DNA of 64,000 nt, from the NCBI GenBank assembly GCA_031431155.1, contig JANPCW010000204.1, positions 2,461-66,460 of the forward strand, read 5' to 3'. This DNA comes from Janthinobacterium sp. (GTDB taxonomy: Bacteria; Pseudomonadota; Gammaproteobacteria; Burkholderiales; Burkholderiaceae_D). The translations under genes and the position numbers were made by a program. Numbering within the stretch: the stretch's first letter is position 1; each line of letters opens with the position of its first letter. This document shows positions 1-64,000 of this stretch, piece by piece. The notes below the pieces were generated by a model, which worked only from the letters and a program-made list of their open reading frames with translations, was not told the origin of the DNA and ran no database searches.

Positions 1-94
1 TGTACCCAACGATGCCGCAGCGCGCGCATGGGAGCGCGGCAATCAGGCGGCGGTAGGGCTCGCTTCGGACGGCGTTCTCTTTTGGGAACCTCAC
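1..94 (-). CDS. partial CDS (5' end only, continues past window start); Cys-containing nuclease-like N-terminus
   Basis: GTG at 94 overlaps the upstream stop (GTGA). Hand translation VRFPKENAVRSEPYRRLIAALPCARCGIVGY stays open to position 1. It is absent from the ORF track because it is truncated. Confidence 0.35.
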   Translation of the reverse strand, partial: MRFPKENAVRSEPYRRLIAALPCARCGIVGY

Positions 95-270
95 GCCGGC
101 ACTTTCAACGCCGCGCGGACGCGATCCTCCAGGCCAATCCATTCCTCATGCTCTCGCGCCAGCTTGCGGGCTTGCTCGCGCCACGCTGGCACCTGCGCCG
201 GGTACTGCCGGCAAAGGGCGACGTAGTGCTGCACGATCTTCGTGGTTTCGGCGTCGAAGTCGAAGCTCAT
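91..270 (-). CDS. hypothetical small protein (59 aa)
   Basis: Hand translation gives MSFDFDAETTKIVQHYVALCRQYPAQVPAWREQARKLAREHEEWIGLEDRVRAALKVPA. Its ATG overlaps the upstream stop (ATGA at 267-270). It falls below the 60-aa cutoff of the track. Confidence 0.5.
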   Translation of the reverse strand: MSFDFDAETTKIVQHYVALCRQYPAQVPAWREQARKLAREHEEWIGLEDRVRAALKVPA

Positions 271-743
271 ACGCCCAATCCCGAGAAGGGCGATGAGTAA
301 TTGCGCCGGGCCTCGCCGCGCGCAATGCGATAGAGATAGCTCGTTGGCACGTTCAGCGCAGCCAACTCGCTGTCATCGCCGGTCGTGCGGAATCGGGCCA
401 CCACGTCATCCGTGATGCGCGATCCGGCCCTGCGCGCCTTTGCAATCGCAGCAGTGTGCGCCAAGCTCTTTGGCTTGCCGACAAATACTGCGCTGCGTGT
501 GCGCGCAACCAAGTGCTCCGGGTGAGTGCAGCCGAGCACACAACTCAGCCGGGCGCCGACAAACTTCTTTCCGGGGCTTCGCTCGTTTACCAGCGCAAAC
601 AAGTCCCTGCGCACCAAGCGTGTGCCGATCCCCGATGCGTAGTATTGCGGTTGTCCTTGGGGGTTGATGTACCCGGTCCACACCCAGCAGCCGTCTTCCT
701 CGCGGACCCGAGATTGCAGCCAATCAAGCGTGAGTGCCTTCAT
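267..743 (-). CDS. HNH-type endonuclease-like DNA-binding protein
   Basis: N-terminal GCWVWTGY...LSCVLGCTHPEHL resembles the HNH_3 'CWxWtG...C..CvnPeHL' pattern. The C-terminal part is HTH-like (VPTSYLYRIARGE). The catalytic residues look degenerate. Confidence 0.55.
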   Translation of the reverse strand: MKALTLDWLQSRVREEDGCWVWTGYINPQGQPQYYASGIGTRLVRRDLFALVNERSPGKKFVGARLSCVLGCTHPEHLVARTRSAVFVGKPKSLAHTAAIAKARRAGSRITDDVVARFRTTGDDSELAALNVPTSYLYRIARGEARRNYSSPFSGLGV

Positions 744-937
744 GCTTTTGGCCCCGGTAGCGTCGCCGCGTCAATCGCCCGCCGAATCCACTCACCCCCC
801 GACACAGGCTTATTTCCGGCCCACCGCGCCAGCAGGCCGAGTTTCTGGCGCTGCGTTTTAGTCATCTGGAGCGAATACTGCGTGTCCAGGTACTTGGCCT
901 TGGGCCGGAAACCAGGATCGTCGATTTTTCGAGTCAT
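740..937 (-). CDS. hypothetical small protein
   Basis: ORF track entry with 4-nt overlaps to both neighbours, which suggests translational coupling. Confidence 0.5.
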   Translation of the reverse strand: MTRKIDDPGFRPKAKYLDTQYSLQMTKTQRQKLGLLARWAGNKPVSGGEWIRRAIDAATLPGPKA

Positions 938-1467
938 CCAAATACCTCTCCAGTTTCAGGGTCAATGTCGTGTCCGTCCCAAGTTTGCCAGTTCGGGACC
1001 GGGAACTCCACACCAAGGTCATTGATGGCGAAGGCTTGAAGCTGATCGAGGTACTTGGACATATCTCTCACGCCCAGGTCGGCCACACTCTTGAGTTTTC
1101 GCACGGTGCGCTTTTTTCGTTGGCCTGCAATCGTGATGATTTTGATGTCGTAGCCAAGGAACTGGCGCTTCATGGCCTCGTGCCACGCCTCGGCGGTCCA
1201 TTGTCCGCCAAGAGCCTGTCGCGCGATCACGCGCAGGCAAGGCCCAAAATAGAACCTCAGTTGCTTCAAGGTCTTGCTGTCCTCGAACTCCCCGGCCACC
1301 ACCACCACCTTCTTGCCGTCGGTGAGCATCTTCTTGCAGTAGGGCCAGATGCGGGTCTTGAACTCGACGTGCCCGTGCTCCTGGTTCTCCAGCAGGACGG
1401 TGAGGCCGGGCTTGACGTTGAGTTTCACACCCACCACGCCTTGATCCACTCCACAAAGCGCAGCCAC
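934..1467 (-). CDS. NinB/Orf-like recombination mediator (tentative)
   Basis: The segment LKQLRFYFGPCLRVIARQ..WTAEAWHEAMKRQFLG weakly resembles the NinB core by eye. A GTG at 1428 overlapping the upstream stop (GTGA) is a more likely start than 1467. Confidence 0.4.
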   Translation of the reverse strand: MAALCGVDQGVVGVKLNVKPGLTVLLENQEHGHVEFKTRIWPYCKKMLTDGKKVVVVAGEFEDSKTLKQLRFYFGPCLRVIARQALGGQWTAEAWHEAMKRQFLGYDIKIITIAGQRKKRTVRKLKSVADLGVRDMSKYLDQLQAFAINDLGVEFPVPNWQTWDGHDIDPETGEVFG

Positions 1468-1679
1468 AATGACCCGTGCTTGCGCACAAACTCGAAGCGC
1501 GCCACATAGCGGTCCTCAACCAACTCGATCACGCCTCGCTGCACCAAGCGCAGCGCAGCGGCGCGACGTTGCGGGATCGAATCAATCCAGGCCGGGTAAG
1601 CGGTGTCGTTCTCCACATGGGCAAGCACTTCTTGCTCGCGGCCGACGCGGGTGCGGAAGTCGGGCGGGGCAACGATCAT
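1425..1679 (-). CDS. hypothetical protein
   Basis: ORF track entry lying in an operon of overlapping genes. Confidence 0.5.
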   Translation of the reverse strand: MIVAPPDFRTRVGREQEVLAHVENDTAYPAWIDSIPQRRAAALRLVQRGVIELVEDRYVARFEFVRKHGSLWLRFVEWIKAWWV

Positions 1680-2020
1680 TTCGGCATCCTCTGCAAAATC
1701 AGGTTCCTGGTCATCAGCACGGCGGCCCCGCTCTTGATGTCTTCCTCGGTGAAGCGCAAGACGCTCCAGCCAAGAATGACCGCCGCGTTGTACTTGGTGC
1801 AGTCGTCAATGAAGCCCTGCGGCTGTTGATGCCGCCCTTTGGTCCAGACGCCGCCCTCACACTCCACCGCGATCTTGAACTCAGGCCAAGCGAAGTCAAA
1901 GCGCCACTTGCGCAACAGGTCGAACTTGAACTCGCGCATCGGCTCGGGCAGCTTGTGCGCCTTGACGTGCAGAGCGAACGCTTCTTCGAGGGCGCTGGGG
2001 GGCTTGGGGATTTTGGTCAT
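1676..2020 (-). CDS. DUF559/Vsr-like endonuclease-fold protein
   Basis: FDFAWPEFKIAVECEGGVW...GWSVLRFTEEDI matches the very-short-patch-repair/DUF559 restriction-endonuclease-like signature. Confidence 0.65.
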   Translation of the reverse strand: MTKIPKPPSALEEAFALHVKAHKLPEPMREFKFDLLRKWRFDFAWPEFKIAVECEGGVWTKGRHQQPQGFIDDCTKYNAAVILGWSVLRFTEEDIKSGAAVLMTRNLILQRMPK

Positions 2021-2418
2021 GCTGGCACCGCGATCCGATTCGCCACCCAGGTCCGCATGCGCGACCAGCGGCTCTCCTGGGTTTCATGGCCCCAGGAACC
2101 TTCGTCGTTCTCGTACACGATTTCAGCGGCCAGCGCGCGCGCCACGCCGAACAGTTTGCTGACGGCCTGGGCGTCTTCAATGTCCACCCCGGTCATGGGC
2201 AACCCACGCTTCTCTCCAAGCACACCAAGAGCGCAATACCCGCCCTCATGGACCAGTTCGTCCGCGATCAGTCTTTTCACCGGCATCGCGTCCAGGGCCT
2301 CAATCAGTTCGCGCAGCATGGCCTGCCCGCGCTGACCTCGGATGGCCGACTTCACGGCGCCACGCCACATGATGAGTTGCCAGCCATCGCAATCGTCGGA
2401 GTAGTTGCTGCGGCTCAT
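2017..2418 (-). CDS. hypothetical protein
   Basis: ORF track entry with an ATGA overlap to the downstream gene. Confidence 0.55.
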   Translation of the reverse strand: MSRSNYSDDCDGWQLIMWRGAVKSAIRGQRGQAMLRELIEALDAMPVKRLIADELVHEGGYCALGVLGEKRGLPMTGVDIEDAQAVSKLFGVARALAAEIVYENDEGSWGHETQESRWSRMRTWVANRIAVPA

Positions 2419-2570
2419 AGGTCGCGCTCAAAGAAAAACACAAACCCGAGGATTGTGAAAATCCATGTTTCGTACCATCCGCCAGCATCTTGGCGGCAAA
2501 AGTGCAGGATGTTCTTCGGCCTCCAGCAATGATGCCATTGGTCACGATTCCACAAGTTGACGCTCGACAT
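2415..2570 (-). CDS. hypothetical small Trp/Cys-rich protein with a hydrophobic C-terminus (51 aa)
   Basis: Hand translation gives MSSVNLWNRDQWHHCWRPKNILHFCRQDAGGWYETWIFTILGFVFFFERDL. Its stop overlaps the ATG at 2418 (ATGA). I see no clear SD sequence. Confidence 0.3.
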   Translation of the reverse strand: MSSVNLWNRDQWHHCWRPKNILHFCRQDAGGWYETWIFTILGFVFFFERDL

Positions 2571-2584
2571 GAATTTCAGTGGTT

Positions 2585-2914
2585 TCATTGGTTCACCTTC
2601 TTGACTGCGCCAGCCACCATGCGGGCGATGGATTGATTGATTTGCACCGCATAAGCGGCCTTTTCTCTCTGCCGGATGGCTTCAAGATCATGGCCGTCAC
2701 GTTTGATTTTGGGGTACACCGTGAGCCAGCCGTTGATGGCTGCTGTCCCCAATGCTTCGTTCATGTCCCAGCCCTCGGCGTGCATCTTGGTGATGCGGCC
2801 AATCATCAAGGCCTGGGCCTTGGGCGTGAACGGGTGTTGCTTTTTTGTGGCCTCTCGGCGTTCGAGAAAGGCAGCCCAAATTTCAGGGTCGATGAAAGCC
2901 GGGAGTTCAGTCAT
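2585..2914 (-). CDS. hypothetical protein
   Basis: This is the ORF 2585-2968 with the start moved to MTELPAF. That start overlaps the upstream stop by 8 nt. Confidence 0.55.
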   Translation of the reverse strand: MTELPAFIDPEIWAAFLERREATKKQHPFTPKAQALMIGRITKMHAEGWDMNEALGTAAINGWLTVYPKIKRDGHDLEAIRQREKAAYAVQINQSIARMVAGAVKKVNQ

Positions 2915-3122
2915 CGAAGTGAACCCCGTTTTGCCGCGCAACATTGATGCAGTTCTGGCAGACCTCATGCCCTAGAGTCTTGTCGGCCACGATGTACTTT
3001 TTCTTAGCCATGCCGCCAGTCGAATACATCCGACACCAGGAATCACCATCAACACCTGTTGGGCTTTCAATCCAAAGGTGAGCCCTCTTTTTGTTTTGCA
3101 TCCTTGGTACAAGGTATTTCAT
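2907..3122 (-). CDS. hypothetical small Cys-containing protein
   Basis: Start placed at MKYLVP, preceded by a GGAG 6 nt upstream. The longer ORF-track start at 3176 has no such support. Confidence 0.5.
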   Translation of the reverse strand: MKYLVPRMQNKKRAHLWIESPTGVDGDSWCRMYSTGGMAKKKYIVADKTLGHEVCQNCINVARQNGVHFDD

Positions 3123-3573
3123 TGTTTGCTCCAAGATTTCGAGCGGTTCGATGGCGAAGCCCCCCCTACCCCCCAAGCAAAGGAAGTAGTGAAGGCGTCA
3201 ATGTTGCTCCTGAGTTTCAGAGTCGGACATAGACGACCCGCGACCGGCTTTGCAGCCACCCTTTCGGGCTTCCATCTGTCTCGCGGGTAAGCCCCGACAG
3301 TTCCGCACATGGATTGCATGGTTGCCTTTCGGCAGCGGTGTCGAGGAAAGAAAAAACCCCCAAGGGTTCCGGCTTTCCTGCTGGCACAGTACCCACTGAA
3401 GGGCTTGAAAGCCGAAGCCGTTGGGGGCTTCGAGTCGTGTGCCAGCATCGACGGAACGGATGTTAGCACATCACCATGGCAGGCCGCAAGTACCCTTTGA
3501 ACTGCGCCCCGCCGGCCCTGACCGACCGACCCCTTGCGGGTTGGGGCGCAGATCAAAAAAGTCTGGCGCCGCG
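3123..3573 (-). promoter_or_regulatory. about 450-bp non-coding, highly structured region carrying a conserved 21-nt box
   Basis: No credible ORF is present. It contains a 9-bp inverted repeat (3380-3388/3438-3446) and several GNRA-type hairpins (minus-sense CCCGAAAGGG and GCCGAAAGGC). The box GACGGAACGGATGTTAGCACA at 3450-3470 recurs at 52680-52700. Confidence 0.4.
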
Positions 3574-3588
3574 TCACGCGATGCACCA
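3555..3588 (-). terminator. candidate intrinsic terminator after CDS 3574-3912
   Basis: On the minus sense, the arms TGGTGC and GCGCCA form a stem that includes one G-U pair. GAC and a TTTTTT tract follow it. Confidence 0.3.
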
Positions 3589-3912
3589 CACCTTGACCGG
3601 ATGTGCATGCGTCTTGACTGACGCCGCTGGCCTATAAACCGGCGACCCGTCTGGATGCATCGTTTGGCGTATCAGGCCATCCTTGGCCGCCAACAATGAC
3701 AGCGGCCCCCAAGCCTTGTGCGATGCCGGCTGCGTCTTTGCGACGGCGCGAAACTGCTCCATCGTCATCGTGGAGTGCCCTTGCGATTTTCGGATCAGCA
3801 ACCATGCTCGAAGCTCATTCACGACCTCATGGCGCCATTCTGGAGCAAACTCGATGGCAAGCTGCATCCCGCGTTCTTTAGCCTCGCGGCCTGCCGTTGC
3901 GTCTAGCGTCAT
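3574..3912 (-). CDS. hypothetical protein
   Basis: This is the ORF 3574-3990 with the start at MTLDATAG. That start overlaps the stop of the HTH gene (ATGA at 3909-3912). Confidence 0.55.
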   Translation of the reverse strand: MTLDATAGREAKERGMQLAIEFAPEWRHEVVNELRAWLLIRKSQGHSTMTMEQFRAVAKTQPASHKAWGPLSLLAAKDGLIRQTMHPDGSPVYRPAASVKTHAHPVKVWCIA

Positions 3913-4097
3913 TCCAGCACCTTCTTGACCGCCAGCAGAGTCTCCAGGCCGGGGTTTGCGACGTGCCCGTTCATAAATTTGCTGATCCACGAATAGGACA
4001 CGCCAGACGCATTTGCGACCCTTACCCAGTCGCCTTTGGAGCGCTTGAGCAGCGCCTTGACCGCCTTGTCGAGTCGAACGGGCTTGCTTGGGGTCAT
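3909..4097 (-). CDS. Cro/CI-type helix-turn-helix transcriptional regulator
   Basis: It is a 62-aa protein with an HTH-like segment VANASGVSYSWISKFMNGH. It is the first gene of a leftward operon at a divergent promoter region. Confidence 0.65.
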   Translation of the reverse strand: MTPSKPVRLDKAVKALLKRSKGDWVRVANASGVSYSWISKFMNGHVANPGLETLLAVKKVLE

Positions 4098-4127
4098 GGT
4101 GTTGCCTTGGTGGATGCCATAAACCGG

Positions 4128-4156
4128 ATGCTAAACCACGGAAAAGGATTCGTCAA
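4128..4156 (-). promoter_or_regulatory. candidate sigma70-type promoter (leftward)
   Basis: On the minus sense there is TTGACG (4156-4151), a 17-nt spacer and TAGCAT (4133-4128). Confidence 0.35.
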
Positions 4157-4182
4157 GGCCCATCGTGCCATCAATGTTTTGC

Positions 4183-4211
4183 TTGACACCGGAAAATAAT
4201 GCGCGTATTCT
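4183..4211 (+). promoter_or_regulatory. candidate sigma70-type promoter (rightward)
   Basis: TTGACA (4183-4188), a 17-nt spacer and TATTCT (4206-4211). The ATG at 4219 lies about where transcription would start. Confidence 0.4.
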
Positions 4212-4218
4212 CGCGCCC

Positions 4219-4386
4219 ATGTCCTGGCTCTACTCCATCTGGTTCGATGTCTTTGGCCGATTCTGGTTGCATCTGCAACTGGCGTACTACGAGACGGCCT
4301 TGGAGCAGGTCGATCCCCTGTCTGATGATGTCCCGTACATCGTCGGGCGCCTCTCTGAAATCCACGATCAACTCAACAAGGAATGA
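4219..4386 (+). CDS. hypothetical small protein (55 aa), possibly leaderless
   Basis: MSWLYSIWFDVFGRFW.... Its stop overlaps the next ATG (ATGA at 4383-4386). The longer start at 4165 would lie upstream of the predicted promoter. Confidence 0.45.
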   Translation: MSWLYSIWFDVFGRFWLHLQLAYYETALEQVDPLSDDVPYIVGRLSEIHDQLNKE

Positions 4387-4694
4387 CCATGCCCCTGCCA
4401 GCCCCTCCCGCACAGTTCTCCGACAAGCCGCGCCCACCCATCACAATGGACCCGGTTGAATCCAGTCAGATCGCAGCCATCGGCTATGACCCGGCCACCA
4501 AGACCCTGGCCGTGCAGTTCAAGCATGGCGCCGGGGCGATCTACCACTACCCCAACTTCGAGCCGGAAACATTCGAGGCCCTGCGCGCCGCCGAGTCGCC
4601 CGGCAAGTTCTTCGGGCAGCACATCAAGGGGCTGCCGTTTGAGAAGTACGCGCCCGAGCCCAAGGCGGACGAACCCAAGACCAGCCTCGAATAA
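4383..4694 (+). CDS. KTSC domain protein
   Basis: VESSQIAAIGYDPATKTLAVQFKHGAGAIYHYPNFEPETFEAL matches the KTSC domain pattern. Confidence 0.75.
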   Translation: MTMPLPAPPAQFSDKPRPPITMDPVESSQIAAIGYDPATKTLAVQFKHGAGAIYHYPNFEPETFEALRAAESPGKFFGQHIKGLPFEKYAPEPKADEPKTSLE

Positions 4695-4710
4695 CTACCA
4701 AGGAAATCTC

Positions 4711-5856
4711 ATGGACGAAACCAGCACCGAATTGATGAACGCCGATTCCGGCACCGTCGCGCTTCTGAACCGCTCAGAAATCGACATGCAAATTGCCACC
4801 GCGCACAAGTACCCGCGCAGCGTGGCGCAGTTCCGCAAAAACGTGTTCAACATGGTCGCCCTGTCCGAACAGGTTGCAGCCGAGTGCATTTATGCCGTCC
4901 CTAGGGATGGCAAGATGATTGAGGGGCCGTCGGCGCGCTTTGCCGAAGTCGTTGCCTCTGCCTGGGGCAACAGCCGGGCCGGCGCGCGCGTGGTCAGCGA
5001 CGTGGGTGAGTTCGTCACGGCGCAAGGCGTGTTCCATGACCTGGAGCAGAACGTCGCCATCACATATGAAGTGCAGCGGCGCATCATCAACAAGTCGGGT
5101 AAGCGATTCAGCGCCGACATGATCGGCGTCACCGCCAACGCAGCTTGCTCGATTGCGCTGCGCAACGCCATCCTCAAGGGCATCCCCAAGGCCTACTGGG
5201 TCGAAATGTACGACGGCGCCCGCAAGATGGCGCTGGGCGACAGCAAGACTCTCCCAACCCGCCGGGCCGACGTGTTGGCCGATTTGCTGCGCATGGGCGT
5301 GTCGCCGGAAATGGTCTATGCCAAGCTGGGCATTGTCGGCAAGGAAGACCTGGGCCTGGAGCAGTTGGGCCTGCTCAAGTTCACCATGACCGCCATCAAG
5401 GACGGCGACACCACCGCCGAGCAGGCGTTCGCGCCAGACGATGCGACCACCGGCAAGCCCGCCGTCAAAATGCCAACCGCCAAGCCGACCGCAGTGGCGG
5501 AAGATCGCGCGACCATCGTGGATCAGGCCACGGGCGAAATCACAAGCCAGCACAGCGCCCCGGTCAGCGCATCGGCAATGGTGAAGGTGAATCTGCCTTC
5601 ATCCGACGGAGAAAACCCGCCCTGGGAAATAGCGAAAGCCGCCATGGCGTCGCCCGGCGAACAAAGCCGCCCAGCGGGCAATGCCGCGCTCGCGTCCGAG
5701 GGCGAGCGCAAATTCATCATCAACCGCGCTCGCAGCAACGGCGCCGAAATGGCGCAGTTGATGATTGAGGCTGGCATCAGCGGGCTCCCGGCGGACTTGA
5801 AGGGCTTGACCACGGATGGATTCAATGCGCTCAAGGATGCGCTGGGGACGCATTGA
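4711..5856 (+). CDS. putative single-strand annealing / recombination protein (family uncertain)
   Basis: Start taken at MDETSTEL. The 85-codon upstream extension in the ORF track overlaps the KTSC gene and looks like noise. The function is inferred only from the position next to a PD-(D/E)XK exonuclease gene and a conserved-looking N-terminal domain (ECIYAVPRDGKMIEGPSARFAEVVASAWGN). Confidence 0.45.
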   Translation: MDETSTELMNADSGTVALLNRSEIDMQIATAHKYPRSVAQFRKNVFNMVALSEQVAAECIYAVPRDGKMIEGPSARFAEVVASAWGNSRAGARVVSDVGEFVTAQGVFHDLEQNVAITYEVQRRIINKSGKRFSADMIGVTANAACSIALRNAILKGIPKAYWVEMYDGARKMALGDSKTLPTRRADVLADLLRMGVSPEMVYAKLGIVGKEDLGLEQLGLLKFTMTAIKDGDTTAEQAFAPDDATTGKPAVKMPTAKPTAVAEDRATIVDQATGEITSQHSAPVSASAMVKVNLPSSDGENPPWEIAKAAMASPGEQSRPAGNAALASEGERKFIINRARSNGAEMAQLMIEAGISGLPADLKGLTTDGFNALKDALGTH

Positions 5857-6125
5857 TGCTTACCGCCCATCAGTACGTCAACAACTTCGTCTCCGAGGAA
5901 GTTCTGCTTCCGCTTGGTGACGATGGTGAGGCCGTTCCCGTTCGTGTTGTACGCAACATGGACTCGAACGGGATGGGGGAAATCGTCTTGTCGATCAACA
6001 GGCGGACGGTTTTCCAGTTCCCCGTCGGCAAGGACACAAGCGACGAATCCGTCCAGGCCATGCAGACGCTTGCCCGCATGATCGGCGACGTGGCCGGCGT
6101 CAATATGGACATCAAGACGTGCTGA
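5853..6125 (+). CDS. hypothetical protein
   Basis: ORF track entry that overlaps both of its neighbours. Confidence 0.6.
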   Translation: MMLTAHQYVNNFVSEEVLLPLGDDGEAVPVRVVRNMDSNGMGEIVLSINRRTVFQFPVGKDTSDESVQAMQTLARMIGDVAGVNMDIKTC

Positions 6126-6727
6126 CCTTCGATGACGGCCCGCACGAATACCGCTGGAACGGCGCAGTCGTGCCCAGCGTCACGCAGATTCTCAAGCCCC
6201 TGATGTCCGGGTTGCAGTTCGTGGACCCGGAAGTCCTGGAGGCGGCGTCGGCGTTCGGGACTGCGGTTCACAAAGCCTGTGAACTTTCAGACCTGGGCAC
6301 GCTGGACGAGGCCGATCTGGACCCGGCGCTGGCGCCGTATCTGGAGGGGTGGAAGAAGTTTCAGCGCGAACGTCGTTGCAAGTGGCGCAACATCGAAGTG
6401 CCTAAGTTCCACAAGCAGTTTCGGTACGCTGGCACGCCGGATCGGCACGGCACCGTTGACGAATGGGAATCTGTCGTGGACATCAAAAGCGGCACGGCCC
6501 TGTTCCAGTCGGTGGGGCCGCAGCTTGCCGCCTATGAGCGCATCTGCGCCGATCCAGAACTCAAGGGGATGTTCACCATGCGCCGCATCGCCATCCTTCT
6601 CAAGCCCGATGGCACTTACCGGATGGAGGAATACAAAGACCCCTCCGACTGGTCCGTTTTCATGTCGCTCATCACCCTGCGCGGGTGGTGCGCGAAGCAT
6701 TCCGTCACCCCGAACTTCAAGGATTGA
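6119..6727 (+). CDS. PD-(D/E)XK (Cas4/RecB-like) exonuclease
   Basis: It has HEY..PSVTQIL at the N-terminus, GTAVH, and the core RYAGTPD...VVDIKSG...QLAAY typical of phage RecB-family exonucleases. Confidence 0.7.
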   Translation: MLTFDDGPHEYRWNGAVVPSVTQILKPLMSGLQFVDPEVLEAASAFGTAVHKACELSDLGTLDEADLDPALAPYLEGWKKFQRERRCKWRNIEVPKFHKQFRYAGTPDRHGTVDEWESVVDIKSGTALFQSVGPQLAAYERICADPELKGMFTMRRIAILLKPDGTYRMEEYKDPSDWSVFMSLITLRGWCAKHSVTPNFKD

Positions 6728-6729
6728 GC

Positions 6730-7014
6730 ATGGCAAAGATCGACCCGGATGCACCACTCAAGCTGACGCCGCGATCATTCGACCCGGTGACGAGCAGAAC
6801 GATGGTTGGCGACGAGCGCGCCCGTGTCATCGAAGCAAAGGCCCGAGCCGATGCAGAGAAGGGACAGGAAGGATTCGACCCGCCAGCGCCGCGCTACTCC
6901 GCCGACACCTATATGGGCAGGGTGAGCAATTCTTTTGAGAGCAACGTGTACTTCGACCAATTCAAGAGGCGCCTTGAGCGCATCCAACGCATAGCAGAAA
7001 AGGAAACCACATGA
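6730..7014 (+). CDS. hypothetical protein
   Basis: Start at MAKIDPD, 3 nt after the upstream stop. Confidence 0.6.
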   Translation: MAKIDPDAPLKLTPRSFDPVTSRTMVGDERARVIEAKARADAEKGQEGFDPPAPRYSADTYMGRVSNSFESNVYFDQFKRRLERIQRIAEKETT

Positions 7015-7856
7015 TCGACTCAGCAGAAACCATCGTCACCAAGGGCCAAGTGGCCTATGACGCCGCCAGCGCCATTGTCCTGGGGCAGCAGGCACGGCGC
7101 ATGCTCGCCATGTCATCCGACTACATCATCGACTCCGACTCGCTGATGACAGCCGCAGGGGACGACCTTCGCAACATCAAGACCTTGCAAAAGCAGGTCG
7201 AGGAGCAGCGCACGGCCATCGCCGGGCCGCTCAACACCGCCGTCAAAGCGGTCAACGACCTGTTCCGCCCGGCCAAAGACTGGCTGGAGAAGGCCGAAGC
7301 CCAGATCAAGAGCGCCATGCACATTCGCATCGAGTACGTCGAGAAGACGGCGCGCGAGGAAGCGGCCAGGGCGGCAGAGCGTGAGCGGGTCGAGCGTGAG
7401 CGCATCGCCGCCGAGCAGCGCGAGCAGGAACGTCTCGCGCGCGAGGCCCAGGAAGCAGTGGCGGCAGCCCAGCGCGAGGTTGATGCCGCAGCGGCGCGCG
7501 GCGACGAGCAGGCAAGGCTTGCGGCGGAACAGCAGGCGCGCGAGGCCGAAGCCCAGGCCGAGGCCGCCAGCCAGAACGCAGCAGCAGCAGCCGTCCAGGC
7601 CGAAGTCATCAGCCTGCCCAGCGCCGCGCCAGCGCCGCTCAAGGTGGCCGGGGTGTCATCGTCCAAGACGCTGGACTATGAGGTCACGGACTTGCTGGCG
7701 ATCATCAAGCACGTCGCCGTCCACCCCGAGTTGGTCAACCTGTTGGTGGCTGACTCGGTGAAGCTGCGCGCCTACGTCCGCCTCGTCGGCGAGGCCAACA
7801 AAATCCCCGGCCTGCGCGTGTTCGAGAAGCGCAGCATGTCGGCTCGTAGCAAGTAA
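7011..7856 (+). CDS. hypothetical coiled-coil protein
   Basis: The central region is E/R/A-rich (AERERVERERIAAEQREQERLAREAQEA) and is flanked by globular ends. Confidence 0.6.
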   Translation: MIDSAETIVTKGQVAYDAASAIVLGQQARRMLAMSSDYIIDSDSLMTAAGDDLRNIKTLQKQVEEQRTAIAGPLNTAVKAVNDLFRPAKDWLEKAEAQIKSAMHIRIEYVEKTAREEAARAAERERVERERIAAEQREQERLAREAQEAVAAAQREVDAAAARGDEQARLAAEQQAREAEAQAEAASQNAAAAAVQAEVISLPSAAPAPLKVAGVSSSKTLDYEVTDLLAIIKHVAVHPELVNLLVADSVKLRAYVRLVGEANKIPGLRVFEKRSMSARSK

Positions 7857-7877
7857 CCAACCCACCAGGAGCTAGTC

Positions 7878-8753
7878 ATGCAAAACATCACCGAAGAAAA
7901 AATCACCCCTGCCAAGGCCGAAAAATACCTGAACCTCAACAAAGGCAACCGCTCCATGCGGGAAGGCGTGGCCGAGAAGTATGCCGCCGATATGCGCGGC
8001 GGCACCTGGACCGCCTGCGCGGCGCCGATTGTGTTCTACGATGACGGCGACTTGGCTGACGGCCAGCACCGGCTTTGGGCTATTGTGGAGGCACAAACAC
8101 CCCAAACTTTTCTCGTCGTTCGCGGTTTCCCGCGCCAGGCAGGGCTCAACATCGACGCCGGGCTCGCCCGCTCTTTGGTTGATAGCGGCCGGATCAGCGG
8201 CCGCGACACACATTTGTCGCACAATTTGATTGCCATTGCTCGCGCGGTCAACGACGGAGCGAGTGGGGGTATCGCCATTTCAAACGCCGCGAAGCTGGCT
8301 ATCGTTGAGAATCACCGCAATGCGGCCAACTTTGCAATGACCTTCGGCCCAAGGTCCAAGGGCTTGCGTAACGCGGTTGTTTTGAGCGCGATAGCAAGAG
8401 CGTGGTATCACGAAGCCGACAAGGATAAGCTGTGCCGTTTCGGCGAAGTGATGGGCAAGGGATTTGCCGATGGCGAACGAGAATCGGCAGCAGTGGCGAT
8501 CAGGAACTACATGATCACCAAAGGGCCGACTGCATCCACCACCGGATGCTGGCGCGAGACGTTTCTCAAGGTGCAAAACGCCATTTGGTATTTCATGCGC
8601 AGCAAGCCGTTGATGAACATTCGCGTCGTAAACGACGAGGCCTATGCGCTGGATAAGACAAGGTCTACCTCTGGCGGGGCCCGGAAAGCTGCCGCCAAGC
8701 CAAACTGGAAAGAAAGCGGGGTTTTGCGCGAAGCCAAAAAGTCGGTGGCGTGA
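7878..8753 (+). CDS. ParB-like nuclease domain protein
   Basis: The N-terminal domain carries the DGQHR motif (DLADGQHRLWAI). Confidence 0.7.
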   Translation: MQNITEEKITPAKAEKYLNLNKGNRSMREGVAEKYAADMRGGTWTACAAPIVFYDDGDLADGQHRLWAIVEAQTPQTFLVVRGFPRQAGLNIDAGLARSLVDSGRISGRDTHLSHNLIAIARAVNDGASGGIAISNAAKLAIVENHRNAANFAMTFGPRSKGLRNAVVLSAIARAWYHEADKDKLCRFGEVMGKGFADGERESAAVAIRNYMITKGPTASTTGCWRETFLKVQNAIWYFMRSKPLMNIRVVNDEAYALDKTRSTSGGARKAAAKPNWKESGVLREAKKSVA

Positions 8754-9103
8754 TGGAACGCCGCAGCTTTCTCGCCGGGATGCTCGCCGCATGCGCGGCG
8801 CCGGCCATCGTGCGCTCGGGCATCCTTATGCCCATTAGGCCTGCCGGGATCGACCTGTCGGCGGCGCCAAGCACGGCCGGGGTTTTCCTTGGCCCTGAGT
8901 TCGGGAGCTACGAGGGATTCAGGTTTGTCGAGTCGAAAGAGTTGGCCTGGATAGGTTCCGTCACAAACAACGACAGCGTGAGGATCAATCTATCGAAGGA
9001 GGGCAGCCGGGTGTTCGTCCCAAACAAGAGTGGCATTTTGAGAGTCTTCATGGATGGCTCGGCCACCATCAACGATCAGCAGCTTGGGCAAATGCCATCA
9101 TAG
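8750..9103 (+). CDS. small secreted protein with a twin-arginine (Tat) signal
   Basis: MMERRSFLAGMLAACAAPAIV fits the Tat consensus (S/T)RRxFL followed by a hydrophobic h-region. Confidence 0.55.
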   Translation: MMERRSFLAGMLAACAAPAIVRSGILMPIRPAGIDLSAAPSTAGVFLGPEFGSYEGFRFVESKELAWIGSVTNNDSVRINLSKEGSRVFVPNKSGILRVFMDGSATINDQQLGQMPS

Positions 9104-11137
9104 TAGCCAGCCGCCGCCTTCGGCAGGCTCCAATTCCCGATCCTCTGGCGGGATGTCCTTCACCGGGGCAGCGGGGATTTCATAGGCCCGGCTTTCCGAA
9201 TCGGCCTCCACCAACCTGGACTCGCGCAGCACGACGTAGATGCGTTGGCCCTTGGTGCCGTACACGGCATCCTGGTAGTCGCGCAGATAAAGGCGATCCA
9301 GCACATTCCCGGTGATGGCCACGCCAATCGTCGCGTCCATGAACTCGGTGAAGGCCAGCACGTCGGCCACCGCAGCGTTGAAGATCGCCGTGCCGGCGTA
9401 GGTGTCCGAAGGGGCCAGGGAATCGCTGACGGCGCCCACGGCCGCCAGGACGCTCGCTTGGCTATCCGCCGGAGCCAGGGAGTCACTGACCGCGTTGCTG
9501 GTGGTCAACAGCCCGGCCTGGGCATCCGAGACGGTCAGGGCATCCGCCACGGCCCCAGCAACCACCAGCAGGCCGGTCTGCGCGTCCGCAGGGGCCAGGG
9601 TATCCGCCACAGCCATGATGGTGCTGTTGATCAGCGCGGTCTGCGAGTCCGTGACCGTGAGGCTGTCGGTGACGGTCGAAAGCGTCGCAGCGTCGCCGGT
9701 CTGGCTGTCGGTGACGGTCAAGGAATCCGAAACCGTCATTACGACGGTGCTGATCAACCCTGTCTGGCTGTGCGATGGGGTCAGAGAGTCCGCTACGGCC
9801 CCTACAGCCGTGTTGAGCAATCCAGTTTGGGCGTCCGTGACGGTCAGGTTATCCGCCGCTGCACCGACGGCAGTGTTGAGCAGCCCAGTCTGTGAGTCAG
9901 CCGGGGTCAACGTGTCGGCCACGGCCATCACGACCGTAACGATCAGCGCAGTCTGCGAGTCGGCCGGCGTCAAGGCTTCAGAAACGGCTCCAATCGCTTC
10001 CAGGGCGCTGTTTTGGCTGTCCGCTGGTGTCAGAGTCTCGGTTCTGGCTCCGACGGCCACCAGGACGCTATTTTGCGAATCGGCTGGGGTTAGGGTTTCA
10101 GCGACATCGCCAATCCGCGTCAGGTTCGCCGTTTCGCTCTCAACTGGGGTCAGGGTATCGCTGACGGCACCGACCACCGTGGATAGGAGGCCGGTCTGGC
10201 TGTCGGCCGGCGTCAAGGTTTCTGTACGCGCGCTGACCGCAGTGCTCAACAACCCCGTCTGGGTGTCCGCTGGTGTCAGGGTGTCTGCGACGGCCAGGAC
10301 GGCGAAGTTGACAAGTCCGGCTTGACTGTCAGCCGGGGAGAGCGTTTCCGCCACCGCCCCCACAGCAACCAGGATACTTGTCTGTGAGTCCGCAGGCGTG
10401 AGAGTTTCCGTGCGCGTGTTGACCGCCGTGGACATCAGCCCAGTCTGGCTGTCAACCGGGGTAAGCGTGTCGGCAACAGCCAGGACGGCGAAATCCACCA
10501 GTCCGGTCTGGCTGTCCGCAGGCGTCAACGTGTCGGCTACGGCCATAACGACCGTGTTGATCAGCGCAGTTTGCGTGTCGGTTGGCGTCAGCGTATCGGC
10601 CACCGCCATGACGACCGTAGCGATCAGCGCAGTCTGGCTATCGACTGGGGACAGAGACTCACCGATAAGCGCGTCGCCCTCGACCGAGCCCCAGTCGCAT
10701 TGATCGACCAGGGCGGCGTCGGTGATGAGGCCGTAGTCCGGGTTGCTGTCCACCCCGGCTGTGATCAGGTCGTAGTCTTGGTTGACATCCCAGCAAGAGT
10801 GCTGAGCGATCTGAGTGTCGGCGACGGTAAGGGAGTCAGCACGCGCGCTGACGACGGCGTCGAGCAGCCCAGCCTGGGAATCAGCCGGGGATAGCGTCTC
10901 GGATACAGCCCCAACTGCTTCGAGCAGGGAGGTTTGCGAATCAACGACTGCGAGGCTGTCGGATACGGCCCCGACTGCGGTAGCAAGCAGGCCCGTCTGG
11001 GAGTCCGTGACGGCCAGGGTATCTGCCGCGGCGCCTGTGTACGTCGCTGGCGGCGGGACGTAAGCGGCTACTGCGACATTGATCCTCCGGGGCTTGCCCG
11101 GATACTTGACCTTCTGATAACTGAGGCGCTTGAGCAC
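9098..11137 (-). CDS. tandem-repeat fibrous virion protein (putative fibre or decoration)
   Basis: This is a 679-aa ORF and the last gene of the late operon. About 25 copies of a 19-21-aa unit (consensus near AVADTLTPADSQTGLLxTAVG) are flanked by unique N- and C-terminal domains. Confidence 0.7.
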   Translation of the reverse strand: MLKRLSYQKVKYPGKPRRINVAVAAYVPPPATYTGAAADTLAVTDSQTGLLATAVGAVSDSLAVVDSQTSLLEAVGAVSETLSPADSQAGLLDAVVSARADSLTVADTQIAQHSCWDVNQDYDLITAGVDSNPDYGLITDAALVDQCDWGSVEGDALIGESLSPVDSQTALIATVVMAVADTLTPTDTQTALINTVVMAVADTLTPADSQTGLVDFAVLAVADTLTPVDSQTGLMSTAVNTRTETLTPADSQTSILVAVGAVAETLSPADSQAGLVNFAVLAVADTLTPADTQTGLLSTAVSARTETLTPADSQTGLLSTVVGAVSDTLTPVESETANLTRIGDVAETLTPADSQNSVLVAVGARTETLTPADSQNSALEAIGAVSEALTPADSQTALIVTVVMAVADTLTPADSQTGLLNTAVGAAADNLTVTDAQTGLLNTAVGAVADSLTPSHSQTGLISTVVMTVSDSLTVTDSQTGDAATLSTVTDSLTVTDSQTALINSTIMAVADTLAPADAQTGLLVVAGAVADALTVSDAQAGLLTTSNAVSDSLAPADSQASVLAAVGAVSDSLAPSDTYAGTAIFNAAVADVLAFTEFMDATIGVAITGNVLDRLYLRDYQDAVYGTKGQRIYVVLRESRLVEADSESRAYEIPAAPVKDIPPEDRELEPAEGGGWLL
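9415..11032 (-). repeat. in-frame tandem coding repeats, about 60-63 bp period, about 25 units in two blocks
   Basis: There are 4 units at about 10823-11032 and 21 units at about 9415-10640. A unique Cys/Trp/Asp-rich insert (HSCWDVNQDYDLI...DQCDWGSVEGD) separates the two blocks. Confidence 0.8.
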
Positions 11138-11154
11138 TCAAGCTCCCCTTGGGT

Positions 11155-11634
11155 TTAACCGCCGATTTCGCGGAAACGGATGTAGCCGCTGAACGTCGTG
11201 GACGCCGCCGGGGCTGTGTGCAGGCCAATCGCGCAGCGAGAGGCAGAGCCCGCAGTCGGGCCGAGCACGAGCAACGGGTCGTCGAACGCGCCCTTCCAGA
11301 GCCAGCCGTTCAGGATGTTCTGCCCTTCCCGGCGCATGAGCGTCGTGACCGCCGAAGAAGCGGCAGCGAGCATGGTACGCGCCGTGCCGCCGTAGGCCGG
11401 AGAGCCGACTTCCAGTGGCGCGGGTGTGTTGGCTGTGCCCACTGCCTCGTTGCCGGTCGCCGTGCGCCAGAGCTTAAGGACAAGCTGCTCGCTGATCTCA
11501 ATGGTGTCCTGCGTGATGCAGATTTCCTCGACAAACGTCACGGCATCCGTGGGGTTTGAGAGGAAGAAGAACTCGATGGCCGTCGTTGCAGCAACGCCGT
11601 CGATGACTGAGGTATAGACACGTCCAAGGGCCAT
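11155..11634 (-). CDS. hypothetical virion-module protein
   Basis: ORF track entry lying within the late operon. Confidence 0.6.
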   Translation of the reverse strand: MALGRVYTSVIDGVAATTAIEFFFLSNPTDAVTFVEEICITQDTIEISEQLVLKLWRTATGNEAVGTANTPAPLEVGSPAYGGTARTMLAAASSAVTTLMRREGQNILNGWLWKGAFDDPLLVLGPTAGSASRCAIGLHTAPAASTTFSGYIRFREIGG

Positions 11635-11643
11635 AGGTTTCTC

Positions 11644-12390
11644 CTAAATTCTTACGCCGTAGGCGCGTCTTGCAAAAACTGGGTTGTGTACTGCCTCGAC
11701 TTCCCGCAGCCTGATTATATTTCCGCCACCCGTCTGCGCCACAGAGAGCGTCCAGCCGACAACGGGCGCAGCAGTAGCGGTGCCTGCGGTACAAGAAGCA
11801 GTGCTGGCTGATGCTTCGAGGTCGTTGCCGAGGGCGGTGGTGCCTTCTGTGGCTGGGCGCTCAGTGACCGCGCCGATGGTTGCCGATGCCGCTGTCAGCG
11901 TAGGCGTGCCAAAGGTGGAGTTGTCGCCAGCTATGACGGAGCCGGTGACAAGGAAGTCCCCGTTGGTGATGCCGGGGTTGGCGTCCATCGTAAGAGAAAA
12001 ACCCGTGCCGCTGGTGGTGTCCGAGCCTTTGGCAGCAGCGATGAGCCACTCTTTTCCTGCGGCCTTGCTGAACCCGCCCATGTAGCCCAGCGCAACGTTG
12101 CCCGATGTCACCGTCACCGTCACCGCAGCGTCACCGCTTCGCCAGAAGCGGTAAAACGATTTCCACAGCACCGAGCCAGTGTCGATGCCCGAGGCGGTTG
12201 AGCCGTTGGCTCCGTCACTGCCGGGGATAAGCTCCCACCCCGCAGGCACGACGATGTCGGCGTTGAATGGTTTGCAGCCGACGAAGATGATATTAACGTC
12301 ACCCGCTGCGTTACCCGTAGGCAAGGGTATGGATGCAACAGACGTAGTGCCTGCCGTCCACGCCCCTGGGGTGCGTGCTGCGATGGTCAT
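11644..12390 (-). CDS. hypothetical virion-module protein
   Basis: ORF track entry. The protein is Gly/Thr/Ala-rich and looks like a beta-rich protein. Confidence 0.6.
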   Translation of the reverse strand: MTIAARTPGAWTAGTTSVASIPLPTGNAAGDVNIIFVGCKPFNADIVVPAGWELIPGSDGANGSTASGIDTGSVLWKSFYRFWRSGDAAVTVTVTSGNVALGYMGGFSKAAGKEWLIAAAKGSDTTSGTGFSLTMDANPGITNGDFLVTGSVIAGDNSTFGTPTLTAASATIGAVTERPATEGTTALGNDLEASASTASCTAGTATAAPVVGWTLSVAQTGGGNIIRLREVEAVHNPVFARRAYGVRI

Positions 12391-12684
12391 TTATCTCAGC
12401 TTCCAATTACGGTACGCCACAAGCGCATACAAAACCGTCGCCGCCACGAGCAGGCCGTAGGCAATCCAAGGATAGCCCTGCCCCATGATGTGCAGGACGC
12501 CAAGCCAAACGATGGCGCAGGACACTACCTTGACCAAGAGCAACGCTTCCTTCACGCCGATCTTGTCCATCAACATTTTTAGTAATGGATTCGCTTCATA
12601 GTTGCCGGGTTTTTTTAATGCCAAAACTGTCGTGTAAGCATCTAAAACCTGAGCAACTACTAGGAGAAAAAATAGGGCGTTCAT
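12391..12684 (-). CDS. small integral membrane protein (DUF5658-like)
   Basis: It has three hydrophobic segments and a LDAYTT...EANPLL motif. The gene is visibly AT-richer than its surroundings. Confidence 0.6.
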   Translation of the reverse strand: MNALFFLLVVAQVLDAYTTVLALKKPGNYEANPLLKMLMDKIGVKEALLLVKVVSCAIVWLGVLHIMGQGYPWIAYGLLVAATVLYALVAYRNWKLR

Positions 12685-12845
12685 ACAGCCACCGCCACTT
12701 CCGGCTTGGGCGTCAGTTCTTCCACCTTTGCTCGCAGTACGGCGTTATCTGCCGCAAGGTTCAGGCATCGCTCGGTCGTGGCGTTGAACAGGGCTTGCAT
12801 TTCTGCAATTGCTGCGCGTAGGCGGGTTTCGGTTTCGTTTGGCAT
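12681..12845 (-). CDS. hypothetical small coiled-coil protein
   Basis: Start at MPNETETRL with an AGGA 5 nt upstream. The ORF-track start at 12923 would overlap the upstream gene. Confidence 0.5.
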   Translation of the reverse strand: MPNETETRLRAAIAEMQALFNATTERCLNLAADNAVLRAKVEELTPKPEVAVAV

Positions 12846-12852
12846 GGGGTTC

Positions 12853-13056
12853 CTAAGTGGGGCCAAAGTCGTCGTCAGTGATGGCCGTTTCAGCCACCCG
12901 TCTTTCCTGCTGATGGACAACACCGCGCATCTGCCCGATCAGCCACTGCTTGATGTCAGCAATAGTCGGGTCCGTAGGCATGCTCAGATGCTTTTTGAAG
13001 GCTCCTTGCGCGCGGGTTGCTTGGGCGTTGGTAAGGTCGATGGTTAGGCTTGGCAC
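12853..13056 (-). CDS. hypothetical protein
   Basis: ORF track entry. Confidence 0.55.
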   Translation of the reverse strand: MPSLTIDLTNAQATRAQGAFKKHLSMPTDPTIADIKQWLIGQMRGVVHQQERRVAETAITDDDFGPT

Positions 13057-13142
13057 AACGGCTCCTTGAGGTTAAAATAACGAAGCCGAACACGCGCTGA
13101 TAACGCGGCCCGGCCTCTGACCACAACGCGAGGAACCGCATC

Positions 13143-13664
13143 ATGGCTGCTGACAATCTTACCGCGCAACGTCTGCGCGAGCTTCTGAATTACGACCCCG
13201 ACACCGGCGTATTTACCCGCCGCTTGAAAAACGCGAATTGCGTCAAGGTTGGCGACGTGGCGGGAGGTCTCGACGGGCGAGGGTACTGCCGCTTCCGAAT
13301 CGACGGCAAGAAACACCGAGCGCACAGACTGGCATGGCTCTACATGCACGGAGACTGGCCGTTGGGGGAAATAGACCACATCAATGGCTTGCCCGCTGAT
13401 AACAGGATTTCCAATCTGCGCGATGTATCGCACGCCGAGAATGTTCAAAACGTGCATAAGCCGAACAAAGACAACGAATCCTGCGAATTTCGCGGAGTTC
13501 ACTGGCACAGGCGCGATCTGAAGTGGACGGCGCAAATCCGCGCCAATGGCAAGATTAAATGGCTTGGCGCCTTCCCCACGAAAGAGGCTGCGGCAGAAGC
13601 CTACAAACAGGCCAAGCGCGTTCATCATGTCAGCGCCGCCGTTGATAGCCACCCACCATCGTAG
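13143..13664 (+). CDS. HNH-AP2 homing endonuclease
   Basis: YDPDTGVFT, AHRLAWLYMHGDWPLGEIDHINGLPADNRISNL (HNH_3), then an AP2-type DNA-binding domain (FRGVHWHRRDLKWTAQIRANGKIKWLGAFPTKEAAAEAY). It lies on the opposite strand to the late operon. Confidence 0.85.
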   Translation: MAADNLTAQRLRELLNYDPDTGVFTRRLKNANCVKVGDVAGGLDGRGYCRFRIDGKKHRAHRLAWLYMHGDWPLGEIDHINGLPADNRISNLRDVSHAENVQNVHKPNKDNESCEFRGVHWHRRDLKWTAQIRANGKIKWLGAFPTKEAAAEAYKQAKRVHHVSAAVDSHPPS

Positions 13665-14845
13665 ATGTACAGCTTGTTGTTCGTGGTATCGAACTGGATA
13701 GCCACCTGTCCGGTCTTTGCCGCAGGGATGCCAGTCGGAGCGCCTGCGCTGGTTTGGATGTAAACGTGCCCTGTTGTCGCGCCTGTAGCCAAGGCCGCAG
13801 TTCCAAACCACGCGCCGCCATCAGCGTTAAATGTGCTTGTGGCGCTGAGAGTGCCTGTTACTGCTAGGCCGGTGGAGTCTAGGGTAGCCACAGTGGCAGC
13901 AGCCATTCCGCGACCTGCTTTGAAGTACAGCTTTGAGTCGGCGTTGATGGTTCCGATTGTCCATCTGTCAGCTATGGCGTCCTCAGTGAATGTCAGCTGT
14001 GCTGTTTTACCTGCGGCTGGGCGTAGGTGCCATTCGAGGCCCGTTGTGGATACCACAACGCCACCGATGGTGCCCAGTCCAGTGGGTGCTGTCATATTTA
14101 GCAGGCCAGACCAATTCGACGTTGCGGTTGATGTGCAGGTAATTGTTCCCGTGCTGCTGAGAGTGCCTGTTACTGCTAGGCCGCCTGCCATAATGACGCC
14201 CTGCGCGTCGGGGTCAATACTGACCAACTGCCCCGCCGACATTCCGATGACGCGAATGTCGGCGGAGTTGGCATTATTCCTAGCCGACAAGAACGATGCC
14301 GACGGCATCCGAAAAGCGCCTGTCGTCGCCGGAGTAGTGCCGGAAACGATTGCCGCAGCAGTCAGTGCGCCGCTCACCGTAACGTTGTTTGAAGCATCGA
14401 TCGAGATACCCGCCGAAGTTCCTGCACGACTAATGTAGTTCGCACCAAGAGTAATGCCGCCGTTTGGACTCAAGGCTCCGCTGAAACTACCAGTCCCCGT
14501 AACCCCCAACCCCGTAGCTGAAATATCCAGCACCTTCACGCCGCTGATCGCGTAGCCGTGGTTGTTGGCTCCGATGCGGTAGAGGCCGGAGCCTGTCTCA
14601 GCGTTCAGGTACAGGCTTGGGGCGGCTACGGTGCCAGAGGCAAAGTTGGCAACCCCGCTGAAGCTTTGGATACCTGCAAAGGTGTTGGCTGCGTGCGTTA
14701 CGGCAAGCGGGAATCCCCCCGCTGTCGCGCCGTCATGGACGACGACGGTTTTCTTGTCAGTATCAACCGTGACTTCGCCCAGCGCACCCGTGAAGGATGC
14801 GTGCTGGGCGGTCGTGCCGCGACGGCGTTTGACTTCAACTGCCAT
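13625..14845 (-). CDS. tail fibre protein
   Basis: The N-terminus RRRGTTAQHASFTGALGEVTVDTDKKTVVVHDGATAGGFPLA matches the conserved phage tail-fibre / Mtd-type N-terminal domain. The rest is Gly/Thr/Ala-rich. Confidence 0.75.
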   Translation of the reverse strand: MAVEVKRRRGTTAQHASFTGALGEVTVDTDKKTVVVHDGATAGGFPLAVTHAANTFAGIQSFSGVANFASGTVAAPSLYLNAETGSGLYRIGANNHGYAISGVKVLDISATGLGVTGTGSFSGALSPNGGITLGANYISRAGTSAGISIDASNNVTVSGALTAAAIVSGTTPATTGAFRMPSASFLSARNNANSADIRVIGMSAGQLVSIDPDAQGVIMAGGLAVTGTLSSTGTITCTSTATSNWSGLLNMTAPTGLGTIGGVVVSTTGLEWHLRPAAGKTAQLTFTEDAIADRWTIGTINADSKLYFKAGRGMAAATVATLDSTGLAVTGTLSATSTFNADGGAWFGTAALATGATTGHVYIQTSAGAPTGIPAAKTGQVAIQFDTTNNKLYIYDGGWLSTAALT

Positions 14846-14930
14846 GATGCGGCCCTACAATGCGCAACGCCCCAAGGTTTGCATCCAAGGGGCGCCACTT
14901 CCCACACCATTGCTTTGAAGGAGCAACAGC

Positions 14931-15434
14931 ATGAGCAAGCAGAATTCTACGTTGACGCAAGAGCGCCTTCGCGAGGTCTTGCACTATGACCCGGAGACTG
15001 GGATTTTCACCTGGAGAGTCAATCGCGCCCAGATGGTCGCGGGGAGCGTTGCAGGTGGCCCGAACGGCAAGGGGTACTGGTACATCAAGATCGACCGTTA
15101 CTCGTACCCGGCACACCGCCTCGCTTGGCTCTATGTTCACGGGGTATGGCCACCCTTTGACACCGATCACCACGACACCAAACCATCGAATAACCGCATC
15201 GATAATCTGCGCGAGGCAACGCGCGGCCAGAACCGCCAGAACATGCGCAAGGCGCACAAGAACAACAAGGCTGGGCTGCTTGGCGTCATGTGGCACAAGC
15301 AGAGCCAACGCTGGCGCGCGAAGATCACGGTCGATGGGAAAGGCATTCATCTTGGAAACTTTCTCACTCCTGAACTTGCCAGCGCGGCCTACGCTGAGGC
15401 CAAGCGCAAGTACCACCCGTTTGCAACAGTCTGA
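14931..15434 (+). CDS. HNH-AP2 homing endonuclease (paralog of 13143-13664)
   Basis: YDPETGIFT, AHRLAWLYVHGVWPPFDTDHHDTKPSNNRIDNL, and an AP2-like LLGVMWHKQSQRWRAKITVDGKGIHLGNFLTPELASAAY. Confidence 0.85.
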   Translation: MSKQNSTLTQERLREVLHYDPETGIFTWRVNRAQMVAGSVAGGPNGKGYWYIKIDRYSYPAHRLAWLYVHGVWPPFDTDHHDTKPSNNRIDNLREATRGQNRQNMRKAHKNNKAGLLGVMWHKQSQRWRAKITVDGKGIHLGNFLTPELASAAYAEAKRKYHPFATV

Positions 15435-15442
15435 ATAACCCT

Positions 15443-16270
15443 TCAAAGCGTGAGGGTATACGTGCAATTGAGAGTGTCACCGTTGATAACAGAGCGGCTA
15501 CCGCCCGAGAAATCACCAGCCGAGAACAAAATCCCGGTGGTGTTGTCCTTTGTCGCGCTGCCGCCGTTGTTGATGAAGCAACCGAACACCGTGCCGGTGG
15601 ACGTGATGGCAAAGGCCTGGGTCGGACTGGCCGAGGACCGAGCGCCGGCACCGGCGCCGGTCGCCGCGTTCATGGTCACGTCCTTGCGGTTGCCGGTGTA
15701 GGTCGGGGCGTTCGCCAAGCCCTGCTCCAGCCATGCGCCGTGGGAGGCTTGCGTGTCGCCCACAACCGCCGTGCCGGTGCCTTTGAGGCCCATGCGGATG
15801 GTCTGGGTGTAGGTCGAGCCCTTCATGTACTTGTCGAGCAAGTCCAGAGAGCCAACGTCGGTAACGATGTTGTCGAACGCCTCTGCGTGGAGCACGTCTT
15901 GAAACGGCCGCATCTGGGCTGTCAGCGCGGCTTCTTCGGCGCGCAGTGACACGAGTTCGGCCAGGGCCGTGTTGTACTCGCTGGCTTCCTCCAGCACGTC
16001 CTGGGCCAGCCCCAGAGCTTCGATCCAGGCCTTGAGCTTCTTCACGGGCGCTTCGAGTACAGCGGTTGTGAGGCTGAGTTGCTTGGGCACCAGCGGAAGC
16101 AGCATGCCCTCCATCCTGGTTTCGAGCGCAGCGATCTTCTCGGTCGATTCGTTGCGCGCAGTCCACAGCGGCCAGAACTTGGCATTCTTTTCGGGATCGG
16201 CGCTGGGGCGAAGGTGTTGCAGGCCGTATTGACCATGAACGCGCTTCTGGGGGGCTTGGATTTCGGACAT
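15443..16270 (-). CDS. hypothetical virion protein
   Basis: Start at MSEIQAPQ; the 77-codon extension in the track looks like noise. The C-terminal domain resembles that of CDS 40762-41268. Confidence 0.6.
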   Translation of the reverse strand: MSEIQAPQKRVHGQYGLQHLRPSADPEKNAKFWPLWTARNESTEKIAALETRMEGMLLPLVPKQLSLTTAVLEAPVKKLKAWIEALGLAQDVLEEASEYNTALAELVSLRAEEAALTAQMRPFQDVLHAEAFDNIVTDVGSLDLLDKYMKGSTYTQTIRMGLKGTGTAVVGDTQASHGAWLEQGLANAPTYTGNRKDVTMNAATGAGAGARSSASPTQAFAITSTGTVFGCFINNGGSATKDNTTGILFSAGDFSGGSRSVINGDTLNCTYTLTL

Positions 16271-16281
16271 GGCTTTCGCTC

Positions 16282-16560
16282 CTATCGTTGGACAATTCGT
16301 AGAGTCACCGACCGATCTTCCACCCTGGGGGTCGCGCCGGTGGTCGTAATCCGGCACGTTATGGTTTCGTTTGTCCCGGCGGTTCCGCCAGAGACGTAAA
16401 TTGTTGCAGTGTCCGCCGTGTTGGCTACCGCCACCTGGGTCAAGCCTGACGAAAGAACCCACGCCACCGAGGCGATGGAAACCCCAAGCGGGGTCAGCCA
16501 ATCCTGCCAGTCGAAGACATAGTCAAGCGTCGCGTTCGGGTCTTTCTTGAAGGTGGGCAT
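16282..16560 (-). CDS. hypothetical small virion protein
   Basis: Start at MPTFKKDPNATLDYVFDWQDWL. The protein looks like a beta-rich, Ig-like domain. Confidence 0.6.
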   Translation of the reverse strand: MPTFKKDPNATLDYVFDWQDWLTPLGVSIASVAWVLSSGLTQVAVANTADTATIYVSGGTAGTNETITCRITTTGATPRVEDRSVTLRIVQR

Positions 16561-16632
16561 ATTCAGTTCAGGAATGACAATGCCGGGGCATTGTAACTTT
16601 CGGTCCTTATGACCGCAACGCATAATGAGGGC

Positions 16633-16785
16633 ATGGAACTCCTGGCCCTATTGTGGTTGGCCTGTCTCGTCTGGGTGTTTGCCGCTCCCAGTGAGGGGCA
16701 TCGCCAACAGATGCTTCTGGCGTCTTGGGGGGTGTTGCTAATTCCCGTCATATTCGGTCTGCTCAAGCTGCTTTTCGGTCGGTGA
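16633..16785 (+). CDS. candidate 50-aa two-transmembrane peptide, antisense to the late operon
   Basis: Hand translation gives MELLALLWLACLVWVFAAPSEGHRQQMLLASWGVLLIPVIFGLLKLLFGR. It lies in the 200-bp gap after the giant gene and overlaps that gene's last codons. Only a poorly spaced GAGG precedes the ATG. Confidence 0.3.
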   Translation: MELLALLWLACLVWVFAAPSEGHRQQMLLASWGVLLIPVIFGLLKLLFGR

Positions 16786-19700
16786 CGGACCGCACCGCTT
16801 CATTGAATCGCCGCTGCTTGTTGGCGATCTGCTGCTCGATGAGCTTGACCGATTCCTTGCTGGCGTCCTTTGCCATCAGTTCGCGCTTGCGCTTGCGCAG
16901 TTGGCTCACGTCTCGCTCAACGGCATTGGCCATCATCACCAAGCGCGCTTCTGGGTTCTCTGTAAGGTACTCCGCAGTTGGCTCTCCTGCTTTCCTTCTG
17001 CCCTTCAATTCGGCCTCGTGCTCGTTGATGGCTTTCAGGTTGTTGTAGAAGGCGTTGGATTGGGATGATTGCTGCTCGGCGTCGCCGTAGAACCGACCCA
17101 ACAGAGGCACCTTGTACGTCGGCAAGTCTTCTCCGGTAAACGCGCTGGCAACGGTTTGTTCGGCCTTCATGGCTTCTCGTCCAACTCCGCCAGTCAACTG
17201 CCCGATCAGGTAGTCGATCTGGTCGGGCGTGGGGCTGAACAGGCCGGGCTTGTAGTGCGAGCCGCCGCTGATGTAGTTCAGCGCCTGAGAAACCATCTTG
17301 CTCGCACTGCTGGCCGTGTCCTTGGCCCTGGTGAATCCTGGCGTCGGGTTGAGCTTGTTGAAGTCCTCGCGGGCGATGGGCCTCCCAGTCCAGTCCTTGT
17401 TCTCGGACAAAGCCGCCAGCGGGTCGAGCACAGTCGGCGTGACGGTTTGAATCGACAACCCGGCATTGCCCGTGGGATTGAAGGCGTCGGCCACCATGCT
17501 TACCAGTTGGCCGATTCGCTTCGCCGGATTCCTGAACCCCGACAGGGTGAACTCGGCCGCGATCCGCCCGACCCCTGGAATGACATGCAAACCAAGAGGC
17601 ATCGGGACGGTTAGGTATTCCTTTCCGCCGATGGGCAGGATCAGGTTGCGCTCGCGCACAAAGTCAGGGGGTTCTTCGTCATCGAACCCGGCGGCGGCCA
17701 AGGCCAGGGCTTGCATCACGCCAAGCAAGGCCCCTCCAGCGATGATCTTTTTGCCCGCAGGCCCCTTGAGTGTTTTGGCAAGCCTGGCAGTTCCCTGGAC
17801 TGAGGCGTTGAAGAAGGCGTACAGAGCGCCGGCTTGAAGCCCAATCTCGCCCTTGCGATTGAAGTTCACCGTCAGGTTCTTAGCCATCGAGGCGGCACGC
17901 TGCTTGGTCATGCCCTGCTCTTTGCCGACCTTGTACGCCGCAAGTCTGACCGCGTTTTCCATCGCGGCGTTGTAGTCGCTCAACCAGTCGAACACGGCTC
18001 TGCCAAACCGGATGAACTTGCCCTCGCTGGCCTTTTTGAACTCGCGCTGAATCTCCTCGGCGCGCTCCTGACTGGTGCGAAACAAATCCCGAAATCCAGT
18101 CTGCCCGCCCTCGTTCTGAAATTCCTCCCACTCCTGCGCCCACGCCGAGACTGCTGAATTTCCAGCGCGCACGTCTCGCGCGTCAATGTAGATGCCCCGA
18201 AGCGCCGACAGCGTGTAACTCAACACCGCTGCTTGCTTGCCAGCAATCGGCGTGGTTGTCAGGTTCAACATCGCGCCCTGCAAGTCGCGCACCAGATTGA
18301 CAACGCCAAACACCGGGTTGTACTGGGTATTGATCGAGGCAAAGTACCGCGTCGCCTTGGCCGTTGTCCCAAGCACTTCACCCAACTGCGCGCCGTCCAG
18401 ATTCTTCAAGGTGCGGGCCATTCTCAAGGCCCTCGGGTCGCGCTCGTTGAACTCGACGCCACGCTGAACGATTCGCCCAGTGCCGTCAGGCGCCCTGAAC
18501 ATGATGACGTTTTCTTTTCCTTGGTAGGACATATCGAGCACGTCCACTGGGCTGCCGGTTTCCGTGCTGATGGCCGTCGTCACGCCGGGTTTGGCGATCT
18601 TCCAGAAATCCGAGTTCGGGTTCATCTTTGCAAGACCGTAGAGCGCCATGCCCACGCGGTTCTTTTCTCCGCGCACAACGGCCTTTTCCCGCTGTATGGC
18701 GATGTTGGCTAAGATGTTCACCACAGCCCGCTTGGAGCCCTTTCTTCGGCGCGTCTCAGGCCCGCGAATGGAGAAGCCCTGCCCGATGCCGGGGCCGTTC
18801 TCCATGCTCTCACGATGCAGCGGGACGTAGTGCTGGAATGCTTGCTCCATGCCGGCCACGTCATCCCTTGAAGTCAGGCCATAGTCAACCCAGGTCTGAC
18901 GGGTCTTGGCGGTGATGGCATCCACCCGAACAGCCAACGATTCATAGGCGCGCTTCGTGGCCGGGTCCAGGTTGGACAGGTAGTCAGCAGCCTCCTGCGT
19001 CTCCATGCCGGAGCCGTCGGTCACGGTCGGGTCGCGCGTCTCGATGGCGTCATTGGCTTCCTCGGCGTGCCTTGCATGCAGGTAGGCTTCAAAGTCATCC
19101 ATCTTCACGCCGCGCGTCGTCACATCTTCGATCAGTGGCCGGAGTTCCTTGTCGATGAAATCGTGCGTTCCCTTGGCCGCCCTACCGTAGTAAAGCTCCT
19201 CCTGGAGGTACACATCCAAAGCGTCCGCGATGGCCTGCCCCTGCGCAACAACGGCTTCCAAAACGCGCTTGCCGTCGATCATCTTATCCTGTAGGAAATA
19301 GATGAGGTTGTCCAGCTTGGATGGTTCTGGCGCAACCCAGGTGCCGTTTGCGCCGCCTGTCAGGCCAAGCGGCGTCTGACCGGCGGCCGGGGTGTACTGC
19401 CGATTGGTCTGGCCGGCGATCACGGCGCGGCTGTAGCGCACGCCGCTCCGCGCGTTGTCCACGATCCGCTCAAGTCTGTCCAGGCGCGCGCGCTGCATGT
19501 TTTTGCTGAACAGCGGCAGGCCCCACCGGACGTTCTCGCGCATCTTGTCGGTGATGGTGAAGCCGGGCTGCTGTCCTGGCGGCGCAATCCCGAGACGATC
19601 CCCACGGTCACGCGATTCTTTCAGCGCCACCGCTTTATCTGAATGTCCTGCGCCAGACGCCTGCCCGCTTGCGTCCTCAACATACCAAAGCCCATCAGCG

Positions 19701-22700
19701 TGGCGCTCAACACTGAACTGCATGTCTGTGTCTGCAAACGCAACGTCAGCCACCGCCCCACCCCCCAATTTCGCCAGCAGTTTGTTCACCGCTATCGGCA
19801 CAATCTTGTCGTAGAAGTCGAGCATGCCTTCGCCGCCGACTTTGAGGTCGAGGCCAGAATACTCGCCGCCGCCATCAGCAATGATCCGCGCGGCCAAGTC
19901 CTTACCGACCGTAGCCTCAAGCTCTGACTCTTTTACGTCTGTGTCGATGACGGTATCGCCATCCTTCTCTGCAAGGATGGCGTAACTACCTCCTTGTTTG
20001 CGGGCGACGAGCGTGTCAACCTGATTTATCAAAGCAAACATATCCGCAGCCTGATCGCCCGTGATGAACACCACGCCGTCATGGCCCTCTTGTGCTGCTG
20101 CGACCATGATGCGTTTGAGGGCCAGGGTGAGCCACTTGTCGGTGTGGGTGACGAATGGGGCGGCGGGCGGTCGGCGGGCGGTCTTGTTTCCGGCGTCATG
20201 TTCGCGCCGCTCCTTCTGGAGCCAGTCGCCCCGCAGGGCGGTCAATCGTTGCGCCGCCTGCTCCGGGGTCTGGTTGATGCGATCCGTCAACCGAGTGCGC
20301 TTACCATCTTCAAAGGTGGTCTGGAGCATGTCGTCAGGACCAAGTGGTCGCTCTTTCATGTCGGCGCGCATTTCGTTTCGCCCATCAAGCCACTCTTGCC
20401 CAGCAGCGCCTTCTCGCGCCAGCAGTTCGCGCACCGTTAGATTCTCGGCTGTGATTTTTGGCACCTTGCCGGTGAATGGCGTGGCAAACCCGACGGGCTT
20501 GCCGCCCGAGCCTTTCTTTTTGCTTGCCGCTTGCCAGTCGCTCTGCAACTCGATCACGCGCACATAGCTCTTGCCATCGTCCCCGATCACTACATCGCGG
20601 CGGACATGGGCAAGCACGTTGCGCTCGGCCCAGTGGCCGCCTTTGAATTTGTTTTCTGTCGTCGGCGCCGCCAGCGTCATCAATTCTTCTTTGTATTCGA
20701 TGCCGCCTGGGAGCCGCCATTTGGAAAATTTTGTTCTGTCAGGAACCAGGGTCATTGTTTCAACGGGCCGGCCTTCGGCGTCTGTGCTTGTCGTGCGGTT
20801 TTTTTCTCCGCCCTGCTCCAGCGTCACCACCTTAACCTGTACCCCATTGGCGTCCAGGTACTCGGCCACCTGTTCCTTGGTGATCCGGCCTTCCTGGAGC
20901 CCAAGCCATTCCTCGATGCCGCTCCAGGTCACTTCATCCTGCTTGATCTTTCCCTTGTTGATTAGGCTCTTGATCGCGCCCATCCAGCCCATGGCCGGCA
21001 GAGCTTTGGCTTCCAGGGTTGCAATTTCACGGGACAGGGCAGAGAAGAAGGTTGGGGCGCGCGTGCTGGCGCGCACCCTGCTGCCGCCACCTGGGGCCGC
21101 TGGGCCGCCGCCCTCAACGAACGCCCGAGCCGGGAGCAGGTAGTCGCGGATGATTTCAGCGTCACTCAGGCCCATCGACAGGCCTGGGATGTTCTCGCGC
21201 AGCCACGTCCTGATGGCGGCCACGGCGCGGCGCACCCAGCCCAGCGTGGGTTCGTTCTGCGCCATGTAGGCAAGCAATTCCTCGGCGGCCTCGCGCCGGC
21301 CGTCCAGGGTGTCGTAGTCGATCTTCAGGCGCGCAGCAGCAGCCTTGACCTTGGCCCCGTTCATGGCGATCAGTCCGTCCAGCACCGCATTGAGCCCGGC
21401 GCCGAACACGCCGCGCAGGCCGAAGTGCCCGAGGGTTTCGTGCATCACCACACGGCGCACGGCGCGGGCGTCTGGCAACCTGTCGGCAACCAGATAGACC
21501 GTGCCGTTATCGAACAACCCCTCAACCGACCCGCCCGAGTCAGAGGCCATGGCTCCGCCGCGCAAGTTGGCAGGCAACTCGCTTGCGGTGGAAACCACGA
21601 CGATCTTGGGGCCGTTCTTCCACTTGGACTTGATCTGCGCCGCGACCATGGACGCCATGCCGACGTTGGGCGTGTTGGTCCGGCCTGCCTTGCGACTGGC
21701 TGCTGGCGGGTTGGAGCCGTCGTTCCTGGCCGCCGGGCCGTCGTCCTTCTTGTTCGGGTCTTTCAACTCGACCAGCGGCTTTGTCTCGAAAATGCGATCC
21801 AGCACCTTCCAGCCGTCGGGGCCGACGGGGACGAACAGGCGCTCCGCCCATGCGATGCGCTCCTTGATGACGCCGTATGACACCAGTTCGCGCTGCGACG
21901 CCTCGTAGATCGTCCGGCCATTGCCGCCGATTTCGATGCGCAGTTCGTCCGACACCTTGGCGCGCGCCAGCTTCCAGCCGTTCGCCAGTTCGGCAACTTC
22001 GCCACGGAGAATCCGGCGCATCACTTCGGAAGTCTCGATCTTTGGCGCTGAGATATTCAGGCGCTTCTTGATGTCGTCAACGTCCTTCGGGTGGATGATC
22101 TTGCCCAGCAGGCGTCGTCCGTCCACGGTGTTCGTGCGCGCGACTTGAATGGTGCCGTCCGTTTCCAAGCGGTCCCAGATCGGCAGCATCGCGCCCACGA
22201 TCATGTGCAGCTTCTCGGTGAAAGTCGGCGGACGGGCCTGGGTTTCCTTGTCCCAAAGCGCTTCGGCTTCCTCTGGTGTGGCGGCGCGGTACTTGCCGTT
22301 CTTCACCCAGCGCCCACCGGAGATTTCCTCAAATTCCTCGCGCACTTTGATCGTGGTGCCGCCGGTCCCCAGCATGCGATAACGGTCGCTGATGCTGCCG
22401 TTCTTGTTCGTGATGGTGCCGCTCTTGACCTTGGCCCAGATACGACCGCTCTTGACGTTCACCACCCACTCAATGGGGGCGCCCTGCGTCTTTTCGCTCG
22501 GAAGGCTATAGAACCTATTGGGCTGCGTGACTTCCAACTCGACATAGGTGGTTTCGGCGCCGGTCCTTGGGTCGGTGTGGATTACTTCCTCTTGCGTCAC
22601 CTTGGTTTCGATGGCCTTGATGGTCTGCATCCCGGTGTCGAGTTCTCCACGGGAGCGCGCGACCTCCACCTTTTCCTCGATGCGAGACATGAAAGCGGCG

Positions 22701-25700
22701 AACACCAATTCCTGCATTTCCAAGCCCATCGACAGCAGGCGGTTCAAAAATTGCCGCGTCGGCGGGTACTTGGACTCGGCAATGTTTCCGGTGTTCGGAT
22801 CAACAATGTCTTCCAGGCCCATCTGTTCGAGGAAGTCCACAAACGACACCCCAACCACCTGCCCGCGCTTGATGTCGTCCACCAGTTGGCGGGTGGCCTG
22901 GGTCGCGTACTTGGACTCTAGGTTGTCGGACTCGTTGAACAGGCCGCCGCTGGACGTGTCACGTTGGCCCTTGGTCAAGGCTCCAAGTTGATCCAATCGA
23001 CGCGCGATAGCCGAAAGAAACCGCTTGTGGGCGGGTATGTCGGTTGATGCCAGCTTGTAGTGCGGCTCCGATGCTTGGTTGGTCCGGTGCGACCGGCCCA
23101 TACCCTGGACCGCCTTGTTGGCCCTCCATCCAGGCTGGATCAGGTAGTGCTGGCGCTTGCGCTGGTTTTTCTGCGTGCGGTCGGCGTGGAAGGAGTAGCC
23201 CGTCCCGCCGGCATCGGAGTACACGATGATGCGTTTCTTGTCCGCCATGAAGGCTTCCGCGTCGGCCTTGGCAGCAGAGGCGCCGCGCTGCTCAATCTGA
23301 GCCTTGATGTCGCCGTTCTTGTCTGGCTTGCGCACAACGCGCTGCTTGCGGCCGGTAACTTCGGCCGTGATGTCCGGCCCAAAGTGGTTCAAGATGATTT
23401 CAAGCGGGCCGTCAGGAACACGGATTTCGCGCAAGTCTTTAAGCAACTGCTCGCGCATCTTCACGGCTTCCTTGTTCAGCATCGGCGTGCCATCGGCGTT
23501 CATAACCGGCACGGATATTCTGTTGCCTTCTGGGTCCACGTCATCCTCGTACTGAATGACGGGGAAGGCCTTGGCAACCATTTCCAGCAGTTGATCGCGC
23601 GGCGTCAGGTCCAAGTCCTCCAGGTCGTCAGACTCGTCATCCTCTGCGCGCTTCGCAAGCGCCCGCTCCTGCTGGGCTTCGTTGGTGTTGACCAGTTGCA
23701 GAAGCACCGCGTCGCCTGCTTTCAGGTCTTGCTCGACGGCATCAATGATCGTCGGCATCTGCATGCTGGTGATGATCTGGTTGAAGAACCGTTGCTGGGC
23801 TCCCCAGTAGGCCGACTTCATGTTGGCCTTGGCGCGGTTCGGTTTCTTCTCTCCGTTCGGCCCTGCGGCGTCGGTCGTTGACATAGCCTCGTTCATCCGG
23901 CGAAGCGTGAGTTGCCACGCCTCCGCCAGTTTGTTGTAGATGTCACGCTGGAGAGGGGTCAACTTATGCTCAACCTCGGCGCGCGAGTAGGTCACGCCGT
24001 CGAAGGACAGGCTGCGGGCGATGTATGCGCCCATCTGCTTCATGTCGCGGGCAACAAGCTCCATGGTCGCAAGGCCGCCGGCCACCATCTTCTCGACAAA
24101 GCTATGGACGCTTGGGAACGGCGTGCCCATTCCCCACAACCCAAGGCGGGTCGCAAAGGACAGGTTGGACACTTCCGTCGCGCCGGTCGCAGACACATAG
24201 ACCACGCGGGCCTTGGGCAGTTGCTTTTGAAGCTCCACCACCGCCATAGCCTGGGCGGACGGCTGTGAAGCTCCGCGCTCGCCCTTGATGGCGATGGCGT
24301 TGCCGGCGTTGTGCGCTTCATCGAAGGCGATCACGCCATCGAAGTCTTTGCCGAGCCAATTGACAAGCTGGTCAAGCCTGGATTGTCCTTTGGCGACAAC
24401 GCTCATCCCGTGGATGGCGGCGCCTGTCCTCTGCGATTTAGCCGCGCTGCGCAGCGTCGAATAGGTTGTGAAAATGATGCCGTTTTTCGCGTCGATCTTG
24501 CCTTCGGCGCCGGTCTTGTTCTGATTGAAGATGATCGACTCGTCGCCACCGACTCCTTTGAAGTCGCGCTTTGCGTCGTTCATCAGGCCTTGCTTCTCAG
24601 AAACCCAAACGTGCTTCTTGCGGCCTTGGCGCAGGTTGTCCAGGAGGATGCCGCCGATCATTCTCCCTTTGCCGGTGTTGTGAGTGACGATCAGATCGTC
24701 GGTCAGGTACAGGTGCTGGTCATGCGCAACTGAAATGCACTGGCACTCGCGCTCGCCAATGGGCTCGACCGAGCGAAGGATTCGCTGCGGCGAGTATTTT
24801 TCCCAGGATGCGCGCACTCTGGTCGCCTTGCGCCCAAGCGAGAACGGGTTGACGCCGGACGGAAGTTTCACATAGACAACGTGGCAGTCCCTGTGCGTGG
24901 TTTTCTTAATGGAGCGCGTGGCCACGCCGCCCAGTGATCGGCACAGAAACACCACATCGTCGGCGAGTCGCGCAGAAATGGTGTAGTAAATCGCCGAGCC
25001 GTTGTGTTTGGCGGCATGCCCGTCGGTGTCCATCAGACCGCGCAGGATGGCCAGGCGTGTCTCGACTGAGTTGATCTTGTAGTCGTCGGGGATGAACTTA
25101 TCAGCGGCCCCCGCTCCGGCAAGTCCGAGGTTACGCAGGGCAACCAACAGCGGGTTCGATTGTCGGTCCATACCGGACCACTGGCGCCCGCCGGCTTTAA
25201 CGATGTCGTAGTGGTAATCGCGCGAAACAACCTTGCGAGCCATCAGACCGTGCGGCAGAGCAGCCTCCACCATTTCAACCATCTCTGGCTCGGCGCACAC
25301 CAGTTGCGCAGACGACTGCCGCAGGCATCCATCGCCAAGCAACACCCCCAGCAGCCACGGATTGATGCTCACCGGCTTCTTGGGAAATTGCACCGGAGCC
25401 ACCAAAGGAATGGAATGTAATTTACGAACATCGGTCGCCAGCATGTCGGTGGTCCTCAGCTTCGGAGGCCCGTATGTCACGCCCCTTCCTTGCTTCTGGA
25501 AACTGCGCTCCTGGCGCGTTTGCGTCAGCCACAGGTGCTCGCCGCTGGCCTCCGTGCTGGAGCCATCTGAGAACGTCAGCTTGTAAGTTGAAAGGACGCC
25601 CTGCGGGAATACGCCGGTCACTCGCGTTGGCGTTCCATCGACCGCGATTACCTCGTCGCCTTCGACCAAATCCCCCATGGTGCGCCAACCGGTGGGCGTG

Positions 25701-28700
25701 AGCACCTTGGCGGTCAACGGCTGCGGGCCGGTTCCATCGCCGATGAAGAATCCGCGCCGCGCCTCCACCAAATTGGAATCTCGCGGCAGCAGTTGCTCAT
25801 GGGCCTGCCCGGCATAGACCACGGCCTCAATCTGCGCCAGCGACAGCAGGCCGTCGGTGATGGTCTTTTTCGGCAGGTTCGGCGTGTAGGTTGGGGCCGG
25901 CGGCAGCACCGACGCCATGGCGGCGGATTGCACCAACGCGCCAGGATGCGGCTTGGCCCCTTCGACCTGCAAGCGCTGCGGCGTGTAGCCCTCGAAGATC
26001 GAGTCGGTCAGTTCCCCGGCCTGGGTCGTTTCCGATCCGACATTTACGCCGGTTGCGCCCCCGGCGGTATCAGGTCCACTACCAGCGTCAGGATCGCTCT
26101 GCCCGCCTCCTCCAGGCTTTTCGCTGTCTCGATTTCCGCGCTTTCCAGGTTGCGGTAAACGTCCTCCGGGTCGTCCCCCTCCACCTCCGCCACCGCCGCC
26201 TCCACGGCCTCCGCCCACACCGGGTCGGCCGCCAGGTTCTCCAGCGCCCACTCCAGCAGTTGGACCAGTATCAATCGGCCCGGCTGGACCGTCAGGTGTT
26301 GCTGCGTCATCAGGCGCATCACGTTCTGACTCAGCATCGTCGCGTTCAAGCTGGTCACGGTCGTTGGTTGCGCCTTTTGCATTTGGTCGGTCATTGCGGA
26401 CTCCTTCGAGTAGTGCGATCAGTTCTGTGTAGTCAGAAACTCCGGTTGTGATTGGCTTTGCCCCATCTTTCGGAGGGGCCACTTTGTCAATGACGATCAG
26501 GACGTTGTTGAACGTGGTTCCGTACTTGGCATATCCACTCCCGTCCACCGGGATCACCGCCCGAACGTGGTGCTTGGCGGCGATCCTTGCCCACCATTCA
26601 CGGAAGGCTGGCTTGCCCCACTCCATGCCCTCGCCAGAGATTGCGACAAGGCGCCCTCCATCCACCAGACTGCTGAGCCCTTGCTCAATGTGCTTGGCGC
26701 CGATGGCCGAGTTGTTTTTCAGATTGTTGGCGGCGGCCGAGAACGGTGGGTTCATCACCACCACTGTTGGCTGCGCGCTGTCGGGCAGGAAGTTGCTGAT
26801 GTGCTCGGCGTTTTCGTGATAGACCGTGGCGCCTGGGAACAGGTCTTGCAGCACAGCGGCGCGGCGGCTCGACAGTTCGTTCAAGATCAGCTTGGCGCCA
26901 GCGTTCTTGGCGAACACGGTCAGGCCACCAATGCCGGCCGATGGCTCCAGCATCGTGTCTGCGCTGGTGACGTTGGCGGCCCAGTTGGCGATGAACGCAA
27001 ACGGCGGCACCGTGCTGAACTGCTGGAACTTGTCCATTTCCTCCGTGCGCTTGGTCTGCGTCGGCAGCAGGGCGGTGATCTTCTTGAGCGACTCCACGGC
27101 CAGGATTGCGCTGGCTCGGTCGGTGTTCGGGTTGAACGTGATGCCATTGCGCATCAGGTGCAGGTTGACGCCCGCCTCCATGGCGTCGTAGGCGTCCTTC
27201 GGGGTGTACTTGCCCTCGGCCTGGGTGCCGCCGAAAGCCTCGTCCGCCTCCTCGAACAGCGCCCTCCAGTCGAACGCCAGCCCTTTCTCTAGGATGCCCT
27301 GCACGCGCTTGGCAAGCGTCATCGAGGCGCTTGACTTGGCTCCAAGCTGCGCCGTCAGGCCCTCGTCCTTTGCAAAGCGGATGGCGTATTCCTTGATGCC
27401 ATCACCGAACTGCTCGATCAGGAACTTGAACAACTCCTTGAGAGTCTTCCCGGCATCCTGGAACGCCTTGAGCGCTGCGGAAAAGTGGGGCTTGGCCTCT
27501 TTGTAGGCGTCCTCGTCAAAGCCGCCCGGAAACGAGTTCAACCGCCCCGGCTTGCTGCCGAACAGTTTGGCAAGCCCGGTGAGCGCTTCATTGATGCCGG
27601 TCACGCCAAGCTGCGCCGCCTGACCAATCAGGTTAGCAGCCGTCGGGTTCTCGCGCGCCAGCTTCTCAGGCGTCCACGCTCCCGAGTCGGCTTTGGGTGC
27701 TGGCTCCGGTGGTGCATCCGGGGTTTCCTGCTCCGATTCCGAAAGTTCGGCCGCCGCTTCGTCAAACAGGTTTTCCAGGTCGGTGTCGGTCAGGTCGCCG
27801 GATGGCTCTGCCGGCGCGTCCACTATCGGCGGCGCAAGTTCGGCCTCTTTTTCTTCCGCAAGGCGGTCCAGTTCCTCCTGCTCGGCCCTGGTCTTGGCTT
27901 CGGCTTCTTGGGCGCGTCGCGCAATTTCCTCTTGATAGAAAACTCGCATGTTCTCCGGGTCGGACAGGTCTTTCATGCGACGCTGGCCGTCCTGGATTTC
28001 TTCGGGAAGGTTCTTCTCGAAAGCCTCTCTGCTGACGGTCGGCTTCCCGTCCTTCCATGTGATGGACTTGAACAGAGTGGCGTACAGCTTGTTGAACAGC
28101 GCGCGCTCAGTGCCGGTGGGGTACGGGGTGCCTCGGAAGCCCTTGGCCTTTGTCACGTTGCCTTCGCCCACCCAGGCCGCGTTGACAAGGTAGTCGCTCC
28201 TGAATCCCAGCGTGTCGGCCACCCACGCCTCGCCCGCCCTGGCGAACAACTCCTTGTCGTTGCCCCAGTATTTCTTGCCCAGAATGTCGGCATTTTGTTT
28301 ATAGGCCGTGGATTTGTCGGAGAACCCGCGCGTCATGGCGTAGGTGGCATGATTCACCTTGTCTTTCCTGTCGCCCAGGTGCGTCCAATAGGTTCCACCG
28401 AACAGGAAATCCATGGCGCGCTTTTCTACGGCATCGACCGTGGGCGCCTGTTGTTTCAGGTAGCGCAGGAACATGCCGCGAACGGTGGCCCAGTCGCCCC
28501 CCATCATGTCGTCTATGGCGTGGTGCCACTCATGCGCCAGCGTGCCGTCGCCCTTGGTGTTGGTGACGTTGATGGCCTTCACCGGGCCGTTGGGGCTTGG
28601 GTGGGCTGGGTGGAATGTCGCCGCAAACTTGCCGCGCCCCAGGGCGCCAATAAGGAAGTGCATCTTCCCGCCAAAGCCAATCCCACTCAACGATGCTCCG

Positions 28701-31700
28701 ACGTGGCTCGCCAGATCGACAAAAGCGTCGTGCGAATAGTTCAGGTGGTCCTGGTCCTCTTTGGCCTTGACATAGGTGCCGAAGCCGATGTCGGCAAACG
28801 AGAAGCGTGTTTTTACACCCTCCGGGGTAACGTCTTTGCCTTCTCGAAGTTCTGGTCCATCGCGCACAACGATGTCCAAGCGCGGCGGGATCATCTGCGC
28901 GTTGCGCGTCGGCAGGGCGATGGTTTTCTCGTTCTCGATCAGGTGTTTTGTCCACTCTGATTTGGAGCGAAGCTGCTGGAAGTCTCTGTCCACTGGCCGC
29001 CAGATTTTGCTGTTGACAACCGCCAAGCCCTTGTCGTTCAACAAGCTGCTGTAGAAGCGTTGTTCGGCGTCGTGCTCTTTTTCTTTTGCCGCATCGACGT
29101 AGCGTTCATCGAATTGCTCGGCGGCCTCTTTCACGGATGACTTGCCTTGCGCAAACTCGATCAGCGCACGAACCTTGCCGACGTACTCGGCGGCCACGTC
29201 CTGGAGCCACTTGATGCGATAGGCGGAGTCAGATTGGAACTTGTCGCGGTCCTCTGATGTCAGGTTGCCTGGATACCTGTCGCCCTCAAGCATGTAGTCG
29301 GTGTTGCTCTTGTCGCTATTCCTCCACGCGGAATTTCCCAGCCAAAAATACGACTTGTCCAGCCATTCCTTGAAGGTTTCGGTGTTGCCGCGAATGTGCT
29401 CAATGTAGAGCCGGAAGCCTGGGCTCACGCCATCCGGGAGCAATGGCTCGAACAGGCTGGCCCGCGCAGTGGCGCGCTCGATCTGCGCCCATGCTGTGGT
29501 CGCGTCGCTCTCGTCGGCTTTCATCTGGTCGCGCAACTGCTCGTACCAGCGGCGAAGATCGACCCCGGTGTTCTCCAGCTTGTTGACTGGCACCCCTTCG
29601 TACCACGCATTGCCTTCGGTGGTTTTCATCCAGCGGCGGCCGGCTTTGTACCCAAGCATGCGCGATGGCATTTCGCCGCCGTGCATCGTGCTCTTGGTCT
29701 TGCCTCTGAGCGCGTGGTCCCACCCAGACGTGAATGCCACTTGCTGCTCGGGCGTCAGCACCGGGTCGATGCCCTTCATGGCGTCGTCGATGGCGCCCTG
29801 GCGGACTTCGGGCTTGCGGTGTTTCTGTTTTTCCAATTCGGCCTGCTTCACCTTGATCTTCTGTTCTGCGACTTTGACGAGGCGCTGAATCTGGAACGGC
29901 GCCAGCTTCGTGTCGCCAAGCAACTCCGTGACGCGGGCGATCAGTTCCTCGCGCGACTTTCCAACCATGTCTGGGTCGTTCGCCAGCGCGTTGAAAACTT
30001 CCGACTGCTTGATGCGCTTGGCCTTGGGCGTGTTGTCCTCTGCGGCCGGTGGCTTGGGTGTCGGCGGCGCTGGCTGGGTCTTGCTTGGCTCTGCCTTTTT
30101 CGGCGACCGCACCTTTCCTTGGATCACTGGGTCAAGCTCGTCCCATGGCGTGTTTGAGAACTGGCGGATTTGGTCGCCATCAACATAACCGGCATCGCGC
30201 AGCATCTTGGCTCGCACTGGCACTGCGGCTGCATCCCATCCGTCTTTGGTGGCGTCTTTCCCGGCAGGCTCCTTGGGCGGCTTTTGCGGCTCCGCTATCG
30301 TTCCTCCGCCACCAGTTCCGGTTGGTGGCGGCGGAGTCCCCGGCTTTGTCCATGGCATCATTCCGGCCCCTGGCGGATCGTCCTCGGTCCCCGGCTCGGT
30401 TTTGTCTTTGGGTGGCATGGCGGCCCCGCCGGCCGACGTAGATTCGCCGCCAATGGTTCCGCCGCCTTGTGCAGGTGGTGCTACCGGGCCGCTGCCTGAG
30501 ACACCAGTTCCACCCGCCGTTCCTGCGCCTGGCGTTTGCGGTCCCGCGCCAGGAGCATTGCCGCCACCTGGATTTCCAAGTCCTCCGGTGGGGGTGGGTG
30601 CTTGTCCGGGTGGCTGTTGCGCTTGGCCTTGCTGGGCTTCTGTTTTTTTACCATGTGCATCGCCCTTCGTTGTCGGAATGATGTTTTTTGCGACCGATGA
30701 CGGGCCTACAATAGGCGTCGCGGGTGGCGTTGATGCGTCACCCGCGACTGGCACATCATTACTGGTTGGAGTAACAGCATGCTTACTGTCAAGTGTAGTT
30801 GGTGCGGCGCCGCCGTCACTAGGCACCCGTCCCTCATTCTGAGGGCGCCCAACGTCTTCTGCTGTCGTCGATGTTCTGGACTGCACAGGGCTTCTGCCAC
30901 GCCCATCGTCAACAAAACCAGCGGCGCCTTTTATCCCTGCGTTCGTTGTGGCAAGGCCGTCTATAGGCAAGTCTGCCGAATGAAGACCCTCAAGGAGGGC
31001 AGGGTGTTTTGCGGCCACGCTTGCTACCAAGCGCATGATCGAGGAGGAGGCATCAACTCCGATGGTTACCGCGTTATCACCGTCGCCCCGTACACCACCA
31101 AAATCGAGCATCGATGGATCATGGAACAGCATCTCGGGCGTGAGCTTTTGGCGACTGAGCACGTTCACCACATCAACAGGGATAAGCTTGATAACCGCCT
31201 TGAGAACCTCGTCGTTCTTTCCGATAGCGAGCATATGTCGCTTCACAGAAGACACCGCCTCACTATCGATGACATCAAACCCTTTGTTTCCTGTGGTCGT
31301 ACTTCCACCGAAATCGCTGTTGCCTTCGGGGTTGACCGATCCACCGTCACTCGCTTGCTTCACTCCAATGGACTGATTGCCAGTCGAATCAGTCGGCAAT
31401 AAAGCGGTCGGCAGCAGTCCTGCTGCGATCTTGGAAATCGGGCCGACAACGGGGATGCCATTCCCAACGGGCGGCATCGGGCCAAGCTGCGGCCCATTGT
31501 TGTATCCCATCGCGCCAGCCGAAAGCGGCGGGGCGGGCGGCGGGATGACGGTGTTGGTCGCTGCCGTGATGGGGCCTGAGGGCGGCGGGATGGCGGCGAA
31601 GCCACCACCGAGAACGGCCCCAGCCAGAGCGCCCTCGGTCACGGCGCGAGCCATGCCCTCGGTGATTGGTTTGCCTTCGGCCCAGTTCTTCGCCGCCGAT

Positions 31701-32494
31701 TCGATGGCAGATTGCGGGCCTTCCTCGAACAAAGCCTCGCTCACCATGCCGCTTGGCACCCGCTTGTAAATCGGCGGGGCAACGGCGCCTGCTGTACGCG
31801 CACCACCGGCAATCGCCACGTCTGGGTCCAGGAATCCGAAGCGTTGCGCGATGCGGCCGCCGCCATAGCCAACGACGCCGCCAAGCGCTCCGGCGCCAAG
31901 CGATGCGAGGGCGGCCCTTTGCGGGTCCACGGCCGGGTCGATTTCCTTCATGGACCCGCCGGCAATGATGGAGCCTTCGCCAATCGCCGCGCGGGCTGGG
32001 CCTGATGCTATTCCGCCAATGACCCCCAGGGCACGGCCAGCCAACCCACCCGCAAACATTGGCGCGATTGAGCGCGCCACGGTCATGGCGGTGGCGCGTG
32101 GATTGTCGATGTATGCACGCGCCACGTCCCAGGCTGTAGTGTTTGGGTCTTTCCAGGCTGTATCAACGGCTCCTTGCTGGGCCTGCGTCTCGGTAGAAAG
32201 TTGCGCGTTTGTTTCGTCTTCCCACTTGCCGGGCTGAAACCCGGTGGCCGTGCCAACCCGGTCGGCCAAGCGGCTGATTGGACGGTCGAACCCAGCAAGA
32301 CCAAGCGGTATGTCCGCCACGCCCGTCAGTAGTCCGGGGATGCTTTGCACACCCTGCTTGAGCCCAGCCCCCAGGTCTTGCGTCAGTGTGCGTCGCGGCG
32401 CAAGTGTTGCCGTATCTGAATCGACGGCGACGCCGCCAAATTCATCGGTCCCGCCATCTACAAGTTCACCGCCAAATTGGTCTTTTGCCATCAT
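16763..32494 (-). CDS. giant polyvalent virion/ejection protein (5,243 aa): N6-adenine DNA methyltransferase, Sbno/SNF2-type helicase, two HExxH metallopeptidase-like modules and a C-terminal membrane-associated module
   Basis: The ORF is uninterrupted and its ATG overlaps the upstream stop (ATGA at 32491-32494). Motifs are located in the sub-features below. The hydrophobic segment IIAGGALLGVMQALALAAAGF lies near 17690-17760. The gene sits where podoviruses encode internal or ejection proteins. Confidence 0.85.
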   Translation of the reverse strand: MMAKDQFGGELVDGGTDEFGGVAVDSDTATLAPRRTLTQDLGAGLKQGVQSIPGLLTGVADIPLGLAGFDRPISRLADRVGTATGFQPGKWEDETNAQLSTETQAQQGAVDTAWKDPNTTAWDVARAYIDNPRATAMTVARSIAPMFAGGLAGRALGVIGGIASGPARAAIGEGSIIAGGSMKEIDPAVDPQRAALASLGAGALGGVVGYGGGRIAQRFGFLDPDVAIAGGARTAGAVAPPIYKRVPSGMVSEALFEEGPQSAIESAAKNWAEGKPITEGMARAVTEGALAGAVLGGGFAAIPPPSGPITAATNTVIPPPAPPLSAGAMGYNNGPQLGPMPPVGNGIPVVGPISKIAAGLLPTALLPTDSTGNQSIGVKQASDGGSVNPEGNSDFGGSTTTGNKGFDVIDSEAVSSVKRHMLAIGKNDEVLKAVIKLIPVDVVNVLSRQKLTPEMLFHDPSMLDFGGVRGDGDNAVTIGVDASSSIMRLVASVAAKHPALLEGLHSADLPIDGLATTNAGIKGAAGFVDDGRGRSPVQSRTSTTAEDVGRPQNEGRVPSDGGAAPTTLDSKHAVTPTSNDVPVAGDASTPPATPIVGPSSVAKNIIPTTKGDAHGKKTEAQQGQAQQPPGQAPTPTGGLGNPGGGNAPGAGPQTPGAGTAGGTGVSGSGPVAPPAQGGGTIGGESTSAGGAAMPPKDKTEPGTEDDPPGAGMMPWTKPGTPPPPTGTGGGGTIAEPQKPPKEPAGKDATKDGWDAAAVPVRAKMLRDAGYVDGDQIRQFSNTPWDELDPVIQGKVRSPKKAEPSKTQPAPPTPKPPAAEDNTPKAKRIKQSEVFNALANDPDMVGKSREELIARVTELLGDTKLAPFQIQRLVKVAEQKIKVKQAELEKQKHRKPEVRQGAIDDAMKGIDPVLTPEQQVAFTSGWDHALRGKTKSTMHGGEMPSRMLGYKAGRRWMKTTEGNAWYEGVPVNKLENTGVDLRRWYEQLRDQMKADESDATTAWAQIERATARASLFEPLLPDGVSPGFRLYIEHIRGNTETFKEWLDKSYFWLGNSAWRNSDKSNTDYMLEGDRYPGNLTSEDRDKFQSDSAYRIKWLQDVAAEYVGKVRALIEFAQGKSSVKEAAEQFDERYVDAAKEKEHDAEQRFYSSLLNDKGLAVVNSKIWRPVDRDFQQLRSKSEWTKHLIENEKTIALPTRNAQMIPPRLDIVVRDGPELREGKDVTPEGVKTRFSFADIGFGTYVKAKEDQDHLNYSHDAFVDLASHVGASLSGIGFGGKMHFLIGALGRGKFAATFHPAHPSPNGPVKAINVTNTKGDGTLAHEWHHAIDDMMGGDWATVRGMFLRYLKQQAPTVDAVEKRAMDFLFGGTYWTHLGDRKDKVNHATYAMTRGFSDKSTAYKQNADILGKKYWGNDKELFARAGEAWVADTLGFRSDYLVNAAWVGEGNVTKAKGFRGTPYPTGTERALFNKLYATLFKSITWKDGKPTVSREAFEKNLPEEIQDGQRRMKDLSDPENMRVFYQEEIARRAQEAEAKTRAEQEELDRLAEEKEAELAPPIVDAPAEPSGDLTDTDLENLFDEAAAELSESEQETPDAPPEPAPKADSGAWTPEKLARENPTAANLIGQAAQLGVTGINEALTGLAKLFGSKPGRLNSFPGGFDEDAYKEAKPHFSAALKAFQDAGKTLKELFKFLIEQFGDGIKEYAIRFAKDEGLTAQLGAKSSASMTLAKRVQGILEKGLAFDWRALFEEADEAFGGTQAEGKYTPKDAYDAMEAGVNLHLMRNGITFNPNTDRASAILAVESLKKITALLPTQTKRTEEMDKFQQFSTVPPFAFIANWAANVTSADTMLEPSAGIGGLTVFAKNAGAKLILNELSSRRAAVLQDLFPGATVYHENAEHISNFLPDSAQPTVVVMNPPFSAAANNLKNNSAIGAKHIEQGLSSLVDGGRLVAISGEGMEWGKPAFREWWARIAAKHHVRAVIPVDGSGYAKYGTTFNNVLIVIDKVAPPKDGAKPITTGVSDYTELIALLEGVRNDRPNAKGATNDRDQLERDDAESERDAPDDAATPDGPAGPIDTGPTAGVGAGEPGGRPGVGGGRGGGGGGGGGGRPGGRLPQPGKRGNRDSEKPGGGGQSDPDAGSGPDTAGGATGVNVGSETTQAGELTDSIFEGYTPQRLQVEGAKPHPGALVQSAAMASVLPPAPTYTPNLPKKTITDGLLSLAQIEAVVYAGQAHEQLLPRDSNLVEARRGFFIGDGTGPQPLTAKVLTPTGWRTMGDLVEGDEVIAVDGTPTRVTGVFPQGVLSTYKLTFSDGSSTEASGEHLWLTQTRQERSFQKQGRGVTYGPPKLRTTDMLATDVRKLHSIPLVAPVQFPKKPVSINPWLLGVLLGDGCLRQSSAQLVCAEPEMVEMVEAALPHGLMARKVVSRDYHYDIVKAGGRQWSGMDRQSNPLLVALRNLGLAGAGAADKFIPDDYKINSVETRLAILRGLMDTDGHAAKHNGSAIYYTISARLADDVVFLCRSLGGVATRSIKKTTHRDCHVVYVKLPSGVNPFSLGRKATRVRASWEKYSPQRILRSVEPIGERECQCISVAHDQHLYLTDDLIVTHNTGKGRMIGGILLDNLRQGRKKHVWVSEKQGLMNDAKRDFKGVGGDESIIFNQNKTGAEGKIDAKNGIIFTTYSTLRSAAKSQRTGAAIHGMSVVAKGQSRLDQLVNWLGKDFDGVIAFDEAHNAGNAIAIKGERGASQPSAQAMAVVELQKQLPKARVVYVSATGATEVSNLSFATRLGLWGMGTPFPSVHSFVEKMVAGGLATMELVARDMKQMGAYIARSLSFDGVTYSRAEVEHKLTPLQRDIYNKLAEAWQLTLRRMNEAMSTTDAAGPNGEKKPNRAKANMKSAYWGAQQRFFNQIITSMQMPTIIDAVEQDLKAGDAVLLQLVNTNEAQQERALAKRAEDDESDDLEDLDLTPRDQLLEMVAKAFPVIQYEDDVDPEGNRISVPVMNADGTPMLNKEAVKMREQLLKDLREIRVPDGPLEIILNHFGPDITAEVTGRKQRVVRKPDKNGDIKAQIEQRGASAAKADAEAFMADKKRIIVYSDAGGTGYSFHADRTQKNQRKRQHYLIQPGWRANKAVQGMGRSHRTNQASEPHYKLASTDIPAHKRFLSAIARRLDQLGALTKGQRDTSSGGLFNESDNLESKYATQATRQLVDDIKRGQVVGVSFVDFLEQMGLEDIVDPNTGNIAESKYPPTRQFLNRLLSMGLEMQELVFAAFMSRIEEKVEVARSRGELDTGMQTIKAIETKVTQEEVIHTDPRTGAETTYVELEVTQPNRFYSLPSEKTQGAPIEWVVNVKSGRIWAKVKSGTITNKNGSISDRYRMLGTGGTTIKVREEFEEISGGRWVKNGKYRAATPEEAEALWDKETQARPPTFTEKLHMIVGAMLPIWDRLETDGTIQVARTNTVDGRRLLGKIIHPKDVDDIKKRLNISAPKIETSEVMRRILRGEVAELANGWKLARAKVSDELRIEIGGNGRTIYEASQRELVSYGVIKERIAWAERLFVPVGPDGWKVLDRIFETKPLVELKDPNKKDDGPAARNDGSNPPAASRKAGRTNTPNVGMASMVAAQIKSKWKNGPKIVVVSTASELPANLRGGAMASDSGGSVEGLFDNGTVYLVADRLPDARAVRRVVMHETLGHFGLRGVFGAGLNAVLDGLIAMNGAKVKAAAARLKIDYDTLDGRREAAEELLAYMAQNEPTLGWVRRAVAAIRTWLRENIPGLSMGLSDAEIIRDYLLPARAFVEGGGPAAPGGGSRVRASTRAPTFFSALSREIATLEAKALPAMGWMGAIKSLINKGKIKQDEVTWSGIEEWLGLQEGRITKEQVAEYLDANGVQVKVVTLEQGGEKNRTTSTDAEGRPVETMTLVPDRTKFSKWRLPGGIEYKEELMTLAAPTTENKFKGGHWAERNVLAHVRRDVVIGDDGKSYVRVIELQSDWQAASKKKGSGGKPVGFATPFTGKVPKITAENLTVRELLAREGAAGQEWLDGRNEMRADMKERPLGPDDMLQTTFEDGKRTRLTDRINQTPEQAAQRLTALRGDWLQKERREHDAGNKTARRPPAAPFVTHTDKWLTLALKRIMVAAAQEGHDGVVFITGDQAADMFALINQVDTLVARKQGGSYAILAEKDGDTVIDTDVKESELEATVGKDLAARIIADGGGEYSGLDLKVGGEGMLDFYDKIVPIAVNKLLAKLGGGAVADVAFADTDMQFSVERHADGLWYVEDASGQASGAGHSDKAVALKESRDRGDRLGIAPPGQQPGFTITDKMRENVRWGLPLFSKNMQRARLDRLERIVDNARSGVRYSRAVIAGQTNRQYTPAAGQTPLGLTGGANGTWVAPEPSKLDNLIYFLQDKMIDGKRVLEAVVAQGQAIADALDVYLQEELYYGRAAKGTHDFIDKELRPLIEDVTTRGVKMDDFEAYLHARHAEEANDAIETRDPTVTDGSGMETQEAADYLSNLDPATKRAYESLAVRVDAITAKTRQTWVDYGLTSRDDVAGMEQAFQHYVPLHRESMENGPGIGQGFSIRGPETRRRKGSKRAVVNILANIAIQREKAVVRGEKNRVGMALYGLAKMNPNSDFWKIAKPGVTTAISTETGSPVDVLDMSYQGKENVIMFRAPDGTGRIVQRGVEFNERDPRALRMARTLKNLDGAQLGEVLGTTAKATRYFASINTQYNPVFGVVNLVRDLQGAMLNLTTTPIAGKQAAVLSYTLSALRGIYIDARDVRAGNSAVSAWAQEWEEFQNEGGQTGFRDLFRTSQERAEEIQREFKKASEGKFIRFGRAVFDWLSDYNAAMENAVRLAAYKVGKEQGMTKQRAASMAKNLTVNFNRKGEIGLQAGALYAFFNASVQGTARLAKTLKGPAGKKIIAGGALLGVMQALALAAAGFDDEEPPDFVRERNLILPIGGKEYLTVPMPLGLHVIPGVGRIAAEFTLSGFRNPAKRIGQLVSMVADAFNPTGNAGLSIQTVTPTVLDPLAALSENKDWTGRPIAREDFNKLNPTPGFTRAKDTASSASKMVSQALNYISGGSHYKPGLFSPTPDQIDYLIGQLTGGVGREAMKAEQTVASAFTGEDLPTYKVPLLGRFYGDAEQQSSQSNAFYNNLKAINEHEAELKGRRKAGEPTAEYLTENPEARLVMMANAVERDVSQLRKRKRELMAKDASKESVKLIEQQIANKQRRFNEAVRSVTDRKAA
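21425..21442 (-). other. HExxH motif 2 (HETLGH, aa 3685-3690) of the giant protein
   Basis: The context VRRVVMHETLGHFGLRGVFG resembles a SprT/ArdC-type metallopeptidase. Confidence 0.55.
23050..25860 (-). other. Strawberry-notch/SNF2-like superfamily-2 helicase domain of the giant protein (interrupted by an intein)
   Basis: The P-loop GFFIGDGTG|TGKGR is split at 24677-25726. DEAH lies at 24311-24322. C-terminal helicase motifs are YSDAGGTGYSFHAD and QGMGRSHRTNQ (about 23080-23250). Confidence 0.75.
24677..25726 (-). mobile_element. intein (350 aa) with a LAGLIDADG homing endonuclease, inserted in the helicase P-loop
   Basis: It spans P2257 to N2606. It ends in VTHN followed by a +1 Thr. LAGLIDADG motifs are LLGVLLGDGCL and LRGLMDTDGH. 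Block B is GEHLW and block F is ECQCISV. Removing it restores GDGTGTGKGR. Confidence 0.8.
26480..27040 (-). other. N6-adenine DNA methyltransferase domain of the giant protein
   Basis: Motif I is LEPSAGIGGL (about 26924-26947). Motif IV is NPPF (26741-26752, aa 1915-1918). Confidence 0.75.
28520..28534 (-). other. HExxH motif 1 (HEWHH, aa 1321-1325) of the giant protein
   Basis: The context GDGTLAHEWHHAIDDMMGG resembles the zincin-like modules of large polyvalent proteins. Confidence 0.5.
30779..31402 (+). CDS. HNH homing endonuclease (207 aa) encoded antisense within the giant ORF
   Basis: A GGAG at 30768-30771 lies 7 nt before the ATG. The N-terminus has two Cys4-type zinc-finger pairs. 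The HNH_3 core is GYRVITV...EHRWIMEQHLGRELLATEHVHHINRDKLDNRLENLVVLSDSEHMSLH. The C-terminal HTH is TSTEIAVAFGVDRSTVTRLL. Confidence 0.85.
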   Translation: MLTVKCSWCGAAVTRHPSLILRAPNVFCCRRCSGLHRASATPIVNKTSGAFYPCVRCGKAVYRQVCRMKTLKEGRVFCGHACYQAHDRGGGINSDGYRVITVAPYTTKIEHRWIMEQHLGRELLATEHVHHINRDKLDNRLENLVVLSDSEHMSLHRRHRLTIDDIKPFVSCGRTSTEIAVAFGVDRSTVTRLLHSNGLIASRISRQ

Positions 32495-34407
32495 GGCTTC
32501 CGGTACGTTTTTCCGTCGGCGCCCGTGTAGGTGGCTCCCTTGGGCAGTTTGTCAAACTCAGCCTGCGAGGCAATCTTGGGCGCGGCCTTCTGCGCCGTGG
32601 CCCCGATTTCTTCCCTTTGGCCGGTCTGCTCGTTGATGATCCAGACTCGATCTGGGGTCTTGATGATGTTGTTGTTGGCGTCCACGCTCTGCCCGCCAGC
32701 GGCGGTAACGACTTTGTGGGTTTCGGGAGACTTCCCGTGCATAGCCAGCAGGTTTTGCGCTGCCACCTGCCGCTCTTCCGGCGTCTTGGCGTTTGTGTAC
32801 TTGTCCTGCGCGGCGTTGATCTTCTGCGCTGCTTCGGCAGTGCGCTTCTCTCCGGCCTGGGCAATGCCCAGTTGCCCGCGCTCGATGTCCGTCCGTGCGG
32901 CTGCTGACTTGGCCTGGGCGTCGGTGTTGTATTTCGAGGTCGCCGATTGCGCGTCCTGGCCGCGCTGCGTGGTGGCGTTCTGCATGCCCGCGCGCGTGGT
33001 TTCCCCGGCGCTGCGCTCCATCGCTGCACGGCGTTCGTTCAGGGCCTGGATCACCTGGGATGCCCCAGCCTGCTGCGCCTTCGAGGAAAGGCTCGAACTC
33101 AGGGTGAAGTCGGCGCTGTGCTTGGCGTTGCGGTCATCAATGCCTTGTTCGTATGTCTTGGCGTTCGCAATGGTCCCCGCCAACTGCTTGTCTTGCTTGG
33201 CATAGGCCGCATCGGTTTCGGCCTTCGACGCGGCCAACTGGGCATTTATCTGGTCGGTTACGGCCATGCTGTTGCCGTAGGCGTCCGTGCGGCCGGCGGG
33301 CATGCCTGAAATTGGCCCAGCAGGCGCGGCGACTCCAGGCGTCGCCTGACTTCCGCTGAAACTGATATTCCCGCCACTTAGGCCGGGCTGGATCACGCCA
33401 TCAACTGTCTGGCCTGCATAGCGCGGGTCAAGTCCGGCGGCTGCGGCTTGGTTCTGCGCGCTGATTGGTCCGCCGCGCGCGGCCAGCGGGGCGCCGCTTG
33501 GGGATGCGAAGCTCACGGGGCCAGAGATATTCGTGCCGCTGTACGAGTTGCCGTCGCGCGTGACCTGACCGGACGAAATGGGTCCAGCGGGCGGCGGCGT
33601 GACAGCGCCGGGCAGTGCTGGAGTTGCTGGCGTTGCCGGGGTGGCGAGTTTGGCGGCCCCAGGAGCCGGGTTGTTCCTGCCCTCGTTGCTGTACGAGGCT
33701 TGCTGTGGCACAACAGGCGGCGCGGGTTTCGGCCCATAGTATTCCTCGATGGTCTTGCCGCCCCTGGCGGTTTGCCCAGAAAGCGCCGAGCCAATCGGAG
33801 CAAGCGGATTGGACGAAGGCGCCGTGCCGTCATCTTGCGCTTGTTGTTCAACGATTTGCCGTGTTGCCAGTTCGTCGGCGGTCATCGCGGCGGGCGCCTG
33901 GACAGCCACGGGCGCGGCGGCGGGCTGTTGCGCCAAAGTAAATCCACGGACTGGCCCTTGCGCCATCCCCAGGCCGCCGGGTTGCGTTGCCGCCTTTGGT
34001 AGGGCTTGCGGGACGGTTGGGATTTGCGTGGAGACGGACGGGTTGGTCGCTTGCGCGGGCGCGGCAGGCGGCGCGGCCATCACGGGGGCAGCGACAGGTG
34101 CCGGTGCTTCATTGCTGAACAGACTGGTGTTTGGCTTGGGCTGGTGGTAGTACCCATGCTCGGCCTTGAGCGTGCCGGTCTTGATGGCATCCTTGTTCGC
34201 CATCGCTGCGGTCTTGCCTTTGGGCAGGCTTTTTGCCCGAAGCGTCTTGAGCATTTCCAACAGGCCGGGGGCCTTGGCGAGCATCTTCTTGGAAACGACG
34301 AACTCGCCGGGCGTGTACTTGGCCGGGATTTTGTCGCCGCCGCCTTTGCCGGGCACGACGCCGGCCCGTTTAGAGATTGGGGTTGCCATGTCCATAGGTT
34401 TCTCCAT
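32491..34407 (-). CDS. internal virion / ejection protein (Ala/Pro/Gln-rich)
   Basis: This is a 638-aa ORF directly upstream of, and overlapping, the giant gene. A GGAG favours the MDMATP start at 34395. Confidence 0.6.
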   Translation of the reverse strand: MEKPMDMATPISKRAGVVPGKGGGDKIPAKYTPGEFVVSKKMLAKAPGLLEMLKTLRAKSLPKGKTAAMANKDAIKTGTLKAEHGYYHQPKPNTSLFSNEAPAPVAAPVMAAPPAAPAQATNPSVSTQIPTVPQALPKAATQPGGLGMAQGPVRGFTLAQQPAAAPVAVQAPAAMTADELATRQIVEQQAQDDGTAPSSNPLAPIGSALSGQTARGGKTIEEYYGPKPAPPVVPQQASYSNEGRNNPAPGAAKLATPATPATPALPGAVTPPPAGPISSGQVTRDGNSYSGTNISGPVSFASPSGAPLAARGGPISAQNQAAAAGLDPRYAGQTVDGVIQPGLSGGNISFSGSQATPGVAAPAGPISGMPAGRTDAYGNSMAVTDQINAQLAASKAETDAAYAKQDKQLAGTIANAKTYEQGIDDRNAKHSADFTLSSSLSSKAQQAGASQVIQALNERRAAMERSAGETTRAGMQNATTQRGQDAQSATSKYNTDAQAKSAAARTDIERGQLGIAQAGEKRTAEAAQKINAAQDKYTNAKTPEERQVAAQNLLAMHGKSPETHKVVTAAGGQSVDANNNIIKTPDRVWIINEQTGQREEIGATAQKAAPKIASQAEFDKLPKGATYTGADGKTYRKP

Positions 34408-34441
34408 TTTCCGCCGAATCTAGGCCGGCGGCAAGGTCAAA

Positions 34442-35479
34442 TTAAGCCGACTCGCGGGTGCCCCAGTCTGCACTGCCGCGTAGCGCGTTCATCGCCGCTG
34501 CCGAAGCCGTCCCCGCGCTCTGCGCTGCCGCCTGCACCAGCGCGACGCGCGCTTTGATGTTCTCCGTGTACGCCGAGAGGTTCGCCTTGCGAATGTCCAC
34601 GTCGGCGTTTGCGTCGGCAATCGCCACCCTGGCGGGCAGTTCGACGGCTGAGATTTGGGCGTTGTAGAACGCAATCAGGGCTTGCGCCATTTTTGTCTTG
34701 GACTCGACCATTGATGTCGCAAGCTGGGCGCCGAGTTGCGGGCCAAGGGCGAGGGTCTTGATGTAATCCCCAGCCGACTGAATCGCCGCGATGCGCAGCG
34801 CCAGCGCCTTGTCGATGGCGAACTTGATGTTCTCGATTTCGATTTCGGCTTGCTTGATTGCCACGTCGCGCGACGCCTGGGCGATCTTGTCTCGGGCGTC
34901 TTGGTCAATGACCATGGCCTGATGGACCAACGCCCCAGGCGGAAGCGGGTAGCCCTTGGCCGCCCACATGGCGCTTGCTTCGTCCATGGCTCTTGCCGAA
35001 TCTCTCAGCACGCGCGAGCGGTCGCGCTGCCAGATTTGATCCTCCACCGTGGCATTCATCCCGGTGCCGCCGTTGACGATGGCGTTCTCCACCCAGGCCC
35101 TCGCCGCCGCCAGTTCAGCCCCCAGCGGGAAGTAGGTCGTGAAAAAGGTGGCCAAGCCGTTGCCAAGCAGCGCGGTGATTTCATCTGCCGTGCTTTGGTA
35201 CAGGGCGGTGAGTTGCGCTTCGGTGTAGTCGGTGATGTCTGGCGCGGGCGGGATGTCCAGCATCGCCGCGATGTCAACCTCGGTCGCTTGCGGGGCATTC
35301 GGGATCAGCGCCAGCGCAGCTTGCGTCTGCTCGTCCTGGCGGTTGAGCAGGATTTGCGCCAGACGAAGCTGCTCATTGAACACGCCCGTAACGAACGTCC
35401 CGCCAACCGCCGACCCAGCATAGGTGAAGGCCCAGTCGCCGCCGTCGCCGTTAAGGACGGGGAAAGGTTCTGTTGCCAT
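34442..35479 (-). CDS. internal virion protein (predominantly helical)
   Basis: ORF track entry. The composition is Ala-rich and helical, and the gene lies between a tail protein gene and the ejection protein genes. Confidence 0.55.
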   Translation of the reverse strand: MATEPFPVLNGDGGDWAFTYAGSAVGGTFVTGVFNEQLRLAQILLNRQDEQTQAALALIPNAPQATEVDIAAMLDIPPAPDITDYTEAQLTALYQSTADEITALLGNGLATFFTTYFPLGAELAAARAWVENAIVNGGTGMNATVEDQIWQRDRSRVLRDSARAMDEASAMWAAKGYPLPPGALVHQAMVIDQDARDKIAQASRDVAIKQAEIEIENIKFAIDKALALRIAAIQSAGDYIKTLALGPQLGAQLATSMVESKTKMAQALIAFYNAQISAVELPARVAIADANADVDIRKANLSAYTENIKARVALVQAAAQSAGTASAAAMNALRGSADWGTRESA

Positions 35480-37737
35480 TATCTGACTCTCCTTGTGAGG
35501 ACCGCTGGCGTGAACTCAATCGAATCGAGTTCAAAGTCGGCGCCGACCTCGTTGAATAGCTCGAACGTGAAGTAGTTTGCAATCAGCCCTTTGCCGATTT
35601 TAATTCGCTGCGCTTGCAGGAAATCCTCGTTCCTGTTTGTCTGGTAGGTGTGGGTCACGCCATTGGCGGTCACTTGCAGGTACAGGTCGCCAGAGGACGA
35701 TGCGCCGATGTAGCAGTTCGGGATCGACTTCTTGGCCGAAGTGCCGAAGTCATGCTTGCCAAAGTTCACCGATGACCGGATGGGGGATGCCCCGTCACCG
35801 TCGCCTTCGAGCAGGTACACCCCGTCGGGCTTCACGCCGTAGCTTGCGCCACGGAATTGGGCGAAGCTGTTGAAGTCATAGCTCTCATAGGCAACCGAGG
35901 CGCCGGTTTCATCGTTCACCACCCAGACCTCCGCATCCTCCGCGTACACCGGGATGCCCGCGAACACCTGGGCCTCGAACTCCATCACGGCTTGCATGAT
36001 GGCGCTGTAGGTCATGGTGACGGTGCCTTCGATGGTGTCCTGGACCGCTGCGTCCAAGATCGTCAGCGTCGCCAAGGTGGAAGACCCGGTGATGCTGGAG
36101 TACATCGACACGTCGATCTGCCCGTAGAAGGTGATCGTGCTGGTCGGAACAACAAGCTCGCGCATGGCAGCCTGGGTGTTCCCCTCAAGCCCGCTGGCGC
36201 TCACAGTCAGCGGCAAGAACGACATGACGGCCTGGGCATACTTCCCGCTAGTCTTCTGGCTCGCCATCATTTCCAGTGGCTTGAAGCTCATGTACCCGCC
36301 GACCCCGTACCACACACTGAATGCCCCAAGCGGCTGGTTCGTGCTGCTGGTCATCGTGTAGGTGCCCGCTGCCGCAGCAGTCGTGGTTGTCGATCCGCTC
36401 TGGAAGTTCCCGCCTATAGGAGCCCCAGGCGCTGCGCCTGTTCCAGACACGGTGATGCTGCCGTTGGCGTTGAACGTGATTGTCTGGGTCTGAACGGAGC
36501 CGTTGGGCAGCGTCATGGTGATGACGACGGAGCCGGTTGTCGGCTCGTTCGGGCTCGACACGATGGTCAACAGCCCGTCCTCAATCGTCCCCGTTCGCAC
36601 TTCACCAGAAGGGAAAGTGATGCTCACCACGATTCCAGGCGCACCGCTAAGGATGACGGTGATCGCGCCAGTGATGTAGCCGCGCTCGACGCTGGTTGAC
36701 ACCTTCGCCGTCGTCTGGATTGACGACCCGAGGGCGCTCAAAGTCAGTGGTGCGAAGCTCATGGCTGCGATGGCGTAGGTCGGCACCAGATCAGCCGCCT
36801 CTTCCGCGCTGACGGTCAGTTCCTCGAACGACATCACAGCGCCATTGATACGCCCCGCCACACCAGCATTCATCGCCAGTGGCAAGAACGACATGGAGCC
36901 GGTCGAAGGCTTCGTGCCGACGTACTCGTCAGTGAGGGTCAGGCGTTCTGTCACGCCGCGCGTGTAGGGCGACGCCTCTGTGGTGGTGTTTTCCTTGGCG
37001 CTCAGTTCAAGCGCCTCGAACATCATCACGTTGTTGATGACTGGGGTATCGACGTAATCCCCGCCTGCGTACAGAGCAGCCGTCAGGAACACGCGGCCGG
37101 TGCTTTGCAATGCGCTCTGATGGACCACGCTCGCGCCGATAGCGTAGCGCACGACATTGTTCATGCGGCTGATCGACAACTCCGTGCCAGAAGCCACCGC
37201 TCCGACGTAGGCAATCTCGATGCCTTTTTCATAGATGCGGGCAATGCCGTGCGTGACGTAGAAGCCGTGCTCGATGTCCTGATAAATTCCGCGCCGCGCG
37301 TTCTCGCGCGCAAGCCCGGTCACGCTCCCGATGGTGCCGGGGTTGACGGTGAAGCGGGCGATGCCGTGGCGGTCAAAGTACCTGACTGACCCAGCACCAG
37401 CGTTCCAGCCCAGATTGAAGTCATAGGTGACTTGGTACGCGCCTGCTGGCTGGCCGGGAGTTGGGGCGACGCCGGGGTCGTAGGGGTAATAGGTTGGAAC
37501 AAGCTGGCGCTTGCATTCGTATGGTCCTACCACGCCGCTTGTCGGGTAGATAGGAATGTGCCGCCATGTGCCATCCGGGTCTTGCGCCCAGGTATAGACG
37601 ACATCACGGTACTTGCACACCGTCGCGTAAGCCCAGGACGTGTAGGCATTGCGCGCCGGGTATCCGGGGCTTGCGACGATGCCAGGGCTCCCCGGCGTGT
37701 AGGTTGCCTTGACGTTCTTGAGAAGTTGATTCGTCAT
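35479..37737 (-). CDS. large tail structural protein (nozzle/tubular-like, tentative)
   Basis: This is a 752-aa ORF with five copies of an MSFxPL motif. The C-terminus is NYFTFELFNEVGADFELDSIEF. The gene order resembles that of a T7-like tail module. Confidence 0.55.
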   Translation of the reverse strand: MTNQLLKNVKATYTPGSPGIVASPGYPARNAYTSWAYATVCKYRDVVYTWAQDPDGTWRHIPIYPTSGVVGPYECKRQLVPTYYPYDPGVAPTPGQPAGAYQVTYDFNLGWNAGAGSVRYFDRHGIARFTVNPGTIGSVTGLARENARRGIYQDIEHGFYVTHGIARIYEKGIEIAYVGAVASGTELSISRMNNVVRYAIGASVVHQSALQSTGRVFLTAALYAGGDYVDTPVINNVMMFEALELSAKENTTTEASPYTRGVTERLTLTDEYVGTKPSTGSMSFLPLAMNAGVAGRINGAVMSFEELTVSAEEAADLVPTYAIAAMSFAPLTLSALGSSIQTTAKVSTSVERGYITGAITVILSGAPGIVVSITFPSGEVRTGTIEDGLLTIVSSPNEPTTGSVVITMTLPNGSVQTQTITFNANGSITVSGTGAAPGAPIGGNFQSGSTTTTAAAAGTYTMTSSTNQPLGAFSVWYGVGGYMSFKPLEMMASQKTSGKYAQAVMSFLPLTVSASGLEGNTQAAMRELVVPTSTITFYGQIDVSMYSSITGSSTLATLTILDAAVQDTIEGTVTMTYSAIMQAVMEFEAQVFAGIPVYAEDAEVWVVNDETGASVAYESYDFNSFAQFRGASYGVKPDGVYLLEGDGDGASPIRSSVNFGKHDFGTSAKKSIPNCYIGASSSGDLYLQVTANGVTHTYQTNRNEDFLQAQRIKIGKGLIANYFTFELFNEVGADFELDSIEFTPAVLTRRVR

Positions 37738-38468
37738 TCGATTTCTCGTGTGCCGTCGTGACCTGCCCAGAACAAGTTGCCCAAGGTTCCGGCGCGGAAC
37801 TCTTTGATCGTGATGCCTGGAGCAAGGCCGTCACTGGTGAATTGGCGCAAGCCGAGCCCAACCCATGTCTGAACGTTCGCGCGCCAGGAACCGGTCATCG
37901 TGCGTGAAATCTTCGACACCCCATCAACAAACACGGTAGCAACGTCACCGCGGCACTCCACGCGCAGGGTGTGATCGCCAAAGGTGCCACCGGCCACGTT
38001 GTAGTTTCCAGAGCCGGTAAACAGATTGCCTTCGTCCCCAATGTCGATTTGTTCGTTGGAAGCGCCGTTTACCGGCGTCCACGTCACGCGCCCGTAGTCA
38101 CTATTTTCCGCCCCGTAAGCTGGGTTCGGTTGTGTCTTGATCTTGAAGTACAGATTGACGAATCCGACATCATCGTTCGCGCCAATGTTGACATCGACCT
38201 CCACGAAGTAATCCACCAAGTTAAGCGGGGTTGCGCACCACGCATCGGATGTCCCCTCGTTGTGAGGCTCAGTCGCCGCCCCTGAACCGTTCAGACGCAA
38301 GTAGCTATTCGTGTTGCCCTCATACCACTTGTCGCCAGTCTCGGAAACGTGGTCGTTCGGCCCGACCAGTCCTTGGCTATTCTGCACATGCACATTCCCG
38401 CGATACAGCGGTGCGACCGGCGTGCCACCTGCGGTGCCGACGAACGAATCTTGGATGATGGTGGTCAT
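37734..38468 (-). CDS. putative ConA-like lectin/LamG-fold protein
   Basis: HTLRVECRGDVATVFVDGV and the overall beta-rich pattern suggest this fold. The assignment is tentative and made by eye. Confidence 0.35.
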   Translation of the reverse strand: MTTIIQDSFVGTAGGTPVAPLYRGNVHVQNSQGLVGPNDHVSETGDKWYEGNTNSYLRLNGSGAATEPHNEGTSDAWCATPLNLVDYFVEVDVNIGANDDVGFVNLYFKIKTQPNPAYGAENSDYGRVTWTPVNGASNEQIDIGDEGNLFTGSGNYNVAGGTFGDHTLRVECRGDVATVFVDGVSKISRTMTGSWRANVQTWVGLGLRQFTSDGLAPGITIKEFRAGTLGNLFWAGHDGTREIE

Positions 38469-40078
38469 GGCTGGTCAAACTCTCCAGGGAATGCTGGAAA
38501 GACGTAGGGCTTTCGAGCGCCGCCAAAGTTGGTGAAGAACACATTGAAGTCCGGGTCCGCCGTTTCGTCCAGCCCGTTCCCAGGCGGCTTGAGTGAAGTC
38601 ACTTGCTTGAATTCAGTGAAGTCTCCGTCGGTGCTGAAAAACACCAGCTTGTCCAGATCGTAGTCTGGCACGGCGAAGACGATTTTGCCCTTGTTATCCG
38701 CGTCCACATAGGGCTCTATCACCGCGCCGAAGTTGGACAGGTTGTTGTCGTTCATGCGCCCAGGCAGCACGCCTGAGAAATTCCAGGTCGAGCCGTAGTC
38801 GCGCGTGAACATGATCTTGTTGTCGGTGCCGTCACGCCGAACAGGCATATACATGCACCCGTCGCCAAAACCAAACTGGCACGTCCGAAGGTCGTTGGTG
38901 TAGCCAAAGAACCGCAGGTAATCGCCTCCGAGCGAAGCACCGTTGGAACTGGTGAACCAATCATCCGGGGGCCATGTGATCCTGGCATAGCCAGCCCCAT
39001 CAGTCCCGAGGAACGCCATCGGCCCGAAGCGCGCGTCAGGTGGTGTGTCCATTGGGTCGCCCATCATGTCCTTGAACCCATTGGAAATTATCAGCAGCGA
39101 CTTGCCCTGCCCGAGATAGACGATCAGCGAACTGAATGCCAAGCCCGTGAGTTGCAGGTTTTCGTAGTAGGCACGGTCTGGGCCATCAATCGGGTACTCG
39201 AACAGGTATGTAGTCAGGAACGCAGCAGCGGCAGAGGCCCAGGTGTCGCCGTGATCGGTCGAGTTCACAAGGTATGGCGCGACCTTCGGCAGCACCAGGG
39301 TATCGTCTTCCTCCACCACATGAATGCCTTGAAGCCTGCCCAGGCCAATCACGAACGGCGCGAAGGCGATGTTGTTGCGCCCCGCGCTATACACGGGGGC
39401 GACCTGAGTCATGGTCTGCGTCCCGGTGTCACCCACATAGAAGATCGGCACCCGGTTGTCAACGTGCGGCGAGCCAGTCCAGTAGGTTGCGGCCAGCCCG
39501 AAGCGATACCGCTTCGTGTCGTCGTCCCATCCCGAGCAAGTAAAGTAGAAGGTGTGCAGGTCGGTGAGCAAGCCGCTGATCTGGATGTCATCAATGAAGG
39601 TGGTCGAGCGGCCCATTCTCTCGGGGTCGCTGGCAAGGTACTGCGCCCAGGACAAGGCCTGCATCATCACGGGCCAATGTGTCACTGCGTCGGTGTCTGC
39701 GCCGATGTCGTTCAGGTTGCTGAACAGCGCCAGGACGAATCCGTCGCCCACATAGGGCAGGCGCGCGAGCGTTGGATTCGCCGCCAGTGTGCCCAGCAGG
39801 TAGAACGGCGTCAGCTTGGTGATGCGGCCAGATTCGTCATCGTCGATGTCGATAGCAGCCGGAAAAATGGCCGCTGAATTGAGTTTGTAGAGCCCGATCA
39901 GTGACGGCTCACCGACGAACACTTCGCTCTCGTAGAACCCGTTCTTCTTGTACGTCCTCGACCCCGGAGACTCCTTCGTCAGGAACGGCGTATTTACCCG
40001 TGCGAGCGCATCCCGGTCGCCCTGCGAGCCACGGGCGTAACCATTGCGCTCCCTGGTGAAGTCATTCGGGTACTTCAT
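38465..40078 (-). CDS. BNR/Asp-box repeat (sialidase-like beta-propeller) protein, putative tailspike or receptor-binding protein
   Basis: Asp-boxes are STDHGDTW (39239-39262) and TRDYGSTW (38783-38806). A degenerate third box is STDGDFTEF. Confidence 0.55.
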   Translation of the reverse strand: MKYPNDFTRERNGYARGSQGDRDALARVNTPFLTKESPGSRTYKKNGFYESEVFVGEPSLIGLYKLNSAAIFPAAIDIDDDESGRITKLTPFYLLGTLAANPTLARLPYVGDGFVLALFSNLNDIGADTDAVTHWPVMMQALSWAQYLASDPERMGRSTTFIDDIQISGLLTDLHTFYFTCSGWDDDTKRYRFGLAATYWTGSPHVDNRVPIFYVGDTGTQTMTQVAPVYSAGRNNIAFAPFVIGLGRLQGIHVVEEDDTLVLPKVAPYLVNSTDHGDTWASAAAAFLTTYLFEYPIDGPDRAYYENLQLTGLAFSSLIVYLGQGKSLLIISNGFKDMMGDPMDTPPDARFGPMAFLGTDGAGYARITWPPDDWFTSSNGASLGGDYLRFFGYTNDLRTCQFGFGDGCMYMPVRRDGTDNKIMFTRDYGSTWNFSGVLPGRMNDNNLSNFGAVIEPYVDADNKGKIVFAVPDYDLDKLVFFSTDGDFTEFKQVTSLKPPGNGLDETADPDFNVFFTNFGGARKPYVFPAFPGEFDQP

Positions 40079-40102
40079 AACGCCCCCGTTCAGGGCAGAG
40101 GA

Positions 40103-40540
40103 TTACAGCGTCGGCAACGCGATGCTGAAATAGTCGATGGTGCGCGAAGCCGCAGCAGTGAACGTGGTCGATTCCAAGTTCAGGTCAGCGCCAGCCGTGC
40201 CGACGGACATCTGAATCCGGCGCTCCGTGGTGGACACGCCACCCGTGTCAGATGCCAGTACCACCAATCGGCCGTAGCCGGCCGTGCCGCTTGCGTTGCA
40301 GCTTGAGTCCTGCCACGTTTCCGCAGCCTTCGACAACACGCCGCCCGAGGCTGACGGGCCGAGGCTCAATCCCGTGCCGCCACCGCTGACAGTGAACTCG
40401 GCGAGCAGCGTGCCGGTGACGGCCGCATCCGCCGTGGCAGGCTCCGCGCCCGTATAGATGCGCAGCACGGCCAGGGCGAGGCCTGCCTTGACAGAGCCGG
40501 TATCGAGTGCGTAGTTTCTTAGACCTGTTGAGGCGCGCAT
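40103..40540 (-). CDS. hypothetical small virion protein
   Basis: ORF track entry for a beta-rich, Gly/Thr/Ala-rich protein. Confidence 0.6.
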   Translation of the reverse strand: MRASTGLRNYALDTGSVKAGLALAVLRIYTGAEPATADAAVTGTLLAEFTVSGGGTGLSLGPSASGGVLSKAAETWQDSSCNASGTAGYGRLVVLASDTGGVSTTERRIQMSVGTAGADLNLESTTFTAAASRTIDYFSIALPTL

Positions 40541-40541
40541 T

Positions 40542-40762
40542 TCATTTCTCCTGTGGTTGACCGGACCAAATGCGTCCGGCGATTACTTTGCAAATTGTGC
40601 TACCACTCACGCCGAACTCGGCAGCCAATGTGGCCTGTGTGACTGTGCCGCTGGAAAACCTGGCTCGAATTTCACGCGCCAACGTGACTCGAAGCTGGAA
40701 GCCGAGCCGATATACCGCTTGCCATCCAAGCGGTTGGTGATTGAATATATGCCGGTTTCCAT
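40542..40762 (-). pseudogene. decayed GIY-YIG homing endonuclease
   Basis: Hand translation from the ATG at 40762 gives METGIYSITNRLDGKRYIGSASSFESRW (canonical GIY..YIG), then nonsense and a stop at 40607. A shifted frame continues as AREIRARFSSGTVTQATLAAEFGVSGSTICKVIAGRIWSG (a typical HEase C-terminal HTH), with a stop at 40542-40544. The nuclease core between them is missing. Confidence 0.7.
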
Positions 40763-41268
40763 CACGCAGAAATGAGGGTGAAGCCGGCCGTCACGCGCAG
40801 CACTTCGTCGTCGGCCAGTGGTTTCGGCGAAGCAAATCTCACCGCCGACAACAGGGTGCCAGACGTTGCACCCTTGGCGGATGCCGATGTGATGAAGCCG
40901 CCATAGATCGTGACTGTGGTGTTTATGGTGAACTCGGCCCGCGACGCTGAATTGTCCACAGCGCCGGCAGCCACCGTGCCGAACACCAGAATCTCGCGCG
41001 TGGCCTCGTCATAGGCAGAACTCTCCGTCGCCGAACCTGGGAACGTAGCGGCGGTGTCGCCGTTGACGGGCGTGTAGTTGCCGCTGAACAGGCCCATGTA
41101 CCACGATGTCACCTGGGCGCCGCCCTTCAACTCGGTGTTGAGAAGGTGGTTCAGGCCTTCGGTGGGCATCAGGTTTTTGATGACCTCCGAGTCGCGCACG
41201 TTGCCGGCCTTGTCGATCACTTCGATCAGGTAGGTGAATGCGGCCTTCATTTCGTCTTTTGCTTGCAT
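40762..41268 (-). CDS. hypothetical small virion protein
   Basis: ORF track entry. Its C-terminal domain is similar to that of CDS 15443-16270. Confidence 0.6.
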   Translation of the reverse strand: MQAKDEMKAAFTYLIEVIDKAGNVRDSEVIKNLMPTEGLNHLLNTELKGGAQVTSWYMGLFSGNYTPVNGDTAATFPGSATESSAYDEATREILVFGTVAAGAVDNSASRAEFTINTTVTIYGGFITSASAKGATSGTLLSAVRFASPKPLADDEVLRVTAGFTLISA

Positions 41269-41283
41269 GATTTGCTCCTGAGT

Positions 41284-42540
41284 TTATAGCGGCGTCGCTG
41301 CTTTGCGCACGATTTCGCCGCTCATGTATGAATAGGCGGCGGCGCCGGTTTGTTCCACACCAAAGCCCGCTGCAACGATCTGTTTCATGCCATCGCGTTC
41401 TCGGTAGTATGAGGCTCCCGAGACGGCTGCATTCAAGGCGAGATTCTTTTCCTGGACGTTGTTCAATGAACCGTCGGCTGCGGTGACAACCACCCCCCGG
41501 TCGGACATCCAGAAGGCGCGCTCGCTGTCAGGCGTCATCCCGCCCGTGCGCGCGACGCCGCCATAGGGCAGCACTTCGTCGGCCTTTGCGGTGGCGATGT
41601 CGCCAGTGAAGCGGTACGTCAGCTTTTCCGTGGCGATGTAGGTGTGATCCGGGGTGCATTCGACCACGGTGATTGGGTCGGCGAACGGGATGAAGTTGCG
41701 CGAGGGCCGGTACAGGCCCAGGGCATACGGGTCCGAATAGAACAGGAACCGCCCAACAGCAACGAGCAGGCGGCCCGAGCCATAGCGCACGATTTCCCCG
41801 GCCGGCATGGGCGCGAGCAGCGCCGTCTGGCTTCGGCCTTGAAGCTGGGGCATGGTGGCAATGGTCAGGCTCGCCTGCGGCGCGATCAGCGCCCTGGCGA
41901 GAAACAATTGGTCGCCGTTGACCGGGCTCATAAACACCAGGATGCCCGTGATTCCCGTCGGGAAGGCCGCTGGCAGGCCCGAAATGATGATGCCCTGCCC
42001 AGCCACCACTTCGACCTGTTGGATGATCGTGGCGGCCGATTGCGCCAGTTGCACGTCATGGTAGGCAAGGCAGACTTGGTACAGGCCGGCAGCGAGCGAT
42101 CCAACCCCGCCAGCAGTCACCACGGGCTCCGGGTTGATCGTCGGAAGGGACAGGGCCTTGTCCACGCCGCCAACGACGCGCCGCAGCACAGAGCCGTCGG
42201 TGAAGATGACCTCGCCATTGGCATTGGTGTAGGACAGGCGCGCGCCCGGCGCGATGCCGGTTCGGACCTGGGTTTTGGTTGGGGCGTCCCGCTCGCCCGA
42301 GAGGGAATAGAGAACCGTGCCGTCAACAAAGAAGGACTGGTCCGCGCCGGACCAAAGGGAATGGCAGTCGGACCCGGCGACAACTTTCTCGGAGCCCAGG
42401 CGGCGCTTGATGGTTCCGTGCGCCGTCATGTCCACGTTCACGGCAGAGCGCAGGAAGGCGCCCTTCACGCGAGACAGTTCTTGGTCTTGCAGGCGGTTGT
42501 TCACCCCGAGGGTGAAGGGACCGAGTTTTTTCGGCTCCAT
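41284..42540 (-). CDS. tail/adaptor structural protein (tentative)
   Basis: This is a 418-aa ORF in the tail module. I recognise no diagnostic motif. Confidence 0.5.
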   Translation of the reverse strand: MEPKKLGPFTLGVNNRLQDQELSRVKGAFLRSAVNVDMTAHGTIKRRLGSEKVVAGSDCHSLWSGADQSFFVDGTVLYSLSGERDAPTKTQVRTGIAPGARLSYTNANGEVIFTDGSVLRRVVGGVDKALSLPTINPEPVVTAGGVGSLAAGLYQVCLAYHDVQLAQSAATIIQQVEVVAGQGIIISGLPAAFPTGITGILVFMSPVNGDQLFLARALIAPQASLTIATMPQLQGRSQTALLAPMPAGEIVRYGSGRLLVAVGRFLFYSDPYALGLYRPSRNFIPFADPITVVECTPDHTYIATEKLTYRFTGDIATAKADEVLPYGGVARTGGMTPDSERAFWMSDRGVVVTAADGSLNNVQEKNLALNAAVSGASYYRERDGMKQIVAAGFGVEQTGAAAYSYMSGEIVRKAATPL

Positions 42541-43203
42541 CTAAAAGTTCCCTTCAGCCTCGATGAAGTCGTGCTCGCGCTCCAGCCACAATTCATCAAT
42601 CGCACTGCTGCGCTTGCCGAACTCAGCCTCGAACTCGGCGAGGAAGGCGCCGGCTTTTTTCAGGTCGATGGTTTCCGCGTCCTGCTTCGAGTAGGCCCGA
42701 TACAGCATCCACGGGACCAAGTTCAGATGGAAGCGCGAGCGGATTTCAGGCTCGTCCTGGGCGGCGGCCATGTCCTCCAGCGGGAGCCGGGTGATGGTGA
42801 GATTCACCACACCAACAGCCGTCGGGATCGGGTAGGGCCTGAACATCAGGTTGTCCATGTCCGGGATGTAGCCGCGCGGCTCGCCCGTCTCGTCTTCCCA
42901 TCCTGGGCAGGTTTCGTCCAGGTCTTGGAAGCTCACTCGGCGCAGCACGGGCGCCCGCCCTACCAACTTGGCACGGCGGATAAACAGCACCTTTTCATGC
43001 AGTTCATAGGTTGGGTCGGCGATTGCCAGGGTGATCCGGCAGCACTCAAGCGTGGTCGAGTCGATGATGAGGCGCGCGCGCCGGCACGCCTCGCGCTCTG
43101 CTTCGTTGGCCCAGGACGTGAACTCCGCGTCCGACCAAAGCGACGGGGTTGCGTTGTCGTTCGCCCGGCTGCGCGCTTCTGCAAGTAGTTCGCCAAGGTT
43201 CAT
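42541..43203 (-). CDS. hypothetical head-tail joining protein (tentative)
   Basis: This is a 220-aa ORF between the capsid-proximal genes and the tail genes. Confidence 0.45.
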   Translation of the reverse strand: MNLGELLAEARSRANDNATPSLWSDAEFTSWANEAEREACRRARLIIDSTTLECCRITLAIADPTYELHEKVLFIRRAKLVGRAPVLRRVSFQDLDETCPGWEDETGEPRGYIPDMDNLMFRPYPIPTAVGVVNLTITRLPLEDMAAAQDEPEIRSRFHLNLVPWMLYRAYSKQDAETIDLKKAGAFLAEFEAEFGKRSSAIDELWLEREHDFIEAEGNF

Positions 43204-43204
43204 G

Positions 43205-44800
43205 TCATGCGGCCAATCTCATGTCCAGTTTCCAGTCTTCGTACCTGCGCATGATCGCAAGAAACACGCCGTTTGGCGAGATATTTTGCTGACACAGCGC
43301 GGCGCCGGTTTCGGCGTCTTCGTGGCAGAACTCCTTGCCGTAGTGCAGACGGTGGCACGGGTAGCAGTTCGTGCCCTGCGGCTCCATGACATCGGTGAGC
43401 TTCCAGTGCTTGGTCAAGTTTTCATGCGACGAGTGCGAGAGCATGATGACCTTGGGCACGGGCTCGAACGCCACGGAATTGAGAATCCCGGTTTCAGGTC
43501 CGACCACCAGATCAACCTGCTGGGCCAGCGTCAGGGAGTCGCGGATGCCCACTTCGCCAGAGGTACACATGATGCGCTCGGTTTCTTCCCAGCCGGCCTC
43601 AAGAATCTTGCACGGCTCGTCGCCGTTGAGAATCAGCAAAAGCTCCGGGATGTTGTCGAGCAGGCCCTGGATCACCGTGTCCTGGTGCGGATAGAACTTG
43701 TGGACGGATGACCCGGCAAGGCACCACAGCACGTTGAAGCGCTCCTTCGCCCTCATGGGGATGGGCAGGCCCGTGGCGAGCCGATTGCGGGCCGCACTGA
43801 GCATGGCGGCGGCTTTCTTCTTTTCCTCTGGGCTCGGGAAGAAGCGGGCTTCCTCGCTGTAGGGCAACTCGGCAAGCCGCGCCGTCCACTCCAGGTAGTT
43901 CTTGTTCAATTCCACCTTGCGCACGGAATGGGGCCAGCCGTGATTGGTCCTGCCGGGGAAGGCCAGCAGGGTTCCCTCGACCGACTCACTCAGGTTGATG
44001 AAGCGGTCAAAGCGCTTGGCCTGGGACGCCCAGAACAGCGGCAACTCATGGTTTGGAACCTGGTCCTCGTCTTGCAGCATGAACTCATCAATGTGCGGAT
44101 CGTGCTTGAGGATTTCGTGGCCCCTGGGCGTGGTCATAAAGACAACAAAATATCCCTGGCGCTTGAGTTCCGGCAGGATGCCGGCGGCCTGAATGGAATC
44201 GCCGAACCCGCCGTAGCGCACCACGCACGCGCTCTTGGCCGGGCGCACGCGCGGCGCCATGACCTGAAACCCGCTATCGTTCTTTTGGAACACCTGGAGG
44301 AAGCTGTACTCGCGGTCCTGGTCGCGCACTTCCTCGACCAGCAAAGTCCATGAGCCGATGTCGCTCATGGCGTCCAGGATGTCATCTTCGGTGAAGTCGT
44401 GAACGTGATCCGGGTTGGCGCCGAGCCTGCCGATGTTGGGGTACAGGTTGCGGTGGGGCAGGTACAAGACCAAGTGCCCGCCGACCTTGAGGCAGCGCCA
44501 CCAGTCTCTCAGGGCGGCATTGTGGTCAACGATATGCTCCAGCAAGTGGCTGCTGAACACGAAGTCCACCGATGCGTCCTTGACGCAATCGCTCAGATCG
44601 GCGGCGTCCTTGCAGACGACATCGGGCTTCATCTTGATGCCAAAAAGCTCGGTGTCCTTTTGGCTGTCGATGCCCAGGAAATGCGGGAAGGCCTTTTTTG
44701 GGCCGCAGCCAACATCGAGCCCGACGCCGCGCGTGTACTGAACGATGTCGTACTTGCACTTGTCGGCCTCATTGCCCTGGGGATCATCAAGCCGCCACAT
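43205..44800 (-). CDS. class I SAM-dependent methyltransferase fused to a GT9 (heptosyltransferase-like) glycosyltransferase
   Basis: The N-terminal part has GLDVGCGPKK, VDFVFSSHLLEHI and LKVGGHLVLYLP (Methyltransf_11-like). The C-terminal part has ACVVRYGGFGDSIQAAGILPELKRQG ... VVGPETGILNSVA (GT9 pattern). A Cys/His-rich tail follows. Confidence 0.7.
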   Translation of the reverse strand: MWRLDDPQGNEADKCKYDIVQYTRGVGLDVGCGPKKAFPHFLGIDSQKDTELFGIKMKPDVVCKDAADLSDCVKDASVDFVFSSHLLEHIVDHNAALRDWWRCLKVGGHLVLYLPHRNLYPNIGRLGANPDHVHDFTEDDILDAMSDIGSWTLLVEEVRDQDREYSFLQVFQKNDSGFQVMAPRVRPAKSACVVRYGGFGDSIQAAGILPELKRQGYFVVFMTTPRGHEILKHDPHIDEFMLQDEDQVPNHELPLFWASQAKRFDRFINLSESVEGTLLAFPGRTNHGWPHSVRKVELNKNYLEWTARLAELPYSEEARFFPSPEEKKKAAAMLSAARNRLATGLPIPMRAKERFNVLWCLAGSSVHKFYPHQDTVIQGLLDNIPELLLILNGDEPCKILEAGWEETERIMCTSGEVGIRDSLTLAQQVDLVVGPETGILNSVAFEPVPKVIMLSHSSHENLTKHWKLTDVMEPQGTNCYPCHRLHYGKEFCHEDAETGAALCQQNISPNGVFLAIMRRYEDWKLDMRLAA

Positions 44801-44990
44801 GCTCGTCTTCCTTGTAGAGGATGGCGCGGATCGCCTCGCGCGTCCAGGTTTTCAGCTTGCGCTTGCGGGATGGCGGCCTGTCCGACAAAACACGGTTGCC
44901 TTGTCGGTCGAATAGAAGACCGTCTTGCTCAAAAGCAAGTCTGGGGTCGCCGTGGATTTCTCCGAACGGCCTGTCTCGGTCGAGCCTCAT
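44787..44990 (-). CDS. hypothetical small protein
   Basis: ORF track entry. Confidence 0.45.
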   Translation of the reverse strand: MRLDRDRPFGEIHGDPRLAFEQDGLLFDRQGNRVLSDRPPSRKRKLKTWTREAIRAILYKEDEHVAA

Positions 44991-44993
44991 GGC

Positions 44994-45194
44994 TCAACTA
45001 TCGAGGTCTTTGCCGAACTTGGCGTCCTTGGCGTCGCTCTTGGCGTTGAACGAGCCGTGGCTATTCAATGCGCTCTGGGACAGGTCGGCGCCGTAGGTGT
45101 CGCCGTTCATGCCCGTGCCTGTGCCTGCGTCACCCATCTTGGTCTTGTCGCCCTGGACGGTGCCGTCGGGCTTGGGGTTGCTCAGTTTGTCCAT
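44994..45194 (-). CDS. hypothetical small low-complexity protein (Gly/Asp/Lys/Ser-rich)
   Basis: ORF track entry with a disordered-looking composition. Confidence 0.45.
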   Translation of the reverse strand: MDKLSNPKPDGTVQGDKTKMGDAGTGTGMNGDTYGADLSQSALNSHGSFNAKSDAKDAKFGKDLDS

Positions 45195-45198
45195 GATG

Positions 45199-45426
45199 TC
45201 ACCTTTCCCATCCGCCGGGGCGGGTCAAAAATCCCTGCGGACCTGGGGGCGAGTCAACAATCAGGGACGAGCCCTTCATGCCGCTGCCCGTGGGCTCATT
45301 CATCGAATGGTAGCCCTTTTTCAGGTCTGCCATGCTGGCGTCCCCAAGCGACCCAGAGGTCGCGCCCTCCGTGCTGCCCGATGATGCGGGCAGCGACGGG
45401 GACTTGTTGAGGTCTAGGCCTTTCAC
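45199..45426 (-). CDS. hypothetical small low-complexity protein (Ser/Gly-rich)
   Basis: ORF track entry. Its GTG start overlaps the upstream stop (GTGA). Confidence 0.45.
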   Translation of the reverse strand: MKGLDLNKSPSLPASSGSTEGATSGSLGDASMADLKKGYHSMNEPTGSGMKGSSLIVDSPPGPQGFLTRPGGWER

Positions 45427-45788
45427 GACTTCACCGCGTCAGGCAGGACTTCAAACTCGTACACGATCTGGGCCGTGCCGGTCGCATCCGCGCCAGAGGT
45501 AGCGCTGACCTGATCCATCGCCTCGACCGTCGAATTGATCACGCCGGAACTCACTTCGACCCCCGCCACGTTGGTTGAGAGAGTGATAAGGCCAACCGAA
45601 GTCGTGCCGTTTTTGATGGTGTAGGCGTGGGTGGTGGCCGTGCCCGCGACGACGACGGCGGCGTGCGCCTTCTTGAGCCGCATCTTCTGGAAGGAGCGAA
45701 ACTTCGAGCCCTCCGTGGTGGCGCCCGCCGTGGTGGGCGGCATGCAGGCTTCGCGGCGAATTGTGAAATCGGGATCAGAGTAACCCAT
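45423..45788 (-). CDS. hypothetical head-associated protein
   Basis: ORF track entry for a beta-rich small protein downstream of the capsid gene. Confidence 0.55.
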   Translation of the reverse strand: MGYSDPDFTIRREACMPPTTAGATTEGSKFRSFQKMRLKKAHAAVVVAGTATTHAYTIKNGTTSVGLITLSTNVAGVEVSSGVINSTVEAMDQVSATSGADATGTAQIVYEFEVLPDAVKS

Positions 45789-45806
45789 GATGATGCTCCT
45801 AAAAAA

Positions 45807-46328
45807 CTAAGTTCCAATCTCAGCCGTAGCATACCCTTTATTGAGTTTGATGCGACTGATCGTATTCTGTGTGACGCCAAATACAGCCCCGATTTTTTCT
45901 TGACTGATCCCGCCAATCTCCAGCATTTTTCTCACTTGCCTTGCCTGCTCATTTGTCAACAGCGCATTGTGGTTTGCTTCACCAATCAATCTCGCATGCT
46001 GCGCTCCAGAAAACTTGACTCGCTTTTGTTCTTCGCCAACCGGGTGAGCCGATTTGTGGCACCGGAAACAAAGCCAGTCAACATCCAGGGGGCGGCCGTA
46101 ATCATCGTGGTGTGCATGCACTTTCTCGGTCGCTGCGCAAAGCCGGCATGGTTGCCTAGCAAGAAGCCCTTGCCTGATCGCGTAATTGAGCCTGTTTTGC
46201 GCGGCAGTCTTTTCGCGATTTCTCGCTCGATATGCGCGCGCCAACTCAGCATGGCGTTCGGGATGGGCTTTTTTCCAGGCACGGGACATTTCTTTCTGCT
46301 GCTCGTACTGCTGTGGTTTGCGGTCCAT
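45807..46328 (-). CDS. HNH endonuclease with a C-terminal HTH
   Basis: CRLCAATEKVHAHHDDYGRPLDVDWLCFRCHKSAH is the HNH core. ISQEKIGAVFGVTQNTISRI is the HTH. Confidence 0.8.
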   Translation of the reverse strand: MDRKPQQYEQQKEMSRAWKKAHPERHAELARAYRARNREKTAAQNRLNYAIRQGLLARQPCRLCAATEKVHAHHDDYGRPLDVDWLCFRCHKSAHPVGEEQKRVKFSGAQHARLIGEANHNALLTNEQARQVRKMLEIGGISQEKIGAVFGVTQNTISRIKLNKGYATAEIGT

Positions 46329-46385
46329 GACGGCTCCTTTGGTTATGGAGCCCGCATTATGCCGTTTCCCACAGAAAGTACCTAG

Positions 46386-47396
46386 CTATGTCGCGCTATC
46401 CCACTTAACCACCCTGCTATTCTTGCTGGAGTTGGCTGCCACCAGGGGATGGACGAGGCCAAACCCGCCGATGTAGTACCACGCGATGCCACGATCCCGG
46501 CCGAAGTCGGACGGAATCTTGCCGCGCATTTCCTCGGGGACCGCAACACCCTCGGCCACCGTGTCGTTGCCCAAGAAGAAGGCCCAGCTTGACAGGGCGT
46601 TGTTCCATGGGTCGGCGGTGTCGGTGCTGGCATTGAACGTCCCTGAGTCAGCGGCGCCGCCCTTGGGAATGTTCGTCTGCTCGACAAACCGGGTGCTTTC
46701 GTAGCGCCCAACCTCGCCGTTCAGAATGAACTGGAAACCCGCGTCGGTGTACTGCTTGATCTGCTCAAGCTCGTCCTTGAAGGGCCTCCAGGTCGAGACG
46801 TGGCTGATTGCCACATAGTCGTCGGCCATGTAGGGCGGAATGTTCCGTTCCTTCATCAGGTCCACGATCAACTTGACGTGAGCCTTGCCCAGCGCGACGT
46901 TGTTCGTGGTGACGGACGTGCCGCTGGTGGACAGGACCAGGGAGGTCGTGGACGTGCCGGCCGTTGGCGTCACGCGCAGAGGCGTGGCGTTGAACTCGGT
47001 GAAGGCGGCCACGTCGAACGCTTTTTTGGCGTCGTTCTTGAGCACCTTGTCGATGATTTCCTTGATCGGCTGCTCGGACAGGTCATCGAGCTTGCCGGTG
47101 TAATCGACCGAGTTGCCGTACTCGGTGATCGTCATGGTGCCCTGCGTGATCGTGAAGTTCGTCTTGGGCATGACGGTGGTTTCCGTCAGGGTCGTCCCGC
47201 GAGTCGTCACGTCCGAATAGACGTTCCAGTGGAAGGTGTCGCCCTTGCCCTTGCCTTGGACGGCAGCGTCTTTGATGTCCGCAAACTGGCGGAACTTGAC
47301 GGTGGGCTGGACAGCATGCCGAAGCACTTTGGACAGGTTCGGCGACCACATATAGCCGCCGAGTGAATTGGTCAACCAGACTTGTTGAGCAGGCAT
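46386..47396 (-). CDS. major capsid protein (HK97 fold)
   Basis: This is the 336-aa reading from MPAQQVWLT, with a GGAG 6 nt upstream; the ORF-track TTG start at 47408 is less likely. The sequence pattern and its position after the scaffold gene are typical of HK97-family capsid proteins. Confidence 0.75.
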   Translation of the reverse strand: MPAQQVWLTNSLGGYMWSPNLSKVLRHAVQPTVKFRQFADIKDAAVQGKGKGDTFHWNVYSDVTTRGTTLTETTVMPKTNFTITQGTMTITEYGNSVDYTGKLDDLSEQPIKEIIDKVLKNDAKKAFDVAAFTEFNATPLRVTPTAGTSTTSLVLSTSGTSVTTNNVALGKAHVKLIVDLMKERNIPPYMADDYVAISHVSTWRPFKDELEQIKQYTDAGFQFILNGEVGRYESTRFVEQTNIPKGGAADSGTFNASTDTADPWNNALSSWAFFLGNDTVAEGVAVPEEMRGKIPSDFGRDRGIAWYYIGGFGLVHPLVAANSSKNSRVVKWDSAT

Positions 47397-47426
47397 TTGA
47401 ATCTCCAATCAAAAAATGGACGATGG

Positions 47427-48404
47427 CTATGCCGGGAGTCCTCTTGCCAGCCGCATTTCCTTGATGACATCGGTTGCGGTTGGCTCAACTACTTCGGGCG
47501 TTGCCGCCTTTGTTCCAAGGCCTCGCACGTTGTCGATGCGCGCCTTGCGGTCCAGCTTTGTCTGGCGATCCGTGGTCGGGGCTTCGTCGGCGATCTTCAT
47601 GCCCTTGCTTTTGGCCCAATCTCGCATCGCAGTGGCCGCCGTTTCCAATGATTCGGAGAATGACTTTCCCGTCTTCTTCGCCGCATCGAAATGCTGGTCT
47701 GCCATCTGCGCGAGGTATGGGTCATCCACAATGAACTTGTTGTTCACCGCGAAAGCGTCCAATGCACTCTCGTCTTCCATCTGCTGTCGGATTTGCGGCG
47801 TCAACTGGGCAGTCAACTGGGCAATGTCGAGGGTGGGATTTTCCGTCCGCCTCTGACTCACCAACGCGACCAACCGATCAACCGCAGCATCCTCGTCGCC
47901 CTCGAACATCGCTTTGACAGTGGCTCTCACCGTGTCTTGAAGCTCTGCCCCGCTGGCGTCTTGGGCGCCATTCTGCACTGGTTTCGGTGTTTCAGCAACA
48001 GGCTGTGGTGCGGACGCTATTTTTTGTGCTTCGGCCAGCAAACGCTCGGCATCGGCGCGCGCGCGGGCACCTTCCTCAAAGCGCTTGTCGGCCGCCAACC
48101 CTTTTTGGTAGGCGCGTTGCATTTCCGCAACAGTGACTTGGCTCTCGACGCCATCGACCTTGACGGTGACGAGCGTGTCCTCCTTGGCAAAAATATTTGC
48201 CGGCTTCTCTGTCGGCTCTGGCGCCAGTTGCGCGGCCAACTGATCGGGCTCGACGCCGCGCTCTTGGTCGTGCGAGTCGGACATCGCATCCATCGCCAGC
48301 AGGCGCGGATTGATGGGCGGGTCTTTCGGGGCTTCGCCACCTGGAAGGCTGTCGTTTCCTTCTGGTGACACGCCCGTTGGGGTAGCGTCTTGTTCGAGTG
48401 GCAT
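47427..48404 (-). CDS. scaffolding protein
   Basis: The protein is acidic, helical and Ala/Glu/Gln-rich, and the gene lies between the portal-region genes and the capsid gene. Confidence 0.6.
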   Translation of the reverse strand: MPLEQDATPTGVSPEGNDSLPGGEAPKDPPINPRLLAMDAMSDSHDQERGVEPDQLAAQLAPEPTEKPANIFAKEDTLVTVKVDGVESQVTVAEMQRAYQKGLAADKRFEEGARARADAERLLAEAQKIASAPQPVAETPKPVQNGAQDASGAELQDTVRATVKAMFEGDEDAAVDRLVALVSQRRTENPTLDIAQLTAQLTPQIRQQMEDESALDAFAVNNKFIVDDPYLAQMADQHFDAAKKTGKSFSESLETAATAMRDWAKSKGMKIADEAPTTDRQTKLDRKARIDNVRGLGTKAATPEVVEPTATDVIKEMRLARGLPA

Positions 48405-48429
48405 GAAAAAAGCTCCTTTGGTTGTTGAA

Positions 48430-48738
48430 TCAGTCGCTCATGTTTGCGAAGGATCGCTCCGCGTTCTCCCCCTCTGCGACGGCCTGCGCCATCCAGATGA
48501 GAAAGTTCTCTGCGCAGCGTGCATCGTTTTGCAGCTTGCGAATCTCTTTGGGGTTGTCCGCGTCGGCGTCCTTGAGTGCTTCAAGGGCCTGCTCGCGTTC
48601 ATCGTTCGCCCTGCCGGTCAGATACCGGCCCAGGGTTGAGTTCATAAACGCCTGGGCGTCCAGACCGAAGGCAATCGTGCCTCGGATCGCGGTCAGGTCG
48701 GCCTTCTCGACTTCTGCGTCTGGCTCTTGTTCATCCAT
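48430..48738 (-). CDS. hypothetical protein
   Basis: ORF track entry that overlaps the end of the portal gene by 8 nt. Confidence 0.55.
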   Translation of the reverse strand: MDEQEPDAEVEKADLTAIRGTIAFGLDAQAFMNSTLGRYLTGRANDEREQALEALKDADADNPKEIRKLQNDARCAENFLIWMAQAVAEGENAERSFANMSD

Positions 48739-50920
48739 TGGAGTCTGGCCTTACGGTTTGAATGCCCTGGTTCGCCCCAACGCCTGGGCTGGCTGGCGCC
48801 GCCGGCAATGCTGGCGTGAGCGGCGTCGTGTCTCCGGTCGCCTGCGCCGTCTCGATGCTCGTCTTGGGGTTGAACATCGGCTGGAGCGTCATGCCCGTCG
48901 CGTCAGCCATGGGCTGCGGGAAATTCGGGTCAATCGCAGCCGGATTGGGCGGGACATATCCAGCGGCCTTCATCAACTCGTCGGCGATAGGCGACACCTG
49001 TGGTGTGGCGGCAACAACCTGCGCCGCTTGCATGGCGGCGAAGATCGAGCGCATACTTTTCTCGACCTGGGTGGCGATGTTGTCCTTGGACTTGGTGCCG
49101 ATGTTGGCAATCTCCGCGTCCAGCTTCTCGATCTGCTTGGCGAGCATTTCGGGGGACACCTTTTGCTCCAGAGCCTTCTGCAACTCCTGGATTTCGGCCT
49201 GCGCAGCAAGCAGCGCCGGGTCTTGCGTCTCATCGAAGAAGCGGTCGCCGTCTTTGTAGCCCAGCTTGCCGAACAGTTCCTTGATGACTTCGCCGATGTC
49301 CAGGCCATATTTCTCCAGAACGCCGTCGGCCAAAAGCTCCTTGAGGTTCTTCATGCCCAGCATGAAGTTGGCGATCTGCTCTTGCGGGCTCGTCGCTCCA
49401 ATACCCACGTTCACGTTGAGCGTGAGTTCCCTGGACAACAGGTCGTCGGTCACGGCGTCCACGCCGAAGCGCTGGAACAGCTTGGCCTTCTTGCCGGCCA
49501 GCGCCAGGACCACGCTATCAGTTTCGTAGTGTTGCTCCAGCAAGATCATCTGCGACAGGACGGGCTCGACCCACGTCTCGACAAACGTGCGCAGTTGGTA
49601 GCTCGATACCTGCGATGCGTTGCCGGTCAGGATGTTCATGCCGCCGACGGTTTCGTTGAGCTTCCGATTGCTCTGAACCGATGACGGTGAAAACGTCCCC
49701 GCCACTTCATCAAAGTCCACGTTCAGGCGGTCCTGCTCCTGGTATGCAGAGGCCGTCACGTCGGGCGTGTTGATGACCAGCACGTCCTTCTCCGGGTCGT
49801 CCATCATGGTCACACTGCTGGGCGTGTTGCGCGTGAGGCTTCGGACATCAACTTGCTTGTTGCGCTTGACGAAGTAGCGCTTGTTCATGGCGAACTTCAC
49901 GTTGTCGATGCGCTGGTTTGCCACCTCGTTGATTTCGGACGCGAGGCTCTTGGTCACGTCGGCAACGCCTTCGGGATAGACCTTGTGCGTCTCGATCATG
50001 CAGAACCCCATGGCATAGGGGCGCCGGCCGTGCCAGTACGCGGCCTTGAGCGGCTCGGGGTCGGTGAGCATGTGAAACGTGCCCAGCGTGTAGAACAGCA
50101 AGTCCTGCCCGTCAACGGCTATGATGTTGCGGTGGACCCAGACAACCGTGAAGTCGCCGACGGACTGACTGACCTCCTTGGAGTCGGTGCGACCCCGCTC
50201 GCGCGTAAGCCGGGTGGAGTCGGAGTACAGCTTGGACGCCTGCAAGATTTGGGCGTCGGTCATAGTCTTCCAAGCTCGCGTACCCTCGCTCTTGATCGGA
50301 GTCCTGCGCATGCGGGCCTTCACGTCTTTGACGTACATCGGGATCAGTTGAATCAGGTACGGGCTGGTGTTGATCGGGTCGGACCACTCAGCAGCGGGGT
50401 CGAGCCGAAAGTTCTCCAGGGGAATCAACTCGATGCAGGGCTTGTCAACCCCGCGCTCGGCGTCGTAGTCCCAGTATTGGTAGGAGAGGCAAGCTCCCAG
50501 GGCCTGCGCGTCTTGGTACGCCCCCATCGAAATCAGGAACCATGGGACGGACTTCTTGAGCCGGTAGTTGATAAGCTCCATGACCACGGCGGCTGACGCC
50601 TGCTGAATTTCGTCGGAGTCATCCTGGGCGGAAATCGACAGCACGTCCTTGGCAGAGAACAGCGCCTCGGCGGCGATAGCCTCGTTCTTCCTGATCGTGG
50701 AGCGCGTCTTGGGCCGGTACAGCTTGGAGCGTCCCCGGTAGGCATCCGAGTGGTACTTCGAGCCGGCAGGGTGGACGCCCTGGAATTGCCGAAGGTTGGA
50801 CTCGATCTTGGCCCTGATGCTCGAATCGAAATAGGTGGTTGAGGCCGTGAATGCTTCGCGGGCCATCGCCAAGTAGTCCGTCGTGTCCTGGGTTTCTTCC
50901 TGCTCGATTGCGGTTTCCAT
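48731..50920 (-). CDS. portal protein
   Basis: This is a 729-aa ORF in the position downstream of terL. The pattern resembles a T7-type head-tail connector. Confidence 0.75.
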   Translation of the reverse strand: METAIEQEETQDTTDYLAMAREAFTASTTYFDSSIRAKIESNLRQFQGVHPAGSKYHSDAYRGRSKLYRPKTRSTIRKNEAIAAEALFSAKDVLSISAQDDSDEIQQASAAVVMELINYRLKKSVPWFLISMGAYQDAQALGACLSYQYWDYDAERGVDKPCIELIPLENFRLDPAAEWSDPINTSPYLIQLIPMYVKDVKARMRRTPIKSEGTRAWKTMTDAQILQASKLYSDSTRLTRERGRTDSKEVSQSVGDFTVVWVHRNIIAVDGQDLLFYTLGTFHMLTDPEPLKAAYWHGRRPYAMGFCMIETHKVYPEGVADVTKSLASEINEVANQRIDNVKFAMNKRYFVKRNKQVDVRSLTRNTPSSVTMMDDPEKDVLVINTPDVTASAYQEQDRLNVDFDEVAGTFSPSSVQSNRKLNETVGGMNILTGNASQVSSYQLRTFVETWVEPVLSQMILLEQHYETDSVVLALAGKKAKLFQRFGVDAVTDDLLSRELTLNVNVGIGATSPQEQIANFMLGMKNLKELLADGVLEKYGLDIGEVIKELFGKLGYKDGDRFFDETQDPALLAAQAEIQELQKALEQKVSPEMLAKQIEKLDAEIANIGTKSKDNIATQVEKSMRSIFAAMQAAQVVAATPQVSPIADELMKAAGYVPPNPAAIDPNFPQPMADATGMTLQPMFNPKTSIETAQATGDTTPLTPALPAAPASPGVGANQGIQTVRPDSNG

Positions 50921-50923
50921 GGA

Positions 50924-51274
50924 TTACCCCTTGTCGGCTTTGAGACGGCCAGCGAAATCGGTCGGCAGTGCTGATAGATGGTCGAGGTTGAGCTTGCCCG
51001 TGGTGAGACGGTAGCGATCCAAAAGCTCGCCCCCAGCGCGCATCACGCGCAGCTTGAACTCGCTCGCTGAGAACACCGTATCGAGCCTGATGCGAAAGCC
51101 CCAGTTGCCCGACAGCGCAAGGTTGCGGATGTCGGCAAAGCCGGTGGTCTTGCCATCCACTGCGACCGCCCAAAGGTGGCCTGGATACTTGGTGTGAAGC
51201 GTGTCGGCGATGTCTTTCGCCATCACAAGGTCATTGGCCGCGATCTGCGGGGAGTCGGTGACAAGTTCGCTCAT
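50924..51274 (-). CDS. hypothetical protein
   Basis: Start at MSELVTD, overlapping the upstream stop (ATGA at 51271-51274). Confidence 0.55.
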   Translation of the reverse strand: MSELVTDSPQIAANDLVMAKDIADTLHTKYPGHLWAVAVDGKTTGFADIRNLALSGNWGFRIRLDTVFSASEFKLRVMRAGGELLDRYRLTTGKLNLDHLSALPTDFAGRLKADKG

Positions 51275-51414
51275 TGGTCGTACTCCGGTTCGCACTCTCT
51301 GCGCTCAAGCGTGGCCTTTTCCCAGTCGGAAAGCCAGGACCACTGCTCGGGCGTGTAAAGAGTCTTTATGCTCTCGGGCAGAGCATCGTACTGCTCGTTA
51401 TGACCAGAAGGCAT
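51271..51414 (-). CDS. hypothetical small protein (47 aa)
   Basis: Start taken at MPSGHNEQYDAL. The longer ORF would overlap the HNH gene. Confidence 0.45.
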   Translation of the reverse strand: MPSGHNEQYDALPESIKTLYTPEQWSWLSDWEKATLERRECEPEYDQ

Positions 51415-51422
51415 ATGGTCTT

Positions 51423-52076
51423 TCACAACAGCAGTCCTCGTTCCCGCATGAAATCGGCGGGGTGTTTTGCACCTTTTTGGCCGTTGCATCGCTGACGAAG
51501 AAGCTGAATATTGTCGTCGGTGTTCGACCCGCCCAACGCGAGCGGCATGATGTGGTCAAGATGGTATTTCGCTCCAAGGGGTTGCGCGCAGCATGCGCAT
51601 TTTCCTTGCTGCAATATGAACAGCCTGTCGGAGAGGTTGCGCGAGAGAACGCCGCCAGCCAACCGACTGCGGCGATTCTGCGTTTGCAGCCTAGCCCATT
51701 CTGGGTTTTCTTTGCGTCGCCGCCGTGTATTGGCCGTTACCTTGGCGCGGTTGGCTATGCCCCATGCGGCATTCTTTGCGCGAACTTTGTCCTTGTTGGA
51801 GGAAGCCCATTTGGAAGTCCTGAAATTACACTTTTCTGGGTTGGCTTTTTGCCATGCTGCTGTGAGCGCTTTTACTCTATCAGGATATTTGCTCCTATAT
51901 GCTGCCGATCTGGTTTTTACAATATCCTGGTGCTCCAAATAGTACGTGGCATTGCGTTCTTTCAGCCGCTCCGCGTTTGCGACTCTCCATGCTGCGCCGC
52001 GCGACTTGGCGCATGCCTTGCAGTCACCTTTTTTGTTTCGGTCGGTGCTGCCGCATTTAATGCACGGTTTCATCAT
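51423..52076 (-). CDS. HNH endonuclease
   Basis: The C-terminal core is CACCAQPLGAKYHLDHIMPLALGGSNTDDNIQLLRQRCNGQKG. The N-terminus has a Cys4 zinc finger and repeated W..AN.E motifs. Confidence 0.85.
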   Translation of the reverse strand: MMKPCIKCGSTDRNKKGDCKACAKSRGAAWRVANAERLKERNATYYLEHQDIVKTRSAAYRSKYPDRVKALTAAWQKANPEKCNFRTSKWASSNKDKVRAKNAAWGIANRAKVTANTRRRRKENPEWARLQTQNRRSRLAGGVLSRNLSDRLFILQQGKCACCAQPLGAKYHLDHIMPLALGGSNTDDNIQLLRQRCNGQKGAKHPADFMRERGLLL

Positions 52077-52264
52077 GGTTGCGGAGGATCGGTGTTGTAG
52101 TGATTGCGCTCGTAAAACTTTCTGTTATTTGAAAAGTGGTAGGCCGCGTCATAGGGCTGCTTGATGACATCAATGCCATCCATGGCCTCGGCTGCCGCGA
52201 CGACTTCGGCCCAGAGCTTTTCGCTGGTTTTGACGGTGGATTGTGGTCCGAGGGGCATGGTCAA
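52073..52264 (-). CDS. hypothetical small protein
   Basis: ORF track entry that overlaps the start of the HNH gene. Confidence 0.5.
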   Translation of the reverse strand: MTMPLGPQSTVKTSEKLWAEVVAAAEAMDGIDVIKQPYDAAYHFSNNRKFYERNHYNTDPPQP

Positions 52265-52702
52265 TCTCCTTCGCGCGTGATTGTAGGCGCGTCAGATGCC
52301 CATAGGAAGACCCCGAGGCTCCCGACCTGACCCGGGTTTTGGAGCCTCTTTCGGCCATCCTTGCGGACTGCCGCTCGCTGAACGTCGCATTCGATTGTCA
52401 GGCGCCCGTCCGTGGGCCAAACGCTGCGTCGGTGTGCATTGCCTGTTTTTGTGGTCGCTGCGAAACGCCACGGCGCCGGGGTCTTGAACTGAAGCGTCAT
52501 CGGTACTTGGGTGCGGCCCCGACATTGGCCCATAAGCTGCGTCAACTGGCGCCCTGACCTCGGAAACGCAAAAAGGGTCTTTCTGCTGCGTTTACTTGGT
52601 GCGACCACACCACCCTTTCGGGACGTAAACGCATGAGAAAGACCCCTCATTCGTGTTGTCGCAGTGTGGTCGCACATTTGACGGAACGGATGGTAGCACA
52701 GT
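52265..52702 (-). promoter_or_regulatory. 438-bp non-coding structured region immediately downstream of terL
   Basis: No credible ORF is present. The 21-nt box at 52680-52700 also occurs at 3450-3470. There is a 12-bp perfect inverted repeat (52599-52610/52664-52675), a nested terminator hairpin, and further 8-bp stems such as GAGGCTCC/GGAGCCTC. Confidence 0.45.
52570..52645 (-). terminator. candidate intrinsic terminator with a composite stem
   Basis: On the minus sense, GGGUCUUUCU (52645-52636) pairs with AGAAAGACCC (52584-52575), and UUUUU (52574-52570) follows. Inside are the stem GCGUUUAC/GUAAACGC and a CCCGAAAGGG hairpin. Confidence 0.4.
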
Positions 52703-55414
52703 TTATGATCCATCGGTGAAGGTTTCAGGCTCAAGTGTACGCTGGTCAATGATGATTGGTCGAACTGGGTCCATGTCGTATATTCTGCTCGCACTATCCA
52801 TGAAGTCCTTTTTGGAACTGAACGGGTAGGTCAGGTATTCTTCGAGGAACCCCTTGTTCAGCGAGTACAGGTTCCCCTCATGGTCCTTGGCCTTGGTCGG
52901 CTTGAAGATGCGAAACGACTGCCCTTCTTCGCGGATTTTCTTCTGATTGGCCGTCTCGCCATCGGTTATGGCGGCCAGATAGTACCGGCCGGCGGCGAAA
53001 TCGGGCTGGAGACGCTGCACCCGGTCATCCTTGGCCGTGGTCCCGTCATGGGTCCAGGACAACTCGACAATCTCGAAGGAATCCTTGATCGCCTCCATCT
53101 TTTCCTCGAAATACTCCAGGTCCGACTGCATGCCGTACTTCTCGTAGCCGACCCGCACCATCTGGACCCCCACCGTGTTGACCCAGCGCTTGCGCAGCAG
53201 GTAAAGGTGCTCCCAGCGCTCCTTGAGCCCCATCTTGTGCCGAAATCCGTCGAGCAGATACTTGTTGCCACCCGAGTCGATCCCGGTTACAACCATGGCC
53301 GTGTTGTCCGAACCCTTCTTTTTCGAGTTCGCGGGGTCCACCGTGATGTAAATGTTCAGCGTCGCAGGGCGGATGTCGATGAAGCGCAGCCATTCCTTCT
53401 TGAACATCGCCTCGTTCCCGGCCGCCGGGTTCAAAAGCTGCTGGCAGGCAATCGTCGCCGGCCCCTGCTTCTGCTTCTTGTCCCCCCAGGCCTCGGGCGT
53501 GAGCAAAACCGGCTTGCCGTCCGCCGTGCCGTCATCGGTCGCCGGGTACAGCCTGACCTTGAGCGCCCCCTTGTCGATGATGTCCTGGTAGGTGTCGCCG
53601 AAGTGATACCGAGTCCCCGAGTGCCAAGCGCGCAGCGACCCATCCTCGCCCCGAGCCCCAAGGTTGTCCGACAACTCCCATGCGTCCGTCGTCTTCTTGA
53701 CCTGTTCGGGCGTGTTCACCGACGCCAGCGTCACCACGTCGTCATAGACCCGCAGCCGGTAGTGGGCGCCGGTAGGCTGCCCGTCCACCAGACCATGGGC
53801 CTCAATCGTCGCCTCCTTGGGGTTGGACTGCCTCTTGACAGTCAGCCCCTTTTCCTCCGACCATGTGGGGCTCTCGCGCTGGGGTTCGGCGTAAAAAATC
53901 TGTGGATAAGTCCTCTGCAACTCCCGGTTCGTCTCCAACTCCAACTTGATCTGGAGCATGAACTTTCGGGCAATCGGCTTGGTGTGCGAGAAAATCCCAA
54001 CCGTGACCTCCGGGTCGATGATGATTTCCTGGATGATCCCGGCGAACGTGATGATGGTGCTGTTGTGCGTGGTGACCATCTGCCGGCCGGCAAGGTACAG
54101 GCCGTCGGGGCGCTCCACCTGGATGCAGGACATTGGCACGGGCGCGATGGGCGTGCAATCCACTATGTAGCGGCGCGGGTGTGGCCGTGCGCCGGGCTTG
54201 GCACGCGCGGCCTTGCGCGGCAACCGGAAAGGGTTGGCTTCCTGATATGCCTGGAACGCCACTTGCCAGACCGGGCCGAACTCGTTTTTGTACTCGTAAA
54301 CCGATGGCTTGAGTCCCAGGCCGGTAGCCAACTCATAAACGTCGTGCACAAGACGCTCGTTGGTATTGGTGAAAGTCGCGGTGCCTCGGGTATTGCAGTG
54401 ACCGTCGGTGTCCATGAGTCCGCGCAACAGTTCCATGCGCTGGCGCGTGCTGCCACGCTGGTAGAAGACCGGGATGTGCTTGTCGCCCAGGATGCGTAGG
54501 CCTCGAAGCAGCGGTCGAAGCCCGTAAACCGTTCGCGTGACGGCATTTGGCTTGCTTGGAGCGGCGTCTGGGCCTACGATGTAGCCTTCTGCCTTGATGG
54601 CGTCGAATATCGCCTGGTCCTCGCCGGTTATGCGGCCATCGGCCGCCGATCCATCGCCAAGCCACGCGCCCAACGTGTACGGCTCGATGGGCAGCAAAGC
54701 ATCGGGCATGTTCAGCGGGGCATTGACCGGGATAGCCAGGCGGTTGTCAGCCGTGTGCTGGTGCGAATGAATATCGCGCGTGCTCAGTGTCACTGCTTCG
54801 CGGTACTGGCGCCCATTGGATGTGCCTGCAATGCGCTTGCGTGTCTTGCGCTCGACATCCCACAGATGGTCGGCGCCGGCCTGCATCACAGTCCCATCGT
54901 CAAAGCTGAGTTCAAAGGCATCGCCTTCCGTGAAGACCTCTGTGCAGGCCACAACGCGGGTCGGCATGCCATCCGGCCCGTACACCCAGTCACCATGCCT
55001 CAATGCTCCATGGGTGGTCCAGCCGCTTGGCGTTGGCACCGGCTCGTCAGTGCGCAGCATTTTGTAGTGTTCCCGAGCCCATAGGTCCAGGTATCCATCC
55101 GGGTCGAGTTCAACCTCGCGGCAGCGCGCGTAAATCCAGGGATGGACGGCATCAGAGCGGTGCAGCAGCTTCGTCAACAGGTAGAACCTGTCGTGGCGGC
55201 CCAGCCACCCCACCGCAATCTCCCCGAAACTGACCTCCAACTCGGCCCAAAGCTCCCGGATGCCAGTAAACGGCGCCGCCAGCAGCAACGGCTTGAACCG
55301 ATCCAGCACCGCCAAACGCTGCGCCAGCGTCAGTTCTGGAGCCTTCGGAGCCTTCTCGACCTCCTTCTTGGGTCGCCCACGCTTCTTCACGGGGGCATCA
55401 ACGTCAGCTTCCAT
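52703..55414 (-). CDS. terL: terminase large subunit (intein-containing)
   Basis: The Walker A region LWAREHYK|STIITFAG is split by an intein. Walker B is LRVYDDV. The nuclease half contains YITVDPA and MVVTGID. Confidence 0.85.
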   Translation of the reverse strand: MEADVDAPVKKRGRPKKEVEKAPKAPELTLAQRLAVLDRFKPLLLAAPFTGIRELWAELEVSFGEIAVGWLGRHDRFYLLTKLLHRSDAVHPWIYARCREVELDPDGYLDLWAREHYKMLRTDEPVPTPSGWTTHGALRHGDWVYGPDGMPTRVVACTEVFTEGDAFELSFDDGTVMQAGADHLWDVERKTRKRIAGTSNGRQYREAVTLSTRDIHSHQHTADNRLAIPVNAPLNMPDALLPIEPYTLGAWLGDGSAADGRITGEDQAIFDAIKAEGYIVGPDAAPSKPNAVTRTVYGLRPLLRGLRILGDKHIPVFYQRGSTRQRMELLRGLMDTDGHCNTRGTATFTNTNERLVHDVYELATGLGLKPSVYEYKNEFGPVWQVAFQAYQEANPFRLPRKAARAKPGARPHPRRYIVDCTPIAPVPMSCIQVERPDGLYLAGRQMVTTHNSTIITFAGIIQEIIIDPEVTVGIFSHTKPIARKFMLQIKLELETNRELQRTYPQIFYAEPQRESPTWSEEKGLTVKRQSNPKEATIEAHGLVDGQPTGAHYRLRVYDDVVTLASVNTPEQVKKTTDAWELSDNLGARGEDGSLRAWHSGTRYHFGDTYQDIIDKGALKVRLYPATDDGTADGKPVLLTPEAWGDKKQKQGPATIACQQLLNPAAGNEAMFKKEWLRFIDIRPATLNIYITVDPANSKKKGSDNTAMVVTGIDSGGNKYLLDGFRHKMGLKERWEHLYLLRKRWVNTVGVQMVRVGYEKYGMQSDLEYFEEKMEAIKDSFEIVELSWTHDGTTAKDDRVQRLQPDFAAGRYYLAAITDGETANQKKIREEGQSFRIFKPTKAKDHEGNLYSLNKGFLEEYLTYPFSSKKDFMDSASRIYDMDPVRPIIIDQRTLEPETFTDGS
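54062..55060 (-). mobile_element. intein (333 aa) with a LAGLIDADG homing endonuclease, in the terL P-loop
   Basis: It spans aa 119-451. It ends in VTTHN followed by a +1 Ser. LAGLIDADG motifs are LGAWLGDGSA and LRGLMDTDGH. Block B is ADHLW and block F is PMSCIQV. Confidence 0.8.
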
Positions 55415-55556
55415 TTACCAGACCCCTTCTTCCAAAAATTTTTCCGGCGCCGCGCAGAAATGGGAATAGTAACGGTACTCTTTTGGAACCGTTACCCCCA
55501 CCACTCTTTCCTGGGATTTTTTTTGGCGGCGGCGGATCGAGGCAGGGGCGATCATT

Positions 55557-55585
55557 GTTATAGGCAGAGGGGCTAAAGCCCCCAA
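55557..55585 (-). promoter_or_regulatory. weak candidate sigma70-type promoter upstream of terL
   Basis: On the minus sense there is TTGGGG (55585-55580), a 17-nt spacer and TATAAC (55562-55557). Confidence 0.2.
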
Positions 55586-55843
55586 GTCGCGGTCGCGGTC
55601 GGGCGCGCGGGACGGGAAAGCATGCTTCGTCCGGCTCGACCCACCCACCCCAGGTCCATCCTGCCCAGCACGCGCGCATCGTGCCTTGATCGAGTCGCGG
55701 CGCGCGATGTCATGCCTCATATACCCTGCTGTCCATGGTGTGTGTGGCCCTGGCCATGCTGTCCGCCCCTGTTCTGTCGCGCCTGGAACAGTCGGAGGGT
55801 GTAAACCCGCGTTTTCCCGCACTTCCTGTCCTGTTTGCGACCA

Positions 55844-56641
55844 TCAGGCCTGTATTTGGCTGGCCACCTGGGGCGCTGGAGCCGCCTTCTTGCCCGTCAA
55901 CTCCTCGATCCTGCGCTCGAACTTGAGCCGCAAGGCCTCCGCCCCAGCCTCGAAGTCCTCAAAGATCACATGCGCCGACCTGCCCAACGGTGGCGGTTCT
56001 GGTGCCACTGCCTGCCCGATGTTGAATGCCGTGCGCTCAATCTCCACCAGCTTCCCGAGGGCGTCCGCCAGCGTCTTGGCTGTCACTGCCCGATTGCCCA
56101 GGTTTGCAGCACGTTTGACCATCAACATAATGTCCCGTTTTTCGTCCATTCCCATGGGCTCCCCGTCAACTGGGTCAGCCGTCAGAAGGGCGTAGGCTCG
56201 TTCAAATACGTCCCGATTGAGGGTGATGGCCTCTAGCTCCTCAAAGAGCGCCTGCACGATTCCTAGTGCCTTTCCGGCATGCTGCCTATGCCCTCGGATC
56301 ACTTCGGCGATGGCTCGGGCGCTGGCCTCGACTACCTCGGCCTCCTTGGCCGGTGTGACCATTCCTTTGCCTTTTCTGACATTATTGGCAACATGCTCGG
56401 TCAGAAGTACCCTAGCCCGCTCCTCAACTCGTTCGCGCAGGTTGCGAGTCCAGCCGTAGCGCTTGGCTCGGTTCAGGATCGCGCTATGGGTCAGGTTGTG
56501 CTGCGCCGCTAGGTGTCTCAGGGTCTTGATGCCTGCCCTGTAGTCCGCTTCGATGGTGTCCCAATCCAGCGGCGCTGTGGGCCTAGCCTTGCGTGGGCGC
56601 GGTTGTTCTGGGGTTTTGGCCTTATGCAATGTTTTGGGCAT
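55844..56641 (-). CDS. terS: terminase small subunit
   Basis: The N-terminal HTH is IEADYRAGIKTLRHLAAQHNLTHSAILNRAKRYGW. It is the first gene of the late operon, upstream of terL. Confidence 0.7.
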   Translation of the reverse strand: MPKTLHKAKTPEQPRPRKARPTAPLDWDTIEADYRAGIKTLRHLAAQHNLTHSAILNRAKRYGWTRNLRERVEERARVLLTEHVANNVRKGKGMVTPAKEAEVVEASARAIAEVIRGHRQHAGKALGIVQALFEELEAITLNRDVFERAYALLTADPVDGEPMGMDEKRDIMLMVKRAANLGNRAVTAKTLADALGKLVEIERTAFNIGQAVAPEPPPLGRSAHVIFEDFEAGAEALRLKFERRIEELTGKKAAPAPQVASQIQA

Positions 56642-56769
56642 GTTGGGCGTTGCTTATGAGCAAATTATCTACTCTAGCGTAGAAATCTCTTGCGTTATCC
56701 AGTCTAAAGCGTACATTACGGGGTGTCGAAAGACATTCTATCAACCCTTCACTGACCTGGAGTAACCCC
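56642..56769. promoter_or_regulatory. AT-rich divergent intergenic region (likely promoters for terS leftward and early genes rightward)
   Basis: This is the only markedly AT-rich stretch between two divergent operons. One example is TTGCGT, a 16-nt spacer and TACATT on the plus strand. Confidence 0.35.
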
Positions 56770-57084
56770 ATGAAACACACACCTACACCTTGGACATTTG
56801 CCAGCAAAAATGTTTTCCCGCTGCGCATCCAGTCCGATGATGACCTGCCCACGCACATTTGCGAGATGATTACCGTCAACCCGGCATTATTTGCCGATGC
56901 CGCCCTGATCGTCCGCGCAGTCAATAGCCATCAAGCCCTTGTCGATGCGTTGGATGCCATTGCCTGTTATGACAGCAACACCGCACTCACGTTGATGCTG
57001 GCCGGCGAAATCACGGCGGCCATGGACGAAATCCGCAACATGCAGACCATCGCGCGCGCCGCCCTTACCAACACGATGGACTGA
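56770..57084 (+). CDS. hypothetical protein
   Basis: ORF track entry with a GGAG upstream. Confidence 0.6.
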   Translation: MKHTPTPWTFASKNVFPLRIQSDDDLPTHICEMITVNPALFADAALIVRAVNSHQALVDALDAIACYDSNTALTLMLAGEITAAMDEIRNMQTIARAALTNTMD

Positions 57085-57087
57085 GCC

Positions 57088-57459
57088 ATGGCCTACGCTG
57101 ACCTCGACCGCCTCGCCAACCAGATCAACGCTTGCGCCGGAACCCCGGCCAATATGTTCGACGCGCCCGTCGTGGCGCATGCTGGGCTCATTATGAGCCA
57201 ACCGCGCAACCCCGGCCACTACTTTTTTGAGTCCGCCAATGGCGGGTACTGCCTGCGTCAGATCACCCACGCGCACGGCGAGCGCAACGTGATGGCCCTG
57301 GGCTATCTGCCCCATGGGCAAACCCTGTTGCTTGGCCGTGCCTTCCTGGAAGGCCTACGCGAAGCTCTGCGCGCTGCTGAACAGGCCAACACTGACACCG
57401 ATGCGCCCGAAACCATTGACACCCTGGCGCGCGCCTGGGGCGTCGCCAACTTCGCTTGA
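57088..57459 (+). CDS. hypothetical protein
   Basis: ORF track entry. Confidence 0.6.
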   Translation: MAYADLDRLANQINACAGTPANMFDAPVVAHAGLIMSQPRNPGHYFFESANGGYCLRQITHAHGERNVMALGYLPHGQTLLLGRAFLEGLREALRAAEQANTDTDAPETIDTLARAWGVANFA

Positions 57460-57483
57460 CCCCACTGCCCAAGGAGCCCCACC

Positions 57484-57696
57484 ATGTACGACGATGACCA
57501 AGGTGCAGTTTATATGCGCCGCCGCATGTTCGCCGACCCTGGCGGTAAATCCGCCCTGCGCGCGGCCAGCAACCGCAACCCGCGCAATCTGCCCTGCCCA
57601 ACGTGCAAAGAGCCCAACCGCTTGACCCCTGCCGACCGCGCCAATGGCTACCAGTGCAATGCCTGCGCCAACCGTGCCGAGGGTGGCGGCTGGTAG
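57484..57696 (+). CDS. small zinc-ribbon protein
   Basis: It has CPTC...CNAC Cys pairs. Confidence 0.55.
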   Translation: MYDDDQGAVYMRRRMFADPGGKSALRAASNRNPRNLPCPTCKEPNRLTPADRANGYQCNACANRAEGGGW

Positions 57697-58071
57697 ATGA
57701 CGCCCTGCATGCCCTCTGCGAAGGGTATGCGGATGCGCCATCCGGCCATCATAAACCAACCAGAGCATCTGACCATGCAACAACCTATTCCCATCGTGTT
57801 CCACACTGACCTGGGTTTCGGCCATCAGATCAGCGCCTACAGCTACGTCGATGCGAGCGCATCGCACGACCTGAGCGCCGCCCGCGTGTTCCTTGAGGAG
57901 GATTGCGACGCCGCCCTGTGGATCAACGCCCTGAAAAATGAGGATCGCGTCCTGGTGTCCAAGAACATCCACACCAATCACGACAGCTTCATCCGGTCCC
58001 TGCCGCGCTGGCCCGGCCCGCTGCGCGCCTTCGCAGTCAAGCCCCTCGACGTTCCTGAACTGGAGGCCTGA
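57697..58071 (+). CDS. hypothetical protein
   Basis: ORF track entry. The start is uncertain; an alternative is MQQPIPIV at 57775. Confidence 0.5.
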   Translation: MTPCMPSAKGMRMRHPAIINQPEHLTMQQPIPIVFHTDLGFGHQISAYSYVDASASHDLSAARVFLEEDCDAALWINALKNEDRVLVSKNIHTNHDSFIRSLPRWPGPLRAFAVKPLDVPELEA

Positions 58072-58074
58072 GCC

Positions 58075-58587
58075 ATGGGCAAACTACTCTCCATCAGCGG
58101 CAAGTGTATCCACTATCCAGGCGGCACCAGCCGCCCCTGGGGAGTGACCGACATCGGCGACCACTGGGCGATAGTCCACACCGAAACCTTGGCGACTGTG
58201 CTTATGGGCAAGTTCAAGCTCGCCGGTCGAAACAGCTTCGACAGGGCTCTGGCCGAGGCCGCGCGCCGCAATGGCCCGACGCCTGCCGCGCAAGCGCCCG
58301 CCAAACTCGCCACCGCCCGGCCTGAACTGTCCTTTGACGGTTTCGGCATCAACGGCCCCGACACCTACCGCTCGCGCATTGTGACATTCCCCAACAACGT
58401 GATCGACGCCGACCGCGCCAAGTATGGCCCGCTGTTTGAGGCCGCGCCTGATCTGCTGGCTGCGCTGAAAAACATCATGGATGTTTGGCCCAACACAGAC
58501 AAGGTTCCCGGTTGGATTGACAGATGGACGAACGCACTGGCGCAAGCCCGCGCCGCAATCGCTCAGGCCACCAAGGGAACGCTATGA
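58075..58587 (+). CDS. hypothetical protein
   Basis: ORF track entry. Confidence 0.6.
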   Translation: MGKLLSISGKCIHYPGGTSRPWGVTDIGDHWAIVHTETLATVLMGKFKLAGRNSFDRALAEAARRNGPTPAAQAPAKLATARPELSFDGFGINGPDTYRSRIVTFPNNVIDADRAKYGPLFEAAPDLLAALKNIMDVWPNTDKVPGWIDRWTNALAQARAAIAQATKGTL

Positions 58588-59078
58588 CTCAAGCCCACTC
58601 CAATGACCCTGTGCCCTACGGCCCCGTTGCGCCCGCAAAGGCCGACCAGACCATCATCGACACCGCTTTAATGATCCTGGCGCGGCGCATGCGCCAACCG
58701 GGTGAAGCACTGAGCCGCCCCGATGACACCAAAGCCTACTGCCGCCTGCGCCTGGGCGCGCTGGAGCGCGAAGTCTTTGCCGTGCTGCTGCTTGACGCGC
58801 AGCACCGCATGATCGAGTTCGTGGAGCTTTTCAGTGGAACCTTGACGCAAACGGCAGTGTACCCGCGCGAAGTGGTCAAGCTGGCCCTGGCGCACAACGC
58901 CGCAGGCGTGATATTCACCCACAACCACCCCAGCGGCACCACATCGCCATCGCGCGCGGACGTGCATCTGACCGCGACGCTAAAGGCCGCGCTGGCGCTG
59001 GTTGATGTTCGCGTCCTGGATCATGTTGTTGTATCCGCTGACGACGCCCTAAGCATGGTCGAGACGGGGATGCTATGA
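58584..59078 (+). CDS. radC: RadC-like JAB/MPN domain protein
   Basis: Start at MTQAHSN (ATGA overlap). It carries the JAMM motif HNHPSGTTSPSRAD together with EVFAVLLLDAQHRMI. Confidence 0.75.
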   Translation: MTQAHSNDPVPYGPVAPAKADQTIIDTALMILARRMRQPGEALSRPDDTKAYCRLRLGALEREVFAVLLLDAQHRMIEFVELFSGTLTQTAVYPREVVKLALAHNAAGVIFTHNHPSGTTSPSRADVHLTATLKAALALVDVRVLDHVVVSADDALSMVETGML

Positions 59079-59290
59079 GCAAGTATTGCATTCTGCACCG
59101 CCCGGCATGGTCGAAGCCGCACGACGAGCCGCAAGCCTACACCTGTGAGGCCGACAACGCCGTGCAGGCCCGCGCAACCGTGGCGCGCGACTGGCCCGAC
59201 AGCGCCATCGTGTTCGTGTTCGCGCAGCTTGATCTGGTCGAGTGCGCGCGCCTTGCGTGGCGCGACAGCCAGCAACGGCGGCAAGCATGA
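59075..59290 (+). CDS. hypothetical protein
   Basis: ORF track entry. Confidence 0.55.
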   Translation: MSKYCILHRPAWSKPHDEPQAYTCEADNAVQARATVARDWPDSAIVFVFAQLDLVECARLAWRDSQQRRQA

Positions 59291-59505
59291 GCGTCGCCGA
59301 CCAACTGCGCGCGCGCACTGGCGCACCCATGGACATCATTCTGTTCCAGCGCATCGGTGGACGCTGGGAATACCACTACACCGCCCAGGACGGCGAGAAG
59401 TATGTGGGCGAGGGTGAGGACCACGCCGACGCCCGCGCCCGCCTACGCGCCCGCCTGGGCTGGACTGGATACCGTTTTGACCGTGCAAATTTCAGGAGAT
59501 TCTAA
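59287..59505 (+). CDS. hypothetical protein
   Basis: Start at MSVADQL (ATGA overlap). Confidence 0.55.
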   Translation: MSVADQLRARTGAPMDIILFQRIGGRWEYHYTAQDGEKYVGEGEDHADARARLRARLGWTGYRFDRANFRRF

Positions 59506-60066
59506 ATGCCCGCATATCTTTTCGACATCAAACTGTACGCCGCAATTCGCGTTACAGCACCGACCGAGGACGATGCCCGCGCCATGCTCGACCAGCACCT
59601 TGATGCTGCCGACTGCAACGCAGGCACTTGGCCCGATGGCACCCCGATCACGTTCGAGGCATCAGCAGACAGGGAAAACTCATACGACCTGATCGAGGAC
59701 GACGAACCCGACGACAGCATCACCATCGACGGGGAAGAATTTGAATATCTCACCCTGCGCAGCCGGCCCGGTGGCATTGACATCTTGGGCTGGGACACTT
59801 ACGAGAGCAGTTCAGTCCTGGCCGGGCAGGCGCGCAAGGTATTCCTGCATGGCATCGAAGGCTCCGACAACAACGAAGCTGCCGCCCGCGCGTGGATTGC
59901 CAAAGCCCTGGTGGATGAAGGATGGGGCAAGGAATACGCCGACAACTATGTCGCCGAAGTCCAGTTCAGCAACTATTGGACCGAGCCGCGAGTGTCCCTG
60001 GCCCACCTTCCCGGCGAGGATGATCCTGTCTCCGGCGGTATGTACCCCGACGACTGCAAGGATTGA
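59506..60066 (+). CDS. hypothetical acidic protein
   Basis: ORF track entry. Confidence 0.6.
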   Translation: MPAYLFDIKLYAAIRVTAPTEDDARAMLDQHLDAADCNAGTWPDGTPITFEASADRENSYDLIEDDEPDDSITIDGEEFEYLTLRSRPGGIDILGWDTYESSSVLAGQARKVFLHGIEGSDNNEAAARAWIAKALVDEGWGKEYADNYVAEVQFSNYWTEPRVSLAHLPGEDDPVSGGMYPDDCKD

Positions 60067-60069
60067 ACC

Positions 60070-60210
60070 ATGAAAACCTGGACCCTATTCTGGAGCCCCG
60101 AGGGGCGAGCAATCGCCACGGTGCAAGCCAAGACCGCGCGCGCGGCCATTCGCAAGGCACCGCTCCCCTACCGCAAATACTTGGGCGAGATTTACGCCCT
60201 GGAGGTCTGA
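60070..60210 (+). CDS. hypothetical small protein (46 aa)
   Basis: Hand translation gives MKTWTLFWSPEGRAIATVQAKTARAAIRKAPLPYRKYLGEIYALEV, with an AAGGA upstream. This reading is preferred over the implausible N-terminal half of ORF 60063-60458. Confidence 0.45.
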   Translation: MKTWTLFWSPEGRAIATVQAKTARAAIRKAPLPYRKYLGEIYALEV

Positions 60211-60212
60211 CC

Positions 60213-60458
60213 ATGGCACGATTGACCGAGAACGAACTGCGCCAGGGCTACGAAGCCGAGGGCATGAGCGAAGCCGAGCAGGAGCGCGCGCTTGATGCGT
60301 ATGAAGCGGCGAACCCGGACGACGAGTCGAACGACAAACCGGCGCCCATGACCGTGGACGAAATCGCCGTCTTGTGGGCGCGCATCCAGGCCGGGGCCTA
60401 TGCCAGCCTGTTGACGCGCATTGTTGAGCTTGTGCGCGAAGTGGAAGCTCGCCAATGA
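60213..60458 (+). CDS. hypothetical protein
   Basis: Start at MARLTENEL within ORF 60063-60458. Confidence 0.55.
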   Translation: MARLTENELRQGYEAEGMSEAEQERALDAYEAANPDDESNDKPAPMTVDEIAVLWARIQAGAYASLLTRIVELVREVEARQ

Positions 60459-60688
60459 CCACCAAATCCGACAAGCCAGTCACCCGCGAAACATCGGCCT
60501 ACGTTCGTGATCGCGGCATGCGCGCCGTGATCGCCACCATCGAGCATGGCATCTTGATTCTCCGAGCCAAGGGCTTGCGCTCGCGCGAGACGCTGGACTT
60601 GGCCTGGGCCTACCAGTTTGCCGTGAAGCAACGCATAGCCATGGAGCGCGCGGAGAAGAAGGCCGCGCGCAAAGGAGCAAAGAAGTGA
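60455..60688 (+). CDS. hypothetical protein
   Basis: ORF track entry. Confidence 0.55.
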   Translation: MTTKSDKPVTRETSAYVRDRGMRAVIATIEHGILILRAKGLRSRETLDLAWAYQFAVKQRIAMERAEKKAARKGAKK

Positions 60689-60942
60689 ACAAGCCACGGT
60701 ACAAAAGCCCGACCGTCACGGTCGAAGCCGAGTGCAGCCTGAACGAGTTTGACGACGAGCAGCTTGAGGCCGAACTGGCGCACCGACGCGCGAACGTCCA
60801 CATGCTCCCCGACACCCTGGCCGTGCCAGAGGCCGACGTGCATCGAGTCAAGCATCTACGGATGATTGGTCAAAACACCGAGGCCGACAAGCTCGCCATC
60901 GACATCATCACCGAACTCATCAACGCCGAAGAAACATTCTGA
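60685..60942 (+). CDS. hypothetical protein
   Basis: ORF track entry. Confidence 0.55.
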   Translation: MNKPRYKSPTVTVEAECSLNEFDDEQLEAELAHRRANVHMLPDTLAVPEADVHRVKHLRMIGQNTEADKLAIDIITELINAEETF

Positions 60943-60952
60943 AAGGATTGCC

Positions 60953-61255
60953 ATGCTCGAAAAAGGACAAATCACCCACCACGACGGGGGCACCATGATG
61001 GTCGGACCCAAGGCCGTCAACGTGTTCCGCCTCATCACGATCCAGGCGGGGTTGAAGATGCTGCACCGTACCAACGGGCGCATGCTCATCACGCGCACGG
61101 CGACGCCCACGGCGCTGTTCCGGCTCGCGTCCGAAGTCACCGGCGCGAAGTACAAGAGAGGCCAATACGAGAAGGCCATCGCCGAACTCCAAATCACCAT
61201 CGACTTGCGCCGCTCCGAGGAATGCGTCGAAGTTGACGAACGGAGCCGCGCTTGA
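60953..61255 (+). CDS. hypothetical protein
   Basis: Start at MLEKGQITHH within ORF 60866-61255. Confidence 0.55.
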   Translation: MLEKGQITHHDGGTMMVGPKAVNVFRLITIQAGLKMLHRTNGRMLITRTATPTALFRLASEVTGAKYKRGQYEKAIAELQITIDLRRSEECVEVDERSRA

Positions 61256-61482
61256 CGAACGAGCAGTTCACCGTGATCGGCAACCTGATCCGGTCGCGGC
61301 CTGGGCCAGTGCAGAAGGCCGCGCAAGCGGTGCTGGTGGACGGATTCTCGCCGCTGGATGCCGCCGAGCGATTCGGTATCCAGCGGCGGCAGGTTTACAA
61401 CACCGTCCGCGCTTTTCGCTTGGCTGCGGCGAAAATCCTATCAACCACCTGGGACGCTGCGCCCGGAACATTGGAGAGTTGA
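61252..61482 (+). CDS. KorA/TrfB-like HTH transcriptional regulator (tentative)
   Basis: FTVIGNLIRSR..VQKAAQAVLVDGFSPLDAAERFGIQRRQVYNTVRAF resembles TrfB-family repressors. The start codon is TTG. Confidence 0.45.
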   Translation: MTNEQFTVIGNLIRSRPGPVQKAAQAVLVDGFSPLDAAERFGIQRRQVYNTVRAFRLAAAKILSTTWDAAPGTLES

Positions 61483-61483
61483 A

Positions 61484-61663
61484 ATGCCATTCAATGAATT
61501 TACATACGGGCTCGCCTTGGGCCTTCCCATCGGCGCGTTCATCATGCTGGTCGTGCTGTCCATCGCGTCGGCCGGCAAGGACTGGAACAGCGCGCATTCG
61601 GCCTGCACTGGGGATTGCGACCAGGGCAGGAACTGCAACTGTCAAACCAAAGGAACGACATGA
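61484..61663 (+). CDS. small membrane protein with a Cys-rich tail (59 aa)
   Basis: MPFNEFTYGLALGLPIGAFIMLVVLSIASAG...CTGDCDQGRNCNC. Confidence 0.5.
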   Translation: MPFNEFTYGLALGLPIGAFIMLVVLSIASAGKDWNSAHSACTGDCDQGRNCNCQTKGTT

Positions 61664-61878
61664 AAACCGTACCACTGCCGAAGGGCGAAATCATGGGGTC
61701 AAAGATCGAGCTTGGCGCGCGGGTGTTTCTTGTCCGTTACACCGATGCCGAGCTTCGCGCCTACGGCGATGACCGCGTCCGTGCTGTGCTGGAAGCTGCG
61801 ATTGAGGTTTGCGAAGCACAGCCTGACGGCGTTGATCCACGTACCTGCGCGACGCTCATTAGGAGACTGATGCCATGA
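61660..61878 (+). CDS. hypothetical protein (paralog of 62561-62749)
   Basis: The two proteins share a core: LRAYGDDRVRAVLEAAIEV...IRRLMP here and LKAYGDARVRAALEAAVEL...IRRLMP in the paralog. Confidence 0.55.
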   Translation: MKTVPLPKGEIMGSKIELGARVFLVRYTDAELRAYGDDRVRAVLEAAIEVCEAQPDGVDPRTCATLIRRLMP

Positions 61879-61939
61879 CCCGCGAATTGATACAGCAGGC
61901 GCTTGCCGTGCCCGAAAACGTGTGAAAGGAGAATGAAAC

Positions 61940-62389
61940 GTGAAAACCAATCTTGAACTAGCGCAACAATGCGGGTTCACGCCAACCATCGACCCCGCCT
62001 TTGGGTACGCTGACGCTTATAAGCGCGCTGACGCCTTCGCCGCCCTAGTCGAGCAGCGTTACCGCGAGAGGCTGATGGAGATGAAGGTGGAGCCGGTGGG
62101 GTGGCGCTATCCTGACCCTAAAGGCTCAGTTATGCACTGGGACTTGCGTTTTTGGCTTGACCGGCCAAGTGAAAAATGGCGCGAGGGAGAAGAAGCGCTC
62201 TACACCGCCGAACAGTGCGCCGCGAAGGTGGCGCAGGCAATGCCCCAGCGGTTGACGCGGGAGCAGGTTGATGCCTGCCGGGGCAAGGCGATCACGCGGA
62301 CTGATACGAATGCCTTGCCCTTCAGCGATCAGGCTTTCGCCGACGCAATCCAAGACGCGCTTGGCATTAAGGAGCCAGATCATGGGTGA
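61940..62389 (+). CDS. hypothetical protein
   Basis: ORF track entry with a GTG start and a GGAG upstream. Confidence 0.55.
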   Translation: MKTNLELAQQCGFTPTIDPAFGYADAYKRADAFAALVEQRYRERLMEMKVEPVGWRYPDPKGSVMHWDLRFWLDRPSEKWREGEEALYTAEQCAAKVAQAMPQRLTREQVDACRGKAITRTDTNALPFSDQAFADAIQDALGIKEPDHG

Positions 62390-62564
62390 CATGGGCGACA
62401 TCTTCAACGAATGGCGGGCACACAAGAAAGCCCGCCGCGAAAGCCTTGGTCTGCCATGCCCAGCCTGCAAGGTGAATCTACCCAAGGCCCAGCCGAAGAT
62501 TCTGCTGCCGGGACAACGCTGCTGGTGCGGGTATCAAGACCGGCGCATTAAGGAGCAACCATGA
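62382..62564 (+). CDS. small zinc-ribbon protein
   Basis: Start at MGDMGDIF. It has CPAC...CWC Cys pairs. Confidence 0.5.
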   Translation: MGDMGDIFNEWRAHKKARRESLGLPCPACKVNLPKAQPKILLPGQRCWCGYQDRRIKEQP

Positions 62565-62749
62565 CCAAAGTACCACTGCCGATGGTCTTCCAATTCGAGC
62601 CAGGACCAGTGCGTTATAGCGCCGACCAACTCAAAGCCTACGGCGATGCCCGCGTCCGTGCTGCGCTTGAGGCGGCGGTTGAACTTGTCGAACAGATGGG
62701 CAGCAAGCCGCTGTCCTGCGCCGACGCCATCAGGAGATTGATGCCATGA
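62561..62749 (+). CDS. hypothetical protein (paralog of 61660-61878)
   Basis: ORF track entry. The similarity is described under the paralog. Confidence 0.55.
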   Translation: MTKVPLPMVFQFEPGPVRYSADQLKAYGDARVRAALEAAVELVEQMGSKPLSCADAIRRLMP

Positions 62750-63066
62750 CCGACTTGCAGATCGACCGCGCCCTGGCTCTGGCTATTGGGTGGAGGCAGG
62801 AGCAGATGCACGTTAGCGGTTCGTGGCTCTACGTGCATTTCGCTCCGTCCAGGTCCATTAATTCCGGATGGCGTCGCCTCTTCCACAAAGACCCCACCGT
62901 GATCTGGCCCATCGCGGAGCGATTTGATTGCTTTCCGTATGTGATTACTTTTGGCGTGTGGCGGTCGCGCTGCGAAATCAACGGGCAGGCTACCTTTCGC
63001 ATCCACATCAACCCCTGCACCGCTGTAGCCCTTGCCGTGATTGCGGCTCATGGAGGTGGGAAATGA
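62746..63066 (+). CDS. DUF2591-like phage protein (tentative)
   Basis: The N-terminus LQIDRALALAIGW resembles that family. Confidence 0.45.
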   Translation: MTDLQIDRALALAIGWRQEQMHVSGSWLYVHFAPSRSINSGWRRLFHKDPTVIWPIAERFDCFPYVITFGVWRSRCEINGQATFRIHINPCTAVALAVIAAHGGGK

Positions 63067-63329
63067 AAGTCTATTTCATGTACGACAACCATACCTTTTC
63101 GCCTGTTGGCGGTAGTCAGACGCCGCGACAAACCATGCAACAGAACCTGACCGCGCTGTTTCAAGAAGATGGCTGCGGTGTGGCCTTCGCGCGTAACAGT
63201 CAAGGTAGCGGCATAGGCAAGCCTTTGCATGGCAGGCGGCTGGATTCAGGCAGGTACGGAGCAACAACGCAAAGCATTGATGAGTTCCTCGACGCCGTGG
63301 AAGAAGAGTTAAATTGGGAGTGCAGATGA
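63063..63329 (+). CDS. hypothetical protein
   Basis: Start at MKVYFMYD (ATGA overlap). Confidence 0.5.
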   Translation: MKVYFMYDNHTFSPVGGSQTPRQTMQQNLTALFQEDGCGVAFARNSQGSGIGKPLHGRRLDSGRYGATTQSIDEFLDAVEEELNWECR

Positions 63330-63616
63330 CAAAAATCCCAACATGGCGGGAGCGGTGCAACCGGCATCCCGACCACCAAAGCGGCATGGTCACCAGCACC
63401 ATGATTCAGGCGCGGATGAACGAAGAGATCGCCGACCTGCGCGCTGCGCTCACCAAGGCCCGCAGGATGGCGAGGAAGCCTGATTGCAAGTGGACGTTCG
63501 ATGACGATGGCTTCTGGCTATCCAAGTGCGGCGAGGCGTATTGCTTCAATGATGGCGGGCCGAAAGAGAATGAAGTCAAGTTCTGCCACGGTTGTGGCGG
63601 AAAGGTGAAGCTATGA
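63326..63616 (+). CDS. hypothetical protein with a C-terminal Cys cluster
   Basis: Start at MTKIPTWRERC (ATGA overlap with the upstream stop). The protein ends in CHGCGG. Confidence 0.55.
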   Translation: MTKIPTWRERCNRHPDHQSGMVTSTMIQARMNEEIADLRAALTKARRMARKPDCKWTFDDDGFWLSKCGEAYCFNDGGPKENEVKFCHGCGGKVKL

Positions 63617-64000
63617 CCCGCGCCCTGATACAGCAGCTTCGTGATGCGCTAACGGTTTGCAAGACCGCAGAGTCGCTGCGGAGCGTTCCAACGATGGCCG
63701 TCATCCAGATTGCAGGCGACGCCATCGCAGCAGCAGACGCCGCCCTTGCGCAGCCTGAGCAGGAGCCGATTGGTTGGGTTGACCCTATAGACCTGATGCG
63801 CTTAAAGCACTGCGCGTTTATGTCTATCGGTGTCGAGGGCGGCTGGGGTGGGAACCAGAAAGACTTTCCCCAAAAGGCGCCTATTTACACCGCCCCACCA
63901 GTCCCCGCAAGGGTGCCGATGACACCCGATGAAATGCGGAATCTCATCGGTTGGAAGATGACTACCCATGAAGTAGTCCGCGCAGTCGAAGCGTATCACG
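63613..64000 (+). CDS. hypothetical protein, partial (runs off the window end)
   Basis: Hand translation MTRALIQQLRDALTVCKTAESL... stays open to 64000. Its ATG overlaps the upstream stop. Confidence 0.5.
   Translation, partial: MTRALIQQLRDALTVCKTAESLRSVPTMAVIQIAGDAIAAADAALAQPEQEPIGWVDPIDLMRLKHCAFMSIGVEGGWGGNQKDFPQKAPIYTAPPVPARVPMTPDEMRNLIGWKMTTHEVVRAVEAYH

What the first reader, a model, noticed from the sequence alone, without database searches (positions are those of the whole stretch)
267..55060. Very high density and diversity of homing-endonuclease-type elements in one phage genome segment
Within about 55 kb I count nine elements:
- an HNH-like gene (267-743);
- two HNH-AP2 genes (13143-13664 and 14931-15434);
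- an antisense-embedded HNH (30779-31402);
- a GIY-YIG remnant (40542-40762);
- an HNH-HTH gene wedged after the capsid gene (45807-46328);
- an HNH gene between terL and the portal gene (51423-52076);
- two LAGLIDADG inteins.

A DUF559/Vsr-like nuclease (1676-2020) is also present. Most of these elements interrupt the otherwise co-linear structural operon, and three lie on the opposite strand.

Loads like this are known from T4-like and some large phages, but I believe they are unusual for a temperate-looking podovirus-type genome. The locus could serve for studying endonuclease-driven mosaicism.
Basis: partly seen in the sequence, partly recalled or inferred. Interest (0 to 1): 0.6.

Follow-up and report, generated by a model that had tools for sequence, protein, structure and literature searches.

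The report
Phage genome crowded with homing endonucleases
A complete 67-kb phage genome from freshwater sediment carries nine selfish DNA-cutting ("homing") elements of several kinds, a load close to that of phage T4, and one of them sits backwards inside a giant virion gene without breaking it.

Summary
All nine elements and the DUF559-like gene are at the stated coordinates.

- **Genome.** The window is most of a circularly assembled 67.45-kb genome of an SU10-like podophage.
- **Load.** The nine elements cover 5,573 nt, or 8.3% of the genome, about one per 7.5 kb. T4 has 15 elements covering about 11%.
- **Enrichment.** Every above-threshold HNH_3 and LAGLIDADG_3 hit in the 4.1-Mb assembly lies on this one contig.
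- **Relatives show the sporadic pattern expected of mobile elements.**
  - The terL intein is absent from 28 relatives and present in one.
  - The site after the capsid gene is empty in 23 relatives and holds a different HNH in three. Two more relatives carry homologues of this HNH-HTH just after their capsid gene.
  - The HNH between terL and the portal gene has no homologue in any relative.
  - The helicase intein and the antisense HNH are absent from the four nearest giant-gene homologues.
- **"Temperate-looking" is not supported.** No tyrosine integrase is present.
- **Most unusual member.** The HNH at 30779-31402 lies codon-for-codon antisense inside the 5,243-codon polyvalent gene. Homologues lie the same way in 17 other giant genes I examined (18 counting this window's). 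None uses TTA, CTA or TCA, and selection acts on the HNH frame. The antisense peptide hits 146 protein clusters, 117 of them at least 1,000 aa long.
- **Prior work.** This scan reported the same arrangement earlier on other DNA. The closest published case is the ShiLan domain.

The parts
267..743 (-). HNH-like gene (158 aa), divergent and possibly catalytically degenerate
   Evidence: phrog_826 HNH endonuclease E 2e-8. No Pfam hit, no PDB match, no sequence relatives in the word-based search.
1676..2020 (-). Small DUF559/Vsr-like (PD-(D/E)xK-type) protein; not counted as a homing element
   Evidence: PF04480 E 0.007, below the cut-off. phrog_503 E 6.5e-37, function unknown.
6119..7856 (+). Two exonuclease-family genes (6119-6727 and 7011-7856); context, a possible recombination-repair function that homing would rely on
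   Evidence: phrog_298 E 4e-23 and phrog_10477 E 2.6e-18.
13143..13664 (+). Free-standing HNH_3-AP2 endonuclease gene, convergent with the tail-fibre gene and overlapping it by 40 nt
   Evidence: HNH_3 E 4e-15, AP2 E 5.7e-8. phrog_99 E 3e-63.
13625..14845 (-). Tail-fibre gene with an Mtd_N domain, bracketed by the two HNH-AP2 genes (context)
   Evidence: PF18454 E 2.9e-17.
14931..15434 (+). Second free-standing HNH_3-AP2 endonuclease gene, 47% identical to the first
   Evidence: HNH_3 E 2e-13. phrog_99 E 7.6e-68. Identity.
16763..32494 (-). 5,243-codon polyvalent virion gene (HExxH peptidase-like motif, NPPF-type methyltransferase motif, Sno-type helicase, LPD1/LPD38); host of two elements
   Evidence: Open frame. 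Pfam LPD1, AAA_34, Helicase_C_4 and LPD38 on the called protein and its homologues.
24677..25726 (-). 350-aa LAGLIDADG intein in the helicase P-loop (between GDGTG and GKGR). Class-3-like: Pro at position 1, W in block B, C in block F, T-H-N end
   Evidence: LAGLIDADG_3 33.0 bits. Four homologues run on without a break at this point. Coordinates.
30779..31402 (+). Complete HNH_3-HTH gene (207 aa, two Cys4 fingers) encoded antisense and codon-aligned inside the giant gene (its residues 365-572); GGAG lies 8-11 nt before the ATG
40542..40762 (-). GIY-YIG endonuclease remnant: N-terminal GIY...YIG motif, a frame break, then a C-terminal HTH in another frame
   Evidence: PF01541 22.1 bits, model positions 3-33 of 78.
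45807..46328 (-). Free-standing His-Me-finger (HNH-type) endonuclease with a C-terminal HTH, inserted between the capsid gene and the next head gene
   Evidence: phrog_2340 E 5e-22. The site is empty in 23 relatives.
51423..52076 (-). Free-standing HNH endonuclease (217 aa) between terL and the portal gene
   Evidence: HNH_5 E 3.8e-10, HNH E 2.3e-8. No homologue in 89 related loci. The spacer is 1,407 bp here against 229-820 bp in 22 relatives.
52703..55414 (-). Large terminase gene (903 codons) that carries the second intein
   Evidence: Relatives align to residues 38-118 and 452-903 without a break.
54062..55060 (-). 333-aa LAGLIDADG intein in the terL Walker A loop, between the Lys and the Ser. 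Class-3-like: Met at position 1, W/C/T triplet
   Evidence: LAGLIDADG_3 34.9 bits. Coordinates. Absent in 28 relatives and present at the same site in L119.

Best explanation
The window is most of a complete, circularly assembled genome of about 67.45 kb. It belongs to an uncultured SU10-like podophage from freshwater sediment. At least nine independent homing-type elements have colonised it, using three ways of living in a genome.

1. **Free-standing endonuclease genes between conserved genes.** These are two HNH-AP2 genes, an HNH-HTH gene after the capsid gene, an HNH gene between terL and the portal gene, a divergent HNH-like gene, and a decayed GIY-YIG gene.
2. **LAGLIDADG inteins in the ATP-binding loops of two essential ATPases**, terL and the helicase of the giant gene. 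Both lack an N-terminal nucleophile and carry the class-3 W/C/T signature.
3. **An HNH gene embedded antisense, codon on codon, in a disordered linker of the giant polyvalent virion gene.** The giant frame stays open because the HNH gene never uses TTA, CTA or TCA, the three codons whose complement is a stop.

**Inferred mechanism (not shown).** During co-infection each nuclease cuts the element-free allele of a related phage. Recombinational repair, perhaps helped by the phage's own exonuclease genes, then copies the element and its flanking markers. This would produce the sporadic distribution seen in relatives. The GIY-YIG remnant, and possibly the 267-743 gene, would be late stages of the invasion, fixation and decay cycle.
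For: **Genome and type.**
- The contig is 67,590 bp with a 139-bp terminal overlap.
- It has an SU10-type portal and adaptor and a small terminase.

**Identity of the elements.**

**Load.** The nine elements cover 5,573 nt, or 8.3% of the genome. T4 has 15 elements at about 11% (PMC2988022).

**Sporadic distribution.**
- terL is intein-free in 28 relatives. The intein sits at the identical site only in L119, at 70% identity, while the closer relative L103 (C-extein 79% identical) lacks it.
- The gap between the capsid gene and the next gene is 59-142 bp in 23 relatives. It is 750 bp in 3 relatives, which hold a different 241-aa HNH there, and 597 bp here.
- Homologues of the HNH-HTH lie directly after the capsid gene in L134 (75% identity over 40 aa) and L132.
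- Relatives carry other elements elsewhere, such as GIY-YIG genes beside or inside the methyltransferase gene in L103 and L110.
- The helicase intein and the antisense HNH are absent from P0009-P0012.

**Antisense HNH.**
- Of the 22 best viral-contig hits, 16 lie antisense in register 0 inside open frames of 667 to over 2,800 codons, mostly cut off by the locus ends. The same holds in L011.
- All 18 embedded members (those 16, L011 and this window's gene) have zero TTA/CTA/TCA codons. Under host codon usage the probability of this ranges from 0.42 down to 1e-6. Non-embedded relatives have a median of 2.5 such codons per 100.
- Synonymous changes concentrate in the HNH frame: 35 synonymous to 32 non-synonymous, against 8 to 59 in the giant frame, for L021/L033.
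- Nearly all have GGAG 7-10 nt before the start codon.
- The embedded members cluster on the tree: 5 label changes against 16.3 in shuffles, 0 of 500 shuffles as low.
- The antisense peptide hits 146 clusters, 117 of them at least 1,000 aa long.
- Rfam finds no intron.
- Contigs from two sequencing runs span the junctions.
Against: - No nuclease activity, splicing, transcription or homing has been shown. Everything rests on sequence.
- The nearest relatives are only 76-80% identical in the capsid protein, so absence in relatives shows gain or loss over long times, not ongoing mobility.
- No element-free variant was seen in the four sediment runs.
- No gradient of similarity (co-conversion tract) was visible next to the shared HNH-HTH in L134.
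- The L119 intein is about as diverged as its exteins. That fits vertical descent with many losses as well as it fits transfer.
- The two HNH-AP2 genes, the 267-743 gene and the DUF559-like gene could be scored only against distant relatives or not at all.
- The 267-743 product may lack catalytic residues.
Confidence: 0.8

Rival explanations
1. Some or most of these nucleases are domesticated phage functions rather than selfish elements. Examples would be the HNH next to terL acting as a packaging cofactor, as in HK97-like cos phages; the HNH-AP2 pair acting in tail-fibre exchange or regulation; and the HNH-like 267-743 gene acting as a DNA-binding regulator.
For: - The 51423-52076 HNH lies in the packaging module between terL and the portal gene.
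- The 267-743 product seems to lack catalytic residues, judged by eye.
- The two HNH-AP2 genes exactly bracket the receptor-binding fibre gene.
- All intact genes keep open frames.
Against: - None of 89 related head-module loci, with terL 51-79% identical, has a homologue of the 51423 HNH. It is therefore not a lineage-wide packaging factor.
- An HNH-AP2 gene lies next to an Mtd_N fibre in only 1 of 80 other loci.
- The post-capsid site is empty in most relatives or holds unrelated nucleases.
Confidence: 0.12
2. The nucleases serve mainly as weapons in competition between phages, or between phage and satellite. They would cut the genomes of co-infecting relatives (marker exclusion), so that selection on the phage, not only selfish drive, maintains the high load.
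For: - Members of this phage lineage carry different nucleases at the same or neighbouring sites, as expected if cutting rivals matters.
- The giant polyvalent gene is itself a conflict-type gene.
- Marker exclusion by free-standing endonucleases is established for T4 (PMC2988022).
Against: - Sequence data cannot separate this from plain selfish homing.
- The decayed GIY-YIG gene shows that at least some members are not maintained.
Confidence: 0.2
3. The antisense HNH is not read through. Either it lies in an unrecognised intron of the giant gene, or the giant frame is open across it by chance at 60% G+C.
For: - In this window alone the chance of an open antisense frame is not negligible (0.09).
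- Group I introns can be too divergent for Rfam.
Against: - All 18 embedded members I analysed keep the frame open in the same register, including hosts at 45% G+C where the probability is 6e-5 to 1e-6.
- An intron would not need an open frame.
- There is no Rfam hit.
- Relatives without the HNH join the same N-terminal domain to the same downstream domains in one frame.
Confidence: 0.04
4. The apparent load is an assembly or binning artefact, that is, a chimeric contig that pools elements from several phages.
For: The contig comes from a fragmented MAG of 946 contigs.
Against: - The contig closes on itself with a 139-bp overlap.
- Gene order matches relatives throughout the head module.
- Long contigs of two runs cover 13001-33000 with no differences, though both runs are from the same study and may be the source.
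Confidence: 0.02

Closest known systems
Phage T4 and its 15 homing endonuclease genes (Edgell, Gibb and Belfort 2010, PMC2988022)
   Same: - Very high load: T4 about 11% of coding potential, here 8.3%.
- A mixture of families (HNH, GIY-YIG).
- Most members are free-standing, between conserved genes.
- One or more lie on the opposite strand.
- Distribution among relatives is sporadic.
   Different: - This is a 67-kb SU10-like podophage, not a 169-kb myovirus.
- There are no intron-borne members.
- Two members are inteins and one is embedded antisense in a coding gene, and T4 has no counterpart of either.
- By count the density is higher here: one per 7.5 kb against one per 11 kb.
ShiLan domain: a hidden out-of-frame HNH in mycobacteriophage DNA methylase genes (Arsenault, Gosselin and Gogarten 2025, PMC11855218)
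   Same: - An HNH gene with zinc fingers sits inside a phage protein-coding gene.
- The host frame has no stops across the insert.
- No intron or intein features are detectable.
- Distribution is sporadic.
   Different: - ShiLan is on the same strand in another frame. The paper has no occurrence of 'antisense', 'reverse' or 'opposite strand'.
- Here the HNH is on the opposite strand in the codon-aligned register, so that only three sense codons need to be avoided.
- The host is a giant polyvalent virion gene.
Class 3 inteins in phage terminase and helicase P-loops (Kelley et al. 2016, PMC5050341)
   Same: - No nucleophile at position 1.
- Trp, Cys and Thr at blocks B12, F4 and G5.
- Insertion between the Walker A Lys and the Ser/Thr of TerL, the 'classic' P-loop site.
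- A LAGLIDADG endonuclease domain.
   Different: - The host is an environmental SU10-like podophage, not an actinophage.
- A second, related copy (about 30% identical by a tblastn cross-hit) sits in the Sno-type helicase of a polyvalent protein.
- Splicing has not been tested.
Large polyvalent proteins of phages and conjugative elements (Pfam LPD1, LPD38 and AAA_34 families; the Iyer/Aravind description is cited from memory)
   Same: The giant gene has the LPD1, AAA_34, Helicase_C_4 and LPD38 architecture and long low-complexity linkers.
   Different: The point here is not the protein itself. It serves as a landing pad for an intein, an antisense HNH and apparently a nested small ORF.

Membership tests
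HNH_3 (PF13392) homing endonucleases | HNH/His-Me finger core above the Pfam gathering score | tested here: met
   13143-13664 scores 55.6 bits, 14931-15434 scores 50.2 bits and 30779-31402 scores 47.8 bits, against a cut-off of 24.8. The six-frame scan confirms them.
HNH_3 (PF13392) homing endonucleases | An attached sequence-specific DNA-binding module (AP2, HTH or zinc fingers) | tested here: met
   AP2 gives E 5.7e-8 and 7.3e-6; the second is below the gathering score. The HTH matches are weak. Cys4 fingers are visible in the translation.
HNH_3 (PF13392) homing endonucleases | Site-specific cleavage of the element-free allele, and homing | not testable with these tools
   Only the distribution among relatives is available as a proxy.
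HNH (PF01844) / His-Me finger, free-standing | HNH core | tested here: met
   51423-52076: HNH_5 40 bits and HNH 34.5 bits. 45807-46328: no Pfam HNH hit, but phrog_2340 E 5e-22 and a CxxC...HAHH...CxxCH motif.
HNH family, for the 267-743 gene | Catalytic His and Asn of the HNH motif | tested here: inconclusive
   Only PHROG hits (E 2e-8). The alignment to the other HNH_3 genes is poor. There is no PDB match and no sequence relative. By eye the His and Asn positions are substituted.
GIY-YIG (PF01541) homing endonucleases | Complete catalytic domain (GIY, YIG, conserved Arg, Glu, Asn) | tested here: not met
   Only model positions 3-33 of 78 match, at 22.1 bits against a cut-off of 22.6. The frame breaks after the YIG segment. 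It is a remnant, not a functional member.
LAGLIDADG inteins | An in-frame insert in a conserved host motif, absent from homologues that run on without a break | tested here: met
   terL residues 119-451 lie between K and S of Walker A and are absent in 28 relatives. Giant residues 2257-2606 lie between GDGTG and GKGR and are absent in 4 homologues.
LAGLIDADG inteins | LAGLIDADG endonuclease domain | tested here: met
   PF14528 scores 34.9 and 33.0 bits against a cut-off of 22.5.
Class 3 inteins | No nucleophile at A1, with Trp at B12, Cys at F4 and Thr at G5 | tested here: met
   Read directly from the translations. The inserts begin with Met and Pro, carry ...HLW...SCIQV and ...CQCISV, and end ...TTHN|S and ...VTHN|T. 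The definition is from PMC5050341. Block assignment was made by eye, not with a profile.
Class 3 inteins | Protein splicing | not testable with these tools
ShiLan-type hidden HNH insertions | The host reading frame stays open through the HNH insert, without intron or intein features | tested here: met
ShiLan-type hidden HNH insertions | The HNH is encoded on the same strand as the host gene, in another frame | tested here: not met
   The HNH is on the opposite strand in the codon-aligned register. It works like ShiLan but is not a member of that arrangement.
Temperate phage | Integrase or other lysogeny module | tested here: not met
   No PF00589 hit lies on contig C204; all 16 hits are on other contigs. 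Serine recombinases and repressors were not searched specifically.

The most novel reading that the evidence does not exclude
Antisense, codon-aligned embedding would be a third general route, beside introns and inteins, by which homing endonuclease genes colonise essential protein-coding genes.

- A dedicated HNH_3 clade has specialised in it by purging the three codons whose complement is a stop.
- Its main niche is the disordered linkers of giant polyvalent virion genes.
- The host protein carries the reverse-read nuclease gene as a passenger peptide.

This one phage shows two of those routes (an intein and the antisense embedding) side by side in the same giant gene, together with ordinary free-standing elements elsewhere in the genome. 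That makes it a compact natural comparison of these strategies.
Probability: 0.65. Interest if true: 0.8.

Novelty: new variant of a known kind. Interest (0 to 1): 0.55.

Why it matters
**The load itself.** A homing-element load close to T4's, in a small podophage, shows that such crowding is not peculiar to large myoviruses. The lineage also gives a set of relatives with empty, differently occupied and decayed sites. That is the raw material for studying how these elements reshuffle structural genes, including the receptor-binding fibre, which two of them bracket.

**The antisense HNH.**
- It shows how a complete gene with its own start, stop and ribosome-binding site can sit inside an essential gene without an intron or an intein.
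- Gene callers miss it by design.
- Its reverse translation is deposited in databases as part of more than a hundred clusters of giant proteins.
- It offers a clean natural case of selection keeping an antisense frame open.

It is not new to this scan, which reported the same arrangement on other genomes. I found no paper describing it.

Tried and rejected
- **Cultured phages.** Megablast of 20 kb against cultured phages gave no match. By protein, the nearest cultured phages are Vibrio phages at 42% portal identity, too distant to be useful.
- **Viral-contig relatives.** The portal-based hits (L002-L010) and the 93%-complete relative G001 share only the head module. They could not score the left-arm elements. 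G001 and the MAG behind L093 have no HNH_3 hit. L106, L107 and L137 were not held.
- **Left-arm scans.** Scans with the 352-aa gene and the 177-aa gene next to the left-arm elements gave only distant, poorly syntenic loci.
- **Tail-fibre scan.** It returned only N-terminal-domain relatives. An HNH-AP2 gene lay nearby in 1 of 80 loci, so there is no recurrent fibre cassette.
- **Sequencing runs.** No RNA holder was listed. Laying contigs of four sediment runs on 13001-33000 showed no joint that skips an element, so no empty-site variant was seen there.
- **Introns, RNAs and promoters.** Rfam at gathering thresholds found no intron or other RNA family in the window. The sigma-70 consensus scan around the antisense HNH found nothing.
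- **Co-conversion.** No gradient of similarity next to the shared HNH-HTH in L134.
- **The 267-743 protein.** No PDB match and no relatives in the word-based search.
- **Pfam on other peptides.** Nothing for the antisense peptide or the N-terminal domain of the giant protein.
- **A correction.** My first intein boundary for terL (residues 119-429) came from overlapping tblastn segments and was wrong. Reading the motifs gives 119-451.
- **Considered and rejected.** The composition anomaly at 25.9-26.5 kb is not another endonuclease. It is a Gly-rich linker with a nested non-nuclease ORF.

Full report
**What the window is.**
- The window is bases 2461-66460 of contig C204 of a fragmented 4.09-Mb MAG.
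- C204 is 67,590 bp, by far the longest contig. Its first 139 bases recur at its end, so it is a circular assembly of about 67.45 kb.
- It encodes an SU10-type portal and adaptor, a small terminase, a large terminase, a capsid protein, and a 5,243-codon gene whose called product and homologues carry LPD1, AAA_34, Helicase_C_4 and LPD38. That gene is a large polyvalent virion protein.
- No tyrosine integrase lies on the contig, and no host genes flank it. It is a free phage genome, not evidently temperate.
- The DNA is held by freshwater-sediment metagenome runs of one study.

**Check of the observation.** All ten items are real.
- Pfam gives HNH_3 plus AP2 for 13143-13664 and 14931-15434, HNH_3 plus HTH for 30779-31402, HNH/HNH_5 for 51423-52076, and LAGLIDADG_3 in terL.
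- PHROGs adds HNH or endonuclease families for 267-743 (E 2e-8) and 45807-46328 (E 5e-22).
- A six-frame scan of the whole assembly puts the second LAGLIDADG domain inside the giant gene.
- The GIY-YIG remnant reads as a GIY...YIG N-terminus, then a frame break, then a C-terminal HTH in another frame. It matches PF01541 over model positions 3-33 only.
- The DUF559 call is weak in Pfam but strong for phrog_503. I do not count it as a homing element.
- Every HNH_3 and LAGLIDADG_3 hit above the cut-off in the 4.09-Mb assembly lies on this contig, which is 1.65% of the assembly.
- The nine elements total 5,573 nt, or 8.3% of the genome. That is one per 7.5 kb. T4, described as an oddity, has 15 elements covering about 11% of its coding potential (PMC2988022).

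**The inteins.**
- Homologues run on without a break across both insertion points. This fixes the inserts at terL residues 119-451 (between the Walker A Lys and Ser) and giant residues 2257-2606 (between GDGTG and GKGR of the helicase P-loop).
- Both inserts begin with a non-nucleophile (Met, Pro). Both carry Trp two residues after the block-B His, a Cys in block F, and a T-H-N end followed by Ser or Thr.
- That is the class 3 signature as defined by Kelley et al. (PMC5050341), who also describe the Lys|Thr P-loop site in TerL as the classic insertion point.
- I assigned the blocks by eye.

**Presence and absence in relatives.** A metagenome scan with the capsid protein gave 80 loci, the nearest 76-80% identical. 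Together with nine viral contigs, I scored sites across 89 loci.
- **terL.** 28 relatives have no intein. Only L119 has one, at the identical site and 70% identical (exteins 54% and 68%). The closer relative L103 (C-extein 79% identical) lacks it.
- **Site after the capsid gene.** The gap to the next conserved gene is 59-142 bp in 23 relatives. It is 750 bp in three, which carry a different 241-aa HNH with NUMOD3-like repeats there. It is 597 bp here. L134 and L132 have homologues of this window's HNH-HTH directly after their capsid genes.
- **terL to the gene before the portal gene.** The spacer is 229-820 bp in 22 relatives, over 1 kb in five, and 1,407 bp here. No relative has a homologue of the 51423 HNH.
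- **Other sites.** Relatives carry other elements elsewhere, such as GIY-YIG genes beside or inside the methyltransferase gene in L103 and L110. The whole lineage is a playground for these elements.
- **Giant gene.** The helicase intein and the antisense HNH are absent from the four nearest giant-gene homologues.
- **Left arm.** Only distant relatives were found for the left-arm elements. They lack HNH-AP2 homologues, which is weak evidence.

**The antisense HNH.**
- The plus-strand gene at 30779-31402 has two Cys4 fingers, an HNH_3 core and an HTH. GGAG lies 8-11 nt before its ATG.
- The same bases are codons 365-572 of the minus-strand giant frame, flanked by Pro/Gly-rich low-complexity sequence. 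The two frames are exactly codon-aligned.
- In that register the nuclease gene's own stop codon reads as Leu or Ser, and only sense TTA, CTA and TCA would create stops.
- Relatives without the insert join the same N-terminal domain to the same downstream domains in one frame, across a long variable linker. The giant gene must therefore be read through here.
- A different giant gene (L011, 3,961 codons, with RadC and ART domains) carries a 53%-identical HNH in the same way.
- Of the 22 best viral-contig hits to the two HNH proteins, 16 lie antisense in register 0 inside open frames of 667 to over 2,800 codons, mostly cut off by the locus ends. They sit at different positions in different polyvalent genes.
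- All 18 embedded members lack TTA, CTA and TCA, although host usage makes this improbable. The probability ranges from 0.42 down to 1e-6 and is lowest in hosts at 45-50% G+C.
- Non-embedded relatives carry a median of 2.5 such codons per 100.
- Substitutions are synonymous mainly in the HNH frame: 35 synonymous to 32 non-synonymous, against 8 to 59 in the giant frame, for the closest pair. The nuclease is thus the protein under amino-acid constraint, and the giant frame is merely kept open.
- The embedded members cluster on a tree (a quick tree, with the sample chosen by similarity to the queries).
- The antisense peptide finds 146 representative clusters, 117 of them at least 1,000 aa long.
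- Rfam finds no intron. Independent contigs of two runs span the junctions.
- This scan had already reported the same arrangement on other genomes, and my tests agree with those notes.
- The closest paper I found is the ShiLan domain, a same-strand out-of-frame HNH in phage methylases. It does not mention an opposite-strand case. Two further literature searches found none.

**Mechanism.**
- *Shown:* the domain identities, the insertion sites, the sporadic distribution, the avoidance of stop-complement codons, and the frame under selection.
- *Inferred from what is established for these families:* each nuclease cuts the element-free allele in a co-infecting relative. Recombinational repair, for which the phage has two exonuclease-family genes, then copies the element and nearby markers. 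The GIY-YIG remnant, and perhaps the 267-743 gene, are decayed stages.
- *Not shown:* expression, cleavage, splicing and current mobility. No empty-site variants were seen in the source samples, and no co-conversion gradient next to the shared HNH-HTH.

**Verdict.** As a heavily colonised genome it is a new member of a known kind. Its antisense-embedded member is a variant that I could not find in the literature, though this scan has seen it before.

Noticed in passing
window 26044-26394 (-), and L093 17226-17624: A 116-codon ORF lies on the same strand as the giant gene but in another frame, inside the Gly-rich linker between the methyltransferase and the helicase. It has normal codon-position G+C, whereas the giant frame there does not. 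A relative's giant gene carries a 39%-identical ORF (E 6e-19), also starting with ATG and also out of frame. It looks like a real nested gene. It has no significant Pfam match (only sub-threshold hits).
   Followed up: partly
L110 12732-13436; L103 12523-13353; L107 about 12855-13040: Relatives carry GIY-YIG endonuclease genes with NUMOD3-like repeats beside or inside the homologue of the head-module methyltransferase gene (window 43205-44800). In L110 and L107 the methyltransferase alignment is split around the insert.
   Followed up: partly
L027, L042, L087, L089 and 12 other loci: Sixteen HNH relatives are not inside giant frames, yet have no TTA, CTA or TCA codons in the matched part. Some are at only 33-44% G+C. 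In several, the antisense frame is open over almost exactly the HNH gene and no further. They may be former embedded elements or may sit in smaller host genes.
   Followed up: no
L020, antisense protein residues 947-1062 and 1357-1446: One giant frame matches the antisense-HNH peptide at two separate places, so it may carry two embedded HNH genes.
   Followed up: no
window 15443-16501 (-) and 40762-41268 (-): The C-terminal domain of the 352-aa gene next to an HNH-AP2 gene is 30-34% identical, through shared hits in relatives, to the 168-aa gene next to the GIY-YIG remnant. Most relatives lack the 168-aa gene at that position. The remnant and its neighbour may have arrived together.
   Followed up: no
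window 13143-15434: Two divergent HNH-AP2 genes (47% identical) on the plus strand bracket the minus-strand Mtd_N tail-fibre gene, and one overlaps its 3' end by 40 nt. This bracketing is not recurrent elsewhere (1 of 80 loci). It would nevertheless put the host-range gene inside any co-conversion tract.
   Followed up: partly
window 52077-52702, and L008, L121, L139, L146, L006: The spacer between terL and the small gene before the portal gene is highly variable in the lineage, from 229 bp to 6.8 kb. In the window it holds the HNH plus about 440-625 nt without a convincing ORF.
   Followed up: no

Follow-up and report, generated by a model that had tools for sequence, protein, structure and literature searches.

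A late tandem-repeat protein as candidate free-standing rope of a bead-chain phage fibre

Our analysis indicates that P0001, a tandem-repeat protein encoded by the final gene of a minus-strand late operon in the window (the whole stretch of 64,000 nucleotides that was analysed, from a Janthinobacterium sp. assembly), is probably the free-standing rope of a chain-like (beads-on-a-string) virion fibre. Gene context and the domain architecture of the repeat family appear to favour a single chain carrying bead dimers over a self-sufficient shaft. P0001 would most likely be a bead-chain rope of a design that has been solved so far with only 3 to 11 beads: such fibres are known by cryo-EM from only three podophages (GP4, A1002 and VP1 type, with 3 to 11 dimers), and the literature consulted on them does not describe a rope in the form of a tandem sequence repeat. 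In the Ralstonia podophage GP4, gp80 dimers are held on a separately encoded rope and gp77 is the collar, which gives the fibre attachment sites (PDB 8JOU; PMC13730344). In the Pseudomonas podophage A1002, the fibre-dock of gp39 spans aa 243-468 (226 residues) and holds 11 dimers at 20.5 aa per dimer (PMC13730344). This nozzle-rope protein is represented by PDB 44NX/26GP/26LA, and KPP25 gp06 and phrog_26502 belong to its family.

Anatomy and age of the repeat array

The layout of P0001 and the positions of the genes discussed below are collected in Table 1. Translation starts at a GTG codon 17 nt past the stop of the upstream gene and is served by a strong Shine-Dalgarno site. At its other end the gene converges with a plus-strand gene (8750-9103), which it overlaps by 6 nt, and neither a promoter nor a convincing terminator could be identified in its surroundings.

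Table 1. Layout of the P0001 gene and related features of the window
Feature	Coordinates	Strand	Remarks
P0001, whole gene	9098..11137	-	679 aa + stop; candidate free-standing rope of a bead-chain fibre
Shine-Dalgarno site AAGGGGAG	11143..11150	-	5 nt upstream of the P0001 GTG start
P0001 N-terminal peptide, aa 1-36	11030..11137	-	begins MLKRLSYQKVKYPGKPRRINVAV
Repeat units 1-4, aa 37-111	10805..11029	-	D-S-Q anchors
Unique insert, aa 112-157 (46 aa)	10667..10804	-	Cys/Trp/Asp-rich; splits the repeat array
Repeat units 5-25, aa 158-590	9368..10666	-	predicted docking sites, one per 20/21 aa
Unique C-terminus, aa 591-679 (89 aa) + stop	9098..9367	-	E-x-R-x-Y-x-I mini-repeats
159-aa ORF	11155..11634	-	directly upstream of P0001; candidate rope partner or adaptor
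248-aa ORF	11644..12390	-	domain fused N-terminal to repeats in P0085, P0124, P0027 and P0136
Small membrane protein gene	12391-12684		DUF5658
Third bead paralogue	15443..16270	-	gp41-type (phrog_8123) C-terminal domain, ~125-aa N-terminal extension; jackhmmer
Gp77-family ORF	16282..16560	-	Pfam PF23148, 76.7 bits; family of the GP4 collar
Nozzle-rope homologue of A1002 gp39, 752 aa	35479..37737	-	PDB 26gp_Q, E 2e-24
Bead, homologue of A1002 fibre I gp40	40103..40540	-	PDB 44nx_B, E 1e-23
Bead, homologue of A1002 fibre II gp41, 168 aa	40762..41268	-	PDB 26la_U/44nx, E 4e-34
Nozzle-base homologue	41284..42540	-	phrog_8040, family of KPP25 gp09

A script keyed on the D-S-Q anchors placed 25 units 20 or 21 aa apart, arranged as 4 + 21, with the consensus V-A-D-T-L-T-P-A-D-S-Q-T-G-L-L-x-T-A-V-G-A. 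One Leu is invariant (25/25 units), and Asp and Gln are each conserved in 23/25. The BLOSUM autocorrelation peaks at lag 21 (score 1.36), and the motif chain reaches 23 where shuffled sequences give 5 at most, so that the repeat is well beyond chance. The insert contains an internal duplication (NQDYDLIT/NPDYGLIT), and the C-terminus resembles that of the family member P0085 (pairwise E 2e-6). The original prediction, made from the letters of the window, had this anatomy right: 679 aa, about 25 units as 4 + 21, the insert and a separate C-terminal region, here 89 aa long. We read P0001 as a rope in part because its spacing of 20 or 21 aa is the same as that of the A1002 dock, where one dimer takes up 20.5 residues.

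At the DNA level the array is old, as had been proposed from the imperfection of the repeats: mean identity between units is 55% (maximum 76%), and Tandem Repeats Finder detected no array in the DNA of the gene. The same divergence speaks against the proposed proneness to slippage, since the longest exact stretch common to units is 17 nt and the repeat DNA is too diverged to support frequent slippage. For most of the gene, Logan contigs are available from two more samples of the freshwater-sediment study, and these show 0 differences, 0 indels and no joints; a further, third sample holds short parts of it only, and the source sample the entire gene. Within the parts covered in the three other samples, which are short-read contigs, no length variants were found.

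A family of repeat proteins, some with a nozzle-anchor domain

The P0001 unit matched no Pfam (E <= 0.01), PHROG or PDB sequence family, nor did a profile search against the PDB match it, which agrees with the earlier statement that it was not recognised as a known fibre repeat. Among 5.8 billion proteins searched, P0018, P0022 and P0031 match P0001 via their repeats (E 3e-10 to 2e-5). All three consist of ~14 ETLTPTDTL-type units and, after these, a domain of 150 aa. In P0031 this domain shares homology with the nozzle anchor (beta-propeller-C/platform-C) of KPP25 gp06, a member of the A1002 gp39 family (first-pass phmmer, E 9e-7). Positions 317-615 of the profile phrog_26502 (gp39 family) align with aa 125-441 of P0018, covering dock and anchor (E 1e-10). 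In the profile phrog_12240 the anchor occupies positions 221-387, and positions 10-240 align with the repeats of P0157 (E 5e-13) and P0088 (E 2e-10). P0001-type repeats thus fill the dock position before a homologous anchor in P0018, P0022 and P0031, and this A1002-type arrangement is a second reason for reading P0001 as a rope.

The link between the repeats and a solved dock is an indirect one, running through these three fused proteins, phrog_26502 and phrog_12240; hhalign detected no direct profile similarity of the P0001-family repeats to the A1002-type dock or to GP4 gp79. An HMM of the anchor domain found no carriers among 160 family proteins besides P0018, P0022 and P0031. The domain is likewise absent from P0001, and this counts against a rope.

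The family comprises 271 clusters at 50% identity. Its members begin with a globular domain that varies (SPRY, Laminin_G_3 or the one of the 248-aa ORF), continue with the repeats and end in a short C-terminal region, an architecture that mirrors that of gp39 and thereby adds to the case for a rope. The carriers of the 248-aa ORF domain are only the four named in Table 1; a resemblance of the N-terminal domains of P0003 and P0004 to it was not supported by BLASTP or by hhalign against a mixed alignment. Repeat number ranges across the family from a few to ~34 units, with ~14 in a close relative against 25 in P0001, so that the earlier notion of a tunable fibre length holds on an evolutionary scale; the frequent slippage that it invoked is not supported.

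Gene neighbourhood suggests a virion role for the family, with bead genes nearby

All repeat-family homologues examined lie inside virion structural modules, a further reason for a rope, and some members carry PHROG virion-structural-protein domains. P0001 itself is encoded in the operon's fibre region, with an Mtd_N tail-fibre gene upstream, and the virion-fibre setting that had been assigned to it is correct. The module setting of the homologues and the PHROG domains weigh against a late accessory protein outside the virion, such as an adhesin (secreted or on the cell surface) or a decoy. P0001 is indeed the terminal gene of the operon, follows the small membrane protein gene and is without annotated relatives, all of which would suit such a role, but its basic N-terminus has no evident signal peptide (by eye) and we consider this explanation very improbable.

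The same fibre region could be taken to point to a trimeric intertwined shaft (triple beta-helix or beta-spiral) whose C-terminal 89 aa form a trimerisation or receptor-binding knob, the more so as obligate trimers often give poor monomer models. Yet none of the known trimeric tail-fibre shaft repeat families matches P0001 (Pfam, PHROGs and PDB profile searches), its C-terminus consists of short E-x-R mini-repeats with no recognisable knob, and family members combine the repeats with domains of a rope protein that is hexameric and single-chain. Moreover, the better model of P0001 is a monomeric solenoid. A trimeric shaft is accordingly highly unlikely in our assessment; homotrimer co-folding of aa 385-679 (score 0.00, the chain's own fold uncertain) weighs neither for nor against it.

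Bead genes accompany the repeat genes elsewhere. Seven loci (L002-L008) have enough flank, and in every one of them a gp41-type bead is encoded <=10 kb upstream of the repeat gene; several of the phages are related to each other, and the seven stand for some 3-4 independent lineages. This bead family is rare, being found in 51/50,697 phage records, and this co-occurrence at every testable locus argues for a rope. At L007, L009 and L010 a Gp77-family gene immediately follows, in the downstream direction, the putative rope (repeat proteins P0085, P0023 and P0021). At L020 a counterpart of the 159-aa ORF precedes a 320-aa protein of 20-aa period, and a Pfam Gp80 bead comes next; this order too speaks for the rope. 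The 159-aa ORF reaches up to 86% identity in relatives, where a repeat protein again follows directly, and has no relative in PDB, Pfam or PHROG. In one such relative, L016, the repeat protein after the 159-aa ORF homologue also keeps the N-terminal peptide of P0001 (61% identity over 28 aa, E 4e-10). L016 has no bead gene within 6 kb, which counts against a rope.

The window itself encodes three bead paralogues and a Gp77-type collar, which is a further argument for the rope. Of the window's proteins, the third bead paralogue, whose gene adjoins that of the Gp77-type collar, comes closest to the beads found with P0001-type ropes in other phages: the beads of L002-L008 are much nearer to it than to the 168-aa fibre II homologue. 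On its own, it matches gp41 in the PDB weakly (E 0.6). A tblastn search with the Gp77-family ORF returned mainly actinophage minor-tail neighbours and no GP4-like phage. The third bead is also the bead gene nearest to P0001, and its distance of 4.3 kb, together with the lack of detectable bead homology in the 159-aa and 248-aa ORFs, counts against a rope.

Searches of other collections with P0001 gave no hits. Neither tblastn with P0001, its repeat region or P0008 nor megablast with 10 kb around the gene found a match in 50,697 phage records; the blank tblastn result for P0001 is probably due to the BLAST low-complexity filter masking the repeats. P0001 was not found in 60 related bacterial genomes and is therefore no conserved prophage gene there. 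Two very large protein databases lack it as well, probably because ORFs on the antisense strand had been called in its place, and genes like it are likely under-counted.

Predicted structure of the repeats

AlphaFold2 folds the repeats of P0001 alone as a compact beta-solenoid with two strands per unit (aa 241-600, 98-row alignment, pTM 0.62; pLDDT 70 on average and 77-88 within the first 200 residues), an observation that counts against a rope. It is a ground for an autonomous single-chain beta-solenoid, in which each 20/21-aa unit would form one rung and no beads would be carried; the protein would then be a rigid rod of ~12 nm (21 rungs) with a 4-rung stub, acting as a shaft or spacer that presents the C-terminal domain. 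By VIA-align, the closest structure to the repeat model is the curli subunit CsgA of Pontibacter korlensis (PDB 8C50, Z 23.8, rmsd 9.2 A over 307 residues), which likewise has two strands per ~20-residue unit, and next come right-handed beta-helix tailspikes and adhesins (Z 15-20, rmsd 3-4). BFVD matches, with probability up to 1.0, are uncharacterised phage proteins, which would also suit a solenoid.

Several observations speak against this interpretation. The 98-row alignment holds the repeat regions in arbitrary register and includes one shifted self copy, so that the alignment itself may have produced the contacts between adjacent units. From a 31-row alignment, the model of the full-length protein is poor (pLDDT 41) and was left out of the fold search, and Foldseek found nothing significant for the repeat model in the PDB (best E 0.29). 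The resemblance to CsgA comes with no sequence relationship, a high rmsd and a model of uncertain validity, and the context of P0001 is viral and structural, unlike that of curli, which belong to amyloid secretion; sequence signatures of the curli repeat, PbH1 and the like are absent from P0001 (Pfam E <= 0.01; PDB sequence and profile searches). Across the family, the conserved repeat positions are polar (E..T..D), away from core positions and with no hydrophobic core pattern, which again argues for a rope. Finally, a solenoid leaves unexplained the strict co-occurrence with bead genes, the fusion to a nozzle-rope anchor and the Gp77/Gp80 neighbours. Overall, a self-sufficient solenoid seems unlikely to us. 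Of the original suggestion of a beta-solenoid or fibre shaft, the fold is what the AlphaFold2 model returns, while the family context favours the rope.

The proposed bead-chain rope and its relation to known systems

In the rope that we infer, P0001 would be an extended single chain in which each 20/21-residue repeat offers a short beta-strand docking site for one small-bead dimer, the docked strand completing the beta-sheet of the dimer (gp40/gp41/gp80 fold) by analogy with the solved systems. With 4 + 21 sites, the fibre could carry up to ~25 dimers and, at the A1002 spacing of ~27 A per dimer, would be ~60-70 nm long; given this spacing and one dimer per unit, repeat number would set fibre length. 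The bead is most likely the third paralogue. As for polarity and location on the virion, the N-terminal peptide of P0001 and the 159-aa ORF would probably form one end of the assembly, as anchor or cap, and the 248-aa ORF is probably a terminal globular domain supplied in trans.

Both known designs share features with the proposed rope. Like that of GP4, it would be free-standing and encoded apart from the nozzle, and the window has a Gp77-family gene together with bead genes of the same structural class. The rope sequence of GP4 is not in the PDB, and its identification as gp79 is therefore an inference; gp79 lies between gp80 and gp77 and has a 20-aa period, as P0001 does, and the Gp80 bead of L020 directly after its repeat protein recalls GP4 as well. 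The differences are that GP4 shows 5 dimers against 25 units in P0001, that P0001 has no detectable sequence similarity to gp79, that the beads of the window are of gp41 type instead of Pfam Gp80 (which has no significant match in the window's genome) and that gene order differs. The A1002 dock lies inside the nozzle protein, has no obvious sequence repeat and is negative in a direct profile comparison with P0001, which in contrast is a separate protein with a clear tandem repeat split by an insert.

An entire A1002-type cluster is present in the window phage, and because this already includes a nozzle-rope, a second rope is an extra assumption. It is possible, and we put it forward only tentatively, that this podophage has two bead-chain systems in which pairing between bead and dock is specific. 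One system would comprise the A1002-type nozzle-rope with the gp40 and gp41 homologues as beads; the other might be GP4-like and collar-associated, with P0001 as a free rope whose 25 sites would be more than twice those of the largest solved chain. The third bead paralogue would then pair with ETLTPxD-type repeats, the 159-aa ORF would be a previously unrecognised adaptor binding the N-terminal peptide of P0001, and rope-and-bead fibres would be common and length-programmable.

Should P0001 and its relatives (271 at cluster level) be ropes, the bead-chain design would be widespread in uncultured phages, and the combination of a 20-21-aa repeat and a bead gene would make it recognisable in sequence data. 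The repeat count in a genome would then reveal the length of the fibre, providing a simple and testable rule by which a phage would set how far its adhesion organelle reaches and how avidly it binds, and the P0001-type repeat would be a modular scaffold for engineering.

Repeat architecture and setting of the P0001 gene

The 679-aa repeat protein P0001 is read from a GTG start that lies 5 nt 3' of AAGGGGAG and 17 nt past the stop of the preceding gene. Anchoring on D-S-Q yields 25 units at a spacing of 20 or 21 residues, with the autocorrelation maximum at lag 21; no motif chain of this length occurred in shuffled sequences (shuffled maximum 5). Mean identity between units is 48% in protein and 55% in DNA, the longest exact DNA repeat in the array is 17 nt, and Tandem Repeats Finder did not report the array at this gene. 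Additional samples from the source's freshwater-sediment study yielded contigs, spanning most of the gene in two cases and short parts only in another, that show no differences, indels or joints where they cover it. The original prediction thus described the gene correctly in every detail. The Cys/Trp/Asp-rich insert, in which an internal duplication (NQDYDLIT/NPDYGLIT) is flanked by CWD and CDW, may form a small disulfide- or metal-stabilised hinge separating units 4 and 5. Beyond the main repeats, E-x-R-x-(Y/F)-x-(I/V) mini-repeats of ~9-aa period are found in P0001 (three) and its relatives P0085 (three) and P0124 (seven), with weaker ones in P0023, P0027 and gp79 of the Ralstonia podophage GP4; these C-terminal mini-repeats may serve as an anchor.

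Binning assigned the window, a phage contig, to a metagenome-assembled genome. On its minus strand, in this order, terminase, portal, capsid and tail genes, the gene for a 5,243-aa polyvalent protein and an Mtd_N tail-fibre gene precede the P0001 gene, which comes last and on whose 3' end plus-strand recombination genes converge. A self-match of P0001 was missing from both large protein databases searched; the 159-aa ORF just upstream on the same contig does occur as a database protein (P0167). Long plus-strand ORFs of 307 and 216 aa antisense to P0001 may have been called in its place, and close orthologues may be hidden likewise.

Features of P0001 and of the bead-chain genes in the window
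Feature	Position	Strand	Remark
P0001 ORF	9098-11137	-	679 aa
Units 1-4	aa 37-111		
Insert, 46 aa	aa 112-157 (10667-10804)		
Next 21 units	aa 158-590		
Unique C-terminus, 89 aa	after aa 590 (9098-9367)		
Antisense ORFs (region)	9402-10325	+	307 and 216 aa
159-aa ORF	11155-11634		
248-aa ORF	11644-12390		
Third gp41-type bead	15443-16270		adjoins Gp77-family ORF
Gp77-family ORF	16282-16560		Pfam 76.7 bits
A1002 gp39 (nozzle-rope) homologue	35479-37737		752 aa; PDB E 2e-24
A1002 gp40 (fibre I) homologue	40103-40540		PDB E 1e-23
A1002 gp41 (fibre II) homologue	40762-41268		PDB E 4e-34
Nozzle-base family	41284-42540		phrog_8040

The repeat family and its conserved neighbours

P0001 has no relative in Pfam, PHROG or the PDB and the family profile matched nothing in the PDB, yet the repeat is widespread. 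A word-indexed search gave 30 relatives and an exhaustive one 271 cluster representatives, the closest no better than E 1e-23, all matching through the repeat region only. Partner proteins are 175 to 3,313 aa long; several of them carry lectin-like N-terminal domains (SPRY, Laminin_G_3), some have PHROG virion-structural-protein domains, and every neighbourhood examined was a virion structural module. Motif-chain counts reach 34 at most across 162 family proteins, the median being 11. An acidic-then-hydrophobic tail (DEELLxLLL-like) ends P0064, P0138, P0106, P0117, P0113, P0112 and P0033, which suggests a common C-terminal docking helix.

The 159-aa ORF belongs to no known family but shows strong conservation, with identities of up to 86%, and is far better conserved than the repeat protein after it. 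Homologues 60-86% identical occur in many metagenomic contigs of very different contexts, such as beside protease and capsid genes (L016) or glycosyltransferase, methyltransferase and radical SAM genes (L018). A repeat protein again lies directly downstream in L016 (384 aa; ~14 repeats, each 21 aa long; 61% identity with the N-terminus of P0001 over the first 28 residues) and in L020 (320 aa, 20-aa period), where a Pfam Gp80 bead homologous to GP4 gp80 follows directly. The 159-aa product is a conserved candidate partner of repeat proteins. Four family members have the domain of the 248-aa ORF fused N-terminally to their repeats. Copy number among relatives, which the original prediction had proposed to compare, is ~14 units in L016 versus 25 in P0001, both of which come with the 159-aa ORF. 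Given these counts, the idea of a tunable fibre length holds on an evolutionary scale; rapid slippage is not supported by the diverged unit DNA.

P0001 as a candidate rope for bead dimers

Chain-like fibres, as seen by cryo-EM of the Pseudomonas podophage A1002, consist of dimers of a 140-171-aa protein (the bead) that dock in tandem on a rope via beta-sheet augmentation (PMC13730344). The A1002 rope is the fibre-dock domain of the nozzle protein gp39, whose residues 243-468 hold 11 dimers, i.e. 20.5 residues per dimer (PMC13730344), which equals the P0001 repeat period. GP4 encodes its rope as a protein of its own, which carries 5 gp80 dimers, and the gp77 collar supplies the fibre attachment sites (PMC13730344). 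Three P0001-family members are immediately followed by a Pfam Gp77 gene. From gene position and a 20-aa period, we infer that the GP4 rope is gp79 (L015, MH638294, 57947-58924), a 325-aa protein encoded between bead gp80 and gp78/gp77, with about ten 20-aa units (GxGxIDLxGxG-like) and a sequence not found in the PDB.

The window itself encodes what is, by homology, a complete A1002/KPP25-type chain-fibre cluster (35479-42540), comprising genes for nozzle-base, fibre II, fibre I and nozzle-rope, and its gene order matches that of KPP25. In the 752-aa nozzle-rope homologue, five MSFxPLxxSA-like motifs recur every ~20-24 aa (within aa 283-337 and 482-516), and the dock region contains an insert of ~140 aa. 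For the third bead gene, the ATG at 16270 is the probable start codon; the listed 352-aa ORF (15443-16501) extends too far, and its 5' part overlaps the Gp77-family ORF in another frame.

P0001-type repeats are linked to ropes indirectly, through P0018, P0022 and P0031, significant P0001 matches in which ~14 ETLTPTDTL units precede a domain homologous to the gp39 anchor (beta-propeller-C/platform-C; for P0031 by first-pass phmmer, E 9e-7, plus alignment), so that the repeats occupy the exact dock position of gp39. Independent PHROG profiles agree: positions 317-615 of phrog_26502 (the gp39 family) align to P0018 aa 125-441, and phrog_12240 matches P0157 and P0088 in its repeat part and the gp39 anchor in its C-terminal part. 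In each of the seven loci whose flanks were long enough, a gp41-type bead gene sits no more than 10 kb from the repeat gene; just 51 of the 50,697 phage records contain this bead family. These loci represent roughly 3-4 lineages and are not independent; their beads are far closer to the third bead of the window than to its 168-aa fibre II homologue.

Structure prediction points to the rival reading, an autonomous beta-solenoid shaft. The full-length model, built on 31 alignment rows, had a poor pLDDT of 41; modelling aa 241-600 on an alignment of 98 repeat regions gave pLDDT 70 and pTM 0.62, with two strands per unit. Foldseek against the PDB returned nothing significant for this second model, VIA-align ranked the curli subunit CsgA nearest, with Z 23.8 despite an rmsd of 9.2 A, and beta-helix tailspikes and adhesins after it, and BFVD matches were uncharacterised phage proteins only. 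This supports the originally proposed beta-solenoid for the isolated repeats, but the model is suggestive only, because the alignment places the repeats in arbitrary register. Against a rope, direct profile comparison of the repeat family was negative with KPP25 gp06, the nozzle-rope homologue and GP4 gp79 alike, P0001 has no nozzle anchor domain, its adjoining genes are not bead homologues, and the same phage already encodes one rope. We regard the autonomous shaft as a serious rival, albeit a less likely one, and lean with moderate confidence towards P0001 being a free-standing rope, each of whose 25 units would dock one bead dimer. Its chain fibre would be a second, GP4-like one beside the A1002-type fibre of the same phage.

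Follow-up and report, generated by a model that had tools for sequence, protein, structure and literature searches.

A 5,243-codon polyvalent protein in a podovirus-like structural operon carries a class 3 intein within its Strawberry-notch helicase

Phage-type polyvalent proteins with the LPD38 domain (Iyer, Burroughs, Anand, de Souza and Aravind, 2017; PMC5512222) are giant multi-domain products encoded where the podovirus structural module ends. The same paper covers the pairing of methylase with helicase and what peptidase modules do in such proteins; it mentions "a few instances" of a Strawberry-notch-type helicase, and the word "intein" is absent from it. The "DarB-like" proteins gp69 and gp75 of Burkholderia phages JC1 and Bcep22 are studied LPD38 examples of this kind. 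Mass spectrometry has detected 51 unique virion peptides of JC1 gp69 (4,515 aa) (PMC9144972). The protein gp47 of Stx phage phi24B (2,811 aa; LPD5, LPD1, LPD38) has been found to be abundant in virions by the same technique, and was proposed to be an ejection protein (bioRxiv 10.64898/2026.04.10.717836). Bacteriophage P1 DarB follows a like logic: an adenine methylase is fused to an SF2 helicase in a virion-borne anti-restriction protein, which is thought to be codelivered with the DNA (Iyer et al., 2017). The virion RNA polymerase of phage N4 (gp50) is likewise giant, packaged and injected, with a central enzyme between end regions for injection and encapsidation (Iyer et al., 2017).

In this study, a 64-kb stretch of DNA (the window) was analyzed, about a quarter of which is occupied by one ORF (16763..32494, minus strand). 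This 15.7-kb frame starts with ATG and comprises 5,243 codons plus a stop. The sole stop in its translation is the terminal one, while the other two frames of the strand contain 167 and 137 stops; given the base composition, 5,243 stop-free codons would be expected by chance with a probability of ~1e-73. High GC3 (0.58-0.82) and low GC2 were observed over the entire ORF. The precursor has a mass of 565.5 kDa, with 527.1 kDa predicted once it is spliced. The initial annotation had reported a single uninterrupted frame coupled through ATGA to the upstream gene; both points were borne out, and the motifs that it had named were all recovered in place. Uninterrupted applies to the ORF and not to the predicted mature product, since a class 3 intein splits the P-loop of the helicase. 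The same annotation had considered more than half of the protein unrecognizable, which proved too pessimistic: about 79% of its length now falls within recurrent modules, and the true orphan portion is about aa 341-884 plus linkers.

Several unrelated catalytic and LPD domains are combined in this polypeptide (LPD1, LPD38, AAA_34, Helicase_C_4, a methylase and two zincin-like modules), and its gene lies beside phage packaging and structural (late) genes, all on the same strand. By its sequence, it is a phage-type polyvalent protein, a type already known (Iyer et al., 2017). The combination of a putative peptidase with methylase-helicase cargo is common to this protein and the LPD38 polyvalent proteins; it exceeds the characterized examples in size and also has a rare N-terminal module. 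Two features set it apart: a predicted self-splicing intein inside the helicase, and methylase-helicase cargo of a form whose other known occurrences are on plasmids. No match to the whole ORF was found by megablast among 50,697 phage records, and the intein alone was matched when both halves of the protein were compared with PDB sequences by phmmer. The features are listed in Table 1.

Table 1. Features of the giant ORF, from its N-terminus to its C-terminus, and the adjoining upstream ORF
Feature	Residues (aa)	Position in window	Strand	Basis
N-terminal conserved module, Gly/Ala-rich	27-340	31475..32416	-	phrog_30335 1.5e-31
Pro/Gly/Ala-rich low-complexity and orphan stretch	341-884	29843..31474	-	composition
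Zincin-like peptidase module 1 (putative), HEWHHAIDD, ends in Pfam LPD1	1089-1495	28010..29230	-	LPD1 5.8e-12
Small helical domain before methylase, LFG…FDxxxYxxAKPxF	1566-1712	27359..27799	-	37-52% identity to P0210, P0235, L077
N6-adenine methyltransferase (putative), motif I LEPSAGIGG, motif IV NPPF	1713-2030	26405..27358	-	PHROG methyltransferase families
Gly/Pro/acidic linker with ten-glycine run	2031-2147	26054..26404	-	composition
Strawberry-notch helicase N-extein, ends GDGTG	2148-2256	25727..26053	-	Pfam AAA_34 positions 1-65
Class 3 intein (350 aa, 38.4 kDa) bearing a LAGLIDADG homing endonuclease	2257-2606	24677..25726	-	Pfam LAGLIDADG_3 4.3e-7
Strawberry-notch helicase C-extein, TGKGR, DEAH, QGMGRSHRTNQ, Sbno C-terminal region	2607-3579	21758..24676	-	AAA_34, Helicase_C_4
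Zincin-like peptidase module 2 (putative), HETLGH (HExxxH) and downstream AAEE	3584-3810	21065..21745	-	conserved motif, AF2 topology
Recurrent unnamed region, E.QSDW and GGEGM..FYD motifs	3811-4365	19400..21064	-	homology in chassis loci
C-terminal chassis, 878 residues	4366-5243	16766..19399	-	LPD38 1.5e-44, phrog_14770 1e-224
Upstream ORF, 638 aa, Ala/Pro/Gln-rich		32491..34407	-	stop overlaps giant-ORF start (ATGA)

On the same strand we identified a small terminase, an intein-bearing large terminase, an SU10-type portal, a capsid protein, an F116-type head-closure protein and tail-type structural proteins; a Mtd_N tail protein is encoded downstream of the giant ORF. Tail-type structural genes lie on one side of the giant gene and a receptor-binding-type gene on the other, a position that the initial annotation had linked in podoviruses to ejected internal proteins. 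The label of "internal-virion gene" that it gave to the upstream ORF is tentative, as that ORF has no PHROG or Pfam family match. The Mtd_N match led us to consider a diversity-generating retroelement, which was set aside after a search for a template/variable repeat pair came up empty. The 261-nt gap 3' of the giant ORF contains neither a promoter-like nor a terminator-like site, and the 64-kb window has no tRNA genes.

The best reading of these data is the one proposed in the initial annotation, that of a packaged and injected multi-enzyme device. We consider it probable that this polyvalent protein is made late, packed in a podovirus-like capsid and then ejected into the host together with the DNA. 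The polyvalent domains, the gene context and the virion-borne relatives phi24B gp47 and JC1 gp69 all point in this direction, the device itself being proposed by homology.

Eight homologs of the rare N-terminal module were found in the database, each located N-terminally in another large protein with different cargo, and the module also heads giant chassis-bearing ORFs in three IMG/VR loci. Part of it (aa 114-315) gave a weak PHROG match to the vRNAP family (1.2e-4), the only link to N4 gp50. Kinship with gp50 was rejected after hhalign against gp50 residues 1-998 returned a probability of 0.6%; unlike gp50, the giant protein here is without a polymerase domain. No homologs of the orphan stretch that follows were detected except for one short database match.

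Two modules with zincin-like motifs flank the methylase-helicase unit. The HEWHH motif of the first (28520-28534) is a true HExxH with an Asp three residues past the second His, and fits the phage-type MPTase variant described by Iyer et al. (2017). This module matched NCBIfam CLCA_X (2e-19 over 2-245 of 250 positions, under the naming cut-off), and together with LPD1 shows about 30% identity to the giant proteins of ~190 Stx-phage records. Its identity to P0210 is 41%, and a further N-terminal block (aa 885-1081) likewise matches that protein. The HETLGH motif of the second (21425-21442), which the initial annotation had counted as another HExxH, is instead HExxxH; a HEXXXH variant has also been described (PMC5512222). 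Found in 17 chassis loci, module 2 has invariant H3685, E3686, H3690, G3692, E3739 and R3766 in 16 homologs, and the AF2 model of its core (per-block pLDDT mostly 80-96) has a topology of helix, three strands and helices that fits a zincin core. Comparisons with PDB, by Foldseek and with the Pfam peptidases gave no significant match for either module. Profile searches with the HETLGH module came back empty among PDB sequences, its members gave nothing meaningful against Pfam, and Foldseek with aa 3580-4365 against PDB gave nothing significant (best E 0.25; ArdC 6sna at E 5.6). Because these searches were empty, the zincin call for module 2 rests on its motif and predicted topology. We regard both modules as putative zincin-like peptidases. 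For the recurrent region that follows, homology was traced to 15 chassis loci and six database proteins, and no Pfam match was found; its AF2 model is unreliable (pLDDT below 50).

The C-terminal chassis belongs to the LPD38 or "PLxRFG" C-terminal family of ~870-aa modules. The Pfam LPD38 domain, which scored 152.8 bits against a cut-off of 27, spans just aa 4940-5132 of it; the motifs TVNFNRKG, FFNASVQG and PLLGRFYG were also identified. The chassis matched 351 phage records, including ten of Burkholderia and 31 of Ralstonia, and was found in more than 547 IMG/VR loci (viral contigs). The Stx-phage giants of the phi24B gp47 type match both the chassis and the HEWHH/LPD1 module. In all mapped homologs the chassis is C-terminal: across 80 IMG/VR loci it closes ORFs with a median length of 2,568 aa, at least nine of which exceed 4,170 aa. 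The cargo of the relatives varies (ART-PolyVal, ddrB-ParB, LPD37, PBECR, InPase), so that the pattern across the family is one of conserved ends and swappable cargo. An AF2 model of the chassis was confident (pLDDT 83.3, pTM 0.83). In Foldseek comparisons of predicted structures, a check put forward in the initial annotation, the chassis fold was shared with 71 BFVD viral models (E<=0.001, best TM up to 0.90), and no fold match was found in PDB (best E 0.26).

These properties suit a mainly structural ejection protein, in which the chassis, and perhaps the N-terminal module, would form a DNA conduit across the envelope and the enzymes would be accessory or vestigial. Such a role is plausible enough to weigh, though we consider it unlikely. 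Conservation is far higher in the chassis than elsewhere in the protein, with 50-68% identity over 85-100% of the 878 aa in the closest 120 of at least 499 protein clusters, while the cargo is variable; a strongly hydrophobic helix lies within the chassis (aa 4917-4935, Kyte-Doolittle 2.0); a conduit role for gp47 has been put forward by the phi24B authors (bioRxiv 10.64898/2026.04.10.717836); and the chassis occurs alone in a Nitrosovibrio prophage, as a 964-aa gene. Against it, every catalytic motif remains intact in the methylase, in the helicase and in the two putative peptidase modules, and the GC3 of the cargo region matches that of the chassis. Structural-ejection and enzymatic roles are moreover not mutually exclusive, and a packaged enzyme carrier remains our preferred reading.

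A small helical domain with no Pfam match precedes the methylase-helicase unit. The methylase has a motif I (LEPSAGIGGL, aa 1849-1858) and a motif IV of the (D/N)PP(F/Y/W) form (NPPF, 26741-26752), as N6-adenine DNA methyltransferases do, and is a putative DNA methylase. Its family matches are weak (Pfam MTS 0.045, PHROG methyltransferase 8.7e-7, NCBIfam Erm37 2.5e-9). In the linker that follows, GGGRGGGGGGGGGGR was located at 26171-26215. The helicase is assigned to the Sbno SWI2/SNF2 type by its matches to AAA_34 (1.7e-106, 356 bits) and Helicase_C_4 (3.8e-80, 270 bits), and carries GDGTG (aa 2252-2256), TGKGR (aa 2607-2611), DEAH (24311-24322) and QGMGRSHRTNQ (aa 3130-3140). Identity to the database proteins P0029-P0034 is 43-47% for the N-extein and 39-40% over ~970 aa for the C-extein.

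By sequence, the unit is nearest to stand-alone proteins of plasmids, of which it is a full-length homolog. Methyltransferase/Strawberry-notch proteins of about 1,400-1,500 aa (e.g., on Methylomonas and Methylotuvimicrobium plasmids) are colinear with ~90% of the intein-free aa 1713-3579 at 40-50% identity; plasmid proteins termed "bifunctional SAM methyltransferase/DEAD-box" are likewise colinear with the methylase itself. In 408 plasmid records the match extends over at least 80% of the query, and 350 of the 674 matching records are predicted to be conjugative. These are separate polypeptides rather than parts of a virion giant, and most lack an intein. Our literature search found no report of their function. 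The methylase-Sbno unit was present in none of the 50,697 phage records and the full Sbno helicase in none of the 80 chassis loci, and an IMG/VR scan with aa 2913-4000 returned no close relative. P1 DarB, which the initial annotation had cited as an example of methyltransferase-helicase fusions, is an architectural analog only. Its helicase belongs to another family, its gene adjoins the portal gene in P1, and there is no significant sequence similarity, with no relationship detectable past the level of the methylase superfamily: the giant protein gave a best BLASTP E of 0.09, the methylase core gave E 0.13, and phmmer found nothing at E<=10.

Since its nearest relatives are plasmid proteins without a virion link, the methylase-helicase unit could also suggest that the giant protein is not packaged but works late within the infected cell, where it might methylate progeny DNA, and that its place in the structural operon is a matter of timing only. 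We regard this as improbable. The chassis and the HEWHH/LPD1 module are common to proteins that have been found in virions, and the gene stands among structural genes, overlapping the stop of the gene upstream.

The helicase P-loop is interrupted by the intein (GDGTG/P…N/TGKGR), missed in the initial annotation, which marked the site only with a bar. Its boundaries were set by intein-less homologs, which align contiguously across the insert, and by alignment to related inteins. Removal of the insert, and only its removal, regains the P-loop as GDGTGTGKGR, the exact GDGxGxGKGR consensus of the intein-less homologs. The PDB intein chains 6rix, 6bs8 and 6riz were matched at 3e-9 to 1e-7, as was PI-SceI, and both LAGLIDADG motifs are present. 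The intein begins with Pro1 and thus has no Cys, Ser or Thr at position 1; it has Ser61-His64-Trp66 in block B, Cys330 at block F:4, Thr348-His349-Asn350 and Thr+1 (in precursor numbering Pro2257, W2322, C2586, T2604-H2605-N2606 and T2607). The WCT triplet (block B Trp, block F:4 Cys, block G:5 Thr), with His-Asn and a Thr at +1, defines it as class 3, and splicing is predicted.

The class 3 intein in DnaB of mycobacteriophage Bethlehem (MP-Be) also lies in the P-loop of a helicase-type ATPase, and shares Pro1, the block B Ser-x-x-His-x-Trp, the block F Cys, Thr-His-Asn and Thr+1 (Tori et al., 2010; PMC2807308). Even the residue numbers are nearly equal (S61/H64/W66/C330/T348/N350 here, S62/H65/W67/C320/T339/N341 in MP-Be). 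In contrast to MP-Be, the host here is a Strawberry-notch helicase within a polyvalent protein. The large terminase of the same phage carries a paralogous intein; none was found in the 80 chassis loci. The insertion site is five residues upstream of that in the closest relatives: of the 153 copies that the 150 closest host proteins carry, 101 are inserted after GxGK/ and 10 after GKGR/, and the G/TGKGR register seen here is shared only by P0176, in a different ATPase. This shifted site, and a prophage in which the equivalent region is four overlapping ORFs, might suggest an assembly chimera or a decaying fusion whose helicase is dead from a non-splicing intein, but we give this very little credence, as 15.7 kb run without a stop and with uniform coding signal, the class 3 splicing residues are complete, both endonuclease motifs persist, excision yields the exact consensus, and metagenomic giants of similar kind reach 5,360, 6,167 and 7,310 aa.

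On the preferred reading of a packaged, injected device, the N-terminal module and the chassis would act as a carrier with interchangeable cargo between them. Any role of the chassis in packaging or ejection is conjectural. For the 527-kDa chain to pass through a narrow tail channel, unfolding or earlier cleavage would be needed. The two zincin-like modules would likely cut the chain into working pieces or act on host targets. The Sbno SWI2/SNF2 translocase would likely travel along the incoming DNA, with the fused methylase modifying that DNA ahead of host restriction enzymes. The intein would have to splice via its block F cysteine, restoring GDGTGTGKGR and freeing the LAGLIDADG homing endonuclease. 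We infer from homology that the giant protein is packaged and ejected and that its methylase counters restriction; its proteolytic cleavage and the moment at which splicing would occur are inferred as well. One possibility is that the cysteine-dependent intein serves as a switch, holding the helicase off until the host cytoplasm is reached. More tentatively still than the packaging itself, the N-terminal module and chassis might together serve SU10-, 933W- and GP4-like podoviruses as a general carrier for protein delivery, in which any enzyme placed between them would be packaged and injected, with the chassis as a new fold for building or gating a conduit through the envelope.

A quarter of the 64-kb window is spent on one protein, which therefore presumably pays for itself during infection. 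The protein gives a clear view of how such giants are constructed, with conserved ends and swappable cargo, and illustrates the transfer of cargo between plasmids and phages as an intact unit of 1,500 residues. Two of its recurrent domains are without a Pfam model and are candidates for domain libraries. Being common in viral metagenomes, with a confidently predicted fold and no solved relative, the chassis is a good structural target for understanding how podoviruses eject very large proteins.

The giant gene starts with ATG and its 5,243-aa translation contains a lone terminal stop, which bears out the single uninterrupted frame reported in the initial annotation; all of the motifs listed there were found where they had been placed. 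The alternative frames on the same strand hold 167 and 137 stops, and 5,243 stop-free codons would be expected by chance with a probability of about 1e-73 from base composition alone. GC3 is raised and GC2 lowered throughout the ORF, intein included. The gene occupies 24.6% of the window, which is phage DNA and has a podovirus-type gene set. The series from the small terminase to the Mtd_N tail protein lies on the strand of the giant ORF.

Positions of phage genes and of the domains of the giant protein (N to C)
Feature	Residues (aa)	Window position (strand)	Match
Small terminase		55844-56641 (-)	
Large terminase, with its own class 3 intein	903	52703-55414 (-)	
Intein of large terminase	119-451	~54062-55060 (-)	
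SU10-type portal		48731-50920 (-)	
Capsid gene		after portal, before head-closure gene (-)	
SAM methyltransferase gene	531	43205-44800 (-)	Methyltransf_11, 6.3e-11
F116-type head-closure protein		41284-42540 (-)	
phrog_8123 domain, two occurrences	168; 352	40762-41268; 15443-16501 (-)	
Several structural proteins		between head-closure gene and giant ORF (-)	
Gene directly upstream of giant ORF	638	32491-34407	
Giant ORF	5,243	16763-32494 (-)	
Conserved N-terminal module, Gly/Ala-rich	27-340		
Essentially orphan stretch, Pro/Gly/Ala-rich	341-884		
Block with HEWHHAIDD, Pfam LPD1 at its end	885-1495		
Small helical domain, preceding the methylase in several other giants too	1566-1712		
N6-adenine methyltransferase (LEPSAGIGG, NPPF)	1713-2030		
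Linker holding the ten-glycine run	2031-2147		
Strawberry-notch helicase, split by intein	2148-3579		AAA_34, 1.7e-106; Helicase_C_4, 3.8e-80
Intein	2257-2606	24677-25726 (-)	
HETLGH module	3584-3810	21065-21745 (-)	
Recurrent region (motifs E.QSDW, GGEGM..FYD)	3811-4365	19400-21064 (-)	
C-terminal module including Pfam LPD38	4366-5243		
Tail protein with Mtd_N		13625-14845 (-)	2.9e-17
Repeat ORF	679	9098-11137 (-)	

The start codon of the giant ORF and the stop codon of the upstream gene overlap as ATGA, in line with the initial annotation. The upstream product is rich in Ala, Pro and Gln and matched nothing in PHROG and Pfam searches, so its earlier label as an internal-virion gene is unverified. 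Mtd_N is the N-domain of the major tropism determinant of Bordetella phage BPP-1; a scan of the window for the template/variable repeat pair that marks diversity-generating retroelements was negative. A class I SAM methyltransferase domain is encoded amid the head genes, an unusual location. The phrog_8123 domain (function unassigned) occurs in a 168-aa protein and in the C-terminal part of a 352-aa protein adjoining the giant ORF on its downstream side. Most of the 679-aa ORF is made up of at least 12 tandem copies (60-75% identity) of a degenerate unit of 63 nt (21 aa); its product resembles a fibre protein and matched no PHROG family.

The last 878 residues, hereafter the chassis, are the best-conserved part of the giant protein. 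Matches were found in 351 phage records. Among these are phages of Vibrio, Ralstonia and Burkholderia, Stx-converting phages, Bacillus phage Dartukuta (in an ORF of 4,203 aa) and "Methanosarcina virus MetMV" (in one of 3,002 aa). The chassis is represented in at least 499 protein clusters, 120 of them listed at 50-68% identity, and in more than 547 IMG/VR loci; the few clusters with an organism name are mostly from Betaproteobacteria. It forms the C-terminus in every homologue mapped. Among the best 80 viral loci, the ORFs ending in the chassis have a median length of 2,568 aa (53 complete cases), and at least nine of the 80 are open past 4,170 aa, reaching the edge of the fetched flank. The cargo upstream varies among relatives (ART-PolyVal, ddrB-ParB, LPD37, PBECR, InPase, MuF_C). 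The AlphaFold2 model of the chassis (pLDDT 83.3, pTM 0.83) has a largely helical fold. Structure searches with it gave 71 matches to predicted models of uncharacterised viral proteins (TM up to 0.90) and no counterpart among solved structures (best E 0.26).

The N-terminal module is far rarer, with eight database homologues, in all of which it is N-terminal. Three viral loci carry it and the chassis at opposite ends of one giant ORF. On a 63-kb contig of a related SU10-type phage (JGI 3300033121, L004 10001-24035), the N-terminal-module protein (1,344 aa, with InPase cargo) has a gene to itself, which begins in an overlap with the preceding gene's stop; a helicase giant of 4,245 aa is encoded three genes further downstream. 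In a Nitrosovibrio tenuis prophage (GCA_900109785.1, L006 4808-12895), cargo and chassis are spread over four neighbouring ORFs, of which the first three overlap end to end: PBECR1 (926 aa), LPD37 (578 aa), ART-PolyVal (235 aa) and the LPD38 chassis (964 aa). This array could be either a frameshift-split polyvalent gene or a naturally unfused version.

The methylase-helicase unit, minus its intein, is colinear (40-50% identity) with stand-alone proteins described as [quoted passage not shown]. Stand-alone homologues were found in 674 plasmid records; the match spans 80% or more of the query in 408 of these, and 350 of the 674 are predicted conjugative. None of the 50,697 phage records searched holds the unit; a 2,100-aa query gave intein matches only. 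Among 80 chassis loci, three showed a weak methylase match and none a full Sbno helicase. Homology to P1 DarB was rejected for want of significant similarity; the term "DarB-like" therefore fits the unit's logic, not its ancestry.

The P-loop had been read from the sequence as GDGTG and TGKGR on either side of a bar. Both halves are present; the bar conceals 350 residues, which match LAGLIDADG_3, solved mini-inteins and PI-SceI, along with intein-containing PHROG and NCBIfam families. Aa 1713-2030 and 2148-2256 have counterparts in six stand-alone methylase-Sbno proteins (P0029-P0034), whose alignment then runs unbroken over 2608-3579. These proteins read GDGTGAGKGRQ where the giant ORF reads GDGTG/PQPL…VTHN/TGKGRM (slashes mark junctions), and since they are contiguous here, excision of the 350 residues restores the P-loop consensus exactly. 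By its sequence the segment is a class 3 intein, with Pro1, Ser61-x-x-His64-x-Trp66, Thr348-His349-Asn350 and Thr+1; Cys330 occupies block F:4, His follows at +8 and an aromatic residue at +10, and the acidic residues of both LAGLIDADG motifs are kept. The class 3 signature was described for the mycobacteriophage Bethlehem DnaB intein (PMC2807308), which likewise interrupts the P-loop of a helicase-type ATPase.

Among 1.84 billion representative proteins searched, 19,701 relatives of this intein were found. The closest (50-54% identity) occur within giants of 5,360 and 6,167 aa, the 1,667-aa P0169, the methylase-Sbno protein P0170 (1,110 aa) and the fragment P0174; wherever their upstream flank is present, the insertion follows GKGR (the GKGR/T site of Sbno/SNF2 helicases). 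Among 153 copies, 101 are inserted after GxGK and 10 after GKGR. The intein studied here lies five residues upstream of its closest relatives' site, in the register G/TGK; a single further case of this register was found, in P0176, an unrelated ATPase. The residue preceding Pro-initial relatives is consistently Gly. The shifted register may reflect ectopic homing. The terminase intein is a class 3 paralogue with a LAGLIDADG endonuclease, also at the P-loop (31% identity, E 2e-36); its junctions are AREHYK/MLRTD…TTHN/STIITF and the Trp, Cys, Thr triplet is present. At the DNA level the similarity of the two is confined to the two LAGLIDADG motifs. Metagenomic proteins with related inteins include P0212, P0233, P0165 and P0210 (7,310, 6,551, 6,167 and 6,035 aa), the LPD38 chassis forming the C-terminus of P0212 and P0165; by eye, P0212 seems to carry a second intein-like insert directly behind its DEAH motif.

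Zincin-like peptidases of polyvalent proteins come in two variants, HExxH with Asp three residues on, and HExxxH (Iyer et al.), to which the HEWHH and HETLGH modules correspond, respectively; HETLGH had been correctly located but assigned to HExxH. The HEWHH block is common to Stx-phage giants (~30% identity) and matches nearly the full NCBIfam CLCA_X model (2e-19), below the model's naming cut-off. The HETLGH module, present in 17 chassis loci, has His, Glu, His and a downstream Glu invariant in 16 homologues, and its core is confidently predicted with a helix/three-strand/helix layout. No significant structural or profile match was found for either module; both are likely zincin-like peptidases. 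Pfam has no model for the HExLGHxGLR…AAEE domain (aa 3584-3810) or for the E.QSDW…GGEGM..FYD domain (~aa 3950-4340), which recurs in 15 chassis loci.

Phage-type polyvalent proteins are already known, including the virion-borne giants of Bcep22-like and Stx phages. Compared with the characterised giants, the Janthinobacterium-contig protein is larger and has a plasmid-type Strawberry-notch methylase-helicase unit, a class 3 intein inserted in an unusual register, both end modules and two recurrent domains without a Pfam model. The architecture is not unique: in metagenomic P0175 (5,360 aa), P0165 (6,167 aa) and P0212 (7,310 aa) the chassis likewise occurs together with a related intein, and the first two of these also show a methylase and a helicase.

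Packaging in the virion is most likely, by indirect analogy with two proteins: phi24B gp47 (LPD5, LPD1, LPD38), which is abundant in virions, is not visible in symmetric reconstructions and has been put forward as an ejection protein, and JC1 gp69, with 51 unique peptides from purified virions. Conservation, position and a hydrophobic helix suggest that the chassis and N-terminal module may act in packaging and ejection. Most likely, a 565.5-kDa precursor would be made late in infection, and intein excision would leave a protein of 527.1 kDa and set free the endonuclease of 38.4 kDa (predicted masses). The protein would be packed into the head, with splicing either before or after this step, and exit with the DNA. 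After entry, the methylase would travel with the Sbno translocase along the incoming DNA, as in the model of Iyer et al. for the methylase-helicase dyad, and the peptidase modules may cleave the polypeptide itself or act against host proteins.
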